The notes under the pieces: generated by a model
Databases searched by the model: none
What the model was told of the DNA's origin: nothing
What the model saw: only the letters and a program-made list of their open reading frames with translations
Made by a program: the position numbers and the translations under genes
Shown here: in pieces, positions 1-50,012 of the stretch
Layout of the letters: the number at the start of each line of letters is the position of its first letter
Position numbering within the stretch: the first letter of the stretch is position 1
Assembly: GCA_036172245.1 (NCBI GenBank)
Contig: JAYWIR010000116.1
Span: 62,001 to 112,012, forward strand
DNA from: Raillietiella orientalis
Taxonomy: Eukaryota
DNA: 50,012 nucleotides
Reading direction: 5' to 3'

Positions 1-750
1 GTGAGGGGGGTTATCAGGGCCCACATTAGCTTATCGCGGGACCGCACGATCTCCTGCAGCTTCCAGCGGGCGTGCCTTCGCAGGCAAGTGTTCCTCGTGC
101 CCGCCGGAAGGTGGATCTTTACCCAGGTAAACAATGCCTCGTGCAACCATGCAGAGTAGTTCCCTGGGAGGCAGGAGATCCAGGCGTTTTCTCGTACCAC
201 AACGTCCATGCTACGCAAGAGAAAGCCCCCCTGGGCTTCTCTGCGGTCGCGCGCCAACAAAAACGACAAAAGTCCGCCGAATCCTCAGGCTTGTTGGACC
301 AAGAGGCGTGCTGGAACGCACCAAGGCGTCTTCCACAAATTGACTGCAAGGGAGAGAGTCCTAAAACTCAGTTGTTTTTCCATGCGCTTTAGCGTAAGAA
401 CGCAAAGTCCACCGTCCTTACGTGCAGTGCACAAGTCTTTGAGCCTCACACGGGACCTCTTTTTGCCCCAAATGACTGTCCTCAGGAGGCCCGCTACTTC
501 TTTTCGAATAAAATAAGGGGCGGGGCAAACAAAAAGTAGGAAACGAAGAAGAAAGGCTGCGAACGCGTTCCACACCGCGGCCCGTTCCAGCAAGTAGAAC
601 TTGCCTTCTTGGAACGGATCGATCGCTAACGCTGCCTTTTGGAGACGGTCGGACCAGGATTCTGCTGCGCAGAAGTCCCCCAACGGTACGCCGAGGTACT
701 TGAAGCACCTGCCCGTGGGGATCCCCAAGTGGATCCAGTGCGATTGTCTC
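1..750 (-). pseudogene. Fragment of LINE ORF2 (end of RT plus post-RT region), running off the window start
   Basis: ORF 285..728(-) reads GIPTGRCFKYLGVPLGDF...ERAAVWNAF...RKDGGL, matching the post-RT segment of the other ORF2 copies; in-frame stops downstream. Confidence 0.9.
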
Positions 751-792
751 CAAAAGGTCCAGTCCAGAGTCGTTCAGCGAGTGGCCGAGCAG

Positions 793-802
793 CGTCCGCC
801 GT
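793..802. repeat. 10-bp target-site duplication CGTCCGCCGT (copies at 793-802, 1141-1150, 2426-2435)
   Basis: Three exact copies, each at a boundary of the two truncated minus-strand elements. Confidence 0.85.
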
Positions 803-1140
803 TTGCCACTCGAATATGCCGGGGCATTTATTATTCTAATTTTCTACAAAAATTAGATGATAAAGTCTTCCAAAAGTTAATTGTGGGAAACACTTGGTTT
901 TCCCACCTTGGTTGACGTGTCTGTTGCCGGTGCATAGACCGGTTAAATCCATTCCCGAGGCACATGGGAAGGAAAAACTAGAACAAAAACAAAAAAAAGA
1001 GAGTTAACGGGGAGGGAAATAGTTGTATGGGGAGAGGGGGGGGGCAGGGAAGGGATCACTGGGCGCCTGGGTCGGTCCTCCGAATCCTGTTAAGGATGCA
1101 GTCAAGTTCTGCTTTAACTGTGAAAGGTAGACGTCACCTG
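803..1140 (-). mobile_element. Severely 5'-truncated LINE copy (last ORF2 codons plus 3'UTR)
   Basis: Near-identical to 1151-1488; ends in the AATAAA-hairpin terminus at 803-832. Confidence 0.85.
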
Positions 1141-1150
1141 CGTCCGCCGT

Positions 1151-2425
1151 TTGCCACCCGGATATGCCGGGGCATTTATTATTCTAATTTTCTACAAAAA
1201 TTAGATAATAAAGTTTTTCAAAAGTTAATTGTGGGAAACACTTGGTTTTCCCACCTTGGTTGACGTGTCGGTTGCCGGTGCATAGACCGGTTAGGTCCAT
1301 TCCCGAGGCGCATGGGAAGGAAAAACCAGAACAAAAACAAAAAAAAGAGAGATAACGGGGAGGGAAACAGTTGTATGGGGAGAGGGGGGGGGCAGGGAAG
1401 GGATCACTGAGCGCCTGGGTCGGTCCTCCGCATCCTGTTCAGGATGCAGTCAAGTTCTGTTTTAACTCTGAAAGGTAGACGCCACCTTGTCGCCGTCTCT
1501 AAAGAGATCGTCGTTTAGTGGATGGCGTCCCTGCATCTTGGGCCTCTTCTTCTGGCGTGCCACCTTGGCACAATGCCGCGCACGCAGCACAGGACTGCTA
1601 GAGACGCGGCGGGGCGCAGGCCGTCACGCAGAAAGAGGCGACGGTAAATTTCCTTAGGGTCGCCTACTGGAAGGTGGAGGATTGGGGCGATTCGACTCCA
1701 GAGTCCATCCAGGGCGACACACTCGAGGGTGAGATGCGGGAAGGTTTCTCTTTCTCCGCACTCGACACAGCGGGCATCCACATTTCCGAGTGTCCAGTGA
1801 GACAGGCGTGCTCTGCTTAACAGTCCCCAGTGCAGAAATAGCAACGCCGTCTCCTGCCACTTCAACGGAAGTGTGCCGCAATCCCAACACGCTGGGGGCC
1901 ACTTCACCTCCTCCGGAGGTATTGCGATCAGCTCTCCCCAGCGCGCAAGTCCGTGAGGCGGGACGCTCGGGGTGGCAGCGTCCGTGAGCTCATGAGTCGT
2001 CCACGCCTTTAAAGGTTTTTTCCTGCCTCGGATGAGTCAGGACACTTCCCACGATGCCAGCTCGTTGCTGCTCCTACTGTTTTTCAGGGAGGACAGGCCG
2101 GGGGCAAGGAAGCTGAAAGAAGCCCACAGAAACTTCCGGGGCGTGTTGATAATCTCCTGCAGCGGCTCTCGAGCGTACGGTCCTCGTCGTAGGCAGTTGT
2201 ATTCCGCCTCGCTCGTTCCGTTGATCTTAGCCCACGCGGAAGCTGACTCCTGAAGCCAGGCAGTGCAGTTCGCGGGGATGCAGGAGATCCAGGTATTCTC
2301 CCTCATCAGGGCGACCATCTGGCGCAAATCGGGACCACAGTTGGAGAGGCTGCGCTGGTAGGCCACGAGGATCGAGGACAATCCTTCGCAGCCGGTCGCT
2401 CTTCTGGCGAGGAGCCGTGCCGGAT
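1151..2425 (-). mobile_element. 5'-truncated LINE copy (ORF2 C-terminus plus 3'UTR)
   Basis: ORF 1515..1907(-) contains CVECGERETFPHLTLEC (C-terminal Cys/His motif); terminus motif at 1151-1180; flanked by the TSD. Confidence 0.9.
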
Positions 2426-2449
2426 CGTCCGCCGTACACCGCGCAGTCA

Positions 2450-3457
2450 AGCGCTACTCGAAGTTCGCGACGGCGAACCCTCTGTGCAAACAGAGGGTGA
2501 GCCGCGCGACGCGCCGGTCGACACCGAGGACGCCGCTTTCGCAAAGGCGGCGGAGGAGCTCGCGGCCACGCTGGCGGAGCGTGAGAACCCTTCACGCAAG
2601 GCCGTGCGAAGGCCGGCTCCCGCGAAAAAGGCCCCCACAGGTGAGTCGGACCTTGGGGCCGGAAGTACATTTTCTTCCTCGAAGGCACCCCCCAGGAAGT
2701 TGGGACGCAAGTCCCAGAAGCCCAGGAGGCGCCTCCCCTCCACCAGCGAGGAGGAGAAGACGGAAGCCGTCGCCAGCGTGGGAAATTCGGAGGAGGAATT
2801 CCCACGCTCGGAAGTTGTCGATTCGGCCACCCCCGTGGAGGAGGGTGAACAGGGGGGTTAAGTCCCCCCTGCAGGCGCCGACCCTGAACATTTCGCCTCC
2901 ATGGAGGAGGGCGATCAGGTAGGCGCGACCCCACCTGTGGGTGACCCGCTCGACGTACAGTTTCCTATGGAGGAGGGGGACCAGGAGCCTTCAGCACCTG
3001 ACCCCAATCCTCCACCTAGCGTACCGCCCCAGCAGGTGGCGGACGCCGCACTGCCATCTTCCCAGGAGTAACACCTGGGCTCGCCAGTCGCCATCGGATT
3101 CGCGCCGCCTGTTGGAATGTCAACGGTCTGCGCGGCGACGGTATCAGGCGAGATACGGCCGACACACTGCGTGAGCTCGACCAGGCCCTGTTGCAGGAGA
3201 TTCACGTGATCAACGCGGCAGACGTCCAGGAGATCGAGACGATCGTGGAGGGTCGGCTGTACTGGCAATGCGGCATCCGCAACACCTGCGGGGTCGCGTT
3301 CATCGTGAAGCCGGCCATCGAGGCTGCCGTGAAGGGCGTGCGCTTCGATTACGACGGTCGGGTCGATCAGCTGACTCTCGGCTGGTCGGACTCCATTGAA
3401 CTGATCGTCACCAATGTGTACGCCCCCAGCGGTAAACAGGGATACAGTGACCGCACC
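2450..3457 (+). pseudogene. LINE fragment: ORF1 tail and start of ORF2 endonuclease (family of element C)
   Basis: DAAFAKAAEELAATLAERENPSRKAVRRP (2484..2861); ORF1 stop TAA at 3069-3071; QEIHV...NVYAP endonuclease motifs (3191..3457). Confidence 0.88.
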
Positions 3458-6323
3458 TTCCTGTTCACGCTCTCTTCTTTCGATCCTCCTGGATCTAGCG
3501 GAGCGTGCAACTTCTGTAACCCCCAAACAGGAACCTTCGTTCCTGTTGGAGCATGACGAACTGTCCCCACGTTCGAACGGTTTCCTGCAACCAGGCACTA
3601 CCGTTCAACGGGCGACAGGTTAGCAATCCTGGTTTTTTCCGATACAGCGCAGCCACCCTCCGTGGCTGGAGTCCGCATCGGTTGACGCGGCGAGGGAGTG
3701 CAAGAAACGACGTCAGTCCCGTCTTGCCGGTAACTTGCTGGAGAAGGAGACGTGCAGGGATGCACCAACAGGTGCACCACAACTCTGGAACGAATGCCGA
3801 CAAGCGGAACTGGAGCTGAAGCTCCAGCCGCTCCAGCGTCAGGAGGCCCAGACCACCATCCCGACGAGGAGGGCGCAAGTCCTTTAAGCGGAATCGGGCC
3901 CTCCCGTTGCCCCAAAGGGCGATACGGAGGAGGTCCTTTGTCCGCTTTTTATTTCTCTCTGTGAAGGGGGCAAACAAATAGCAGGGGGCGGAGGAGAGGA
4001 GCCGCGAACCTGTTCCAAACAGCGGCCCGTTCAGGCAGGAAACACCTGCCGACTCGGAACGGGCCGATCGCCGTCTCTACTTTTTGGAGGCAGCCGGACC
4101 ACGCTTCCGCAGGGGAGTAGTCACCCAACGGCACACCAAGGTACTTGAAGTACCTCACCGTGGGGATCCCCAAACGGACCTAGTCCTGCTGCCCTGCCCA
4201 CGCCGCACGAACTGGTATCGCGGACGATTTCGCCCTGTTCACCGAAAGTCCGGTTCCCCGATGCAGCAGGTCGAAGAACTCCTCGACCGCCACAGCCGGG
4301 GTGGACATAGGGAGCAGCAGAAGAAGGTCGTTCGCGTATGCTGAAACCGCAGGCGTACCGGGACAATCGCACGCCACGTGCGCCAGAGTCTGCCTGTACG
4401 CTCTCAGTACCAACTCAAAGTAGGTACTGAAGAGCAAGGGGTTCAGGCTGTCTCCCTGCCGGATCCCACGCCGCACCGGCACGCCGTGCACGGTCTGCCC
4501 GCAGAAAGTAGCGTTGATGATCGCGTCGGGCCAGCAGGAGCGCGGATAGGCTACTAATGAGGCTGGGAAGCCCAAGCGTTCCAAAAGCTCCAGAAGGAGT
4601 TTCTGGTCGACGCAAACGATTGCTTTCCGCAAGTCGATTGCGACCGCAAGGGCTCCCTCCCCCACCCGACCATCCAACCCCTTGCCGGCGTACGCACCGG
4701 AATTCCGGCAGCGCAACAAGCTCCTTCCATTTTGGTGCTCTATCCAGGTGGAAGCGTGGAACAGGTTCGCCTCCATGCTTCCCCGGAAACAGCATATGTC
4801 TGTTCCGGTCTGATGAAGATGTTCAAAACCCGTCCCAGACGCTCTGCCCAAATCTTTGCTAGCAACTTGGCGTCCGCATTCACTATTGTGATGGGACGTC
4901 AGTTGTTCATGCTCCTCAGATCTCCTCCCTTAGGGAGGAGCTGTACCTTTGCCGAACGACACAAGGCGGGAACGTCACCTGTTTCGCGTATCAGCAAGGT
5001 GAGTTGCTGTACCAGGGGGGTAAGCTCAGCCGTGAAAGTTTGATAAAACTCCACGGGCAGGCCGTCCTCTTCTGGAGTCTTTCGCCTCTTGAGCTCTCCG
5101 ATGGCCGAGAGGATCTCGTCCATCGTGAAAGGCTCGTCGAGGGTCTTTCTCTGCTCCTCCCCGATCGCTGGACAGCGTTCCGGAAGCAGGAGACGTGATA
5201 CGTTCCTCTCCGCAGGTGCCCTGGCATACAGGGAGGAGTAGTAACTCCGCAGCAGGCCGCGGATTTGGGCAGTTGCCGAGTGCTCCAGGCCCTGTTCGTC
5301 CAGTAAGCTGGCCGATCCGGACTGCCAGGCTTGCCTCTCGGCTCCCGCTTTGTACTCTGGCAGCCTGCGGATGTCGGGGGTCCTGGCGCAACGACGGGCC
5401 TGCAGGTAGGCTCGTCCGTTACGGACCCCGGTCCCGAAACCCGTAGGTAGGCGGTGCAGAGGGAACCGGTCGCAGAACTCCTGGACCGACCGCTTGAAGC
5501 GGTCTCAATCCTGGAGTGTCCGCAGCCTGAAGCTCCGTATGAACGTGCGAAGATGTTTTTCTTTCTCGTTTGGGAGCTTCAGTTAGTCCCCTGGGAGACG
5601 TCACGCTGACGAGGGGGGGCCCCTGTTGCGCGGATGGATCTCGAGGACTAGCGGGCGATGGTCGGACAGCTCGCACGGTAACTTGCCGCGCCTGCCCACG
5701 CGAGGGCACGGGTGCTCCTCAGGAAACACGTGGTCAATGCTGTCTTCCATACCCGGTGCACTGGCCAACAAATTACAGGTGTGCACCGCCATGCACACCT
5801 CGTTGACCAGGTCACGCTCGGGATTCTGCTCATCTGGTTTCAGGCGAACGTTGAAATCGCCTGCAACCAGATGGCCATCCCGCACGCCTGCTTCGGTCAG
5901 CCAGTCTCGCCGGAGGGCAAGGAAAAACTCTTTCCTCGCCCTTCTGGTCATCAGGTCCGCGCCGCTCGGTGCGTACACGTTCGTGACGATCAGAGTGATC
6001 GAGTCGGACCACCTGAGAGTCAGCTGGCGGACACGACCGGGATCGTCGAACCGCACGCCCCGAGCCGCGGCCTCGACGGCTGGCCGAAGCTGGTAGGCGA
6101 CACCGCAACTTTTCGCTCTCCCACACCTGTACCATAGCCGCCCTCCGGAGATCCGTTCGATCTTTTGCGCTTGTTCTGCAGAGATCACGTGGATCTCCTG
6201 CAGCAGCGCAAGGTCGTAGGACTCCCGCAGGGCGGCCATGTCTCGTCTCCTGCCGGCGTCTGTCATGCCGTTCACGTTCCAAACGGCGATGCGCAGACGA
6301 CGGCGGAAGGAGATTCTCTACAT
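3458..6323 (-). pseudogene. Element G ORF2 (APE endonuclease plus RT), disrupted
   Basis: LLQEIH, NVYAP, AGDFN, IDH, SDH (5601..6275); GIRQGDSLNPLLF and YAND (mutated YADD) in 4180..4851; several stops and frameshifts. Confidence 0.9.
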
Positions 6324-7948
6324 TACTGCTGGAAGATTAAGGTGTGAGGGAGCCCTCCTCTTGCGAGGCGGACAGGATGTCCATGGGGATTTCGGCCTTC
6401 TCAGGCACCTGAGGCACCTGTACGGACTCTACCCCCTCCATCCCCTCCGTGTCCGCGCTTGGGAGTCTCTCGGGCGACGGGTCCCGAGAGCTTCCCACGC
6501 TCATGGCAACCTCGCTTGCGGAAGCTATCTCTTCCCCTTCGACGGGGGAGACGAGCTTCCTTGGCTTTGTGGACTTACGTCCAGCCTTCTTGCGCGGTGC
6601 CGTGGAAACAGAGGCTGCGCTTCCGGCCTCCACCTCGGGGTCGGAAGTGGGGGACTCCTGAGGGGAGGCCGGACGCCTTACGGCCTTCTTCCCAGCCTTG
6701 GAGGGTTCTGGCTGCAACGACGCTGCCAGCTCCTCCGCGGCTCGCGCGAATGCTACGTCATCGATGGTGGTGTCGATGACGGACGCCGCCGATGGCTCGC
6801 TCCCCTCGCTGTTGAAGGAGACAACAGAGATGTTGTCGTGGGTAGCAGCGAGTTCTTTTTCGCAGCGGTCGGGAATACGCTCGACGACAACGCTGCAATC
6901 TATAATTTGCTCGCTTGCCTGCTGTTTTTTCTGGCGGTACGCGAGCTATTTCTCCATCCACCTCTGCTTCTTTGATTTTTTGGCCGTAGCCACCTGTTAC
7001 CTAGGCTGCTGGCTTGTTCCCTCGACTTGTTTGGCGTTGTTCGTCGGGGTCTCGGGTGAGGCCTGGGCCTTGGGCGGGGGTGGCACAGCCTTCGCGGCAG
7101 CTTTCGCCGCCAGCCTTTTCTGCAGAAGCCGGGCACGTTTTTTGAGGTTTCTCTTAGAAACCACCCGCACTGCTGCTTTGGGGCACACCTCCCTTGTGTG
7201 TCCCATGGTTCCGCATACTTGGCACTGCACATTGGGACACCTCTTTTTGAGGTGTCCCGACGTATTGCAGAGGCCACAGTATTTCGGCTTCGCCACATAC
7301 CAGAGGTCGACGGTTTCGCCTTCGACCACCAGATTGTGGGGAAGAGTGCAGCCCTCCCGAACGATCACGCGCGCAGCAGTGATGCCGTGTTGCAGCCCCG
7401 TGGAGTCCTCGAAAGTACTTACTTTCGTCCACTGCGCGTGGACCGTTCCGAACTGTTCCAAAGCGGCGTCAACCTGTTCCTTGCGCATTCGCGCGGTTAC
7501 GTCTAATAGGTGCACCATGCTGCGGTCCGTTGTAGTGAGGAGGAGTTTGCGCGTTCCCATCACAACGGGGGTTTCATGCAGTCGTTGAGTTAGCTCTGCA
7601 TGTTTGCAGATGACCTCAACGTACTGACCCCCGCTGCGGATGGTCATAGCGCTGAGCTCCTCCTTTTTCACATCCAGAGCGCGCATGCCATTCGAGAAGG
7701 AGCGCGCGCTCTCTAAAGAATATAAATTGCCTACCTTGTAGAACAATGAGGGGTTGTACCCCTCCTCTACATAGGCCGACAATTCCCCCGAGGCTGCAGG
7801 CGATGGCGCCGCTCCACGCTCGCGCTGCAGCGGGACCGATTCTGTGGGGGCGGATGCCCCAACCTCCATCCCCTCTTGGGGCGACGTTGCCGCCACCCCC
7901 TGACTCTCTATCGTTTCTGGGGGTGGCGTTGTTGCTGCCCCTTGGCAT
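6323..7948 (-). pseudogene. Element G ORF1 (gag-like, two CCHC knuckles), disrupted
   Basis: CGLCNTSGHLKKRC and CQVCGTMGHTREVC in ORF 6997..7896; tail continues in broken frames to 6323. Confidence 0.88.
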
Positions 7949-8064
7949 CCCTGGTGGTCGCGTCAGGCATCGCTACCTGATCGACCACCGAACCACACGA
8001 CGCTTGCACTGGGGGAGACTTCCTGGCACGATGAGCACCGAGAAAACACGTCCACCCTGGAGCA

Positions 8065-10176
8065 AACAAAGCATTCGACTCCGTCGACCAGGATCTTCTT
8101 CTGGAGATCATGGAATGCATGGGTTTCCCTGCCGTGCTTCAATCTTACCTGCGCTCCTGCTGGCGCAACGCGTCAATCAATATCGGTTTCAGCGGCCGGC
8201 ACGTGTAAGGCGTGCCAGTGCGCCGCGGCATCCGGCAGGGTGACAGCCTGAGCCCCTTGCTCTTCAGCATCTACTTCGAGTTGGTGCTGAGGGCATACAG
8301 GGTAACTCTGGCAACCCTGCCGAGCTCGTGTGCCGGCACGCCTGCCGTGTCGGCCTATGCAGACGATCTTCTGCTGCTGCTTCCCGGGTCCACCCCGGCG
8401 AGTGCGCTCGAGGACTTCTTCGAGTTACTGCGCCGCGGGACGGGCCTGGAGGTGAACATGGCGAACACGTCCATGGTCTTTGTCGGTTGGGCGTGGGCTG
8501 GAAGGTCGGACTGAATCCGCTTGGGGATTTCCACGGGCAGGTGCTTCAAAAACCTTGGCGTTCCGTTGGGGGACTTCTGCGCAGCAGAAGCCTGGTCCGA
8601 CCGTCTTGAAAAGGCAGCGTTGGCGATCGGTCCGTTCCAAGAAAACAAGTTCTACTTGCAGGAACGGGCCCCGGCGTGGAACGCGTTTGCGGCCCTCCTC
8701 CTTCGCCCCCTACTTTTCGTTTGTTCCGCATCTTATTTTATTCGAAAACGAGCAACGGGCCTTCTGAGGACAGTCCTTTAGGGAAAAGGGAGGTCCCGTG
8801 TGAGGCTCGAAGACCTGTGCGCTCCACGTAAGGACGGTGGACTTGGCGTACTTACGCTAGAGCGCATGGAACTCCAACTACAATTCAGGTCTCTCGTTCT
8901 CGCGGCCGAATTGTGGAACACGCCTTGGTGCGTTCCAGCACGCCTCCTGGCCCAACGAGACTGCGGATTCGGTGGACTTTTGTCGTTTCTGCTGGCGCGC
9001 GACTGCAGAGAAGCACACGGCGGCTTTCTCTTGCGTCGTCTGGACGTTGTGATACGGAAGAATGCCTGGATTCCCTGCCTCCCAGGGAACCACTCGGCAT
9101 GACTGCACGAGTCAGTCTCCTCCTGGGAAAAGACCTACGTATTGGCGGTCACAAGGAGCACTTGCCTGAAAAGGCATGCCCGCTGAGCGCTGCAGGAGAT
9201 CGTGCAGTCTCACGACAAGCTTCTGTGGGCCTTGATAGCCTCCTCTCCCCAGTGCTGCCCTTCCTTGGGAATGCCAGGGACATTAGCGAGCAGGGGAAAT
9301 GGACCGTGTCCTGCACCATATGCGGCAGGACACAATCGATAAAGGCGTGGACATCTCGGCAGCTAGCTAACGCTGCGACGTCGAGTGTCCCGCCCAACAG
9401 AATTGGACGCTGGGGCGAGCTACTCAGAATATCTTCGGAGGAGATGAAGTGGCCTTCAGCGTCCTGGAACAGTGCATCCCTTTCCCTCAAATGGCAGGAG
9501 GTGGCGTTGCTTGTAATGCATTGGGGTTACCCTGTAAAGCACGCCTGTATCACACAACCCGGGGGGCTGTGGTTCCCCAGTGCGACCGGTGCAAGGAAAA
9601 AGAGACCTTCCCTCACCTTCTCATTGTGTGCAGAGCCATCCGCCTTTTATGGGATCGCCTTACGGCGATCCTGGACTTGCGCGGATGCGGCCCCAAGGAC
9701 GTTTTCAGGCGCCTCTTCTGTAGTGACGCCTTGTCCCCACTCGCTTCTGCAGCAATTCTCTGCTGCATTCGAGGGATCGTGGCGGCATGGAACGCCACCA
9801 GAAGAAGACGTCAGCCAACTGGCAGCGCCTTACGATGGACTCGCCTATTCGTGCGAGCTGTATGCAAGTGGCGCTACTTAGGCGCACAGAGGACACAGCT
9901 TGTCCAGATCCTTAATAGGATCCAGAGGACCTCTCCGGGCGCATAGTGATCCCTTGCCTGCCCTCCCATCCCTAAAACTTTTATCCCCTCCCGTGTTTAA
10001 ACTTTTTGTTTCTTTTGTTTTTTCTGTCCCAATTCCCGCGAATCGAAAGGACCTCTCCGTCCTAGCGTCGGCAACCAGCAAGCTGTTTTGGCGTGGTGCG
10101 CCTTCGGGTTCTCCACTGCAAAAATTAATGTATTTTGATTTTTCGAAATAAATGCCCCGGCATATCCGGGTGAAAA
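8065..10176 (+). mobile_element. Element H: 3' half of a LINE (RT motif A to 3' terminus)
   Basis: Starts at KAFDSVDQ; GIRQGDSLSPLLF and YADD (8212..8514); CDRCKEKETFPHLLIVC (9449..9946); AATAAATGCCCCGGCATATCCGGGTGAAAA at 10147-10176. Confidence 0.9.
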
Positions 10177-11521
10177 CGACTGTCGGTGCGGAAAGCGAGG
10201 AGGCGGCGCGAATCGAAGACGCGACCTTCGAGCAGGCCGCGGAAGAGCTGGCAGCCATGTAACGGCAGCCTGTCAAGGCGGTAAAGAAGGCCTTCAGACG
10301 ACCGACAACGGCGAAGGTTCCGGAAAATTCCGAGTCCGAAACCGAAGCCGGATGCTCTTCTTCCGCAGCCGTGCCGAAGAGAAAGGCTGGCAAGAAGACC
10401 GGTTGCCTGAGACGGGTCGCCCCTCCGCAGCTGGGGAGCCCATGTCCTTGGGCACGGAGGAGGAGGCAATGTGCGTCGCACCACGCGACCCTTCTCCCTT
10501 CTGCGTCTCGGAAGCCAGCCCGATGGAAATCGCTGTCCACGACAAGCTCCCGTGTGAGCAGCCGACCGTCGTCACGGTCACCAACGAGCCGCCTCCCGCA
10601 AGGGAGGTGGCCGCCTCCACCCCACAATAAACACACCGATGGGTGGGCTCGAATCATTCCGACGCCTGCGCGTCACCTGTTGGAATGTCAACGGATTGCA
10701 CGACGACGGTAAGAGGCGAGACGTAGCCGCCATACTTCGAGACTTCGACCTGGTGCTCCTGCAAGAGATGCACGTTCTCAAAGCAGAAGAAGTCCAGGAA
10801 ATCGAAAGAATCGCAGGAAGGTGGCTACTGTGGAGGAACGGAAACGACCGCTCCTGCGAAGTTGCCTTTTAGCTTAAGCCAGCCGTCGAAAATACACTGC
10901 GCAGCGTGTGGTTCGACCAGGACGGTCGAGTAGGGCAGCTTGTTTTCAAGTGGTCTGACTCGATCGACTTCATAGTCACGAACCTGTACGCTCCGGTGTG
11001 CAACCACAGGGCCGACGAACGCACTGCGTTCCTCGAATCCCTGCGGCGAGACTGGTTGGCTGAAGCAAGCGTACGACGGGCGCACCTCATTGCGGGCGAC
11101 TTCAATCTCCGCGTGCTGGCAGGTGCGCCGTGCACACGAGCACGACTGGTCAACGAGTTGTGTTCAGCCATCAATGCGCGCAACTTGTTGGCGGGTGATG
11201 CCGGGAGAGATCGGAACATCGATCACATGTTTCACGACAACCCCCTGTGAACGCGGGTGGGCACTCGAGGAACGCTGCCGGCACAGCTGTCCGAACATCC
11301 ACGGCTCGTGCTCGAGATACATCCACGCGACAAGGGCCCTTTAATGAAAACGTGGCGCCTGCCGGGGGACTGGTTGCGCCTCGCAGGAGCGGCGGAACAT
11401 CTGCGCGCATTCCTGTGAGGATTCCATCTTGAGACGCTCGCGGACTAGGACGAAATAAAGTGCTTACTCCGCGAGTTTTGCGACCAGTTTCCCCTGGAAC
11501 GTCTTCCGCCGAGCTTCGGCG
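10177..11521 (+). pseudogene. Element I: LINE fragment (ORF1 tail plus endonuclease), interrupted by J
   Basis: DATFEQAAEELAA motif; WNVNGL...LLQEMH (10639..10872); NLYAP, AGDFN, IDH (10906..11250); ends at FPLERLPPSFG. Confidence 0.88.
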
Positions 11522-14500
11522 TAGCCACCCGGGTACGCCCAGGGCGTTTATTAATAAAAAACTCTACAATCGCGGTACCAGGCCCCGCTCACGGCCTTAT
11601 GCACGGGACCTACCGGGACGCCGGGACGCAGCCCGGCCTGGCGCTACCCGGCAGCGAAAGGGGATGAAGAAAACAAAAATAAAAACAAAAACGCAAACAA
11701 ACAAATGAGGTTGGGGGGCAGGGAAGAGATCAGTGATGGCTGAGAGGAGGACCCATCCGTTGAAGGAAGCCCTCGAGGTCCATCCGTATATTTTCCAGTT
11801 GGGGCCATCAAGCAGCTCTCCGCAAGAAGCGTTGGGCATATGGGATGACATCACTCGCGTGTTGACCCACTCCTTCGTTGTTGCTGTCGCTCCATGCCGC
11901 CACGATGCCTCGAACGCAGCACAAGGGTGCAAGGACTGCGGCTGTCTCCAGGGCGTCCTTCACGAAGAGAAGCCGAAGAACGTCTCTAAGGAAACTGCCC
12001 GTAGGGAGACCGAGGATCGTCCCAAACCGTTCCCAAAGGGGATGAAGGGCAGCACAGTCCACAAAAAGGTGGAAGAGCGATTCCCGCTCTCCCCACCTGA
12101 CACACGCAGGATCCACAAATCCTCTTGTCCAGAGAGAGCGGCATGCGTTGCATGGTAAACCCCAATGCAACAACAGCAACCCCGACTCTTTCCACTTAAG
12201 AGGCAGGATCCTGGATTTTTGAAGAAGCAGCGGCCACTTCAGCACATCCATAGGGATGGCCAGCAGCTCGCCCCATCTTCTTAGTCCTCGCGGCTGGACG
12301 TTCGGGGTCGTGGCGTCCGCCAGTTCCCCTGTTGTCCAGCCGCTGATCAACTTCTCGCATCCCTCGATGCAGCAGGAGACTTGCCACCTTGGCGTCCGGC
12401 TGCTGTGAAGTGCCCTACTCAGGAAGGGCAGCGCCGTAGCTAGGCAGGTCGTCTCTGCTTACGTGCATCTTGCTAAACTCTCCAGGAGATTCCGCAGCGT
12501 GCAGCGGGCGTAGAAGCTGCATCAAGACGATTCCACGTTTCCTGGCTCCTGTGGTTAACCGCTGCCCACATTCTAATATTCTCCTCCAGCCAGGCGGAGG
12601 AGTTGGCGGGGCAGCAAACCATCCAGCTGTTCTCCTTGGCCAATGTTGCCATGCGCCCGAGCAGTAGGCCGCATCTTCGCATCTTGCGGCAACGGCTCAG
12701 AAGAAAAGACGCGAGTCCATCGCACCGGGACACACGGCTGGCCAGGAGGCGGGCCGGAGTGCACCAAGCAGTGCTCCACATCTTCGCTGCGATAACGAGG
12801 GTTCGCCACCGCAGCTGCTTCTCCACGCACTCCAGCGTCAGGAGGCCAAGACCGCCGTCCCGACGCGGAGCGTACAAGTCCTTCAGAGAGACTCGGCGCC
12901 TCCCTTTGCCCCAAAGGGCGATACGGAGAAGGTCCTTTGTCCTCTTCTTCGATTCCACGGTGGAGGGGCAAACAAAAAGCAAAAAGCGGAGGATGGGGGC
13001 CGCGAAGGCGTTCCAAACCGCGGCCAGTTCCGGCAAGTGAAACTTGCCTTTCAGGAAAAGCCGATCGCCGTCTCGACTTTTTGGAGGCAACTGGACCACG
13101 CTTCCGCAGGAAAGTAGTCCCCCAACGGCACACCAAGGTACTTGAAGCACCTCGCCATGGGGATCCCCAGACGGACCCAGTCCTGCTGCCCTGCCCACGC
13201 TGCACCTATTGGCACAACCGACGACTTCGCTCTGTTAACCTGCAGTCCGGTCCCAAGGCTGAGCAGATCGAAGAAGACTCCGACTGCCTTTGCCGGGGTG
13301 GACATTGGCAACAAGAGCAGAAGATCGTCGCCGTACGCTGCTACGGCGGGCGTCCCGGGGCACGAGCTCGGCAAGTGGGCCAAAGTCATCCTGTACGCTG
13401 TCAGCTCCAACTCAAAGTAGGTGCTGAAGAGAAGGGGCTGAGGCGATCGCCCTGCCTTATGCCCCGCCGCAGCGGCACGCCACACACCTTCTGTCCACTA
13501 AAAGAGACTGTAATCATCGCATTCCTCCAGCAAGAGCGCAGGTAGGAAATCAGGGAGGGTGGGCAGCCCATGCGACCCAGGACCTCCAAGAGGAATTCCT
13601 AGTCTACACAGTCGAACGCCTTGTGGAGATCGACTGCGAGCGCTAAGGCCCCCTTCCCCGCCCGAGGTTCCCTTCTCAGCCCGGCTGGCGGCCCCAATAT
13701 GGGGTTGCCGACTTTCCTAATCCCTTTCTTTTCTCTTCTCTGCAGGTGCACCCATGTGCTTGCGAAGAAGAGGTTGGCATCCATACTTCGCCCGGGAACA
13801 GCATAACTCAGCTCCCGGATAATAACGGATTCTGCAACCTGCCCCGGAAGCGAAGCCCATAGCGCTGCTATCAAGTTGACGTCCGTATTCACGATCGTGA
13901 TCGGACGCCAGTTCTTTGAAATCCTGAGGTCTCCCCCTTTCGGAAGGAGCCTCACTGTGGCTGACCGAAACGAGGCGGGAACATCGCCTTCGTCTCGGAT
14001 CAGCTTGATCAACTTAAGCAACAGGGGTGCAAGCTCTACCGCGGAGCTCTGAAAGAACTCCGCGGGCAAGCCGTCTTCCCCTGGAGCTTTACGCCTCTTG
14101 AGCCTTTTGATACCAAGGAATTTCGCCCGAGGTAAAAGGCTCGTCGAGGCTTTCCATCTCCTCCTCTTCTATTGCCGGTGCGCCATCCGGAAGCAAGCGC
14201 CGAGAGGCGTTTTGATCCGGGGGCTACCTGTCGTAAAGGGAGGAATGATACCTCCGCACGAGATGCCGTACCGACGCCGGATACGAACACTCCCGGCCCT
14301 GGTCGTCCAGCAAGCTGGCCGACGTGGATTGCCAGGCATGGCGTTCGGCCCCGGCGCGGTACTCGGCCAAGCGACGGAAATTAGGGGTTCTCTCGTAACG
14401 ACGAGCCTGTAAATAGGCCCGATGGTTGCGAGCATCCTCGCCAAATCCGGGGGACAGGCGATTTAGAGGGAACTGCTCACAGAACTCGCGGACCGATTTT

Positions 14501-14535
14501 TTAAAAAAGTCCTAGTCCTGGAGATTCCGGAGCGT
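11522..14535 (-). mobile_element. Element J: 3' ~3 kb of a LINE (ORF2 linker, RT, C-terminus, 3'UTR), interrupted by A/A'; close relative of F
   Basis: Terminus motif at 11522-11552; WRPITIVNTD, DLHKAFD and YGDD in broken frames; strongly similar to 46615-49631. Confidence 0.9.
14519..14535. repeat. 17-bp TSD of element A (TGGAGATTCCGGAGCGT; second copy TGGAGATTCCAAAGCGT at 20070-20086)
   Basis: 15/17 match; the sequence is host J-family ORF2 (compare the uninterrupted site around 49617-49632). Confidence 0.85.
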
Positions 14536-14553
14536 CGAGCGGACGTGTCTTTT
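14536..14553 (+). promoter_or_regulatory. Conserved 5'-terminal motif (GYGGACGTGTTTT-like), probable internal promoter element; present at all seven intact 5' ends
   Basis: Seen at G, A, A', B, C, E and D within ~15 nt of the 5' junction; function inferred. Confidence 0.6.
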
Positions 14554-14617
14554 CGTTGCTCCTGAGTTCCATTTCCGTTGGTGCTTGTGCGTGGTGTGGG
14601 TGGAGGATTAGGCAGAA

Positions 14618-16276
14618 ATGCCTGATACCACTACCGGTGAGGATCCGGGGGCGATGACCTCATTGCCCCCGGAGCAGATGGAGGTGGGGGCTCCCGCATC
14701 AGTGGAGGCTACCGCCAGCACGGATGCGCTCCCGGCCCTACCCAGGGCTTGGAACGCCGTGGCTGCGGCACCTACGCCAGCGGCTATGGCGGAAATGCGC
14801 GCTTACCTGGAGAAGGGGTATAACCCACCCCTTCTATATAAGGTAGGCGGTCTATATTCTTTCAAGAACGCGCGCGCCTTCTCACAGGCGATGCGCGTTC
14901 TCGGCGTACAGAAAGAGGAGCTTCTGGCTATGTCCGTCAGAAGCGGGCGTCAATTTGAGGATGTTATCTGCAAGGAGGCAACTCTTGCGCAGAGACTTCT
15001 GCGAACCCTCGTAATTATGGGCAGCCGGAGGCTTCTCCTAATTACTGAAGACCGGTCGGTGATCATTCACCTGACCGGTATCACGTTCCGGATGACGAAG
15101 GAGGCCGTCCGGAACGAATTGCAAAAATTCGCAACTGTCCACGCGCTGTGGGGAAAGCCTACCCCTATTGTCGATTACGACGGGTTGCTTGGCGGCCTGG
15201 GAGCATTGCGATTGACGGTTCTCGAGGGATGTGAGATTCCTCTCAAACTCACCGTCAACGGTGAATCCGTTGACGTGTGGTACGTGGGGGAACCCAAGTT
15301 TTGCGGCTGCTGCAGCAGCTTTGGTCACCTTAAAATGAGGTGTCCGAGCGTGCAGTGCCAGCAATGCAAACAAGCGGAGCACACCCGTCTGGTGTGCCCC
15401 CAGAACACAGTCCGCGTCGTGTCCGCGAAAAACGCGAGAAAGCGCGCGGCAAAAAAGAGAAAGAAGCTGGCAGCTCGTGCTGCTGCTAAGGAGGTCACCT
15501 CCGCCACCAAGGCGAAGGCCAGCCCCGAGACTTCGGCGAAAAACGCCGAAAAGGTCAAGGGCGAGGGTCAAGAGTCAGGGTGGCAGAAGGTCGACCCCAA
15601 GAAAAACTCTTATAAGAAGGGAAAGAACGTGGCGGAACGGAGCGAAACCGCTCTGCGCCGCGATAAAATTCAAAGCTGCTGCGTCGTCGTAGAGCGGATT
15701 CCCGCCATCGACGAATGCGGCGCTAAAGAACTCGCTGCTGCCCCTGCTCAACCCTACGTTGACAAAGTCAACAAGGAGGGGAGCGAGGCGGCGGCGTCCG
15801 TCATCGAGCCCACGCTCGATGACGTCGCCTTCGAGCGCGCCGCGGAGGAGCTGGCTGCCTCGCTGCAGCCGGTTGCCCCCAAGGCTGGCAAGAAGGCCGA
15901 CAGGCGTCCGGCTTCCCCTCAGGCGTCGGCCACTTCCGACCCCGAGGTGAATGCCGGAAACACAGCATCCATCTCCGCGGCACCCTGCAAAAAGGCAGGA
16001 CGAGAGTCCACAATGCCCCGGAAGATCGTCTCCCACTACGAAGGGGAAGAGATGGCTTCCGGTAGCGAGGGTGTCATGAGCGTGGGAAACTCCCGGGACC
16101 CGTCGCCCGAGAGAATTCCACGCTCGGACACGGAGGGGATGGTGAGGATGGAGGCCGAACAGGTACCCGAGGCGCCTGAAGAGGCCTCCGTCCTCGTTCC
16201 GATGGTCCTCGTACCGATGGACCTTTCCTACACTTGCCCCGCGGCAGGTGCTGCGACGTCACTTTCCCAGCCATAA
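14618..16276 (+). CDS. Element A ORF1, 552 aa, gag-like nucleic-acid-binding protein with two CCHC zinc knuckles
   Basis: Open ATG-to-TAA frame; CGCCSSFGHLKMRC and CQQCKQAEHTRLVC; the preceding region is probably RRM-like (inference). Confidence 0.88.
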   Translation: MPDTTTGEDPGAMTSLPPEQMEVGAPASVEATASTDALPALPRAWNAVAAAPTPAAMAEMRAYLEKGYNPPLLYKVGGLYSFKNARAFSQAMRVLGVQKEELLAMSVRSGRQFEDVICKEATLAQRLLRTLVIMGSRRLLLITEDRSVIIHLTGITFRMTKEAVRNELQKFATVHALWGKPTPIVDYDGLLGGLGALRLTVLEGCEIPLKLTVNGESVDVWYVGEPKFCGCCSSFGHLKMRCPSVQCQQCKQAEHTRLVCPQNTVRVVSAKNARKRAAKKRKKLAARAAAKEVTSATKAKASPETSAKNAEKVKGEGQESGWQKVDPKKNSYKKGKNVAERSETALRRDKIQSCCVVVERIPAIDECGAKELAAAPAQPYVDKVNKEGSEAAASVIEPTLDDVAFERAAEELAASLQPVAPKAGKKADRRPASPQASATSDPEVNAGNTASISAAPCKKAGRESTMPRKIVSHYEGEEMASGSEGVMSVGNSRDPSPERIPRSDTEGMVRMEAEQVPEAPEEASVLVPMVLVPMDLSYTCPAAGAATSLSQP

Positions 16277-19200
16277 TGCCGGGAATCGCCTCTCGCCGTC
16301 GTCTTCTGATCGCCTGTTGGAACGTGAGCGGGCTAAGCGACGACGGCAAGAGGCGTGACGTGGCCGCCACCCTGGCATTCTTCGACCTGGTGCTGCTGCA
16401 GGAGATCCACGTGATCTCCGCAGATCAAGCCCGGGAGATCGAACGGATCACGGGTGGGCGGCTGTTGTGGCGTTGCGGCACCGCGAAATCAAGCGGTGTC
16501 GCCTTCCTGCTTCGGCCAGCCATCGAGGCCGCAATAAAGGACGTTCGGTTCGATGATGCAGGTCGCGTCGGTCAGCTGACTCTCAGCTGGTCCGACTCTA
16601 TCGACCTGGTCGTCACCAACCTATACGCTCCTAGCGGAAATAACGCGTTGAGGGCGAAGGCAGGAAGGGAATTCTACCTTGCCCTGAGACGCGATTGGCT
16701 GACCGATGCAGGAGTACGCAAAGCGCACCTGATGGCTGGTGATTTCAACCTGCGCCTGCTTTCAGGTGCGCCGGATACACTGAACGACCACGTCAACGAG
16801 TTGTGCGCAGAAATGAACACGCGCAACTTGTTGGCCGAGGACACGGCCATGGAAAGGAGCATCGATCACGTGTACCTTGATCAGCACCTATACTCTCGGT
16901 TGAGCAGGCGCGGCAAGGTACCATGCGAGCTGTCGGACCATGGTCGGATCATGTTCGAAGTGCGTCCGCGCGACAAGGGCCCCCCCTCGTCAGCGTGGCG
17001 TCTGCCAGGGGACTGCCTGAAGTTTTCCGACGCGGCGGAGCACCTCCGCGCGTTTATTCGGAGCTTTAAAATGCAGACACTTCATGACTGGGACCGCTTC
17101 AAGCGGTCGGCCCAGGAGTTCTGCGATCAGTTCCCTCTGCATCGCCTACCTGCGGGTTTTGGGGAGGGGCCGCATAACCAATGGTGCTATCTTCAGGCCC
17201 GACGTTACGCGAGAATTCCCGACATGCGCAGGTTAGCAGAGTATCGAGCGGGAGCCGAGAGGCAAGCCTGGCAATCCGGATCGGCCAGCTTGCTGGACGA
17301 CCAGGGCCGGGAGCACTCGGTTCCCGCTCAGAAACGCGGGATAGTGAGAAAATTTTACTCCTCCCTGTACGCCTGGGCGCCTCCAGAGCGAGACGTCTCA
17401 CGACTTCTGCTTCCGGAAGGTGCTCCAGCGATCGGGGAGGAGGATAAAAGAAGCCTCTACGAGCCTTTCAGGATGGACGAGATCCTCTCGGCCATCGGAA
17501 AGCTCAAGAGGCGGAAGGCTCCAGGGGAGGACGGCCTGCCCGCAGAGTTTTACCAAACTTTCGCGGCTGAGCTTACTTCCCTGGTACATCAGCTCACCTT
17601 GCTGATCCGTGAAACAGGTGACGTTCCCACCTCGTTTCGTTCAGTAAAGGTGCGGCTCCTCCCGAAGGGAGGAGACCTAAGGAGCATGAACAATTTGCGT
17701 GCCATCACAATAGTGAATGCGGACGCCAAGTTGATCGCCAAGATGTGGGCAGAGCGTCTGAGACGGGTTGCCAACATCTTCATCAGCCCGGAACAGACTT
17801 ATGCTGTTCCCGGGCGGAGTATGGAGGCGAACCTGTTCCACGCTTGCATATGGTTAGAGCTACAACAAGGAAGGGGCTTATTGAGCAGCCGGAATTCCGG
17901 TGCGTTTGCTGGCGGGAGACAGAACGGTCGGGTGGGGAAGGGAGCCCTTGCGGTCGCTGTCGACTTGCGTAAAGCATTCGACAGCGTCGACCAGAATCTC
18001 CTGCTGAAGCTCCTGGAACGCTTGGGCTTCCCGGATTCTTTGTTGGCCTACCTGCGCTGCAGGTGGCGCGACGCGCTCATTAATGTTCTTTTCAGCGGGC
18101 AAACCGTGCACGGTGTACCGGTGCGACGCAGCATACGGCAGGGAGACAGCCTGAGCCCCCTGCTCTTTAGCGCCTTTTTCGAATTGGTGCTGAGAGCGTA
18201 CAGGGAGACTCTGGCGCACCTGCCGTGCGATTCCCAAGAGACGCCTGCGGTTTCGACGTACGCGGACGATCTTCTGCTGCTGCTGCCTATGTCCAACCCG
18301 GCCTCGGCGGTCGAGGACTTCTTAGACCTGCTGAGTCGTGGAGCAGGACTGACGGTGAACAGGGCGAAGTCGTCCGTAATGCCAGTCGGAGCGGCGTGGG
18401 CAGGGCAGCAGGACTGGGTCCGTTTGGGGATCCCCTTGGTGAGGTACTTCAAGTACCTTGGTGTGCCGTTGGGGGATTACTCCCCTGCGGAAGCGTGGTC
18501 CGGCTGCCTTCAGAAGGCTCAGGCGGCGATCGGCCCGTTCCAGGACGGCAGGTTCTACCTGCAGGAACGGGCCGCGGCGTGGAACGCGTTTGCGGCCCCC
18601 CTCCTTCGCCCCTTGCTTTTTGTTTGCCCCCCTCAGCGGAGTCAAAGAAGAGGACGAAGGACCTCCTGAGGATCGCCCTTCGGGGCAGAGGGAGGCCCCG
18701 AGTCCGTCTTTCGGACTTGTGCGCTCCTCGTCGGGATGGTGGTCTGGGCCTCCAGACGTTGGAGCGGCTGGAGCTACAGCTCCAGTTCCGAGTTGTTGCC
18801 TTTATGGCAGGAAATTGGTGCACTCGTTGGTGCCTCCCTGCACGTCTCCTCGTCGAGCGGGCCACCGGCAATGCGGGACTCTCGTCCTACATTGCACTCC
18901 GAAGCCCCATCTGCCACTGCGGAGTTCAACTTCGGAGGGCGGCCAAGCTCGTGAAGAACAACCCGGCGCGGATTCTCGTACGCCCCGCGAACCGTCCTGC
19001 CTGGTTGCAGGAAACCGTCCGCACGTGGGCGATGATTCAGGAGCAGAGCCTGCAACACGAGCGAATAGCTCTGTTCGGGCCGCATGCCCGCCGGACACTC
19101 CGAGAAATCATCGAGAATCCCCGAAGGAGATCGTGGGCACAAAGAACCTTCCTTGCTGCGGTACTGCCTACCCTACGGGAACATCTGGGCAGCGACTTAG

Positions 19201-19856
19201 CGGCACAATGGGAGGTAACTGTGAAGATCGCCAGCAGGGCAAAGAGGATCGGGAATTAGAGAACGGGTCAGCTCACCAACGCTGCGACCCCGAGGACCAC
19301 CCCAAATGGACTGTTGCGCTGAAGAGAGCTACTGGATGTTCCAGATGAACATCTCGAGTGGCCTCCGGTGCTCATGGACTCGCGCACCCTCCCCATGAAG
19401 TGGCAACAGTCGGCACTGATGGTGTTGCATTGGGGGCTTCCTTACAACGCTCGCCGACATTACTGGACGCGGGGTGGTGTCAACCCTAATTGTGTCAGGT
19501 GCGGGGAGAGGGAATACCTCCCCCACCTGTTAGTGGATTGTGTTGCCTGCCGTTCCTTGTGGGAACGCTTTGCAGCAGCCCTGGGGATCCCCGGAGGCAA
19601 CCCCAGAGACGCTTTGCGCCCCTTCTTCGTCCGTGACGCCCTGCCTCCAGCGGCCTTGCTTGCAGCCCTGTGCTGCCTACGCGGGATCGTCGTGGCATGG
19701 AGCAAAGCGACGAAAGGATCCAGCGACAGGGATGCCAACGTTTAAGCCGCCCGTTTCCTCAGGATGGCGACGCGATGGCCCCATCTGGAACCACACAAGC
19801 AGAAGCAGCTTGCCGGCATCCTCCAGAGGATGACGGACCCTCCCAGAATACTGTGA
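16276..19856 (+). pseudogene. Element A ORF2 (APE-RT-Cys/His, ~1190 codons), frameshift near 18630 and later stops
   Basis: Open from the TAATG overlap through WNVSGL, QE, GDFN, IDH, SDH, KAPGEDG, DLRKAFD, RQGDSLSP, YADD, KYLG; CVRCGEREYLPHLLVDC in 19368..19745. Confidence 0.93.
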
Positions 19857-19944
19857 TCCCTTCCCCCTGCCTCCCTGATTTTTGTTTATTTTTTGTTTTC
19901 TTTTTGTTTCGTTCCCCCTTCCCTCTGCTGCCGAGGTCGACCGT

Positions 19945-19962
19945 GCCGGTCTGCGCACCGGT
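19945..19962 (+). other. Conserved 3'UTR stem-loop with CTGCGY hexaloop
   Basis: Equivalent hairpins at 11620-11637, 22117-22132, 28787-28804, 35033-35050, 38368-38390, 46713-46730; variant loop CTATGC at 926-943 and 1274-1291. Confidence 0.72.
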
Positions 19963-20039
19963 AGCCCGGCAGGCTATATCTTTCCAGGGCGTGGCTGGAC
20001 TACTGGTCCAGTCACAGATTGTATAACTTTATTCGTGAG

Positions 20040-20069
20040 AATAAACGTCCCGGCGCCCCCGGGTTTCAA
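20040..20069 (+). terminator. Conserved 3'-terminal module AATAAA + CCCGG-loop-CCGGG hairpin + 6 nt; present at all ten 3' ends
   Basis: 803-832, 1151-1180, 10147-10176, 11522-11552, 20040-20069, 21990-22019, 28688-28718, 34938-34967, 38274-38303, 46615-46645. Confidence 0.8.
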
Positions 20070-20086
20070 TGGAGATTCCAAAGCGT

Positions 20087-21989
20087 CGAGCGGACGTGTC
20101 TTTTCGTTGCTCCTGAGTTCCATTTCCGTTGATGCTTGTGCGTGGTGTGGGTGGATGATTAGGCAGAAATGCCTGATACCACCACCGGTGAGGATCCAAG
20201 GGCGATGACTTCATTGCCCCCGGAGCAGATAAAGGTGGAGGCTACCGCATCAGTGGAGGCTCCTGCCAGCACGGATGCGTCCCCGGCCCTACCCAGGGCT
20301 TGGAACGCCGTGGCTGCGGCACCTACGCCAGAGGCTATGGCGGTAATGCGCGCTTACCTGGAGGAGGGGTATAACCCACCCCTTCTATATGAGGTAGGCG
20401 GTCTATATGCTCCCGAGAACGCGCGCGCCTTCTCACTGCGATGCGCGTTCTCGGCGTACAGACAGAGGAGCTTCTGGCTATGTCCGTCAGAAGCGGGGGT
20501 CAATTTGTGGAAGTTATCTGCAAGGAGGCAACTCTTGCGCAGAGACTTCTGCGAACCCCCGTAATTATGGGCAGCCGGAGGCTTCTCCCAATTACTGAAG
20601 ACCGGTCGGTGATCATTCACCTGACCGGTATCACGTTCCGGATGACGAAGGTGGCCGTCCGGAACGAATTGGAAAAATTCGCAACTGTCCACGCGCTGTG
20701 GGGAAAGCCTACTCCTTTTGTCGATTACGACGGGGTGCTTGGAAGCCTGGGTGCAGCGCGAGTGACGGTTCGCGAGGGATGTGAGGTTCCCCACATACTC
20801 ACCGTCAACGGTGAATCCGTTGACGTGTGGTACTTGAGGAAACCCTAGTTTTGCGGCTGCTGCAGCAGCTTTGGTCACCTTAAAATGAGGTGTCCGAGCG
20901 TGCAGTGCCAGCAATGCAAACAAGCGGGGCACACCCGTCTGGTGTGCCCCCAAAACACAGTCCGCGTCGTGTCCGCGAAAAACGCAACAAAGCGCGCAAC
21001 AAAAAAGAGAAAGAAGCTGGCAGCTCGTGCTGCTGCTAAGGAGGTCACCTCCGCCACCAAGGCAAAGGCCAGCCCCGAGACCTCGGCGAAAAACGCCGAA
21101 AACGTCGAGGGCGAGGGTCAAAAGCCACGGGGGCAAAAGGTCGACCCCAAGAAAAACTCCCATAAAAAGGGAAAGAACGTGGCGAAACGGAGCGAAACCG
21201 CTCTGCGCCGCGATAAAATTAAAAGTTGCTGCGTCGTTGTAGAGCGGATTCCCGCCATCGACTAATGCGGCGCTGAAGAACTCGCTGCTGCCCCTGCTCA
21301 ACCCTCCGTTGACAAAGTCAACAAGGAGGGGAGCGAGTTGGCGGCGTCCGTGATCGAGCCCACGCTCGATGACGCCGCCTTCGAGCGCGCCGCGGAGGAG
21401 CTGGCTGCCTCGTTGCAGCCGGTTGCCCCCAAGGCTGGCAAAAAGGCCGTCAGGCGTCCGGCTTCCCCTCAGGAGTCGGCCACTTCCGACCCCGAGGCGA
21501 AGGCCGGAAACACAGCATCCATCTCCGCGGCACCCCGCAAAAAGGCAGGACGAAAGTCCACAACGCCCCGGAAGATCGTCTCCCCCGACGAAGGGGAAGA
21601 GATGGCTTCCGGTAGCCAGGGTGCCATGAGCGTGGAAAACTCCCGGGACCCGTCGCCCGAGAGAATTGCACGCTCGGACACGGAGGGGATGGTGAGGATG
21701 GAGGCCGAACAGGTACCCGAGGCGCCTGAAGAGGCCTCCGTCCTCGTTCCGATGGTCCTCGTACCGATGGACCTTTCCTACACGTGCCCCGCGGCAGGTG
21801 CCTCGACACCACTTTCCCAGCCATAATGCCGGGAATCGCCTCTCGCCGTTGTCTTCTGATCGCCTGTTGGAACGTGAACGGGCTAAGCGACGACGGCAAG
21901 AGGCGTGACGTTGCCGCCACCCTGGCATCCTTCGACCTGGTGCTGCTGCAGGAGATCCACGTGATCTCCGCAGATCAAGCACGGGAGAT
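20087..21989 (+). mobile_element. Element A' part 1 (5'UTR, disrupted ORF1, start of ORF2); tandem sister copy of A
   Basis: Highly similar to 14536-16439; ORF1 broken by a frameshift and stops; interrupted by B. Confidence 0.93.
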
Positions 21990-22325
21990 TTCTCACCCGG
22001 TCACGCCGGGGCGTTTATTCCATATAACATAACCAAAAAAAAAGCAATTATACAAAATAAACCAGTTGGGAACCAAACTCCCAACCGACGACTGAACAAG
22101 AATGAAGAGAATATTGCTGGCACGCAGGCCAGAGTAACAGTTTTGTGAACGGTGTGGGGGGGCGGGACACACAAAGAAACCAAAATAAAATAAAAACAAT
22201 GAATAAGGAGGACGGGATAAGGGTCTTTGGGATCGCTCTGGAAGACACGGGGATAAAAGCATGGGCACCGGAAAATTTACCGAGCGAACGGGGACGGGGT
22301 ATGGGTGGGCGAGAGGTCGCAGGGG

Positions 22326-25300
22326 TCACCGGATTACGCCGTTCTCAAAGGTGTGTAAACCGGCGATGTATGCCGGTGATGTCCTCATTCACCTTGTCAC
22401 GAAGATGAGATCACCTTGCAGCCTTCTCCATGAATTGAGCTGCAAGCAGGTGAGCCTCCCTTCGCTGCGATGACAACTCCAGGGCGTAGCGGGCCTTCAC
22501 GATGGCGCGAACGCAACACATGGTTGCGACAATCGCGCCAACCGAAAGTCCATTTCTGCTGAAGAAGCGCCGCAGCACATCAATGGCAGTGCCACCTTGT
22601 GGCATGATGGCCGAAGTGAGCCTTCGCCACAGTTCCCGGAGGTCACCGCAGTCCAACAAAAGGTGCGGAAAAGACTCGATCTCTCCGCACCTTAAACAGT
22701 TTGGCAAAGCAGCTCCCCCGGAAACGATGCTTCGCTGCCTATTACAGTGTAATGCACAATGTAAAAAGAGCAGCACATCTTGTTTCCACTTAAGGGGGAA
22801 CACGGAGCTGTCCAAACAAACGGGGGGAACCACTATCTCTCCGGGGGGCACACTTAAATGTTCGCTCCACCGAAGCAGTCCCTTCGCCCGATTCCGAGGT
22901 GTGGAGGCTTGCACCAGCTCCTTTGTCGTCCAGCTGCCGAGGAGCTTACTGACTCCCGCTATTTTGCAGGAGAACTCCCATTCCGCCGGTAGGCAGCCGT
23001 CGTTGCTTGCCCTGAGGGCAGACAGCGCTACGGCGAGTGGTGTGGCGGCCAGACGATCCGACAACTTCTTGTCCTGCATGACTTCGTCCATTTGATGACT
23101 GAGGAGAAGTCGCAGGCGTCGAAGATCTTCCGGGCGCGTTCCTTCGGAAGCTGCCCACGATGAAAAAGATTCCTGCCGCCATGCATTAATGTTCATGGGG
23201 CGGCAGGAGATCCAGCTTGGGGCTTCCAGCAGTGAGGACAGCTGCCTCAGCGGGAAGCCAAACCCTATTCTGGTGTGCCGAAAGTGGGGTAGCAACGAAA
23301 GCAGTCCCTCGCTTCCCGTGCAGCGCCTCAGTATAAGGCGTGCGGGTAAGCACCACGGCGTACACCACAGCTTGGCACAGAGCCGCAGCATGCGAAACTG
23401 CACCTGCAGTTCGATGCTGTTTAAGTCGAGGATGCCCAAGCCCGCATCCTGACGCGGCGCCACCAAGTCTTTAAGTCTAACACGGGATCTTGCAGCGCCC
23501 CACAACGCTTTGCGTAGAAGGCGCTGCGCCCAGACTTTGACTTCCTGGGGGGGTGGACAAACAAAAAAACAGGGGGCGGAGGAGGGGGGCAACGAAGGTG
23601 TTCCAGATGCAGGCCCGTTCCGGCAAGACGAACTCGCCTCCTGAAAACGGGCTAAGTGCACGCTCTGCCTTCCGAAGGCAGTCCGACCACGCTTCGGAGA
23701 CGCAGAAGTCGCCCAACGGCACGCCAAGGTACCTGAGGTACCTGCCCGTGGGGATCCCCAGATCGATCCAGTCGGACTGCCCCTACCACGTCGCACCAAC
23801 CGGAACAACCATACACTTACTCCTGTTAACGCTCACGCCCGCACCACGACGGATCAACTCAAAGAAATCTTCAAGCGACGCTGTCGGGGTGGACATGGGC
23901 AACAGGAGAAGCAGGTCGTCGGCATAGGCTGCCACGGCGGGCGTACCTGGACAGGAGCTCGGCAGGTTGGCTAGCGTTAGCCTGTAAGCCTCCAGCACCA
24001 ATTCAAAATAGATGCTGAAGAGCAGCGGGCTTAAGCTGTCACCCTGCCTAATTCCTCGTCGTACAGGCACGCCGTACACGCGACAGCCACTGAAAACAAT
24101 GGATGTAATCGCGTGGCGCCAGCAGGAGCGCAAGTACGCCAACAGGGATGCCGGAAGACCCAGACGTTCCAAAAGCTCAAGAAGAAGCTTTTGGTTCACG
24201 CAATCGAAAGCTTTGTGCAGATCGACTGCAACCGCCAAGGCTCCCGGTGTCTCCCCTTGCGTCCCGCGCCTCCGTCGGTGAGAGATCGAAGGCGTCGCTT
24301 CCGCACGACGATCCACCGCCACACGATGCTGCAATTGCAGCCATGTGCGGATGAACAAGAGATTCGCGTCCATGGACCGCCCAGGAACAGCGTACGTCTG
24401 CTCCGGACTTACCAAGGATTCCGCGATCCTACCCATCCGCGCCACCCAAAGTTTCGAGAACAACTTGACGTCCGAATTCACTAATGTGATCGGACGCCAG
24501 TTGTTCAGTTGGCGCAAATCTCCGCCTTTCGGCAGTAGACGCACCTTCGCTGAGCGAAACGAGGCGGGGATATCGCGCGAGTCTCGCATCAGCGACGAGA
24601 GCTGGAGCACCAGAGGGATGAGCTCCGCCGCAAAACACTGAAAGAATTCCGCGGGGAGCCCATCTTCGCCTGGCGCTTTTCGTCTCTTGAGCCCCGAGAT
24701 GGCCGAGGAAATTTCCTCTGCCGTGAAGGGCTCATCAAGACGCGCGCGTTCCTCCTCGTCTACAACAGGTGCATCAATCGGCAGAAGCAGCCGGGAGAGG
24801 CTGCGTTCCGTCGGTGCCTCTGCAGACAGAGAAGAGTAATAGCGCCTGACTATCCGTCGCACGTCGGCTGGAGCCGAGCATTCCCGGTCCTGGTCGTCGA
24901 GCAGAACTGTCGCCCCTGACTGCCAGACCTGGCGCTCGGCCTTGGCCTTGTACTCGGATAATCGACCAACGTCCGCGCGCCTGGAGTAGGAGCGGGCCTG
25001 CAGAAAATCTCTGCTGTTGGCTACGCCCTCTCCGAAGCCGCGCGGAAGCTGGTGCAAGGGAAACCGGCAGCAGAACTCCCGGACCGATCTTTTCAGATCG
25101 TCCCAGTCGTCGAGCTCATTTATGGCAAAGCCGAGGAGGTACTGGCGAAGATGCTCAGCCGCCTCCGGGTGGCTTAGCCAGTCTGCCGGCATCCTCCAAA
25201 AACAGTTTGGAGGCCCCTTGCCTGGCGGGAGCAACTCGAACTCGAGCCTGTTATGGTCTGAAAGCACGGACGGCACGGGACCTCTCCGACCCACTCGACA

Positions 25301-25918
25301 GAGCAAGTGTTCATCAAGGTATACGTGGTCCGGCGTTGCTGCCATAACAGGGTCGCTAGCGAACAAGTTGCACGCGTGCACGGACGCGCACATCTCTTCC
25401 GCTAGCAACTTTTCCCTTTTGTGGGATCTATTCTCGGAAAGCAGGTGGACGTTAAAGTCCCCCGCAATGAGATGGGCCACAGTAGTGTGAGATCGAGTGA
25501 GCCACTGGCCTTGAAGGGTACCGAAGAACTCAATCCTTTCGGCCCATCGTCCAGCACCGCTCGGCGCGTACACGTTGGTTACGACAAGGTCGATCGATTC
25601 GGACCACTTGAGTACAAGCTGTCCCACTCGGCCTTCCGTGTCGAAACGAACGCTGCGCACCGCTCCCGCCAAAGTTCCTCGCACGAGGAAAGCGACGCCG
25701 CACGTACGTGCAACGCCGCACCTATACAGTAGCGTTCCGCCCGCGCGCCGTTCGATTTCGGCAGCCTGCTCTCCGGAGATGCTGTGAATCTCCTGCAGGA
25801 GCGTCAAGTCGAAGGCGCGCAGCTCGTCAGCCACTAGTCGCCTCTTCTCCTCGTGTTGGAGCCCGTTGACGTTCCAAGACGTTACGGCAACACGACGAGA
25901 AGACGCGATTGCCCTCAT
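22326..25918 (-). pseudogene. Element B ORF2 (APE-RT-Cys/His), disrupted
   Basis: 712-aa open stretch 23783..25921 with all EN and RT motifs including YADD, then a stop and frameshift; CLRCGEIESFPHLLLDC in 22411..23808. 3' limit approximate. Confidence 0.92.
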
Positions 25919-27821
25919 CACGGCTGGGAAAGCGAGGCCGTGGTGCTCGCCTCACCCGGCGAGCGGGCAGTAAGCAGCACGACGGGCTGGAGGGCGCGGT
26001 CGCCACCGGCCTCAACTGTGCTGCACGTAATCGGGTGCTCCTCCCCGGGTGCAGAACCTGGGGGTTCCGGGGTGAGCACTCGCCGTTCCGCGGCGAGTGT
26101 GTCACGCCTCAGGGCTTCAGCCCTGCGGGCGCTCGCTCCCGCGCGAGTTACGCGTCGTTCAGCTGCGTTATCGGACTCCTTTGCGAAGTCTGATGCTCGC
26201 ACGATCGACGTGCGCTTGCATCCGTCCGATTGCACCGGAATGGTCTTCTCGGCGGTCACAGAAGCGGACTTGCACGCGTTGAAGGCGTTGGCTTTTTCCT
26301 TGGAAGAGTCACAAGCCGCGCGTGTTTTCGTATTCGCGCGACTGCTTTTTCCTTTGGAAGAGCTCAGGGATGGAGGTTGCGGAGCTTTCTTGGAGATTTT
26401 TCTTTCCTCCTCTCCACAACCTTCCATTCGCCTTCGCGATTTTCGGAAGCTTCCGCGACAGTAGTTGCGGAAACCTCCGGGATTTTCGCTGCGTTCTCTG
26501 GGGGCGTTGCTTTCGCTACGCCTTTAAAAGGCGGCAACGGAGTCACCTTCTTGACAGTCGGGAGATTCCTCCTCTCCTGCCGAGTCGGCGATGGGGCGAC
26601 TGCATGCAGCGTGCTTTTGCTCGTTGCGACGCTGCTTTTTACGGCTTTCGTAGCCTTTGCAGTGGGGCCTGCGCTGCAGTGGGGCTGTCCGGAACTCGGA
26701 AGGGACAACGGAACGGGGCAAGAAGTCTTCGCACTGTTGCGATCTTCCTGTTTTCCTACCTTTCCCTCCAGGGTGTTACGGAGATTTCCTGGTTCCAGGT
26801 TCGAAAAGGTGCCTGCGAGTTCGGCAGAGAGGGAAGGCACGGCACGCGTCAAACCCTCGCGCCCCTTTTTAATTGGCTTCCCCGCCGTGACTTTCCCCTT
26901 TCGGGGCGTTGCGGGCGGGGATGGTTTCTTTTTATCCGCGGATCGCTCGTGGTTTTTTTCGAGTTTTTGCGGACGACGTTTTTTATTTGCCGCTGCGGCT
27001 TTTCGTGCAGTGGTCTCTTGAACCCGACGAATTTCCGCTGCGGCTCTTTTTCTTGCAAGTACCGGGCACTTCTTGATTTCGTGCCCGGAATCTTTGCAAT
27101 AGCGGCATCTTGGAGAGGGGCACTTTTTAATTCGGTGCCCATCCTTGCCGCACTGCTCGCACGCGCGAGTCTGGCCTATGAACCACAGGTGAACGACCGT
27201 GCCGTTCACCTGCAGCTGCTCAGGCACAACACGCCTGTTCGCGACGGTGATCCGCGCGGAGGCTTGTCCAATGTGGACAGAGGGGAAATCCTTTAGAGGA
27301 TTTGGCCTCCTCCACAGAGCGTGCACGGTGGCGAACTTCGCCAGCACACTTACGACATCGCGGTCGGAGATGTCCGGTTCGATGTCGCACAATTGAACGA
27401 CAAAAGAGTCGTCCATCGCGGTAGGTAGGACTTCCTTGCCATTGATGGTCAACGGCGTACGGAGAAGGCGCTGCACAAGTGCTGCGTTCTTGCACCGAAT
27501 CTTTGTATATTCCATCCTGCCAGCAGGCATTATGGCAAGGAGTTCCTCCTCGCGAACGCCTATCCGGACGAGCTCATCATTGAGCTCACGACCGATTCTC
27601 CCGTTAAGTGGCCCACTGACCTTATAACGGAGTGCAGGCATGTATCCTGATGACACATATGCCTGGAACTCCGCATCGCAGGGTCCTGGTCTTTGGGAGG
27701 TAACGACGGCGTAACTCCTCACCGGGGGCGAGGAAACCATTATGGAGGATGCGGCCACTTCAAGTGCAGCTGAAGTGCATCCAGTGGCTTGCTCCTCCAC
27801 ACTATCCTGTGTACTGGCCAT
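25918..27821 (-). pseudogene. Element B ORF1 (two CCHC knuckles), one frameshift near 26400
   Basis: CEQCGKDGHRIKKC and CRYCKDSGHEIKKC in 26364..27821; tail in 25918..26427 ends LSQP-TGA overlapping the ORF2 ATG. Confidence 0.9.
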
Positions 27822-27936
27822 GTTGCACTATGCTACTTGGCAGATTGCACAGGAACACACAAGTGCGAGCAAAAACGCAGGCACAAAGTTGCCCGATCGT
27901 TGGCGCGGAAAGACGCGGAAACACGTCTGCACTGTA

Positions 27937-28687
27937 CGAGCGCAGGAGATCGAACAGATCTCGGGTGGGCGGCTGTTGTGGCGTTGCGGCACTGCGAAAT
28001 CAAGCGGTGTCGCCTTCCTGCTTCGGCCAGCCATCCAGACCGCAATAAAGGACGTTCGACGCAGGTCAACAACAGATGACGCAGGTCGCGTCGGTCAGCT
28101 GACTCTCAGCTGGTCCGACTCTATCGACCTGGTCGTCACCAACCTATACGCTCCTAGCGGAAACAACGCGTTGAGGGCGAAGGCAAGAAGGGAATTCTAC
28201 CTTGCCCTGAGACGCGATTGGCTGACCGATGCAGGAGTTCGCAAAGCGCACCTGATCGCAGGTGATTTCAACCTGCTCCTGCTTTCAGGTGCGCAGGATA
28301 CACTGAACGACCGCGTCAACGAGTTGTGCGCAGAAATGAACACGCGCAACTTGTTGGCCGGTGACACGGCCATGGAAAGCAGCATCGATCACGTGTACCT
28401 TGATCAGCACCTATGCTCTCGGGTGGGCAGGCGCGGCAAGGTACCATCCGAGCTGTCGGACCATGGTCGGATCATGTTCGAAGTGCGTCCGCGCGACAAG
28501 GGCCCCCCCTCGTCAGCGTAGCGTCTGCCAGCACTTTGCCTGAAGTTTCCCGCCGCGGCGCAGCACCTCCGCGCGTTTATTCGGAGCTTCAGGATGCAGA
28601 CACTTCATGACTGGGACCGCTTCAAGCGGTCGGTCCAGGAGTTCTGCGATCAGTTCCTCCTGCATCGCCTACGTGCGGGATTTGGGG
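27937..28687 (+). mobile_element. Element A' part 2 (endonuclease and linker)
   Basis: Colinear with A ~16426-17164; NLYAP, AGDFN, IDH, SDH. Confidence 0.92.
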
Positions 28688-28900
28688 TTGTCACCCAGGT
28701 ACGCCCGGGGCGTTTATTGAAAAAACTCTACATAAACGTGGTACGAGGCCCCACTTACGGCCACACAACATCGGACCTGCCGGGACGCCGGAACGCAGCC
28801 CGGCGTGACGCTCCTCGGCAGTGGAGGGGGATAGGGATCAAAACAAAAAGAAAAATAAAGATAAGGAAAACAAAAAAGAGTCTGGAGGGAGGGGAAGGGA

Positions 28901-31900
28901 TCACGTTCCACTTAGACGAAGGTCCATCCTTCGCAGGATGCCCTCTAGGTCCATCTTCATGTTTACCAGATGGGGCCATCTCGCTGCTCTCCGCATGAAG
29001 CAGACCGCATACGGGATGACATCCCTCACGTTGGCATCCACTCCTTCGTCGCGAATGTCGCTCCATGCCGCCACGATGCCCCGGATGCAGCAGAGGGCTG
29101 CGATGGCTGCGGCGGGCTGCAGGGCGTCCCGCACGAAGAGGGGCCGAAGAACGTCTCTGGGCGCGCTGCCCGCTGGGAGCCCGAAGGTCGTCCGGAACCG
29201 TTCCAACAGGGGTCGGAGGGCAGCACAGTCAACTACTAGGTGGGAGAGCGATTATCGCTCTCCACACCTGGCACACTCAGGCCTTACACTCCCCCGCGTC
29301 CAGTGGAAGCGGCGCGCGTTGCAGGGTAGACCCCAGTGCAACAGTAGCAGCGCCGACTCTTGCGACTTAAGGGGGAGAAGCCTGGATTCGATTAATATTG
29401 GGGGACACTTCAGGTCATCCGTCGGGCTGCCGAGCAGCTCGCCTTATCTACGAAGTCCACGAGGGAGGGCACTCGGGGTTGTGGCATCTGCCAGTTCTCC
29501 CGTGGTCCAACCTCTCATCTTCTTTTCCTTGCTTGCGATTCGGCAGGAGACTTGCCACATTGGCTTGCGGCCGCTCGTTAAAGCCCTTCGTAGGAAGGGC
29601 AGGGTCGAAGCTAGGGGGGTAGTCTCCGCACACGTGCTCCTGGCGGGACACTCAAGAGTAGTCCGCACTGTGCAGCAGGCGTTGGGGCCGAATCGCAGGC
29701 GGTTCCAGTCCGGGGAAGTCTGGAGGTTCAGCTTGGCCCACGTCGCAACGCATTTCTTTAGCCAGGCGGAGATATTGGCGGGGCTGCATACCGTCCAGCC
29801 GTTGTCTCTCACCAGGGATTCCATGCGCCCAAGGAGAAGGCCGCATCTTCTCACCTTCCTGCCGGAGCACAGAAGGTACGACGCGAGTCCTCGCGTCCTG
29901 GACACACGGCTGGCGAGGATGCGGCCCGGAACGCACCAAGGGGTGCTCCATGCTTTTGCTGCGATGGCGAGGGTGCGCCATCGCATCTGTATGTCCAGTC
30001 GCTCCAGCGTCAGGAGGCCGAGACCGCCGTCCCGACGAGGAGCGCATAAGTCATCTAGAGGCACACGTGGCCTCCCGCTGCCCCAGAGGGCGATTCTGAG
30101 TAGGTCTTTTGTCCTCTTTTTAATGTCACGGGGGACGGGGCACACAAAAAGCAGGGGGCGGAGGATGGGAGCCGCGAAGGCGTTCCACACCGCGGCCCGT
30201 TCCGGCAGAAGGAACTTGCCTTCCAGGAACGGGCCGATCGCCAACTCTACCTTCTGGAGACGACCTGACCAGGCTTCTGCGAGGCAGAAGTCCCCCAACG
30301 GGACACCCAGGTACTTCAGGTACCTGGCCGTGGGGATCCCCAAGCGGATCCAGTCAGGCCGTCCGACCCACGTCGCACCCACCGGTACGACCGACGACTT
30401 CGCCTTGTTTACCCGCAGTGCAGTCCCACTACTTAGCAGGACGAAGAATTCCACGACTGCGGCTGCCGGGGCGGACATGGGCAACATGAGCAGAAGATCG
30501 TCGGCGTATGCTGCAACGGCGGGCGTGCCGAGGCACGAGCTGGGCAGGGCAGCCAAAGTCACCCTGTACGCTCTCAGCACGAACACAAAGTAGGTGCTGA
30601 AGAGAAGGGGACTGAGGCTATCGCCCTGCCGTATGCCTCGCCGCACCGGCACGCCGTACACCTGTTGGCCGAAAAAGCAGATGTTAATTATGGCGTTGCG
30701 CCAGTAGGAGCGCAGGAAGGAGAGAAGGGAGGGTGGGAAGCCCATGCGACCCAGGAGCTCCAACAGTAGCTCCTGGTCAACGCAGTCGAACGCCTTATGG
30801 AGATCGACCGCGATCGCTAGGGCCCCCTTTCCAGCCCGGGTGTCCATTCCCAGCCCAGCTGACGGCCCCAAAGTGAAGTTGCCAATCTTTCCGCCAGTTT
30901 CATTCAGGCAGCGTTGCACATGGAACCATGTGCTCGCGAAGAACAGGTTGGCATCCATACTTCGCCCGGGAACAGCGTATGTCTGCTCCGGGCTAATTAT
31001 GGGATCTGCCACCTGTCCTAGACGCGAAGCCCACAGTCCAGCGATCAGCTTGGCGTCCGTATTCACAATTGTGATCGGACGCCAGTTGCCTGGTGATCTC
31101 AGGTCTCCTCCCTTCGGGAGGAGCCTCACACGGGCTGACCGAAACGAGGCGGGAACGTCTCCTTCGTCTCGGATCAGCCCGGTCAACTGGAGAACCAGGG
31201 GGGCCAGCTCTGTCGCGAAGCATTGAAAAAATTCCGCAGGCAAGATGTCCTCCCCTTGCGCCTTACGCCTCTTAAGCCTCTTAATACCGGCGAGAATTTC
31301 ACCGGTAAAAAAAGGCTCGTCGAGGCTGATCCTCTCCTCCTCCCCTATTGCCTGGCCTCCGTATGGAAGCAGGAGCCGCGAGGCGTCCCACTCTGCGGGT
31401 GCCCTAGCGTAGAGGGAGGAATAATACTGCCGCACGAGGCGCCTCACCGCGGGTGGGGCCGATCGCTCCCGGCCCTGGTCGTCCAGCAAGCTGGCCGACC
31501 CGGATTGCCAGGCTTGGCGCTCGGCCCCGGCTCGATATTCGGCCAGGCGACGGACATTGGGGGTTCTCTCGTACCGGCGGGCCTGTAAATAGGCCCTATA
31601 ATTCCGAGCCCCATCCCCAAATCCGGGGGACAGGCGGTGCAGGGGGAATTCCTCGCAGAAATCGCGGACCGAGGCCTTGAAGAGGTCCCAATCTTTGAGA
31701 CTGCGGAAGGTGACGCCTCTCAGGAATTCGCGAAGGTGTTCCTTCGCTCCTGAGAGCCGCGTCCAGTCCCCAGGCTACCGCCACGCCCTGGCCGGGGGTC
31801 CTTTCTCGCGCGGGCATCCCTCGGCGATTAGCCTGGAATGGTCCGACAGCGTCGACGCAACTTTTCCCCGTTTGCCGACCTGCCAGCACAGATCGACATC

Positions 31901-32497
31901 CAGGAAGAAGTGGTCGATGCTGCGGTCCATTCCCTCCGCGTCCGTCAACAAGTTGCGCGTGCGCATGGCAGCGCACAAGTCGTTGGCCGTGCGTTCTTGT
32001 GCTTCGGGCTCACCTGACAGCAGTCGGAGATTGAAGTCCCCAGCTATCAGGTGTGCCTTCCGCACGTTCGTATCGGCCAGCCAGTCGCGTTTCAGGGTTT
32101 CCAGCAACCTGGTACGGTCGCTGTATCCCCCTTTCCCGCTTATGGCGTACACGTTCGTGAAGATCAATTCGATCAAGTCGGTCCAGCTGAGAATCAGCTG
32201 ACCGACCCGATAGTCGTCATCGAAGCGTACGCCATTCACGGCAGCGTCGATGGCCGGCTTCACGAAAAACTCGACCCCACAGGTGTTGCGGGCGCCGCAT
32301 CGCCAATACAACCGACCCCCCGCGATCGTCTCGATCTCCTGGGCGTCTGCCGCGGTGATCACGTGGATCTCCTGCAGCAGGGCCAGATCGAACTCACGCA
32401 GGGTGTCGGCCGTATCTCGTCTGTGGCCGTCGTCGCGCAGCCCGTTGACTTTCCAACTGGCCACGCGGATTCGACGGCGACAGGCGAGCCCAGGTGT
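28901..32497 (-). pseudogene. Element C ORF2, disrupted
   Basis: EN in 31775..32464; 681-aa RT-containing frame 29444..31489 with YADD; C-terminus 28901..29206. Confidence 0.92.
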
Positions 32498-34250
32498 TAT
32501 TCCTGGGAAATCGGCTCTGCGGCGTCCGCCACCTGTTGGGGTGGGACGCTAGGCGGAGCAGGAGGGACAGGTGCCTCGAGCACCTGGTCCCCCTGCTCCA
32601 TCGGTGACGGCGCGTCGAGCGGGTCACCCTCCGGTGGGGTCGCGCCTACCTGTTGGCCCTCCTCCATACGGGTGGGCTGTACAGGGGCCGCGCCGGCAAG
32701 GAGGACTTCGCCCTCTTGCTCACCCTCCTCCATGGGTGTGGCCTAATCGGCGACTTCCGCGCGTGGGATTTCCCCCTCCGGGATTCCCACGCTGCCGTCG
32801 GCTTCCTGCTTCTCCTCCTCGCTCGTGGAGGGGAGGCGCCTCCTCGGCTTTTGGGACTTGCGTCCCGTCTTCCGGGGGGGTGTCTCCGACGAGGAGGATG
32901 CACTTCCGGCCCCCAGGTCGCACTCATCTGCGGGGGCCTCCCTCGGTGGAGCCGGCCTTCGCACGGCCTTGCGTGAGGGGTTCTCACGCTCGGCCAGCGT
33001 GGCCGCGAGCACCTCCGCCGCCTGCGCGAACTCGGCGTCCTCGCATTCGGCGCGCGCTTCGCGCGACTCACCCTTTGTGCAAACAGAGGGTTCGTCGTCG
33101 CGAACCTCGAGCGCTGCGGAAACGGCGTGGGAAGGCTCGTCGCCCCGGGTGGCAGTCTCGGGAACGGCTATGCGCTCCAGTGCCACCATACATTTCGGCA
33201 TGGTCTTGCAGCGCGGAACAGGTTTTTTCGCCTTGCCGGCTGTCTTTTTTACCGCTTTCGCGGGTTCCGCGGAAGGCACCTTTTTCTCCTTCCTGGCCTT
33301 GACCAGCTGCCAACCGTCTTGGACTCCTGCGTCTTCGGAAGGTTTTTCTTCCGACGCCTGTGTGGGAGGAACAGGGGCTAGCGGCTGCTGCCGGCCAGTA
33401 TCTCTTTTTGGTCTTTCCACCATTTTTCCGCGTTTTGCCTGTGCTTTCTTTGCAGCAGGCGGCACCGGAGTGGGGCGTTTAGGGCATACGCGGCGCACGT
33501 GGCCCTTCTCCCCGCATAGGTGGCACACAATGTTCGGGCAAAGCTTGCGCAAGTGTCCTACTGCATTGCAGTAGCCACAAAAGCGGGGTTTCCTCACGTA
33601 CCAGAGGTCTACGACTTCGTCATTGACCTCTAGTTTGTGGGGAAGGCCACTCTTTTTCACTGTCACGCGCGCGGCGGCCTGCCCCCCGAACAGGCTATCG
33701 AAGCCGTCGAAGATTGTGGCCTTTGGCCATAGCGCGTGAACATCGCCATATTTTCTTAACTGATCACCAACCGCAAACCGCGTCATGCGGCTGGTGATCC
33801 CTGTCAGATGGACCACTACGGAGCGGTCCATCGTCACTGGTAGGATCTTGCGTCCTTCCACGTTCAGCGGGGTGGTAATCAAGCTTGGCGCCAAGGTGAT
33901 GTCCTTGCAGACAACCTCGACGCGCTGACCTCCGCTGAGCACGGATAGACCGTCAAGATCCTTTTCTAATACGTTGGCGTTCTGCAGCGCCATCGAGAAA
34001 GCGCGTGCAGTTCGCCCGTGAAAGAGATTGCCTACCTGGTACACCAAGCTGGGCTTGTACCCAGCTGCCCGGTAGGCCGCCATCTCTGATATGGTTTCCG
34101 CGCTCGGCGCGGCGACCATGGCGCCCCAGCTCCTCGCCTTGGGCGGCGAGGGCGATTCCGGGGCGGATGCCCCTGATTCTGTAGGTCGTGGGGGGGGCTA
34201 GCCTCCCTCCCGCCTACCTCCATCGTGGTGTCCTCTGGCAGCGATGCCAT
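32497..34250 (-). pseudogene. Element C ORF1, disrupted
   Basis: ATG at 34250 (MASLPEDTTMEVG); CGYCNAVGHLRKLC and CHLCGEKGHVRRVC in 32743..34119; tail 32497..32733. Confidence 0.9.
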
Positions 34251-34353
34251 CGGACACCAACGATGTGAAAAAGCACACACTGAACCAAAAAAAAAACCGC
34301 TTTCCGCTGCTCGTTCGCATAGCGCCGGAAAAACACGTCCGCTCTCGAGGAGA

Positions 34354-34937
34354 GGGAGTTGGGGAGGGGCCGCGTAACGAAAGTTGCTATCTTCAGGCCC
34401 GACGTTACGCGAGAACCCCCGACAGGCACAGGTTAGCAGAGTATTGAGCGGGAGCCGAGAGGCAAGCCTAGAAATCCGGGTCGGCCAGCTTGCTGGACGA
34501 CCAGGGCCGGGAGCACTCGGTTCTTCCTCAGAAACGCAAGATAGTGAGGAAATTTTACTCCTCCTTGTACGCCAGGGCGCCTCCGGAGCGAGACGTCTCA
34601 CGACTTCTGCTTCCGGAAGGTGCTCCAGCGATCGGGGAGGAGGAGAAAAGAAGCCTGGACGAGCCTTTCACGATGGACGAGACCCTCTCGGCCATCGGCA
34701 AGCTCAGGAGGCGGAAGGCTCCAGTGGAGGACGGCCTGCCCGCGGAGTTTTACCAAACTTTTGCGGCTGAGCTTACCCCCCTGTTACAGCAACTCACCTT
34801 GCTGATCCGCAAAACTGGTGACGTTCTCACCTCGTTTCGTTCAGCAAAGGTGCGGCTCCTCCCTAAGGGAGAAGACCTTAGGAGTATGAACAACTGGCGT
34901 CCCATCACAATAGTGAATGCGGACGCCAAGTTGATAG
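34354..34937 (+). mobile_element. Element A' part 3 (linker and start of RT)
   Basis: Colinear with A ~17154-17737; KAPVEDGLPAEFY and WRPITIVNADAKLI; cut by D. Confidence 0.92.
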
Positions 34938-37900
34938 TTGCCACCCGGTCACGCCGGGGCGTTTATTTAAAATTCTCTTTGGTTCGTGGTACAAGAACCC
35001 ACTACGGCCAACTCAACTGGACCTGCCTAGTCGCCGGTACGCAGACCGGCGCGACTCTCCTCGTCAGCGGAAGGGGGTTGGGGAAAAAACAAAAAGAAAA
35101 ATAAAACATGAAAACAAAAAGATTTGGGAGGGTTGGGGAGGGATCACTGACCACTACGAGGAGGGTCCATCCTTCGCAGGATGCCCTCGAGGTCCGTCCG
35201 TATAATTCCCATGTGGGGCCATCTGGTCACAATCCGCAGGTAGCGGACTGCAAGTAGGACGGCATCCCTGTCGTGATTCGGTCTTCCGACGTTGCTCCAG
35301 CACGTCACAATCCCGCGTACGCAGCAAAGTGCAGCCAGGGCAGCGGCTGGACGCAGGGCATCCTGCACGAACAGAAGCCGAAAAACGTCTCTGGGCTGGC
35401 TGCCCTCCTGGATCCGTAGGGAGGCACGAAGACGTTCCCACAGGGGTCGGAGGGCAGCACAATCAACAAGGAGGTGAGGGAGAGTTTTCCGTTCCCCACA
35501 CCTGATGCAGGTAGGATCTACTCGACCCCTGGTCCAGTGGTGGCGGCGTGCGTTGCAGGGTAGACCTCAATGCAACAACAGAAGCGCCGACTCCTGTCAC
35601 ATCAGGGGGAGGATTTTAGATCCAATTAATACCGGGGGCCTCTTCAGGTCATCCGGCTGGATGCAGAGTAGCTCGCCCCATCTCTGCAGTCCTCTCGGCT
35701 GGACACTAGGGGTACTGCCGTCCGCCAGTTCACCCGCGGAACAGCCGCTGATCAACTTCTCCTTGCCTGCGATGCGGAAGGAGACATGCCACCTAGGCTT
35801 GCGGCTGCTGAAGAGCGCTTTCCTTAAGAAGGGCATCGCCGTAGCTAGGGGGGTTGTCTCTGCCCACGTGCTTCTCGCGGGACACTGGAGTATCTTCCGC
35901 AGAGTGCAGCGGGAATTGGCGCCGCGTCGCAGGCAGTTTCTTATTTCTTCATTTTTTTCATTAATCTTCGCCCACGTGCCAGCTGTCTCCTCCAGCCATG
36001 CGGAGGAGTTGGCGGGGCTGCATACCATTTAGCCGTTTTCCTTAGCCAGAGTTGCCATGCGTCCCAGGAGAAGTCCGCATCTCTTGATCTTCTTGCCACG
36101 GCAGAGAAGATAGGACGCGAGACCCTCCGTCCCGGATACACGGCTGGCAAGGAGTCGGGCCGGAACGCACCAAGCGGTGCTCCATAACTTCGCTGCGATG
36201 GCGAGGGTTCGCCACCGCAGCTGAAGCTCTACTCGCTCCATCGTCAAGAGGCCGAGACCGCCATCCCGACGTGGAGCACACAAGTCCTTCAACGGGACTC
36301 GGGGCCTCCCTCTTCCCCAAAGGGCAATTCTCAGGAGGTCCTTCGTCCGTTTTTTCAACTCTCTGGGGACGTGGCAAACAAAAAGCAGGGGAAGTAGGAT
36401 AGGAGCCGCGAACGCGTTCCATACCGTGGCCCGTTCCGGAAGGAGAAACTTGTCTTCCAGGAACGGGCCGATCGCCGTTTTCACTTTTTGGAGGCAGCAG
36501 GACCACGCTTCCGCAGGGGAGTAGTCCCCCAACGGCACACCAAGGTACTTGAAGCACCTCGCTGTGGGGATCCCCAAGCGGACCCAGTCCTGCTGCCCAG
36601 CCCACGCCGCACCGACTGGCACATCCGTCGACTTCGCCCTGTTCACCGTAAGTCCGGTCCCGCGGCTAAGCAGATCGAAGAAATCCCCGAACGCCTACGC
36701 CGGGGTGGACATCGGCAACAGAAGCAAAAGATCGTCGGCGTATGCTGCAACGGCGGGCGTGCCGGGGCACGAGCTCGGCAAAGGGGCCAAAGTCACCCTG
36801 TACGCTCTCAGCACCAACTCAAAGTAGGTGCTAAAGAGCAGGGGATTGAGGCTGTCGCCCTGCCGTATGCCCCGCCGTACCGGCACGCCGTACGCCATTT
36901 GACCTCTGAAAGAGATATTGATCAGCGCGCTGCGCCAGCAAGAGCGCAGGTAGGTCAGTAGGGAGGGAGGGAAGCCCATGCGTCCCAGGAGCTCCAGCAG
37001 GAGATCCAGGTCCACGCAGTCAAACGCTTTATGCAGATCGACTGCGATCGCTAGGGCTCCCTTCCCCACCTTGGAGTCCTGTTCCTGCACGGCTGACGCC
37101 CCCAAAGCGGGGCTGCCAATCCTTCTCTCTTTTCTTTTTCTTTACTACTCTGCACATGAAACCATGTGCTCGCGAAGAAGAGTTTGGCCTCTAGACTTCG
37201 CCCGAAAACAGCGTAAGTCTGCTCCGGGCTAATTATGGAATTGGCCACCTGACCCAGACGCGAAGTCCACAGTGCGGCGATCAGCTTGGCGTCCGTGTTC
37301 ACAATTGTGATTGGACGCCAGTTGCGGAGTTTCCTGAGGTCTCCTCCTTTCGGAAGGAGCCTCACTCTGGCTGACCGAAACGAGGCGGGTACATCGCCTT
37401 CATCTCGGATCAGCCTTGTCAACTCAAGCACTAGGGGTGCCAACTCTGCCGCGATGCATTGAAAAAACTCAGCAGGCAGGCCGTCCTCCCCTGGTGCTTT
37501 CCGCCTCTTGAGCCTTTTGATACCGGCTAGAATTTCGCCGGTGGTAAAAGGCTCGTCGAGGCTTTCCTTCTCCTCCTCCCCTATTGCCGGGGCACCGTTC
37601 GGAAGCAAGCGCCGAGAGGCATCTTGGTCCGGGGGCGCTCTGGCGTAAAGGGATTAATAAAAACGCTGCACGAGGTGCCGTATTCTAGCCGGAGCCGAGT
37701 GCTCCCGGCCCTGGTCGTCCAGCAAGCTGGCCGATCCGGATTGCCTGGCTTGACGTTCGGCCCCGGCTCGGTACTCTTCCAGGCGACGGACATTGGGGGT
37801 CATCGCGTAACGACGGGCATACAAGTACGCTCGTTCGTTACGGATGCCCTCCCCAAATCCCCGGGGCAGGAGGTGCAAGGGGAACTCCTCGCAATACTTG

Positions 37901-38273
37901 CGGACCGAGGCCTTTGAAAGGTCCCAATCATTGAGAATGCGGAGGGTGACGCCTCTCAGGAATTCGCGAAGGCGTTCCTTCGCACCTGAGAGTCGCGTCC
38001 AGTCTCCAGGCAGACGCCACGCCCTGGATGGGGGGCCCTTGTTACGAGGCCGCATCTCGAAAATTAACCGGGAATGGTCCTACAACGTCGACGCAACCCT
38101 CCCCCGTTTGCCGACCCGTGAACACAGGTCAGCGTCGAGGAAGACGTGGTCGATGCTGCGGACCATTCCCCTCTCACCCGCGAACAAGCTGCCTGCACGC
38201 ATGGCGGCGCACATCTAGTTCATCGCGTTCACTTGTGTTTCCGGCTCACCTGTTAGCAGGCGGAGATTGAAAT
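34938..38273 (-). mobile_element. Element D 3' part (ORF2 from mid-endonuclease to 3' terminus), disrupted
   Basis: Terminus motif at 34938-34967; KAPGEDG, WRPIT, DLHKAFD, YADD and KYLG in broken frames. Confidence 0.9.
38265..38273. repeat. 9-bp perfect TSD of element E (GATTGAAAT; second copy at 44160-44168)
   Basis: Exact match; lies in the host GDFN codons; uninterrupted equivalent at 49950-49958. Confidence 0.92.
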
Positions 38274-38586
38274 TTATCACCCGGTCACGCCGGAACGTTT
38301 ATTAATAATAATAAACTGGTCAGGGACAATGTCCCCAACCAAGAGAACGACAGAGAACCTAGAAAAATTACCGGCACGCAGGCCTGGTAAACAAACCGCT
38401 CACAGCGTAAGGGGAATGAGGGGAAACAAACAGAAATCAAAACCTGGAGGGAAGGGTAACGGGTTTTTGGTGAGGCTCCGTACTCACGGGGATTTATACG
38501 ATGAGCACCTAAAATGTTCCGGAGCCTATGTGGACGCGGGTGTAAAAAGAAAATACAAATTTAGTTTATGGAGGGTAGGGCAATGA

Positions 38587-41500
38587 TCACCGGGTTGGCC
38601 GCTGATGAGGGTGTGTAAACCGGCGGTGTATTGCGGCGAGATTCCTCTTTGTCTCCTCTGTCAAATGAGGCCATCTAGCGGATGCTACCATGTAGAAGGA
38701 TGCTTTGCTGATTACCTCTTGGTGCTGTCCGTTGATTACCAACGCCTGGCGGACGGAAACTATCGCGCGTATGCAACCGATGGTTGCAATCCTTGCGCTT
38801 AGTGAAAGCCCGCTCGGCGTGAAGAATCGTGGCAGCAAGTCTCTTGCGGTGTCCACGGGATGCAATAGTGCTGTTGCCAGCCTACGCCACAGTCCTTGCA
38901 GGACACCGCAGTCCAGAAGTAGGTGCGGAATCGACTCCGTCGATCCGCACCGAACACAGTTCGCAGACGCAAGTCCCCCGGAGTCACGATGCCAACGCTC
39001 GTTGCACTGAAAACCCCAGTGAACGAAAAGCAGCACGGCTTGTTTCCAAGCAAGGGGGAGCAGCGAACTGTCAATACACTGTGGAGGGACTACAAGTTCT
39101 TCTGCCCACCGGAGCAGTCCCTTTGCAGTAACACGAGGAGTGGCGGCGTCCGCCAACTCACTTGTCTTCCAGGTGCCAAGGAGTTTGGTTCTTCCCGCTA
39201 TCGTGCAGGAAACCTCCCACCTCGCCGGTTGGTAACTGTCGTTTCTTGCCCTGAGAGCAGACAGCGCTGCGGCAAGAGGCGTGGCAGCCAGGGTAGAAAA
39301 CTTCACCTCGTCCTGCAGTACTTCTTCCAAGAATCGTGGAAAAAATTGGCGCAGGGGGCGAAGATCTTCAGGGCGTATTCCTTGGAACGCCGCCCAGGAT
39401 TCAACAGACTCCTGCTGCCAAGCTTCAAAGTTCATTGGGCGGCAGGAGATCCAAGAGTGTGCTTCCAGAAGTGCGGTCAACTGCCGCAATGGAAAACCGA
39501 AACCCCGCTTCCTGTATTCAGTGCTCGGCAAAAGCGAGAGAAATCCTCCGCTGCCGGCGCATCTCCGCAGAAGAATGCGAGCTGGCACACACAGGGGGGA
39601 TGTCCATAGCTGGGCACACAGTGCCAGCAGTCGGAACTGAACCTGCAGTCCGATTCGCACTATTGTCAGGATACCCAAACCAGCATCCCGACGCGGAGCT
39701 GACAAATCTTTAAGGCGGATCCTGGATCTCGCCGGACCCCAGAGAGCGTTCCTGAGCAGGCGCTTAGCCCGCTGTTTTGCCGCATAGGGGGGGTCCAAAA
39801 CAAAAAACAGGGGACGGAGGAGGGGGGCCACAAAGGTGTACCAAATAGTCGCCCGTTCCTGCAAGGTAATCTTGCCGTTAAAGAACGGGCTGATGGCCAA
39901 CTCTGCTTTCTGAAGACAGTTCGCCCACGCTTCGGCTGCGCCGAAAGCGCCCAACGGAACGCCAAGGTACTTAAAGTACCCGCCGGTGGGGATCCCCAGG
40001 CGGATCCAGTCGGACTGCCCCTCCCACGACGTACCCACAGCAACGACCACGCTCTTCTCTCTGTTCACGCTCACGCCCGCTCCCCGACGAATCAGGTCGA
40101 AGAAATCCTCCACACTGGACGCCGGGGTGGACATGGGGAGCAGAAGAAGCAGGTCATCAGCGTAGGCGGCCACGGCAGGCGTTCCCGGGCAGGAGCTTGG
40201 CAAGTGAGACAGCGTCAGCCTGTATGCACTTAGCACCAACTCAAAGAAGATGCTAAAGAGCAACGGGCTTAAGCTGTCGCCCTGTCGGATGCCCCTACGA
40301 ACGGGAATACCATACACGCTGCAGCCGCTAAAAGTGATGCAGGTTAGCGCGTGGCGCCAGCACGCGCGCAAATACAGCAGGAGTTGCGCCGGGAACCCAA
40401 GGCGTTCCATAAGCTCCAAAAGCAGCTTCTGGTTTACGCAGTCGAACGCCTTGTGGAGATCGACCGCGACCGCCAAGGCACCTGGCGTTCCCTCCTGCCG
40501 TCGGCGCCTGTTCTTTTTGCCTGCGGCAGTGACTTTCGCAGCAGCCTGACTTCGCTGCGCCACAACTTCCTGCAGCTGCATCCATGTACGCGCGAAAAGG
40601 ATGTTCGCCTCCATGGATCGCCCCGGAACCGCGTAGGTTTGTTCCGGGCTCACCACAGATTCCGCGATTCTTCCTAACCGCGCGATTTACAGCTTGGAAA
40701 ACAACTTGACGTCCGAGTTCACCAAGGTGATCGGACGCCAGCTGCTAAGTTGGCGCAAGTCTCTGTCTTTCGGCAGGAGACGCACCTTCGCTGAGCGGAA
40801 GGAATCAGGGACATTCCCGGATTCACTCATCAGCGTCGCGAGGTTCAGCATCAAGGGAATGAGCTCCACTGCAAAGCACTGATAAAACTCTGCAGGGAGC
40901 CCATCCTCGCCTGGCGCCTTTCGTCTCTTCAGCCCAGCGATGGCGGACGAAAATTCATCCGCCGTGAAGGGCTCGTCGAGACGTTCGCGTTCCTCCTTGC
41001 CGACAACACGAGCATCCTGAGACAGGAGTATCTCAGAAAGAATATCCTCCGTCGGGGATTCCGCGTAGAGCGAGGAGTAGTAGCGTCTCACAATGCTGCG
41101 TACTTCGGCTGGGGCCGAACATTCCCGGCCCCTGTCGTCCAACAGGCATGCTGCTCCGGACTGCCAGACCTGGCGCTCGGCCCTCGCCTTGTACTCTGCG
41201 AGACGCCCGACATCGGCGCGTCTTGAAAACGTGCGGGCCTGCAGAAAGTCTCTACTGTTGGCCACACCCTCTCCGAAACCGCGTGGAAGCCGGTGCAAGG
41301 GGAATTGGCAGCAGAACTCGCGGACAGATCTTTTGAGATCGTCCCAGTCCGCAAGTTCTTAAATGGCAAAGCCTCGGAGGTATCCACGTAGAACCTCCGC
41401 AGCCTCCGGTTGGCAAAGCGAATCCGCCTGCATCCTCCAGTTTTGCAACGGAGGCCCCCTGCCTGGCGGAAAGATCTCAAACTCCAACCTGTGGTGGTCA

Positions 41501-42159
41501 GAAAGCCTAGTCAACAATCTTCCTCTCCTACCCACACGCGAATGCAGGTTTTCATCGAGGAAAACGTGATCGAGCGATCTTTCCATTCCAGGTTCGCTGA
41601 CCATCAAGTTGGCGGCGTGCACGGACGCGCACATCTCGATGGGTAGCGCGCGTTCCCTCGGCCGGCTCCAATCGTCGGAGAGCAGGCGGACGTTGAGGTC
41701 CCCAGCGACGAGGTGCGCCACTTGGAAACCGGAGTTGTTGAGCCAGTGGCTCTGCACCTCACCAAAGAAAGCTACTCTTTCTTCGAGGTAGCGAGAGCCA
41801 CTCGGCGCGTAGACGTTCGTAACGACGAGATCGATGGACTCGGACCACTTGATGACAAGCTGGCCTATCCCTCCGTCGTCATCGAAACGAACACTACGCA
41901 CCGCTTCCGCCATTTTTCCTCTTACGAGGAACGCGACGCCGCACGTGTGTGCGCCGCCGCACCGCCAATGTAGCGTTCCGCCTGCGCGCTCCTCGATTTC
42001 GGCTGCGTGCTCGTCGGAGATTACGTTAATCTCCTGCAGCAGCACGAGGTCGAAGGGGCGCAGGGCGTTGGCTACTAATCGCCTCTTCTCGTCGTTCTGT
42101 AGTCCGTTCACGTTCCAACACGTTACGGACAGACGACGAGAAGACGCGATTCCCCGCAT
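38587..42159 (-). pseudogene. Element E ORF2 (1190 codons, single frame, two premature TAA stops)
   Basis: ORFs 41359..42159, 40687..41298 and 38587..40656 are in one frame; all EN and RT motifs present plus CVRCGSTESIPHLLLDC. Confidence 0.93.
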
Positions 42160-44081
42160 TACTGCTGGGAAGGTGGCGGCTTTTTACTCGCTTTATCCGG
42201 CGAGCAGAAGGCGAGCAGCACGACTGGCTGGAGGGGACGGTCGCCACCGTCTTTTGTCGTGCTGCATGCATGTACTGCCTCCACGTCAGGCTTAACCCTG
42301 TCGGGTTTCGTGAAGATTTCGCGTGACTTCGCGGCAAGCGTTGCCTGGCTGCCTACTATTAATCGGTGCGCACACGCTTTCGAACGAGTTGTCCTCGTCT
42401 CGGTGATCGGAACGGCATCCATTTCGGAGTCCGACCGGCGCATGTTCGATCGAGTTTCGGCCTTCCGCGAAGTAGTGACAGGTTCTGCTGGATTGACAGC
42501 TGTCCTGTTGTCTTTTTCCGTCTCCAGAGCATCGCTTTTGGTGACGGCTGCTTTCCCGGCGCGCGCGTTTTCAGCGTGCTCACGCGCAGTTGCGCGAGGG
42601 ACCTTTGCTGAAGTCTTCTTTACTTCATTACGGTTCCTCACTTCGTGTGGCGCCGTAAATGGAGATTGTGTTCCATTGCCATCTTTGAAGCCGTCCGCGT
42701 CTTTGGACGGGAGCACTTTCGATGGCTCCGACACGCTCGTCATGGATGCTGCCTTCGGAAGGGCTTTTAATCCCTTCGTTGGCATGGCATCCGCGCCAGT
42801 CGAGAGCTTGCTCTCCGACTGCGACGGCGTGAGAGTTTTCTCCGCTTTCCCGGTGTTGGGTCGCGACGCGGATTTTTTTTTGCCGACTTTCGAAGTCGAC
42901 ACGGCACAACCCTTCTTACCCGATTTGGGCTTCTCAGCCACTGCAGGAAGTGAAGGAATGGATCTGACGGTACTGGAAGTCTCCTTACCGTTGTTGTCCA
43001 TTGTCGTCCCCGCCGGTTGCTCGAACTCCGAAAGAGCCGGGCGTGCTTGGGAAGGACACCTATTGCGCCTAGGGGGACTTAGCATTGCCCCGGATTCCCC
43101 GCACCCTTTCTTTTGCGGCTCCCCTGCCGCGAGAAAGGACGCGCAGGGCTTCGCGTGCGAGGTTTCCTGCTGCTTTGGGGCGACATTCCGCCTCGCGTTT
43201 TTTCGGAATTTCTGCCGTGGGGTCTCCAGGTTTTTCGCAGATTTTTTCTTTTTATCCGCGCTTTGTTTTCTAAGATGGAGCTCCGCGGCTGCCTTTTTTC
43301 GCAAAAGATCCGGGCAATTTTTCAATTGGTGCGCGGATAGTTTGCAATAACGGCATTTTCCAGAGGGGCATTTATCCAAACAATGCCCCTCCTTCCCGCA
43401 TTGCTCGCACGTTTTTACTTTGCCCACGAACCACAGGTGAACGACCGTGTCTTTCACCTGTAGTTGGGTGGGCAGCAGACGGCGGTCCGGCATTGTAAGC
43501 CGGACTCCAGCGACTCCGCTGTGTATGGACGGGAAGTCCTTGAGGTTGCTACGCACCCTCCACAGCGCATGGACCGTGGCGAATTTCGCCAACGCGTTCC
43601 GAATATCAGTATCGGAGACTTCCGACTCCATGTCGAAAATCTCCGCCACAAATGAGTCGTCCATGGCGGCCGGGAAGACCTTCTGGCCACGGATCGACAA
43701 CGGGGTGCGCAGCAAGCGTTGCACAAGTGCAGCGTCTTTGCAACGCACCTTGAAATAGCCCATGTCTTTTACGGGCATAATGGCGAGAAGGTCCTCCTCC
43801 CGCACGCCAACACGGGTCAGTTCATCGTTGAACTGATTCCCGTCGCGCGCAGAAAGAAACCCACTCACCTTATATCGGAGAGCAGGTCTATAGCCTTCGG
43901 CTACGTATGCCCGCAACTCCGACTCGTCGAGTGGCTTCCCTTTGACGGCTGCTGTGGCAGCAACGTCAGCAAAACTCCTCTCTTTTGGCGAGAATCACGA
44001 AGTGGAGGCGACCGTCGGTTCCGCGATTGCAGATCCATATGCTGTTCCTCCAACTTGAGTAGCTTCAAGTTGGGTCGACAT
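42159..44081 (-). pseudogene. Element E ORF1 (two CCHC knuckles); 585-aa open frame, likely ATG at 44081 separated by an early stop
   Basis: CEQCGKEGHCLDKC and CRYCKLSAHQLKNC in 42159..43916; the in-frame ATG at 44081 is followed by TGA near 43995. Confidence 0.82.
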
Positions 44082-44159
44082 CGTCGTCAAAATGTACGAC
44101 GCCAAGATGAAGCGGATGAAAGCACGGAGACGAGAGCGAAGAAAAACACGTCCGCACTC

Positions 44160-46596
44160 GATTGAAATCTCCCGCTATCAGGTGAGCCTTTCGCACATTG
44201 GTATTCGCCAGCCCGGTCCGTTTCAGGGTTTTTAGCAGCCTGGTGCGGTCGCGGTACCCCTGTTTGCCGCTGGGGCCATAAACGTTTGTGACGATTAGGT
44301 CGATCGAGTCGGACCATCTGAGAATCAGCTGACCGATCCGACCGTCGTCATCCAACGGCACGCCCTTCACGGCAGCGTCGATGGCCGGCTTTACGAACAA
44401 CGCGACTCCGCGGGTGTTGCGGAGCCCGCATCGCCAATACAACCGACACCCCGCGATTGCCTCGATCTCCTGGGCGTCTGCCGCGGTGATCACGTGGATC
44501 TCCTGCAGCAGCGCCAGGTCGAGCTCACGCAGAGTGTCGGCCGTATCTCGCCTGTTGCCGTCGTCGCGCAGCCCGTTGACGTTCCAACAGGCCGCGCGAA
44601 TCCGACGGCGACTGGCGAGCCCAGGTGTTAGTCCTGGGAAAACGACGATGCGGCGTCCGCCACCTGCTGGGGCGAAACGCTAGGTGGAGGGGGAGGGGGG
44701 ACAGGTACTGAAGACACCTGTTCCTCCTCCTCCATCGGTGTTGGCGCGTCGGCCCGATCACCCGCAGGTGGAGTCGCGCCTACCTGTTCGCCTTCCTCCA
44801 TGGGTTCGGGCTGCTCAGGTTTTGCGACTGCAGAAGGACTTCACTTCCCTGCTCACCCTCTTCCATGAGGGTGGCCGCCTCGACGGCTTCCAGGCGTGGG
44901 TATCCCCCCTTCGGGATTCCCACGCTGCCGTTTCCTTCCGGTTTCTCCTCCTCGCTGGTGGAGGAGAGGCGCCTCCTGGGTTCCTAAGACTTGCGTCCCG
45001 ACTTCCTGGGGGTGCCTCCGAGGAGGAGGATCCGCTTCCGGCCCCCAGCTCGCACTCACCTGCGGGGGCCTTCTTCGTCGGAGCCGAACTGCGTACGCCC
45101 TTGCGCGGCGGGTTTTCGCGCTCGGCGTGCGTTGCTACGTGCTCCTTTGCCGCATTCTCGAAGGCCTCGCCTTCCACAGCGGGGATTGTTGCCGGGGGCT
45201 GTTCCGCGACCTTATCGAGCGCGGAGTCATCGCTGACGGCGAACGTTGCCGCGGGCTCCTACGCGACTTTATCGAGCGCGGCGTCCTGGCTGTCGGCGCG
45301 CGAGTCTCGCGTCTCACCCTCTACACGTAGATTGGGCTCGTCCACGCGAGTATTCATCGCGTCCGCATCAGCTGTTCCGCGAACATTGCCGCGGGCGGAC
45401 TCGGCAGGAACGGCTTAGCGTTCCACTGCCACCGAGCATTCCCGGAGTTGTTTTTTTTTTTGAAAGAGGCGTGGCTTTTTTCTTGTTGCCGGCAGTTTTC
45501 TTCTCCGACTTTTCTTCTGGCATTAATTTCTTTTTTTTTTCTTTTCTGGCCTGAACCAGCTGCCAACCCTTCTCAATTTCCGCGTTCACAAGAGCTCTTT
45601 CCTCCGACGACTGTACGGGAGGAAGGGAGGCTGGCAGTTGGGAACGGCCATTTTCGCGAGCTGGTCTTTCCACCAGCTTTCCACGTTTTCCCTGCGCCTT
45701 TTTGGCGGCAAGGGGCACCGGGGTGGGGCGCTTGGGGCACACCCGCCGAACGTGACCCTTTTCGCCGCATAGGTGGCACACAATGTTCGGGCACCTTTTT
45801 CGTAGATGCCCTACTGCATTGCAGTAGCCACAAAATTGGCGTTTCCTTACGTACCAGAGGTCCACCTCTTCTTGGCAGACCTCCAGCTTGTGGGAAAGCG
45901 CACCACTCTCTTTTAATGTGATATGCGCCGCAGCTTGACCTCCGAAAAGGCTATTGTAGCCTTGGAAAATCGTAGACTTCGGCCACAACGCGTGCACTTC
46001 TGCGTGCTTTTGTAGCTGTTCTCGAACCGCTGACCTAGTCATGCGACTGGAGATCCCAGTGAGATGGACCACCACCGAGCGGTCCATCGTTATCGGCAAG
46101 ATCTTCCGACCATCAACAATCAGCGGGTCGGTGATCAGGTGTCGGGCCAAGGTGATATCCTTCCATACCACCTCGACCCGCTGCCCGCCGCTGAGGACGA
46201 AGAGGCCGTCGCAATCTTTTTGAAAATATTGGCCTTCTGCAGCGCCTTCGTAAAGGCGCGTGCAGTTTGCCCATCGAAAAGGTTGCCTACCTTGTAGCCT
46301 AGCGAGGGTTTATACCCCGCTTTCTTGTAGGCTTCCATCTCGGCCATGGCTTCCACGCTAGGCGCGGCCACCATGGCGCTCCATGAACTCGGAGTCGCCG
46401 GGGACGATTCCAAGACGGATGCCCCTGATCCAGTAGGCTGTGGGGCGAACAAGCCCCCATCACGCCTACTTCCATCGCGGTGTCCTCTGGCAACGCTGCC
46501 ATCGGACACCGACGATGTGCACGCACAAATCACTCAACAAAAAAAAACACTCGCTTCGCCACGCAGGCGGAGCGCAGGAAAAGAACGTCCGCTCTC
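44160..46596 (-). mobile_element. Element D 5' part (5'UTR, disrupted ORF1 44628-46502, first half of endonuclease)
   Basis: 5' motif GAGCGGACGTTCTTTT at 46579-46594; CGYCNAVGHLRKRC and CHLCGEKGHVRRVC in 45368..46171; NVYGP...AGDFN in 44065..44493. Confidence 0.9.
45131..45301. repeat. Three degenerate 57-bp tandem units inside D ORF1
   Basis: Units start GTTGC at 45131, 45188 and 45245; they encode variants of the DAAFxxAAEELAAT helix. Confidence 0.7.
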
Positions 46597-46614
46597 CACA
46601 GAAGGAATTCGGCG

Positions 46615-49600
46615 TTGCCACCCGGGTACGCCCGGGGCGTTTATTTATAAAAAACTCTACAATTGCGGTACCAGGCCCCGCTCACGGCCTTATGCACGGG
46701 ACCTACCGGGAGGCCGGGACGCAGCCCGGCGTGGCACTCCCCGGCAGCGAAAGGGGATGGGGAAAAACAAAAATAAAAACAAAAAGGCAAACAAACAAGT
46801 GAGGTTGGGGGGCAGGCATGGGATCACTGTTCGCAGAGAGGAGGGCCCATCCGTTGAAGGAAGCCCTTGAGGTCCATCCGTATATTCCCCAGTTGGGGCC
46901 ATCCAGCAGCTCTCCGCAAGAAGCGTTGGGCATATGGGATTACATCCCTCGCGTGTTGACCCACTCCTTCCTTATTTGTGTCGCTCCATGCCGCCACGAT
47001 GCCTCGGACGCAGCACAAGGCTGCAAGGGCTGCGGCTAGCTGCAGGGCGTCCTTCACGAAGAAGGGCCGAAGTACGTTTCTAAAGGAACTGCCCGTAGGG
47101 AGATGGAGGATCGTCTTAACCGTTCCCAAAGGGGACGAAGGGAAGCACAGTCCACAATAAGGTGGGAGAGCGATTCCCGCTCTTCGCACCTGACACACCC
47201 AGGATCCACAACTCCTCTTGTCCAGTGAGAGCGGCGTGCGTTGCAGGGTAAACGCCAATGCAACAACAGCAACGCCGACTCTTTCCACTTAAGGGGCAGG
47301 ATCCTGGATTCCTGAAGAAGCGGGGGCCACTTCAGCACATCCATAGGGATGGCCAGCAGCTCGCCCCATCTTCTTAGTCCTCGCGGCTGGACGCTCGGGG
47401 TCGTCACGTCGGCCAGTTCTCCTGTTGTCCAGACGCTGATCAACTTCTCGCGTCCCTCGATGCAGCAGGAGACTTGCCACCTTGGCGTCCGGCTGCTGTG
47501 AAGTGCCCTCCTTAGGAAGGGCAGCGCCGTAGCTAGGCAGGCGTCTCTGCCCACGTGCATCTTGCTGGAATCTCCAGGAGATTCCGCAGCGTGCAGCGGG
47601 CGTGAAGGCTGCATCGGAGACGATTCCACGTCTCGTGGCTTCTCTGGTTAACTAATGCCCACGTTTCAATATTCTCCTCCAGCCAGTCGGGGTAGCTGGC
47701 GGGGCAGCAAACCATCCAGCTGTACTCCTTGGCCAATGTTGCCATCCGCCCGAGCAGTAGGCCGCATCTTCGCATCTTCCGGACACGGCTGAGGAGAAAA
47801 GACGCCAGTCCATCGCACCGGGACATACGGCTGGCCAGGAGGCGGGCTGGAGTGCACCATGGGGTGCACCACATGTTCGCTGCGATGGCGACGGTTCGCC
47901 ACCGCAGCTGCTTCTCCACGCGCTCCAGCGTCAGGAGGCCAAGACCGCCTTCCCGACGCGGAGCGCACAAGTCCTTCAGTGGGACTCGGGGCCTCCCCTT
48001 GCCCCAAAGGGCGATACGGAGGAGGTCCTTCGTCCTCTTCTTAGATTCCACGGTGGGAAGGCAAACAAAAAGCAAGGGGCGGAGGACGGGGGCCGCGAAG
48101 GCGTTCCAAACCGCAGCCCGTTCCCGCAAGTGAAACTTGCCTTCCAGGAACGGGCAGATCGCCGTCTCGACTTTTTGGAGGCAGCTCGACCACGCTTCCT
48201 CAGGGGACTAGTCCCCCAACGGCACACCAAAGTACTTGAAGCACCTCGCCGTGGGCATCCTCAGACGGACCCAGTCCTGCTGCCCTGCCCACGCCGCACC
48301 TATTGGCACAACCGACGACTACGCCCTGTTAACCTGCAGTCCGGTCCCGCGGTTGAGCAGATCGAAGAAGTCTCCTACCGCCTTTGCCGGGGTGGACATT
48401 GGCAACAAAAGCAGAAGATCGTCGACGTACGCTGCTACGGCGGGCGTGCCGGGGCACGAGCTCGGCAATGGGGCCAAAGTCACCCTGTACGCTCCTAGCA
48501 CCAACTCAAAGTAGGTGCTGAAGAGCAGGGGGCTGAGGCTCTCTCCCTGCTTTATGCTCCGTCGCACCGGCACCTTATACACCTTTTGACCGCTGAAAGA
48601 GACGGTAATTATTGCATTCCACCAGCAAGAGCGCAGGTTGGAAATCATGGAGGGTGGAAAGCCCATGCGACCCAGGAGCTCCAAGAGAAGTTCCTGCTCT
48701 ACACAGTCGAACGCCTTGTGGAGATCGACTGCGAGCGCAAGGGCCCCCTACCCCGCCCGGGGTTCCCTTCCCAGCCAGCCTGGCGGCCCCAATGTGGAGT
48801 TGCCGACTTTCCTAATCCCTTTCTTTTCTCTTCTCTGCAGGTGCACCTTTGTGCTTGCGAACAAGAGGTTGGCATCCATACTTCGCCCGGGAACAGCCTA
48901 AGTCTGCTCCGGGCTAAATACGGATTCTGCCACCTGCCCCAGACGTGAAGCCCATAGCCCTGCGATCAACTTGGCGTCCCTATTCACGATCGTGATCGGA
49001 CGCCAGTTATTTAAATCCCTGAGGTCTCCCCCTTTCGGAAGGAGCCTCACTCTGGCTGACCGAAACGAGGCGGGAACATCGCCTTCGTCTCAGATCAGCC
49101 TTGTCAGCTGAAGCAGCAGGGGTGCCAGCTCTTCCGCGAAGCTCTGAAAGAACTCCGCGGGCAAGCCGTCTCCCCCTGGAGCTTTACGCCTCTTGAGCCT
49201 TTTGATACCGGCGAGAATTTCGCCGGTGGCAAAAAGCTCGTCGAGGCTTTCGATCTCCTCCGCCCCTATTGCCGGGGCGCCATCCGGAAGCAAGCGTCGA
49301 GAGGCGTCTCGATCCGGGGGCTCCCTGGCGTAAAGGGAGGAATAGAAACTGCGCACGAGATGCCGTACCGACGCCGCGGACGAACACTCCCGGCCCTGGT
49401 CGTCCAGCAAGCTGGCCGACCCGGATTGCCAAGCTTGGCGTTCGGCCCCGGCGCGGTACTCGGCCAGGCGACGGACATTAGGGGTTCTTTCGTACCTACG
49501 AGCCTGTAAATAGGCCCGATGGTTGTGAGCACCCTTGTCGAATCCGGGGGGCAGGCGATCCAGTGGGAACTTCTCACAGAACTCGCGGACCGATTCCTTA

Positions 49601-50012
49601 AAAAGGTCTCAGTCCTGTAGATTCCGGAGCGTGTCGCCTCTCAGGTATTCGCGAAGGTATTCCTTCGCACCTGAAAGTCGCGTGCAGTCCCCCGGCATAC
49701 GCCAATCCCTGGATGGCGGTCCCTTGTCACTTGGCCGCATCTCGAAAATTAACCGGGAATGGTCCGAAAACGTCGACACAACCCTCCCCCGTTTCCCGAC
49801 CCGTGAACACAGGTCAGCGTCGAGGAAGACGTGGTCGCTGCTGCGGACCATTCCCCTGTCACCCGCGAACAAGTTGCGCGCACGCATGGCGGCGCACAAC
49901 TCGTTCATCGCGTTCTCTTGTCTTTCCAACTCACCTGTTAGCAGACGGAGATTGAAATCTCCCGCTATCAGGTGAGCCTTCCGCACGTTCGTGCCCGCCA
50001 GCCAGTCGCTCT
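46615..50012 (-). mobile_element. Element F: LINE 3' portion (3'UTR and disrupted ORF2 back to the endonuclease), running off the window end
   Basis: Terminus motif at 46615-46645; AGDFN/SDH, KAPGGDG, DLHKAFD, YVDD, CVRCEERESLSHLIVDC. Confidence 0.92.

Follow-up and report, generated by a model that had tools for sequence, protein, structure and literature searches.

To our knowledge, LINEs with a specific target are known to insert into genes for rRNA, snRNA, or tRNA, into microsatellites or telomere repeats, or into a DNA transposon. SART/TRAS and HeT-A/TART are telomere-associated LINEs, and a poly(A) tail is typical of L1. Nesting of L1-type elements in existing copies, together with tandem arrays, has been described for Zepp in Coccomyxa C-169 and ZeppL in Chlamydomonas, whose clusters are GC-rich and gene-free, in some cases subtelomeric, and present once per chromosome while absent elsewhere (PMC8226300; PMC3446292). 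According to a preprint, ZeppL in Chlamydomonas is CENH3-bound (bioRxiv 10.1101/2025.03.28.645958). For Tx1L, the target is set by the endonuclease (PMC1950540; PMC4494074).

The window analyzed here, i.e., the whole stretch of 50,012 nt, had originally been predicted to be LINE-derived at nearly every base, which proved correct: 99.0% of it is matched by LINE copies elsewhere in the genome, and 90% is LINE coding sequence by tblastn (queries: natural ORF1/ORF2 copies), with non-coding gaps of at most 680 bp located in UTRs or spacers. An Rfam search of the window yielded 0 matches. The description as a pure LINE cluster holds within the window but not for the contig outside it, where AT-rich LINE segments are found as well. 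The proposed five-level nesting with colinear resumption of the hosts, leading from I through B and A/A′ to K, D, and E and finally F (Table 1), was confirmed by the coordinates and by target-site duplications: A′ resumes after K and D, and E after F (duplications of ~11, ~11, and 9 bp for K, D, and F), next to 17 bp flanking A. The elements previously lettered J, B, C, D, and E presumably correspond to B, K, D, E, and F, respectively, the original prediction having carried no coordinates. Within the window, which ends where the contig ends, none of the outer hosts (I, B, A′) closes. Element E is a J/FAM7 recombinant, with an endonuclease 81-89% alike to J copies and 67% to FAM7, and with an RT (81-87%) and a C-terminal part (79-93%) resembling FAM7.

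Table 1. LINE copies and related features along the window (aa, position in the respective protein; percentages, identity to the named copy or positions).
Feature	Position	Strand	Remarks
I2-type LINE, ORF2 fragment	1..753	-	aa ~711-961; 83% to 8506-9243; tblastn
LINE M, 5′-truncated	792..2437	-	antisense in sister ORF1; duplication ACGGCGGACG
LINE M, second, tandem 348-bp 3′ end	792-1139 / 1140-1487	-	
D/J-type LINE piece	2438..3470	+	ORF1 end and endonuclease aa 2-137; hosts M
Family G copy	3456..8066	-	5′ end intact (motif GTGGACGTGTTTT); ORF1 and ORF2 aa 4-957; 3′ part missing; at KAFD motif of I2
LINE I2	8068..10176	+	ORF2 aa 566-1189 and 3′ end; hosts G; itself sense in ORF1 of I
LINE I (level 1)	10177..11521	+	ORF1 end and ORF2 to aa-296 site
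J-type LINE B (level 2)	11522..14535	-	3′ end at 11522; ORF2 to aa-270 site; 90% to J
Family A, full-length (level 3)	14536..20069	+	ORF1 14612-16276, ORF2 from 16276, frameshift near 18630 in ORF2; 17-bp duplication at 14519-14535 / 20070-20086
A′ (tandem family A copy), first piece	20087..21989	+	5′ end, ORF1, endonuclease to aa 55; 94% to A
Family K, full-length (level 4)	21990..27940	-	aa-55 site of A′; duplication ~11 bp
A′, continued	27941..28688	+	aa ~55-296; 93% to A
Family D, full-length (level 4)	28689..34354	-	aa-296 site of A′; duplication ~11 bp
A′, continued	34355..34937	+	aa 294-487; 92% to A
Element E, 3′ part (level 4)	34938..38274	-	3′ end at aa-487 site of A′; ORF2 to aa 156
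Family F, full-length (level 5)	38275..44160	-	sense at aa-156 (GDFNL) site of E; 9-bp duplication
Element E, 5′ part	44161..46600	-	J-type endonuclease, ORF1, 5′ end
Family J copy	46615..50012	-	3′ end, then aa-296-type duplication; leaves contig end
3′-terminal motif, example	20040..20069	+	AATAAA-YGYCCCGG-loop-CCGGGTK-NNAA, without poly(A)

Judged by their sequences, the LINEs of the window are L1-group non-LTR retrotransposons that are Tx1-like in behavior. Pfam searches identified APE endonuclease (PF03372) and RT (PF00078) domains in ORF2 as well as zf-CCHC knuckles in ORF1, and the best match of ORF2 among solved structures (PDB) was human L1 ORF2p (E 4e-44; R2 5e-14), with the endonuclease catalytic motifs aligning with those of human LINE-1. 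For ORF1, ZCCHC3-like RNA-binding and CCHC clusters were indicated at 0.93-0.94, an alignment-free lead from features; PMC9004415 does not mention ZCCHC3. In an RT tree built without named Tx1 elements, the own copies and one further relative form a long-branch clade. Copies show 5′ truncation and variable target-site duplications of 9-17 bp. Common to all families is a 3′ end without a tail, composed of AATAAA, CCCGG-loop-CCGGG, and NNAA (1,380 exact copies), which terminates in a fixed ...GGGTK-NNAA instead of poly(A); an A-run follows only two of 32 FAM6-type ends. The assumption of a random NN was rejected, as these bases are mostly family-fixed (terminal TCAA in 44 of 45 family A ends), though variable inside some families. 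Folding of the 3′ hairpin was not better than that of shuffled sequences (z -0.2 to -1.05). A metagenome pattern scan gave 0 matches and a protein scan 21 distant relatives only (21-32%), one JGI protein is 75% identical, and the sequencing runs listed as carrying the sequence comprise one DNA run and no RNA run.

The host is an arthropod, as seen from its arthropod-type histone H2B, its telomerase, its TTAGG telomere, and an animal Hsp70, whose homologs are animal, with arthropods at 88-90%. The TTAGG pattern had 173 matches (of 100 listed, 99 at the end of contig C13 and one on C11), whereas plant/algal and vertebrate-type telomere patterns had 0 and 1 matches in the genome, respectively. 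Telomerase is present, its homolog search giving one distant match, and a genome search for the odorant-receptor family yielded no matches.

The earlier notion of LINEs targeting LINEs is supported and can be sharpened to a fixed codon target per family in sister families. Six families or groups insert at fixed codons of sister LINEs. The sites, each a single nucleotide within a conserved coding motif, are located at aa 55, 156, 270, 296, 569, and 1049 of the reference ORF2 and at one place in ORF1; those at aa 63 and aa 487 rest on small samples. In family A, a single site accounts for 44 of 45 3′ ends across the genome (counted by eye); its position is constant while its first two bases vary (TG, GC, TC, TA). 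The inserted copies are 91-98% alike (25 examined; one gapped copy, L126, 82-86%), yet their host flanks on target (n = 22) are only 54-96% alike. Family G occupies the RT motif KAFD in many distinct host sequences (80 of 106 listed ends, 108 in total), K-type ends are on target in 63 of 80 listed cases (~10 misses being other families with the same motif), F-type ends in 70 of 84 listed, and GCGTAC-loop ends (147 in all) lie at aa 296 in 55 and at the ORF1 site in 27 of 100 listed, some on-target counts being inflated by duplicated nest segments. FAM6, with ~15 of 32 ends, is only about half on target, which speaks against an enzyme model. D and J have a common target and endonuclease N-halves that are 84-93% alike (C-terminal parts only 66-72%); FAM7, 70-75% alike to D/J in the N-half region, has a different one. 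Among the 122 3′ ends classified, many arm copies belong to singleton families with only short target preferences.

This specificity exceeds a preference for nests. In 512 kb of nests, 398 short-motif sites and 36 empty KAFD sites were counted, and eight of nine G-type insertions were nevertheless at KAFD, compared to ~11% expected (p ~2e-7), so that nest preference alone is insufficient. At off-target G sites, G is found at -4 in 15 of 18 cases (p = 2e-6) and G/C at -1 in 17 of 18, both outside the duplication. This conservation points to recognition by the endonuclease, as in the Tx1 clade. The off-target motif spans ~7 bp, shorter than the 10-12 bp required, the remainder being presumed.

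The window is one of many such nests, which probably arose in this arthropod from a species-wide radiation of site-specific L1-group LINE families. Each family would have an APE endonuclease that reads ~10-12 bp on both sides of the nick, and sequences matching this site perfectly would occur mainly in sister LINEs. Each new full-length copy would then offer several fresh targets to other families, resulting in autocatalytic growth of the nest, while near-matches in the arms may give rise to short dispersed copies. Because the target is regenerated by the duplication, tandem copies form, and recombination between copies could subsequently delete and shuffle layers. The pay-off would consist of a harmless landing pad and of inactivated competitors, and a chromosome function would be unnecessary.

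Alternatively, the site might be picked by the RNA, i.e., by a tail-less transcript that either reads into the flank of its source or undergoes pairing with a sister LINE homologous to it, the preference being inherited via the flank. This would fit the missing poly(A) tail and the family-specific sequence after the 3′ end, which persists off target (TCGA follows directly in most off-target G copies); moreover, targeting can be strengthened by co-transcription with the target, as stated in PMC4494074. Eight of the 10-11 fixed sites are antisense, but this excess is not significant (p 0.11-0.23), and insertion that is always antisense was rejected, with the aa-156 and ORF1 sites being sense and both well sampled. 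Being located beyond the duplication, the conserved G at -4 cannot stem from a read-through tail, the A site keeps its position despite its variable first bases, and in all seven FAM6 junctions seen the 5′ copy of the duplication begins with AG, as the 3′ copy does; hence, we regard guidance by RNA as unlikely. The 3′ motif co-varies with the endonuclease type, which makes contributions from the RNA side possible. It is even harder to attribute the pattern to segmental duplication or mis-assembly of a few ancestral insertions. Such events do occur, as seen from a 4.4-kb stretch of the C11 end that recurs with 99.8% identity in a C13 nest at 2.46 Mb, from identical flanks at C1:5.68/5.76 Mb and C4:1.17/1.23 Mb, and from the recombinant element E. 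However, young inserts hit the same base in much older, divergent host families, which largely refutes this explanation and leaves it extremely improbable; clean target-site duplications surround full-length copies, and a contig from the short-read run X1, possibly the source sample, links 21986 to 27948 in the empty form across K. Random insertion followed by selection, or a piRNA-cluster-like trap, could likewise collect LINEs in gene-free islands, and the fact that all 21 examined off-target G copies are 5′-truncated (0.3-1.9 kb) is in line with the purging of long arm copies. Selection against these probably contributes to the clustering; as the whole explanation it is highly improbable, given that it does not account for recurrence at a single nucleotide such as that at KAFD.

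The original prediction had considered chromatin targeting as for Zepp, with a LINE guild drawn to a centromere and building it. The gene-free nested domain with 100 3′ ends per Mb (4.8 on C1, 6.6 genome-wide) would be compatible with this, as would the termination of large contigs in such nests (six of 10 starts and four of five ends checked) and the fact that contigs no larger than C26 hold 407 of the 503 KAFD sites that are empty. Nevertheless, a Zepp-like centromere appears very unlikely in an arthropod host in which single contigs carry two to four separate nests instead of one cluster per chromosome (three on C5, two each on C13 and C1, and four sampled stretches on C26; mis-joins at nests possible), one of them ~3 kb from the telomere, and in which short copies are spread along the arms (58 LINE 3′ ends along C1). 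Chromatin would also leave the codon-exact targeting unexplained. The suggested subtelomeric position is backed by this one nest on C13, with a hint for the present contig, but internal nests also exist. An AT-rich LINE subfamily outside the window ends in TTAGG-like tracts, and no TTAGG follows the 3′ end among the listed ends of the main families. A CpG decay that would indicate methylation was not seen: CpG is not depleted (o/e 0.99), and family A copies show no CpG hypermutation (0.019 vs. 0.016).

Self-targeting, one of the modes initially suggested, appears to be mostly wrong. Since the target site of each of the families A, K, and F is missing from the family itself, cross-targeting prevails; none of the listed flanks of their insertions is of their own type. 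D/J are able to insert into elements of the D/J type, and tandems are formed by all families. Among target sequences in family A copies, ATCAG was filled in 0 of 12 and AGCAG in eight of 16 cases (p = 0.008; confounded with age). It is possible, though somewhat less likely than not, that the site-specific families constitute a closed guild of mutual parasites. In such a guild, the endonuclease would cut a conserved coding motif of competitors that is altered in the family's own copies (A, K, F), and a changed site would allow young subfamilies to escape. If so, self-assembling repeat domains, subtelomeres included, would be a by-product, and nature would have supplied a set of APE endonucleases that differ in their 10-12 bp specificities.

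If sister families form a network in which each aims at another conserved codon of the rest, this would be a target class of a new kind and a direct case of conflict between transposons. A literature search, with most subscription papers outside its range, found nothing on point concerning LINE-into-LINE targeting. As the endonucleases are closely related (50-93% alike) but differ in their targets, changes in APE specificity would become accessible to domain swaps. As nested LINE islands can form without a centromere role, they should not be named centromeres by analogy to Zepp.

Compared to human LINE-1, the elements share the closest ORF2 structure and the endonuclease catalytic motifs, but differ by a precise 3′ end without poly(A), strong site specificity, and an ORF1 of the type with an RNA-binding domain and CCHC knuckles. 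SART/TRAS and HeT-A/TART are similar in forming LINE arrays adjoining a telomere, as on C13, and a related AT-rich subfamily here ends in TTAGG-like tracts; in contrast, the main families here enter LINE coding sequence and not TTAGG, telomerase is present, and nests are also internal. With Zepp/ZeppL they have in common the L1 type, nesting, tandems, and GC-rich, gene-free clusters that are in some cases subtelomeric, whereas those elements are green-algal, described as targeting their own copies, and confined to a single cluster per chromosome, as opposed to mostly cross-family targets, several nests per contig, and dispersed short copies in an arthropod. The Tx1 clade (Xenopus Tx1L in Tx1D; Keno, Kibi, Koshi) shares the animal host, an APE endonuclease with an L1-group RT, and a fixed target in multicopy sequence, with Tx1L targeting another transposon (PMC4494074; PMC1950540; PMC4640811). 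Unlike in that clade, the targets here are conserved ORF1/ORF2 codons of sister LINEs, and a mutual network links no fewer than six families or groups, every one of which has its own site.

Matches to LINE ORF1 and ORF2 proteins cover 90% of the window, which represents the terminal 50 kb of a 112,012-bp contig (C116; assembly of 210.5 Mb in 491 contigs), and copies matching 99.0% of it were found at other loci of the genome. These values confirm the original prediction that nearly every base is LINE-derived. An Rfam search of the window yielded no match. ORF2 contains an APE endonuclease and a reverse transcriptase (RT) domain and, among solved structures, is closest to human L1 (E = 4e-44; R2, 5e-14), while ORF1 carries CCHC knuckles and its similarity to ZCCHC3-type RNA-binding clusters is regarded as a lead only. 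Complete ORF2 proteins of different families share 52-86% identity. All families have a common 3′ end: AATAAA is followed by a CCCGG-loop-CCGGG motif and four further bases, the last two of which are AA. A poly(A) tail is absent, and full-length copies begin near GYGGACGTKTYTT. Genome-wide there are 1,380 instances of the strict 3′ motif and none of its reversed control. Since the hairpin of this motif is not more stable than shuffled sequences, a structural role is at most putative.

When 122 3′ ends taken from retrieved sequences were placed on a reference ORF2, families of this lineage, such as family A, proved to insert into fixed, family-specific sites within sister LINEs (Table), so that the predicted targeting of LINEs by LINEs was borne out. 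Eight of the 10-11 fixed sites are antisense, an excess that is not significant, and many other families on the chromosome arms show short sequence preferences only. Family G was additionally observed at four KAFD-type motifs with flanks unlike the window families; their hosts are perhaps more distant LINEs.

Table. Target sites and other located features; genome-wide target counts are pattern listings tallied by eye.
Feature	Position	Observation
Family A	ORF2 aa 270, antisense	44/45; 8 of these tandem behind a duplication
Family G	RT KAFD motif	80/106 among matches listed; 108 total
K-type ends	ORF2 aa 55	63/80 among matches listed
F-type ends	ORF2 aa 156, sense	70/84 among matches listed; flanks with A as the 25th base excluded
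GCGTAC-loop families	ORF2 aa 296	55 among first 100 of 147, same exclusion
GCGTAC-loop families	One ORF1 site, sense	27 among first 100 of 147, same exclusion
FAM6	ORF2 aa 1049	~15/32
Further site	ORF2 aa 487	3/3, small sample
Further site	ORF2 aa 63	3/8, small sample
G copies with divergent flanks	C7:175821, C11:3049847, C26:1464100, C84:99243	
FAM6 site in family A	Window ~19400-19420, ORF2 aa ~1049	T/G, Leu/Met
Element E	Window 34938-46600	
Empty form across K	Window 21986 linked to 27948	
Abrupt join	Window 3470-3566	
Nests, C1	Contig start, 8.02-8.08 Mb	
Nests, C5	2.42-2.49 Mb, 3.51 Mb, contig end	
Nests, C13	2.46-2.50 Mb, 4.37-4.48 Mb	
Nests, C26		Four sampled places
TTAGG-like tract	L009:1772-2074	30 kb left of window; terminates AT-rich LINE
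TTAGG-like tract	L011:5474-5667	6 kb left of window; terminates AT-rich LINE
Relative of AT-rich LINEs	L102:5900-8200	Directly before C13 telomere
Lower-GC L1-type LINE	L011:5814-7931	
C11 end (L163) and internal C13 nest (L156)	C13:2.460-2.464 Mb	4.4 kb, 99.8% identity
Telomerase reverse transcriptase	L074:688-2877 (-)	

Insertions at one and the same site could in principle be copies of a single junction. For family A, 25 copies (20 chosen from 36 in the genome listing and five others) were compared: the inserts are 91-98% alike, with one gapped copy at 82-86%, and the host flanks of the 22 on-target copies are 54-96% alike and belong to many families. Young inserts at the same base of old, divergent hosts rule out duplication of one junction. 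A mere preference for nests, i.e., gene-free piles of LINEs inserted in LINEs, or selection alone is likewise rejected for family G, as 512 kb of nests hold 398 matches to its short motif versus 36 empty KAFD sites and nevertheless eight of nine G-type insertions there lie at KAFD (p ~2e-7). Off-target G copies bear on a third possibility, namely that a read-through RNA tail guides insertion. At the 18 of 21 off-target sites with a resolvable 5′ duplication, G is found at -4 in 15 (p = 2e-6) and G or C at -1 in 17, in agreement with the on-target site; both positions lie outside the duplication and thus cannot be supplied by such a tail.

Target choice is most likely made by endonuclease recognition, in that the endonuclease of each family would recognize its own target site. 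Families D and J, which have a common target, are 84-93% alike in the N-terminal half of the endonuclease and 66-72% alike in their C-terminal parts, whereas FAM7, with another target, differs by 25-30% in that region. The loop preceding the catalytic SDH motif, described in PMC1950540 as influencing the specificity of the L1 and Tx1L endonucleases, varies among the families here. We therefore consider endonuclease-driven cross-family targeting probable.

The predicted nesting of five levels was recovered as well: in the labels used here, I is the host of B, B of A with its tandem copy A′, A′ of K, D and E, and E of F. Past K, D, and F the host sequence continues, and the duplications there measure ~11, ~11, and 9 bp, respectively; A is flanked by a 17-bp duplication, and the outer hosts stay unclosed within the window. 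A second nested chain (I, I2, G) lies at the left of the window. A contig from short-read run X1 corresponds to the empty form across K but, as X1 may be the source sample, is non-independent evidence. Element E combines a J-type endonuclease and 5′ end with an FAM7-type RT and 3′ end, and its two ends sit in two different target types; it is a recombinant of two families, probably the product of a crossover that took out the layers in between. Elsewhere, a plus-strand endonuclease fragment abruptly joins a G copy lacking its 3′ part, probably owing to a deletion.

Targeting runs mainly across families, and the term self-targeting, as originally used, applies to a part of them only: D and J are able to hit their own type, while in A, K, and F the own target position holds non-matching sequence and none of the matches listed had flanks of its own type. 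Copies of family A differ among themselves at the FAM6 site, and FAM6 insertions were found in none of 12 ATCAG copies and in eight of 16 AGCAG copies (p = 0.008; four doubly sampled loci removed, variant sites added by hand). Because the ATCAG form may be younger, its escape from FAM6 is a lead only.

With regard to genomic distribution, the density of the strict 3′ motif amounts to 100 per Mb for the window, 6.6 per Mb for the whole genome and 4.8 per Mb for C1, where 58 copies are spread over the entire contig. Arm copies mostly have non-LINE flanks, and each of the 21 off-target G copies measured was 0.3-1.9 kb long; long copies collect in nests. Among the contig termini checked, six of 10 starts and four of five ends lie within nests. 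C26 and contigs smaller than it hold 407 of the 503 empty KAFD sites. As the end of C11 is nearly identical to part of an internal C13 nest, contigs may in places have been joined incorrectly at nests; the shared stretch could reflect a mis-join, redundancy of the assembly or a segmental duplication of a nest that took place very recently.

The distal C13 nest reaches to ~3 kb from the telomere. On C116 no perfect telomere array was found, only two degenerate TTAGG-like tracts of 200-300 bp. The AT-rich LINEs that end there form a subfamily of the lineage described here and differ from it in their C-terminal domain, in which they share ~30% amino-acid identity with the C13 relative, whose 3′ end faces the telomere. 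A subtelomeric origin of C116 is hence plausible but unproven, and the subfamily is possibly telomere-associated. A lower-GC L1-type family close by recurs in contig-end nests (C1 start, C18 end, C44 end).

The host carries an arthropod-type histone H2B, as judged by the arthropod form of this histone, an animal Hsp70 with arthropods among the best named matches, and (TTAGG)n telomeres, assembled at the C13 end; plant- and vertebrate-type telomere repeats are essentially absent from the genome. A telomerase exon forms one AT-rich open frame of 729 aa, for which a database search gave one, distant match. The analogy to algae consequently lacks a taxonomic basis. Zepp and ZeppL form a single cluster per chromosome and are absent elsewhere, according to PMC3446292 and PMC8226300, in contrast to the several nests per contig and the copies along the arms found here. 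The original interpretation is thus upheld in part: the proposed Zepp-like centromere was not corroborated, and it is very unlikely that the nest is a centromere.

A literature search of partial coverage retrieved no paper on LINE families targeting coding motifs of sister LINEs. A JGI protein (P0001) with 75% identity to the family A ORF2 groups with this lineage; its DNA context was not recovered by a metagenome pattern scan and a protein scan. In their behavior, the LINEs described here resemble the sequence-specific LINEs of the Tx1 clade, whose known targets include transposons (PMC4640811), as with Tx1L and the DNA transposon Tx1D (PMC4494074).

Follow-up and report, generated by a model that had tools for sequence, protein, structure and literature searches.

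All ten LINE 3' ends in the stretch of DNA that we analysed (50,012 nucleotides, hereafter the window) are fixed and tail-less, and no part of these elements is better conserved between families than the last 31 nt. Each of the ten 3' UTRs closes with a common terminus, AATAAA-YG-(CCCGG, 4-5 nt loop, CCGGG)-TGNNAA. Judging from the sequence, these are probably stringent-type LINEs, in which reverse transcription would begin in a constant register, with no pairing between RNA and target, and the ORF2 protein would bind the terminal module. The evidence is confined to this single 50-kb window, whose copies are old, broken, and 65-94 per cent identical to one another.

Elements in the window

The elements are APE+RT LINEs with two ORFs and fall into four sister families (A-D). 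They are listed below together with their terminal modules, their nesting, and HP1, a hairpin conserved further upstream in the 3' UTR.

E1 terminal module (family A), 803..832, minus strand: AATAAA to TGGCAA, 3' arm degenerate
E1 (family A), 803-1139: 5'-truncated copy
E2 terminal module (family A), 1151..1180, minus strand: followed by one more A, then the 10-bp flank CGGCGGACGC
Flank CGGCGGACGC, 1140-1149 after E2 and again 792-801 after E1
E3 terminal module (family A), 10147..10176, plus strand: ends TGAAAA; element spans about 8047-10176
E4 terminal module (family D), 11522..11552, minus strand: ends TGGCTA
E4 (family D), 11522-14535, minus strand: 5' side interrupted by E5
E5 (family B), 14536..20069, plus strand: full-length; terminal module 20040-20069, TTTCAA; 17-bp TSD
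E5 ORFs, plus strand: ORF1 14612-16276; ORF2 with APE+RT from 16180
E5' (family B), 20087..21989, plus strand: first piece of an older host element
E5', later pieces, 27939-28687 and 34359-34937: interrupted by E6, E7, and E8
E6 (family C), 21990..27938, minus strand: full-length; terminal module 21990-22019, TGAGAA; 12-bp TSD
E7 (family D), 28688..34358, minus strand: full-length; terminal module 28688-28718, TGACAA; 6-bp TSD
E8 3' part (family D), 34938..38273, minus strand: terminal module 34938-34967, TGGCAA
E8 5' part, 44162-46607, minus strand: separated from the 3' part by E9
E9 (family C), 38274..44161, minus strand: full-length; terminal module 38274-38303, TGATAA; TSD
E10 (family D), 46615..50012, minus strand: runs off the window; terminal module 46615-46645, TGGCAA
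E10/E8 spacer, 46608-46614: 7 bases between the E10 module and the E8 5' end
HP1 (CCGGN-CTGCGY-NCCGG), E10 example, 46714..46729, minus strand
HP1, other copies, 927-942, 1275-1290, 11621-11636, 19946-19961, 22117-22132, 28788-28803, 35034-35049, and 38371-38386

None of the copies in the window has an intact ORF2, and the window contains no non-autonomous element or partner SINE. The DNA run X1, compared with positions 19000-38999, gave many diverged copies, with 441 of 740 aligned pieces less than 90 per cent alike. A look-up of sequencing runs listed one DNA run that contained 0.48 of the sampled words, and no RNA run.

Terminal module and junctions

A search of the whole window for AATAAAYGYYCYGG, with up to one mismatch allowed, returned ten matches, all of them exact. 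Shuffled sequences gave a mean of 0.11 matches and a maximum of 2, and ten was reached in 0/100 shuffles. Scanning the window with the upstream UTR hairpin recovered these copies and gave no LINE 3' UTR that lacks the terminal module; in E3 this upstream hairpin is degenerate and visible in the alignment only.

The arrangement that the first-pass annotation had described for the ten ends was read out at every one of them. AAUAAA is invariant (10/10), and the terminal hexamers are TGGCAA in four copies (E1, E2, E8, E10), TGAAAA (E3), TGGCTA (E4), TTTCAA (E5), TGAGAA (E6), TGACAA (E7), and TGATAA (E9), so that position 5 is an A in nine of the ten and nine of the ten end in AA. Measured from the first A of AATAAA to the final A of the hexamer, seven copies are 30 nt long and three are 31 nt long (E4, E7, and E10, which have a 6-bp terminal stem), in agreement with the 30-31 nt to the junction given earlier. 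The reported lack of a poly(A) or microsatellite tail also held: 0/10 ends carry a poly(A) or simple-repeat tail, no A/T run of nine or more and no tandem repeat touches any of the ten 3' ends in the window, and the A run at these ends is 2 to 4 long, never more than 4. E1, E2, E6, and E9 have one extra A after the hexamer, which can be assigned to either the element or the target.

Conservation of the 3' end reaches well beyond that of the rest of the element. Between families, identity is 0.78 across the last 31 nt (28 inter-family pairs), compared with 0.45-0.50 in the remainder of the UTR (three upstream stretches of 31 nt and one of 99 nt, 28 pairs) and 51-75 per cent, with a mean of 0.59, for the RT coding DNA.

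The earlier claim that most junctions are fixed by target-site duplications (TSDs) or host colinearity stands, with TSDs fixing four ends and colinearity two or three more. The E5 end is fixed by a 17-bp TSD (14519-14535 / 20070-20086), E6 by one of 12 bp with two mismatches (21978-21989 / 27939-27950), E7 by the 6-bp TTGGGG (28682-28687 / 34359-34364), and E9 by the 6-7-bp TTGAAA(T) (38267-38273 / 44162-44168). These four ends directly abut their TSDs and therefore leave no space for a lost tail. The E8 junction is set by host colinearity on its 3' side only, that of E4 by a flank homologous to the target site of E7, and those of E1 and E2 by the 10-bp flank that is present twice; E3 and E10 are placed solely by comparison with family members. 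Since E1 and E2 both lie within a 348-bp tandem unit (94 per cent identical), they may represent one duplicated event.

At six of the ten junctions (E3, E4, E5, E7, E8, E10) the flank begins with a base other than A; the last base of the primer strand is therefore G or A, which cannot pair with the terminal A. At the other four (E1, E2, E6, E9), a single A:T pair is possible. E10 and E4, its 90 per cent identical relative, have seven flanking bases (CGCCGAA) in common; if these were carried from a source copy, initiation would have taken place downstream of the supposed fixed point.

Structure of the 3' UTR

The UTRs are built in the order HP1, a middle hairpin of variable sequence (HP2), an AU-rich linker, and the terminal module. 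Minimum-energy folds give a stable HP2 in each family, with unrelated sequences. The first-pass annotation had called the UTRs otherwise dissimilar, which is only partly right, because the families have HP1, a T-rich tract, and a GTGATCCCTTCC block in common.

The terminal hairpin shows no covariation; HP1 upstream does covary. In the terminal stem all cells are paired (45/45), but none of the five pairs is changed on both sides and the only changes are C to U, giving G.U pairs. The energy of its fold is unremarkable given its base composition (z of -0.05 to -1.57, matched by 15 to 94 of 200 shuffles). HP1 keeps its pairing in 43/45 cells with two of five pairs changed on both sides, its loop-closing pairs are of three kinds (UA in three, GC in two, CG in two), and its covariation score is above all 500 shuffles. 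Because the terminal hairpin shows neither compensatory change nor unusual stability, its sequence rather than its structure may be what is recognized. The earlier description of the terminus as hairpin-defined was overstated: the fixed end is observed, and a defining role for the hairpin is putative.

A histone-mRNA-like stem-loop end was considered and rejected, as the window elements have an upstream AAUAAA and do not resemble the histone consensus in sequence. A Helitron-like 3' hairpin was rejected given the TSDs and the APE+RT ORFs.

Lineage of the elements

The ORF2 products of E5 and E6 contain Exo_endo_phos (E = 1.2e-11) and RVT_1 (E = 1e-20) domains, with the APE N-terminal. Among solved structures, the best match of the RT is human L1 ORF2p (153 bits, E = 6e-44), whereas R2Bm scores 54 bits. 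The best non-self relative is at most 33 per cent identical. Thirteen of the nineteen nearest relatives scanned have a zf-RVT domain; zf-RVT proteins match at E = 1e-33, and Tad-like proteins with PF14529 at E = 1e-9 to 1e-4.

In the RT tree, five RTs from the window and one metagenome fragment form a single clade (SH-aLRT 100, stem length 1.24). This clade falls within the zf-RVT group, and an SH-aLRT of 99 supports the split between that group and eight Tad-like outgroup rows. The neighbours in the tree are proteins from fish, turtle, newt, amphioxus, coral, and Closterium, none of which has an L1 or Tx1 name, and no protein so named was found among the relatives by sequence searches and cluster look-up. 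Since all window RTs belong to one clade, the terminal module can be seen as an inherited and retained feature.

A CX2CX7HX4C motif is present at the C-terminus of the family C ORF2, as CLRCGEIESFPHLLLDC in E6 and CVRCGSTESIPHLLLDC in E9, and both fit the zf-RVT-type consensus of the relatives, CxxCxxxETxxHLFxxC. Pfam zf-RVT at E = 0.01 matched 0/3 C-terminal segments from the window, and the Cys/His motif was not seen at the C-termini of E5 and E7, both of which are broken. The ESM Atlas returned generic APE/RT clusters only, and protein-guided scans of genome contigs and viral contigs found no relative. A metagenome scan with AATAAAYGYYCCGGNNNNNCCSGG gave at least 118 loci, and blastn and tblastx showed no relation to the window for any of the 118 listed, which look like either chance matches or hairpins of the bacterial terminator type.

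Assignment to L1/Tx1, as first proposed, is reasonable given the APE+RT architecture, the higher score against L1 ORF2p than R2Bm, the zf-RVT relatives, and the family C motif. On this protein evidence it is likewise reasonable to regard the elements as a deep, previously unsampled L1/Tx1-like branch, with L1 and Tx1 taken together.

Initiation of reverse transcription

The fixed tail-less termini, the conserved module, and the six unpaired junctions together fit protein-positioned initiation better than annealing of poly(A). Under stringent initiation, the ORF2 protein would bind the structured 3' end and place the template so that TPRT starts 6 nt after the terminal stem, with the hairpin as a putative measuring element. 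The nicked target and the RNA would come together without base pairing at initiation, and of a poly(A) tail, if there is one, either none or at most 1-2 residues would be copied. The RNA itself may end at the hexamer by cleavage and polyadenylation. The canonical distance from AAUAAA to the cleavage site is 10-30 nt, and cleavage prefers A; with AAUAAA at this distance and an A at position 5 in nine of the ten copies, cleavage after A would fit. If the hairpin is a ruler, the start site should move when extra nucleotides are placed between stem and end, and an intact copy, should one exist, would make a simple test system.

The same AAUAAA signal, 10/10 at a canonical distance from the end, could also be taken to mean that priming is poly(A)-dependent and L1-like, with cleavage some 24 nt downstream of AAUAAA and all but the first 1-2 A lost. 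The end would then be fixed by the cleavage site and not by recognition of the hairpin by the RT, and the A at hexamer position 5, the AA end, and the run of 2 to 4 A would all agree with it. We nevertheless think this unlikely. Such priming predicts variable and often long A runs and primers ending in T, but the runs do not exceed 4 and six of ten primers have G or A as their last base. In eukaryotes, moreover, the point of cleavage is partly set by flanking sequence downstream, and the flanks differ at every copy. That ordinary A-tails or microsatellites were once present and have since decayed or been deleted is very improbable, even though the copies are old and ORF2 is intact in none: E5, E6, E7, and E9 meet their TSDs directly, E8 meets colinear host DNA, and tail loss is not credible when all ten would have been lost exactly to one base.

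Similarity of the termini could instead be maintained by recombination, template switching, or gene conversion among co-resident families that swap a 3' module. The families are physically nested, E4 and E10 share their flanking heptamer, and variants do not strictly follow ORF family (E8, with a family D ORF, has the CGTGA loop of family C). Exchange would leave the precise tail-less junctions and the invariant distance unexplained, though, and the adjacent UTR has not been homogenized, so we give this explanation little weight; a module that was exchanged yet retained in all four families would still imply a function. We give still less to a role for the palindromic GC motif as DNA, for example in second-strand synthesis or as a landing mark, in place of an RNA hairpin read by the RT. 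Its CCCGG/CCGGG arms are invariant and do not covary, and head-to-tail arrangements do adjoin 3' ends, but head-to-tail copies are separated by a repeated target (17 bp for E5/E5', 10 bp for E2/E1), so it is the regenerated target that was used and not the neighbour's hairpin. Four of the insertions, moreover, are nowhere near a 3' end.

Families B and D each occur at a repeated site in the other's ORF2, B at about D:2646 and D at about B:2629 in family coordinates, and insertion of the families into one another appears to be site-specific. A broader proposal, which we advance only tentatively and think doubtful as a whole, is that the AAUAAA-hairpin module is a ruler that starts reverse transcription exactly at the cleavage/polyadenylation site and discards the tail, and that sister endonucleases target fixed sites in each other's ORF2, after which re-use of the regenerated target gives head-to-tail arrays and LINE-only islands. 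Reciprocal targeting of this kind, if true, would make transposons safe landing sites for one another.

Comparison with known systems

Insertions of the L1/Tx1 clade usually end in poly(A) or simple repeats. The first-pass annotation had called the window termini atypical for this clade, which was too strong, as PMC3472496 already includes stringent and tail-less L1 families. Stringent L1-clade lineages with conserved 3' hairpins are described there, as a proposal for some lineages (Ohshima 2012, PMC3472496), and L1 families without a 3' repeat number 9/233 in flowering plants and 5/15 in green algae (PMC3472496 Table 1); because such families are tabulated, a tail is usual for L1/Tx1 but not defining. 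Stringent recognition of a 3' hairpin is the established mode in most LINE clades (PMC3472496, PMC4176376). In the literature that our searches covered, neither the terminal motif nor an L1/Tx1 family with a tail-less, hairpin-bearing end is described beyond what Ohshima tabulates.

The window elements resemble the maize LINE1-1_ZM group ('monocot 1a') and Chlamydomonas L1-1_CR in their L1-clade ORF2 and conserved terminal stretch, for which a divergence of 0.144 in the last 45 nt versus 0.570 overall is reported (PMC3472496). Those elements are poly(A)-ended, whereas the window elements have no tail, and the conserved nucleotides reported for them (loop UCU, 3' flank CGAG) are unlike the window motif (PMC3472496).

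UnaL2 and ZfL2 belong to another clade, and the window elements differ from them in having a single, non-repeated hexamer. Both UnaL2 and ZfL2 end in short tandem repeats used for slippage. Rfam, which includes a UnaL2 model, gave 0 matches in the window at gathering thresholds. The likeness to these L2-clade elements lies in a short near-terminal 3' hairpin, which there is recognized by the ORF2 protein, and in a start set by the module (PMC4176376).

R2 encodes a restriction-like endonuclease in its one ORF, whereas the window elements have an N-terminal APE and two ORFs. The R2 protein binds the 3' UTR, pairing of primer and template is not needed, and junctions are often tail-less. A structured 3' UTR, precise junctions, and apparently site-specific insertion are features that the window elements have in common with R2, the subject of PMC11194090. 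Target-specific LINEs of the Tx1 clade are alike in their APE-RT, in a zf-RVT-type motif among relatives, and in insertion at particular positions within other transposons (Kojima 2015, PMC4494074). The SINEs mobilized by Tx1-Mar are poly(A)-tailed, which implies tail use by Tx1-Mar, unlike the tail-less window elements (PMC4494074).

Human and other mammalian L1, which are of the relaxed type, provide the best RT match and also have two ORFs, an APE endonuclease, and TSDs; the window elements differ in lacking a tail and in targets that mostly end in G. Mammalian L1 depends on a poly(A) tail, which its insertions keep, and it nicks DNA at T-rich sites (PMC5135761). To our knowledge, the choice of template and first base by a LINE RT is well worked out only for R2, UnaL2/ZfL2, SART1, and human L1.

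The window elements do not overturn current models. A deep L1/Tx1-like branch that lacks a tail, has an invariant terminus of 31 nt, and shows no pairing of primer and template would be a useful extra data point. Ancestral stringency of the L1 superclade is a proposal (PMC3472496); if the ruler is real, the module would represent R2-like stringent initiation kept within that superclade, which would support stringent recognition as ancestral for L1.

LINE copies and families

By self-comparison and mapping, LINE copies nested in one another make up almost the whole 50-kb window, and no non-LINE sequence was recognised anywhere in it. The window is 59% G+C, with no sign of methylation-driven CpG loss (CpG observed/expected 0.99; GpC 1.04). 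ORFs of these LINEs encode an APE endonuclease and a reverse transcriptase (RT), and two ORF1s carry a CCHC knuckle. We grouped the copies by nucleotide identity into four families, with E1-E10 denoting the ten copies that have a 3' end in the window.

LINE copies by family
Family A: E1, E2, E3
Family B: E5; its older neighbour E5'; internal fragment H2, 10178-11521; a 3'-truncated copy, about 3566-8046
Family C: E6, E9
Family D: E4, E7, E8, E10

E5, E6, E7 and E9 are full length (5.5-5.9 kb); E8 is likewise full length but is split by E9. The evidence base is one window of old, broken copies. Run X1 gave many more diverged copies, with 441 of 740 aligned contig pieces less than 90% alike. Full-length copies of all families also have in common a 5' motif, 3-25 nt from their 5' ends at a distance that is not constant, which may belong to an internal promoter or serve as a 5' end signal.

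Positions of the 5' motif GAG(C/T)GCGGACGTGT(T)TTTYC
14536-14555, 20087-20106 (plus strand)
27915-27938, 34330-34358, 44140-44161, 46575-46607, about 8030-8046 (minus strand)

Relatives of the window elements

Among 1.84 billion representatives, the sole close relative, at 72% identity, is a metagenome fragment of 619 aa; the runner-up reaches only 33%. A turtle, a Closterium alga and fishes supply the nearest named proteins. Thirteen of the nineteen neighbours scanned combine APE, RT and zf-RVT domains. The best solved match is human L1 ORF2p (153 bits; R2Bm, 54 bits). The family C ORF2 C-terminus has a CX2CX7HX4C motif in agreement with the zf-RVT-type consensus seen in the relatives, though the Pfam zf-RVT model does not score it.

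CX2CX7HX4C motifs of family C ORF2
22648-22698, minus strand: CLRCGEIESFPHLLLDC
38908-38958, minus strand: CVRCGSTESIPHLLLDC

A quick maximum-likelihood tree was built from 55 RT domains, with rows chosen by hand from the matches: the top scorers, a small number of named animals, and Tad-like proteins. In it the five window RTs and the metagenome fragment form one clade on a long stem (SH-aLRT 100). This clade falls within the zf-RVT group and is separated from eight outgroup rows of Tad-like proteins. Several stops or frameshifts kept E10 and the B-like copy at 3566-8046 out of the tree. The RT thus appears L1/Tx1-like, and the lineage may belong to L1, to Tx1 or to a new clade.

Fixed 3' ends without a tail

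The terminal motif AATAAAYGYYCYGG has ten matches in the window, compared to 0.11 in shuffles. As the first-pass annotation had described, every match leads into a CCCGG/CCGGG stem of 5-6 bp, capped by a loop of 4-5 nt, and then a hexamer, TG-NN-AA. The fixed spacing it reported was also borne out, with 30 nt from the first A of AATAAA to the hexamer end in seven copies and 31 nt in E4, E7 and E10, as was the lack of a poly(A) or microsatellite tail: A/T runs of at least 9 and tandem repeats are absent at every end in the window. A scan for HP1, a conserved hairpin upstream in the 3' UTR, finds the same copies as the terminal motif; in E3 this hairpin is degenerate and visible only in alignment. 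The HP1 scan revealed no LINE 3' UTR in the window without the terminal module, so selecting copies by motif hid no tailed ones there.

Several junctions can be fixed independently of the motif.

Evidence at junctions
E6: interrupts another LINE copy, which resumes on the far side; target-site duplication (TSD) 12 bp
E7: interrupts another LINE copy, which resumes on the far side; TSD 6 bp
E9: interrupts another LINE copy, which resumes on the far side; TSD 6-7 bp
E5: 17-bp duplication on both sides, 14519-14535 and 20070-20086
E8: colinear host DNA adjoins the 3' side
E4: flank homologous to the E7 target site

The left 17-bp copy beside E5 is host sequence, as the same 17 bases occur in E10, a 90%-identical relative of E4; after them E10 runs on as D-family sequence, while E4 switches to the 5' end of E5. 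At the independently fixed junctions the last A of the hexamer is the element end; in E6 and E9 one further A could belong to either element or target. The E3 and E10 ends are defined by comparison with relatives only. E1 and E2 lie in a 348-bp tandem unit (792-1487, 94% identical), in which the final 337 bp of a family A element are joined to the 10-bp flank CGGCGGACGC. They represent either one duplicated event or a second, 5'-truncated insertion into a regenerated target.

Of all the nucleotide sequence in these elements, the terminus is also under the strongest constraint. Across 28 inter-family pairs, the last 31 nt are 78% identical, compared to 45-50% for the UTR upstream (three 31-nt stretches and a 99-nt stretch) and 59% for RT coding DNA. 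Families A, B and D additionally have in common a T-rich tract and the block GTGATCCCTTCC, further upstream in the 3' UTR than HP1.

Structure of the 3' UTR

RNAalifold predicts two consensus helices, HP1 and the terminal stem. HP1 (CCGGN-CUGCGY-NCCGG, with a conserved CUGCGY loop) lies about 95-115 nt before the element end.

Examples of HP1
46714-46729
28788-28803
22117-22132
19946-19961

Its loop-closing pair takes three forms (UA 3, GC 2, CG 2), there is one more double change, and its covariation score is higher than in any of 500 shuffles or in any slid control. In single-sequence folds a middle hairpin follows HP1, stable in each family and unrelated in sequence. In family D elements, pairing is possible between the terminal GUGRC and a pentamer directly 5' of HP1, and it would close the whole 3' domain.

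Long-range pairing in family D
E10: 46615-46620 with about 46735-46740, GCCAC/GUGGC
E7: 28688-28693 with about 28806-28811, GUCAC/GUGAC

The two differ by one compensatory change, a single case and not at a CpG.

The 3' UTR is therefore a structured domain. In the terminal stem itself all 45 of 45 cells pair, yet no pair has changed on both sides; the only changes are C-to-U, giving G.U pairs. The free energy of this stem is unremarkable for 30-mers so rich in G+C (z from -0.05 to -1.57). That the hairpin defines the end, as the first-pass annotation has it, is an inference, and the terminal module may instead be read as sequence.

Priming of reverse transcription

At six junctions (E3, E4, E5, E7, E8 and E10) the flank begins with C or T. 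The nicked target strand there has G or A at its end, which leaves it unable to pair with the RNA's terminal A; at the other four, one A:T pair is possible. Unpairable primers at six junctions, together with A runs of only 2-4, speak against a T-rich primer annealing to a poly(A) tail. This pattern argues for initiation positioned by protein. The invariant AAUAAA at its canonical distance, with A at hexamer position 5 in nine of ten copies, is compatible with cleavage there.

Insertion sites

E4 and E7, family D copies with 76% mutual identity, lie antisense at exactly homologous positions (11515-11521 and 28682-28687) in two family-B-like hosts. With only 63% identity between these hosts, E4 and E7 represent independent insertions at one family B ORF2 site. 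The nicked strands end in TTCGGCG at E4 and TTTGGGG at E7, and the E10 flank is likewise TTCGGCG. This suggests a sequence-specific endonuclease aimed at the ORF2 of another LINE family.

E5 and E5' are each preceded by the same 17-bp family D ORF2 sequence: TGGAGATTCCGGAGCGT, found antisense in E4, precedes E5 and recurs with two mismatches between the E5 3' end and the E5' 5' end. The resulting order, target-E5-target-E5' (14519-20086), looks like the pattern expected from a site-specific element re-using a duplicated target, and E2-target-E1-target has the same form. The targeting inference is limited to two or three sites, all of them in this window.

Only seven bases, TTCGGCG on the plus strand, separate the E10 3' end from the E8 5' end (46604-46622). 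Read as CGCCGAA, they match the flank of E4; they do not match the E8 3' flank. The common flank could be explained by a preferred target, by re-insertion or by a short read-through at the 3' end of a source copy, and read-through would make E10 one exception to the fixed start.

Comparison with known LINEs

Tx1-clade elements target transposons (PMC4494074), a habit that the insertions in the window resemble. Stringent recognition, in which the RT recognises the conserved 3' end of its own RNA, is established for hairpins of L2-clade elements (PMC4176376) and has been proposed as ancestral in the L1 clade (Ohshima 2012; PMC3472496). That study describes a monocot L1 lineage with a conserved hairpin-forming 3' end, the Chlamydomonas element L1-1_CR, whose 3' end is common with a SINE, and Repbase L1 families without any 3' repeat (9/233 in flowering plants, 5/15 in green algae). 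We found no description of the present 3' motif in the literature consulted. Given the stringent L1 lineages, the tail-less L1 families and the L2-clade precedent, the window elements fit an already known kind. Their unusual feature is the combination of an L1/Tx1-like RT, an invariant AAUAAA-registered module and a tail that is wholly absent.

Follow-up and report, generated by a model that had tools for sequence, protein, structure and literature searches.

A LINE subfamily with a CGTA-loop terminal hairpin that probably prefers a short motif of LINE coding sequence as its insertion site

Zepp and ZeppL belong to the L1 clade and end in poly(A) at the 3' side, and Zepp-like clusters occur once per chromosome, at the centromere. 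In green algae, these elements form LINE-only, GC-rich islands through nested insertion, with tandem arrays that consist mostly of 3' ends; the clusters reach 42 kb and have 61% GC (PMC3446292). Target-specific LINEs with an APE-type endonuclease (EN) are established in the R1 and Tx1 clades and include elements that use transposons as targets (PMC4640811). A fixed insertion site in coding sequence is described for the ingi/RIME hot spot of trypanosome RHS genes, in which pseudogenes are split into two halves (PMC7563717). In the locus analysed here, a LINE subfamily defined by a CGTA hairpin loop (copies J, C and F) appears to insert preferentially, within a LINE island, at sites whose primer strand has the sequence TT(Y)GGSG, a reading that we put at roughly 60%.

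The window, by which we mean the whole stretch of 50,012 bases that was analysed, lies entirely inside mapped LINE copies. LINE protein homology or repetition within the window accounts for 46,024 bases, and the remaining bases are UTR or inter-ORF parts of mapped copies; the GC content is approximately 59%. Because every base of the window is LINE, an insertion into LINE sequence says nothing about whether LINEs are targeted as such. The elements are APE-type non-LTR retrotransposons (LINEs), with EN followed by reverse transcriptase (RT), short target-site duplications, no terminal repeats and 5' truncation. Using Pfam, PF03372 and PF00078 were detected in ORF2 of H (E = 1.2e-11 and 1.5e-20) and of C (E = 2.6e-8 and 1.5e-21); no domain was detected in the ORF2 C-terminus. 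The copies surrounding the insertions of interest were mapped as follows.

14536–20069, + strand: H, full-length LINE belonging to the same family as C's host (Pfam, tblastn)
20070–20086, + strand: 17-nt copy of J sequence (compare 14519–14535) between the H 3' end and the H2 5' end, a head-to-tail junction with a repeated piece of target
20087–21989, + strand: H2 piece 1 (5' UTR, ORF1, start of ORF2), 94.6% identical to H
21990–27944, − strand: K, full-length LINE of another family with a GTGA-type loop, in H2 after GGGAGAT (tblastn, sequence)
27945–28687, + strand: H2 piece 2, with the target TTTGGGG as its last bases (28681–28687; sequence, blastn, tblastn)
34365–34935, + strand: H2 piece 3 (from ...EGPRN), 91.6% identical to H, ending at GTTGAT where D starts
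34936–38273, − strand: D, 3' part of a C-like copy with another hairpin loop, inserted in H2 directly after GTTGAT and continuing as E
38274–44160, − strand: K2, K-family LINE nested in D/E (tblastn, sequence)
44161–46607, − strand: E, 5' part of D's copy (ORF2 start, ORF1, 5' UTR; tblastn, sequence)

Nested insertions are represented by K and C in H2 and by K2 in D/E. The target duplication of K is GGAGAT (21984–21989 and 27945–27950) and that of K2 is ATTGAAAT (38266–38273 and 44161–44168). Four junctions are head to tail (A/B, M/J-host, H/H2 and F/D-E), and A, a tandem 3' fragment of 338 bp, is 5'-truncated. As in Zepp-type LINE clusters, repeated use of sites and head-to-tail arrays are found throughout the window. 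Homology searches with the ORF2 of C yielded 15 matches, with one close relative (P0001, 67% identity, on a contig of 2870 bases), which is uninformative as to junctions. Among the distant matches, including those of an atlas search, L1-like sequences were mixed with other LINEs, and neither the atlas search nor Pfam on the ORF2 C-terminus pointed to a clade or taxon. A locus search guided by the same ORF2 gave 71 pattern matches in genome contigs and 6 in viral contigs, none of which was confirmed.

The 3' ends were compared by alignment. All ten aligned ends comprise AATAAA, a hairpin and a final ...AA, with AATAAA 25 nt upstream of every 3' end, and none of the ten has a poly(A) run. The predicted hairpins were no stabler than shuffled sequence (z of −0.47 to −1.36, five ends). 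As the earlier note had reported, J, C and F all carry the CGTA loop: the pattern, allowing up to three mismatches, matched exactly three places in the window (11526, 28692 and 46619) and none in 100 shuffles. Different loops are present at the remaining seven 3' ends of the window, as judged from the alignment and, for K, from its sequence. Scans of metagenome contigs for the CGTA hairpin and for a form covering both loop types returned 0 matches, as did a scan of genome contigs for the 3' hairpin. TTYGGSG stands directly before each of the three CGTA-loop 3' ends of the window, and the two copies with a readable host lie antisense at the same codon. Copies with other loops are preceded by other sequences (GTTGAT for D, GGGAGAT for K and TTGAAAT for K2); thus, the flank goes with the subfamily. 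The codon in question belongs to a conserved motif, ...FPLHRLPxGFGEG..., that is located between the EN and RT domains in most LINE families of the window.

The first of the two readable hosts is interrupted by J.

10603–11521, + strand: J host LINE, N-terminal part of ORF2 (EN domain and linker, to residue 328; tblastn, sequence, codon table)
11522–14535, − strand: J, CGTA-loop copy, 3' UTR and C-terminal two thirds of ORF2 (sequence, blastn, tblastn)
11526–11551, − strand: J terminal hairpin with CGTA loop; the stem includes a U-G wobble (pattern search, alignment, fold)

On the + strand, the junction reads ...CCGAGCTTCGGCG, with the 7-mer TTCGGCG at 11515–11521, and continues as TAGCCACCCGGGTACGCC from 11522. 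Sequence and tblastn agree with the earlier description of a host reading FPLERLPPSFG followed by J in antisense. The host ORF2 shares approximately 57% amino-acid identity with that of H, and its last bases are the target TTCGGCG, codons F-G-(E); the codon table shows the reading frame continuing through TTC GGC G. J is 90.3% identical to F. Towards its 5' side, the copy is cut at 14535/14536 by the H/H2 array.

The second readable host, H2, is interrupted by C.

28688–34358, − strand: C, full-length CGTA-loop LINE, 5671 bp (sequence, Pfam, tblastn)
28692–28717, − strand: C terminal hairpin with CGTA loop; the stem includes a G-U wobble (pattern search, alignment, fold)
34359–34364, + strand: right copy, TTGGGG, of the C target-site duplication (sequence); the left copy is 28682–28687

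ORF1 of C occupies 32743–34197 (zinc knuckle) and ORF2 29444–32548 (EN and RT), the latter with a single in-frame stop at 31775–31777. The left junction reads ...GCGGGATTTGGGG, with TTTGGGG at 28681–28687, and continues as TTGTCACCCAGGTACGCC from 28688. The host reading FLLHRLRAGFG indeed precedes C, and H2 resumes at 34365 (AGGGGCC), right after the second copy of TTGGGG. The resumption had been placed at 34364, which is one base early as this position falls inside the 6-bp duplication. Post-nick host bases are readable for C only. H, which is 92–95% identical to H2, contains the corresponding empty site: GGGTTTTGGGG, followed directly by AGGGGCC, is uninterrupted at 17164/17165. The site includes TTTTGGGG exactly at C's insertion place, and in H2 the upstream GCGGG(A) leads into it. 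An ORF spanning the H2/C junction (P0016) had 0 hits at E ≤ 0.001 in a phmmer search against 1.84 billion representatives.

The third CGTA-loop copy, F, stands at one of the head-to-tail junctions.

46608–46614, + strand: spacer TTCGGCG, 7 nt, between the D/E 5' end and the F 3' end, identical to J's target 7-mer
46615–50012, − strand: F, CGTA-loop copy, leaving the window within ORF2; hairpin at 46619–46644 (sequence, blastn, tblastn)

Here, ...GAAGGAATTCGGCG (7-mer at 46608–46614) continues as TTGCCACCCGGGTACGCC from 46615. The 7-mer is present beside the F 3' end as proposed; the bases to its left are the 5' end of D/E, not a host ORF2. The E 5' end, ...CACAGAAGGAA, is homologous to the C 5' end. 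A third host ORF2 to the left of F was considered and rejected: only 7 nt match, and the preceding bases are the homologous D/E 5' leader. TTCGGCG cannot be a duplication made by D/E itself, whose 3' end is located at GTTGAT. Other families, too, have head-to-tail junctions that contain repeated target pieces (A/B, H/H2), so general array formation could explain F without a motif preference. A protein search by word index with the ORF at the F junction (residues 39–100; candidates of 55–175 amino acids) found none.

Sequencing run X1 (16% of words) provided 298 mapped contigs, of which 6 were at least 99% identical to the window, 38 were 95–99%, 68 were 90–95% and 186 were below 90%. In one of the 298, a C-like 5' end is followed by AAAGAGGGAGTTGGG plus G and then by an F-like 3' end. 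This contig represents a further 3' end after TTGGGG, at another locus, with a depth of 2 and a short side of 21 letters. No contig end at the F junction (46614/46615) was found among the matches listed (6 of 200 loose ends).

These junctions bear on whether the 7-mer belongs to the target or to the element. If TTYGGSG were the element's own 3' terminus, J and C would lie near but not at the same position, and F would be a plain end-to-end join. The blastn alignments of J with F and of C with F do pass through the 7-mer (11515 with 46608; 28677 with 46604), and there is no recognizable host at the F junction. However, the empty site in H holds the target sequence, which largely refutes a terminal origin for C; the frame of the J host, TTC GGC G, matches the conserved F-G of nine other ORF2 copies; and a tail would mimic TTY GGN G by chance approximately once in 2048 (hand calculation). 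The right-hand TTGGGG of C is accounted for by a target duplication of usual length: its 6 bp are in line with the duplications of K (6 bp) and K2 (8 bp), which makes the 7-mer part of the target rather than a tail of the element. The earlier note had raised the concern that TTCGGCG might be part of the element; based on the H empty site, the C duplication and the J host frame, both TTCGGCG and TTTGGGG are target-derived, and a terminal origin is very improbable.

The central observation, that J and C occupy the homologous nucleotide of two different LINE hosts, both in antisense, was borne out by tblastn and by codon alignment. Using the ORF2 of H as the query, tblastn stopped at residue 328 in both hosts (10624–11520 and 27922–28686), with both hosts on the + strand and both inserts on the − strand, and the codons at the two sites align as TTC GGC G (J host) and TTT GGG G (C host). 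A single ancestral insertion, later duplicated together with its host, would reduce J and C with their hosts to one event, and one blastn alignment does cross the junction (10924–14531 versus 28084–31707, 74.6%). Such a composite would have diverged evenly, yet the host flanks are 64.0% identical (383/598) and the inserts 76.0% (2277/2997; Fisher P = 3.7e-9). Moreover, the hosts belong to different families, with 57% versus 86% amino-acid identity to H, and the site is empty in H, a copy 92–95% identical to H2. We regard a composite ancestry as extremely improbable: the empty site refutes it, and the uneven divergence speaks against it. Based on the empty site in H, the 6-bp duplication of C and the greater divergence of the hosts, the J and C insertions are independent; the re-use of the position is real and beyond chance.

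Without any preference, the coincidence of J and C would be due to chance or to a structural hot spot within a dense nest of LINEs, and the F spacer would be an array accident arising by unequal crossing-over or template jumping. The window is indeed entirely LINE, arrays and re-used junctions occur in several of its families, and the informative hosts number two. Against this, the same base and orientation would be shared by one pair of independent insertions in a 5.7-kb LINE with a probability of approximately 9e-5, or approximately 2.5e-3 over all 28 pairs from 8 junctions. The F 7-mer is identical to that of J (4^-7, approximately 6e-5, hand calculation), and all three flanks match a motif whose frequency is 3.9e-4 per position, corresponding to 39 sites on both strands of the window. 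We therefore regard an absence of preference as improbable. The proposed preference for cleavage directly after roughly TTYGGSG is the best reading of the flanks, based on three copies and one short contig.

How far this preference singles out the conserved codons of relatives is a separate matter. Enrichment at the Phe-Gly codons, as evaluated in the window, was marginal: two of the three insertions fell on FG-codon sites, which make up 6 of the 39 (P = 0.064 beyond the 7-mer). The ORF2s of C, D and J themselves carry an intact motif, TTTGGGG or TTTGGCG, so the target is not restricted to relatives. Motif-matching FG sites are empty in four copies, namely H (nearly identical to the occupied H2), J, C and D; thus, use of the site is far below saturation. 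The earlier interpretation is supported in part: given these points and the all-LINE composition of the window, neither an element that specifically parasitises its relatives nor a role of the CGTA-loop element as their dedicated destroyer is supported.

We infer that the preference is set by EN, which would nick directly after the last G of TTYGGSG. Since the conserved codons for Phe-Gly-(Glu) provide the 7-mer, the same codon of different hosts would be hit repeatedly, and the inserts would always be antisense because the nicked strand is the host sense strand. The 3'-OH at the nick would prime reverse transcription at the hairpin-terminated end of the RNA, no poly(A) being copied, and a second nick 6–7 nt back would generate the short duplication. 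The duplicated copy would restore a usable site, such that copies could stack head to tail, as may have happened in D/E-TTCGGCG-F.

Alternatively, the preference could be borne by the RNA, with an EN of little specificity: a read-through of a few bases into the old target flank would anneal at the new nick, the tail (sense CGCCGAA or CCCCAAA) would make each lineage inherit its parent's target, and D/E-TTCGGCG-F would arise when RT, having reached the 5' end of one RNA, jumps to such a tailed 3' end. The F junction would then require no host. J and F, which are 90.3% identical, both have TTCGGCG and the more distant C has TTTGGGG, a pattern expected of an inherited tail, and transcripts that end slightly past the element are conceivable given AATAAA 25 nt before the 3' ends. 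For SART1Bm and R1Bm, it has been proposed that the RNA anneals to the target through its 3'-terminal bases (PMC7265360). However, a nick exactly after the 7-mer would still be required, leaving some EN preference; no copy has two consecutive 7-mers, which a tail joined to a target would produce; and, as n = 3, there is a single contrast in which tail and lineage vary together. This explanation is unlikely.

Returning to a preference set by EN, a wider version is conceivable but doubtful. It would posit a guild of LINE subfamilies, each with a heritable nick preference for a conserved motif in the ORF2 of others and its own: the CGTA-loop type after TTYGGSG, at the Phe-Gly-Glu codons of the EN-RT linker, and the GTGA type after ..AT and before C. 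If so, homing into LINE codons would maintain a self-renewing, LINE-only haven, possibly a centromere, in which the target would stay conserved because the targeted elements themselves depend on a functional ORF2.

At present, the case is a well-documented coincidence of two insertions with two supporting junctions. Genome-wide confirmation would show how Zepp-type LINE-only islands form through short EN or annealing preferences directed at codons in which other LINEs have little freedom to change. Such confirmation would also add the coding motif of another LINE to rDNA, snRNA genes, telomeric repeats and DNA transposons as known targets of site-specific LINEs, and provide a compact, testable pair of endonuclease and target.

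In cluster layout, the window resembles Zepp/ZeppL in its nests and its head-to-tail arrays of 3' parts, and in being all LINE with approximately 59% GC. Unlike Zepp clusters, several diverged families interleave and insertion recurs at a defined nucleotide within a conserved ORF2 codon, and the elements end in a short hairpin rather than poly(A). Shared with the R1 and Tx1 LINEs are an APE-type EN with RT, a multicopy target, a fixed orientation and a short duplication; here, however, the target is a short, degenerate 7-mer that lies in coding regions of the element itself as well as of other LINEs, and the specificity is not strict. For SART1Bm and R1Bm, pairing of the nicked target with a few RNA bases located at the 3' end or past it is described (PMC7265360), and enters here as the rival mechanism only. 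As with ingi/RIME, a LINE and its SINE, insertion occurs at one set position within the coding sequence of a protein family present in many copies; in contrast, RHS is a cellular gene family and not a retrotransposon, and the elements are unrelated as far as tested.

The window was mapped by self-comparison and translated searches. Nested copies of related LINEs fill all 50 kb (GC ~59%): LINE protein homology or within-window repetition accounts for 46,024 of the 50,012 bases, and the others are UTRs or inter-ORF parts belonging to mapped copies. In Pfam, the long ORF2s carry PF03372 (apurinic-type endonuclease) and PF00078 (reverse transcriptase, RT), and ORF1 a zinc knuckle. Some copies are young, as ORFs in C and H are open or nearly so: C has an open ORF1 of 484 aa and an ORF2 of 1035 codons (29444-32548, minus strand) with a single in-frame stop at 31775-31777, and H contains an open ORF1 of 554 aa and an ORF2 piece of 829 aa.

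LINE copies and fragments mapped in the window
~6-801, minus: fragment #1
802-1139, minus: A, a 338-bp 3' fragment
from 1150, minus: B
~2406-3472, plus: fragment #2
~3473-8065, minus: fragment #3
8066-10176, plus: M, 5'-truncated, starting inside RT
10177-11521, plus: host of J, 5'-truncated
11522-14535, minus: J
14536-20069, plus: H
from 20087, plus: H2, interrupted by K, then C, then D
21990-27944, minus: K, in H2
28688-34358, minus: C, in H2
from 34936, minus: D, in H2
38274-44160, minus: K2, nested in D/E
up to 46607, minus: E, followed by a 7-nt spacer
46615 to window end, minus: F, its 5' end beyond the window

J and C interrupt ORF2 at one and the same codon. J lies directly after ...CCGAGCTTCGGCG (last base 11521), where the host frame reads FPLERLPPSFG, and C directly after ...GCGGGATTTGGGG (last base 28687), where it reads ...LHRLRAGFG. 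The earlier note had located both correctly, except that H2 continues from 34365, not 34364, past a second TTGGGG copy at 34359-34364. In translated alignments, both hosts stop at residue 328 of H ORF2, within the Phe-Gly(-Glu) codons between the endonuclease and RT domains, and the codons break identically (TTC GGC G| and TTT GGG G|, the bar marking the insertion point). J and C are on the minus strand and their hosts on the plus strand. Amino-acid identity to H is 57% for J's host and 86% for C's, and the hosts belong to different families. The reported antisense insertion at a homologous nucleotide in two families is thus borne out.

A third copy, F, has its 3' end next to a similar sequence, ...GGAATTCGGCG, ending at 46614. 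Scanning the window for the CGTA-loop terminal hairpin with up to three mismatches returned exactly the 3' ends of J, C, and F, the copies noted to share it; none of 100 shuffles contained a match. The flank sequence tracks the subfamily: other-loop copies stand after GTTGAT| (D), GGGAGAT| (K), TTGAAAT| (K2), and GCGTCCGCCG| (A and B), and the primer strand reads ...GACAGTCG| at M and ...AATCTCCA| at H. At the GTGA-type-loop 3' ends of K, D, and K2 (21984-21990, 34930-34938, and 38266-38274), ...AT precedes and a host C follows (GGGAGAT|CGAAC, GTTGAT|CGCC, and TTGAAAT|CTCCC), with two extra bases (AG) at D; these flanks may reflect a second, different nick preference.

Ten 3' ends were aligned (802, 1150, 10176, 11522, 20069, 21990, 28688, 34936, 38274, and 46615). 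In each, AATAAA stands ~25 nt before the last base and is followed by a GC stem of 5-6 bp with a family-specific loop and by ...AA; none of the ten has a poly(A) run. The stem contains a U-G wobble in J and a G-U in C, and the predicted hairpin folds no better than shuffled sequence. The sequence (C)GAG(A/T)GCGGACGTGT is common to the 5' ends.

The J and C insertions are independent. A composite copied as a unit should have diverged evenly; instead, the host flanks are 64.0% identical (383/598) and the inserts 76.0% (2277/2997; P=3.7e-9). Further, H, which is 92-95% identical to H2, has an uninterrupted GGGTTTTGGGG|AGGGGCC at the site homologous to C's, so the insertion of C into H2 postdates the split between H and H2. 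Together, these data rule out a single copied composite. Independent insertions in a 5.7-kb LINE would coincide in both base and orientation with a probability of ~9e-5 for one pair, or ~2.5e-3 allowing for all 28 pairs among eight junctions.

The 7-mer belongs to the target at J and C rather than to the element's own 3' end, the origin that the earlier note had set against its reading. For C, it is present in the empty site, and the 6-bp duplication (TTGGGG) resembles in length those of K (GGAGAT, 6 bp) and K2 (ATTGAAAT, 8 bp). For J, the host frame passes through TTC GGC G, whose F-G is conserved in 10/10 ORF2 copies of the window.

We evaluated how specific this preference is. The window contains 39 TTYGGSG sites; three of these adjoin a CGTA-loop 3' end, and six are ORF2 FG codons, two of them occupied (J's host and H2) and four empty (H, J, C, and D). 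In #3, K, K2, and F, the FG site departs from the motif. All three CGTA-loop flanks fit the proposed preference, but enrichment at FG codons beyond the 7-mer (2/3 insertions) reaches only P=0.064. Since the window is all LINE, LINE hits are uninformative about aiming at LINEs. Further copies or junctions were absent from outside searches of metagenome, genome, and viral contigs and protein collections. The sequences support a short-motif preference, and recognition of a wider LINE motif would go beyond them. The idea that the element parasitizes only its relatives fails, as the subfamily's own ORF2 carries the motif.

Based on these flanks, we propose, with a probability of roughly 0.6, that the subfamily's endonuclease nicks directly after TTYGGSG on the host LINE's sense strand. 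Reverse transcription would be primed at the RNA's hairpin end, the duplication would come from a second nick 6-7 nt back, and this duplication would rebuild the site, allowing further copies to stack. The main rival, rather unlikely, keeps the nick and has a short read-through RNA tail choose the site by annealing. TTCGGCG at J and F versus TTTGGGG at C would fit an inherited tail, and sections of PMC7265360 propose such annealing for SART1Bm and R1Bm; the tail pattern is, however, a single contrast.

Site re-use and arrays are general in the window. H and H2 stand head to tail, separated by 17 nt of J: 14519-14535 (TGGAGATTCCGGAGCGT) recurs at 20070-20086 with two differences. The repeat stems either from two insertions that used one nick and duplicated 17 bp or from unequal exchange between the duplications. 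A and B are also head to tail, within two tandem 348-bp units (792-1487; 94.8% identical), each an ATAT-loop LINE 3' end with GCGTCCGCCG before it. Unit A, a copy of 338 bp, is truncated at its 5' end; at the point of truncation, the sequence of B (TGTCGCCG) is similar to the spacer, which points to either microhomology joining or slippage. M starts at the 5' end of #3 (8065/8066) and ends at the truncated start of J's host (10176/10177), a head-to-tail junction at which no repeated target was seen.

What lies to the left of 46608, next to F, is the 5' end of a C-like copy, D/E. Its two parts, D and E, form a single copy: K2 lies between them with its 8-bp duplication, and the C sequence is unbroken across the homologous point. 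Alignment of the 5' ends of C (CCCCAA-CTCCCTCTCCT-CGAGAGCGGACG) and D/E (CGCCGAA-TTCCTTCTGTG-GAGAGCGGACG), both read in the sense direction, assigns the 11-nt leader to the element and leaves TTCGGCG as the only 7 additional nucleotides. This makes F-TTCGGCG-D/E a head-to-tail junction whose spacer has the length of a duplication. This spacer is not the target duplication of D/E, whose 3' flank at 34936, another H2 site, is GTTGAT| (GTTGAT|CGCC in H). H2 past residue ~520 was found nowhere in the window, which, with the mismatched D/E flanks, suggests that sequence was deleted, that the copy is recombinant, or that a dimer inserted. Three origins are conceivable for the junction: two C-like copies may have recombined after an array formed at a TTCGGCG site, a dimer transcript may have been retrotransposed, or reverse transcriptase, on reaching the 5' end of D/E RNA, may have jumped to an F RNA with a tail. 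At least one of the 298 contigs mapped from sequencing run X1 has a C-like 5' end, then AAAGAGGGAGTTGGG plus G, and then an F-like 3' end. It agrees with this junction, but the evidence is thin (depth 2, with 21 letters on the shorter side).

Overall, the earlier observation is confirmed and its interpretation partly supported: a 7-mer preference is the likely reading, the restriction to relatives does not hold, and the CGTA-loop element reads as a LINE with a site preference that lives in a Zepp-like LINE island. Comparison with published systems covered Zepp, target-specific LINEs, and RHS. Target-specific APE-type LINEs are known, with transposons among the targets described in part of PMC4640811. 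The nesting and head-to-tail arrays resemble the clusters of the green algal LINE Zepp, for which passages of PMC8226300 and PMC3446292 describe nested insertion into existing copies and 3' ends in tandem arrays. The placement of J and C at a fixed codon of a multicopy coding family resembles that of ingi/RIME in RHS genes, as described in part of PMC7563717.
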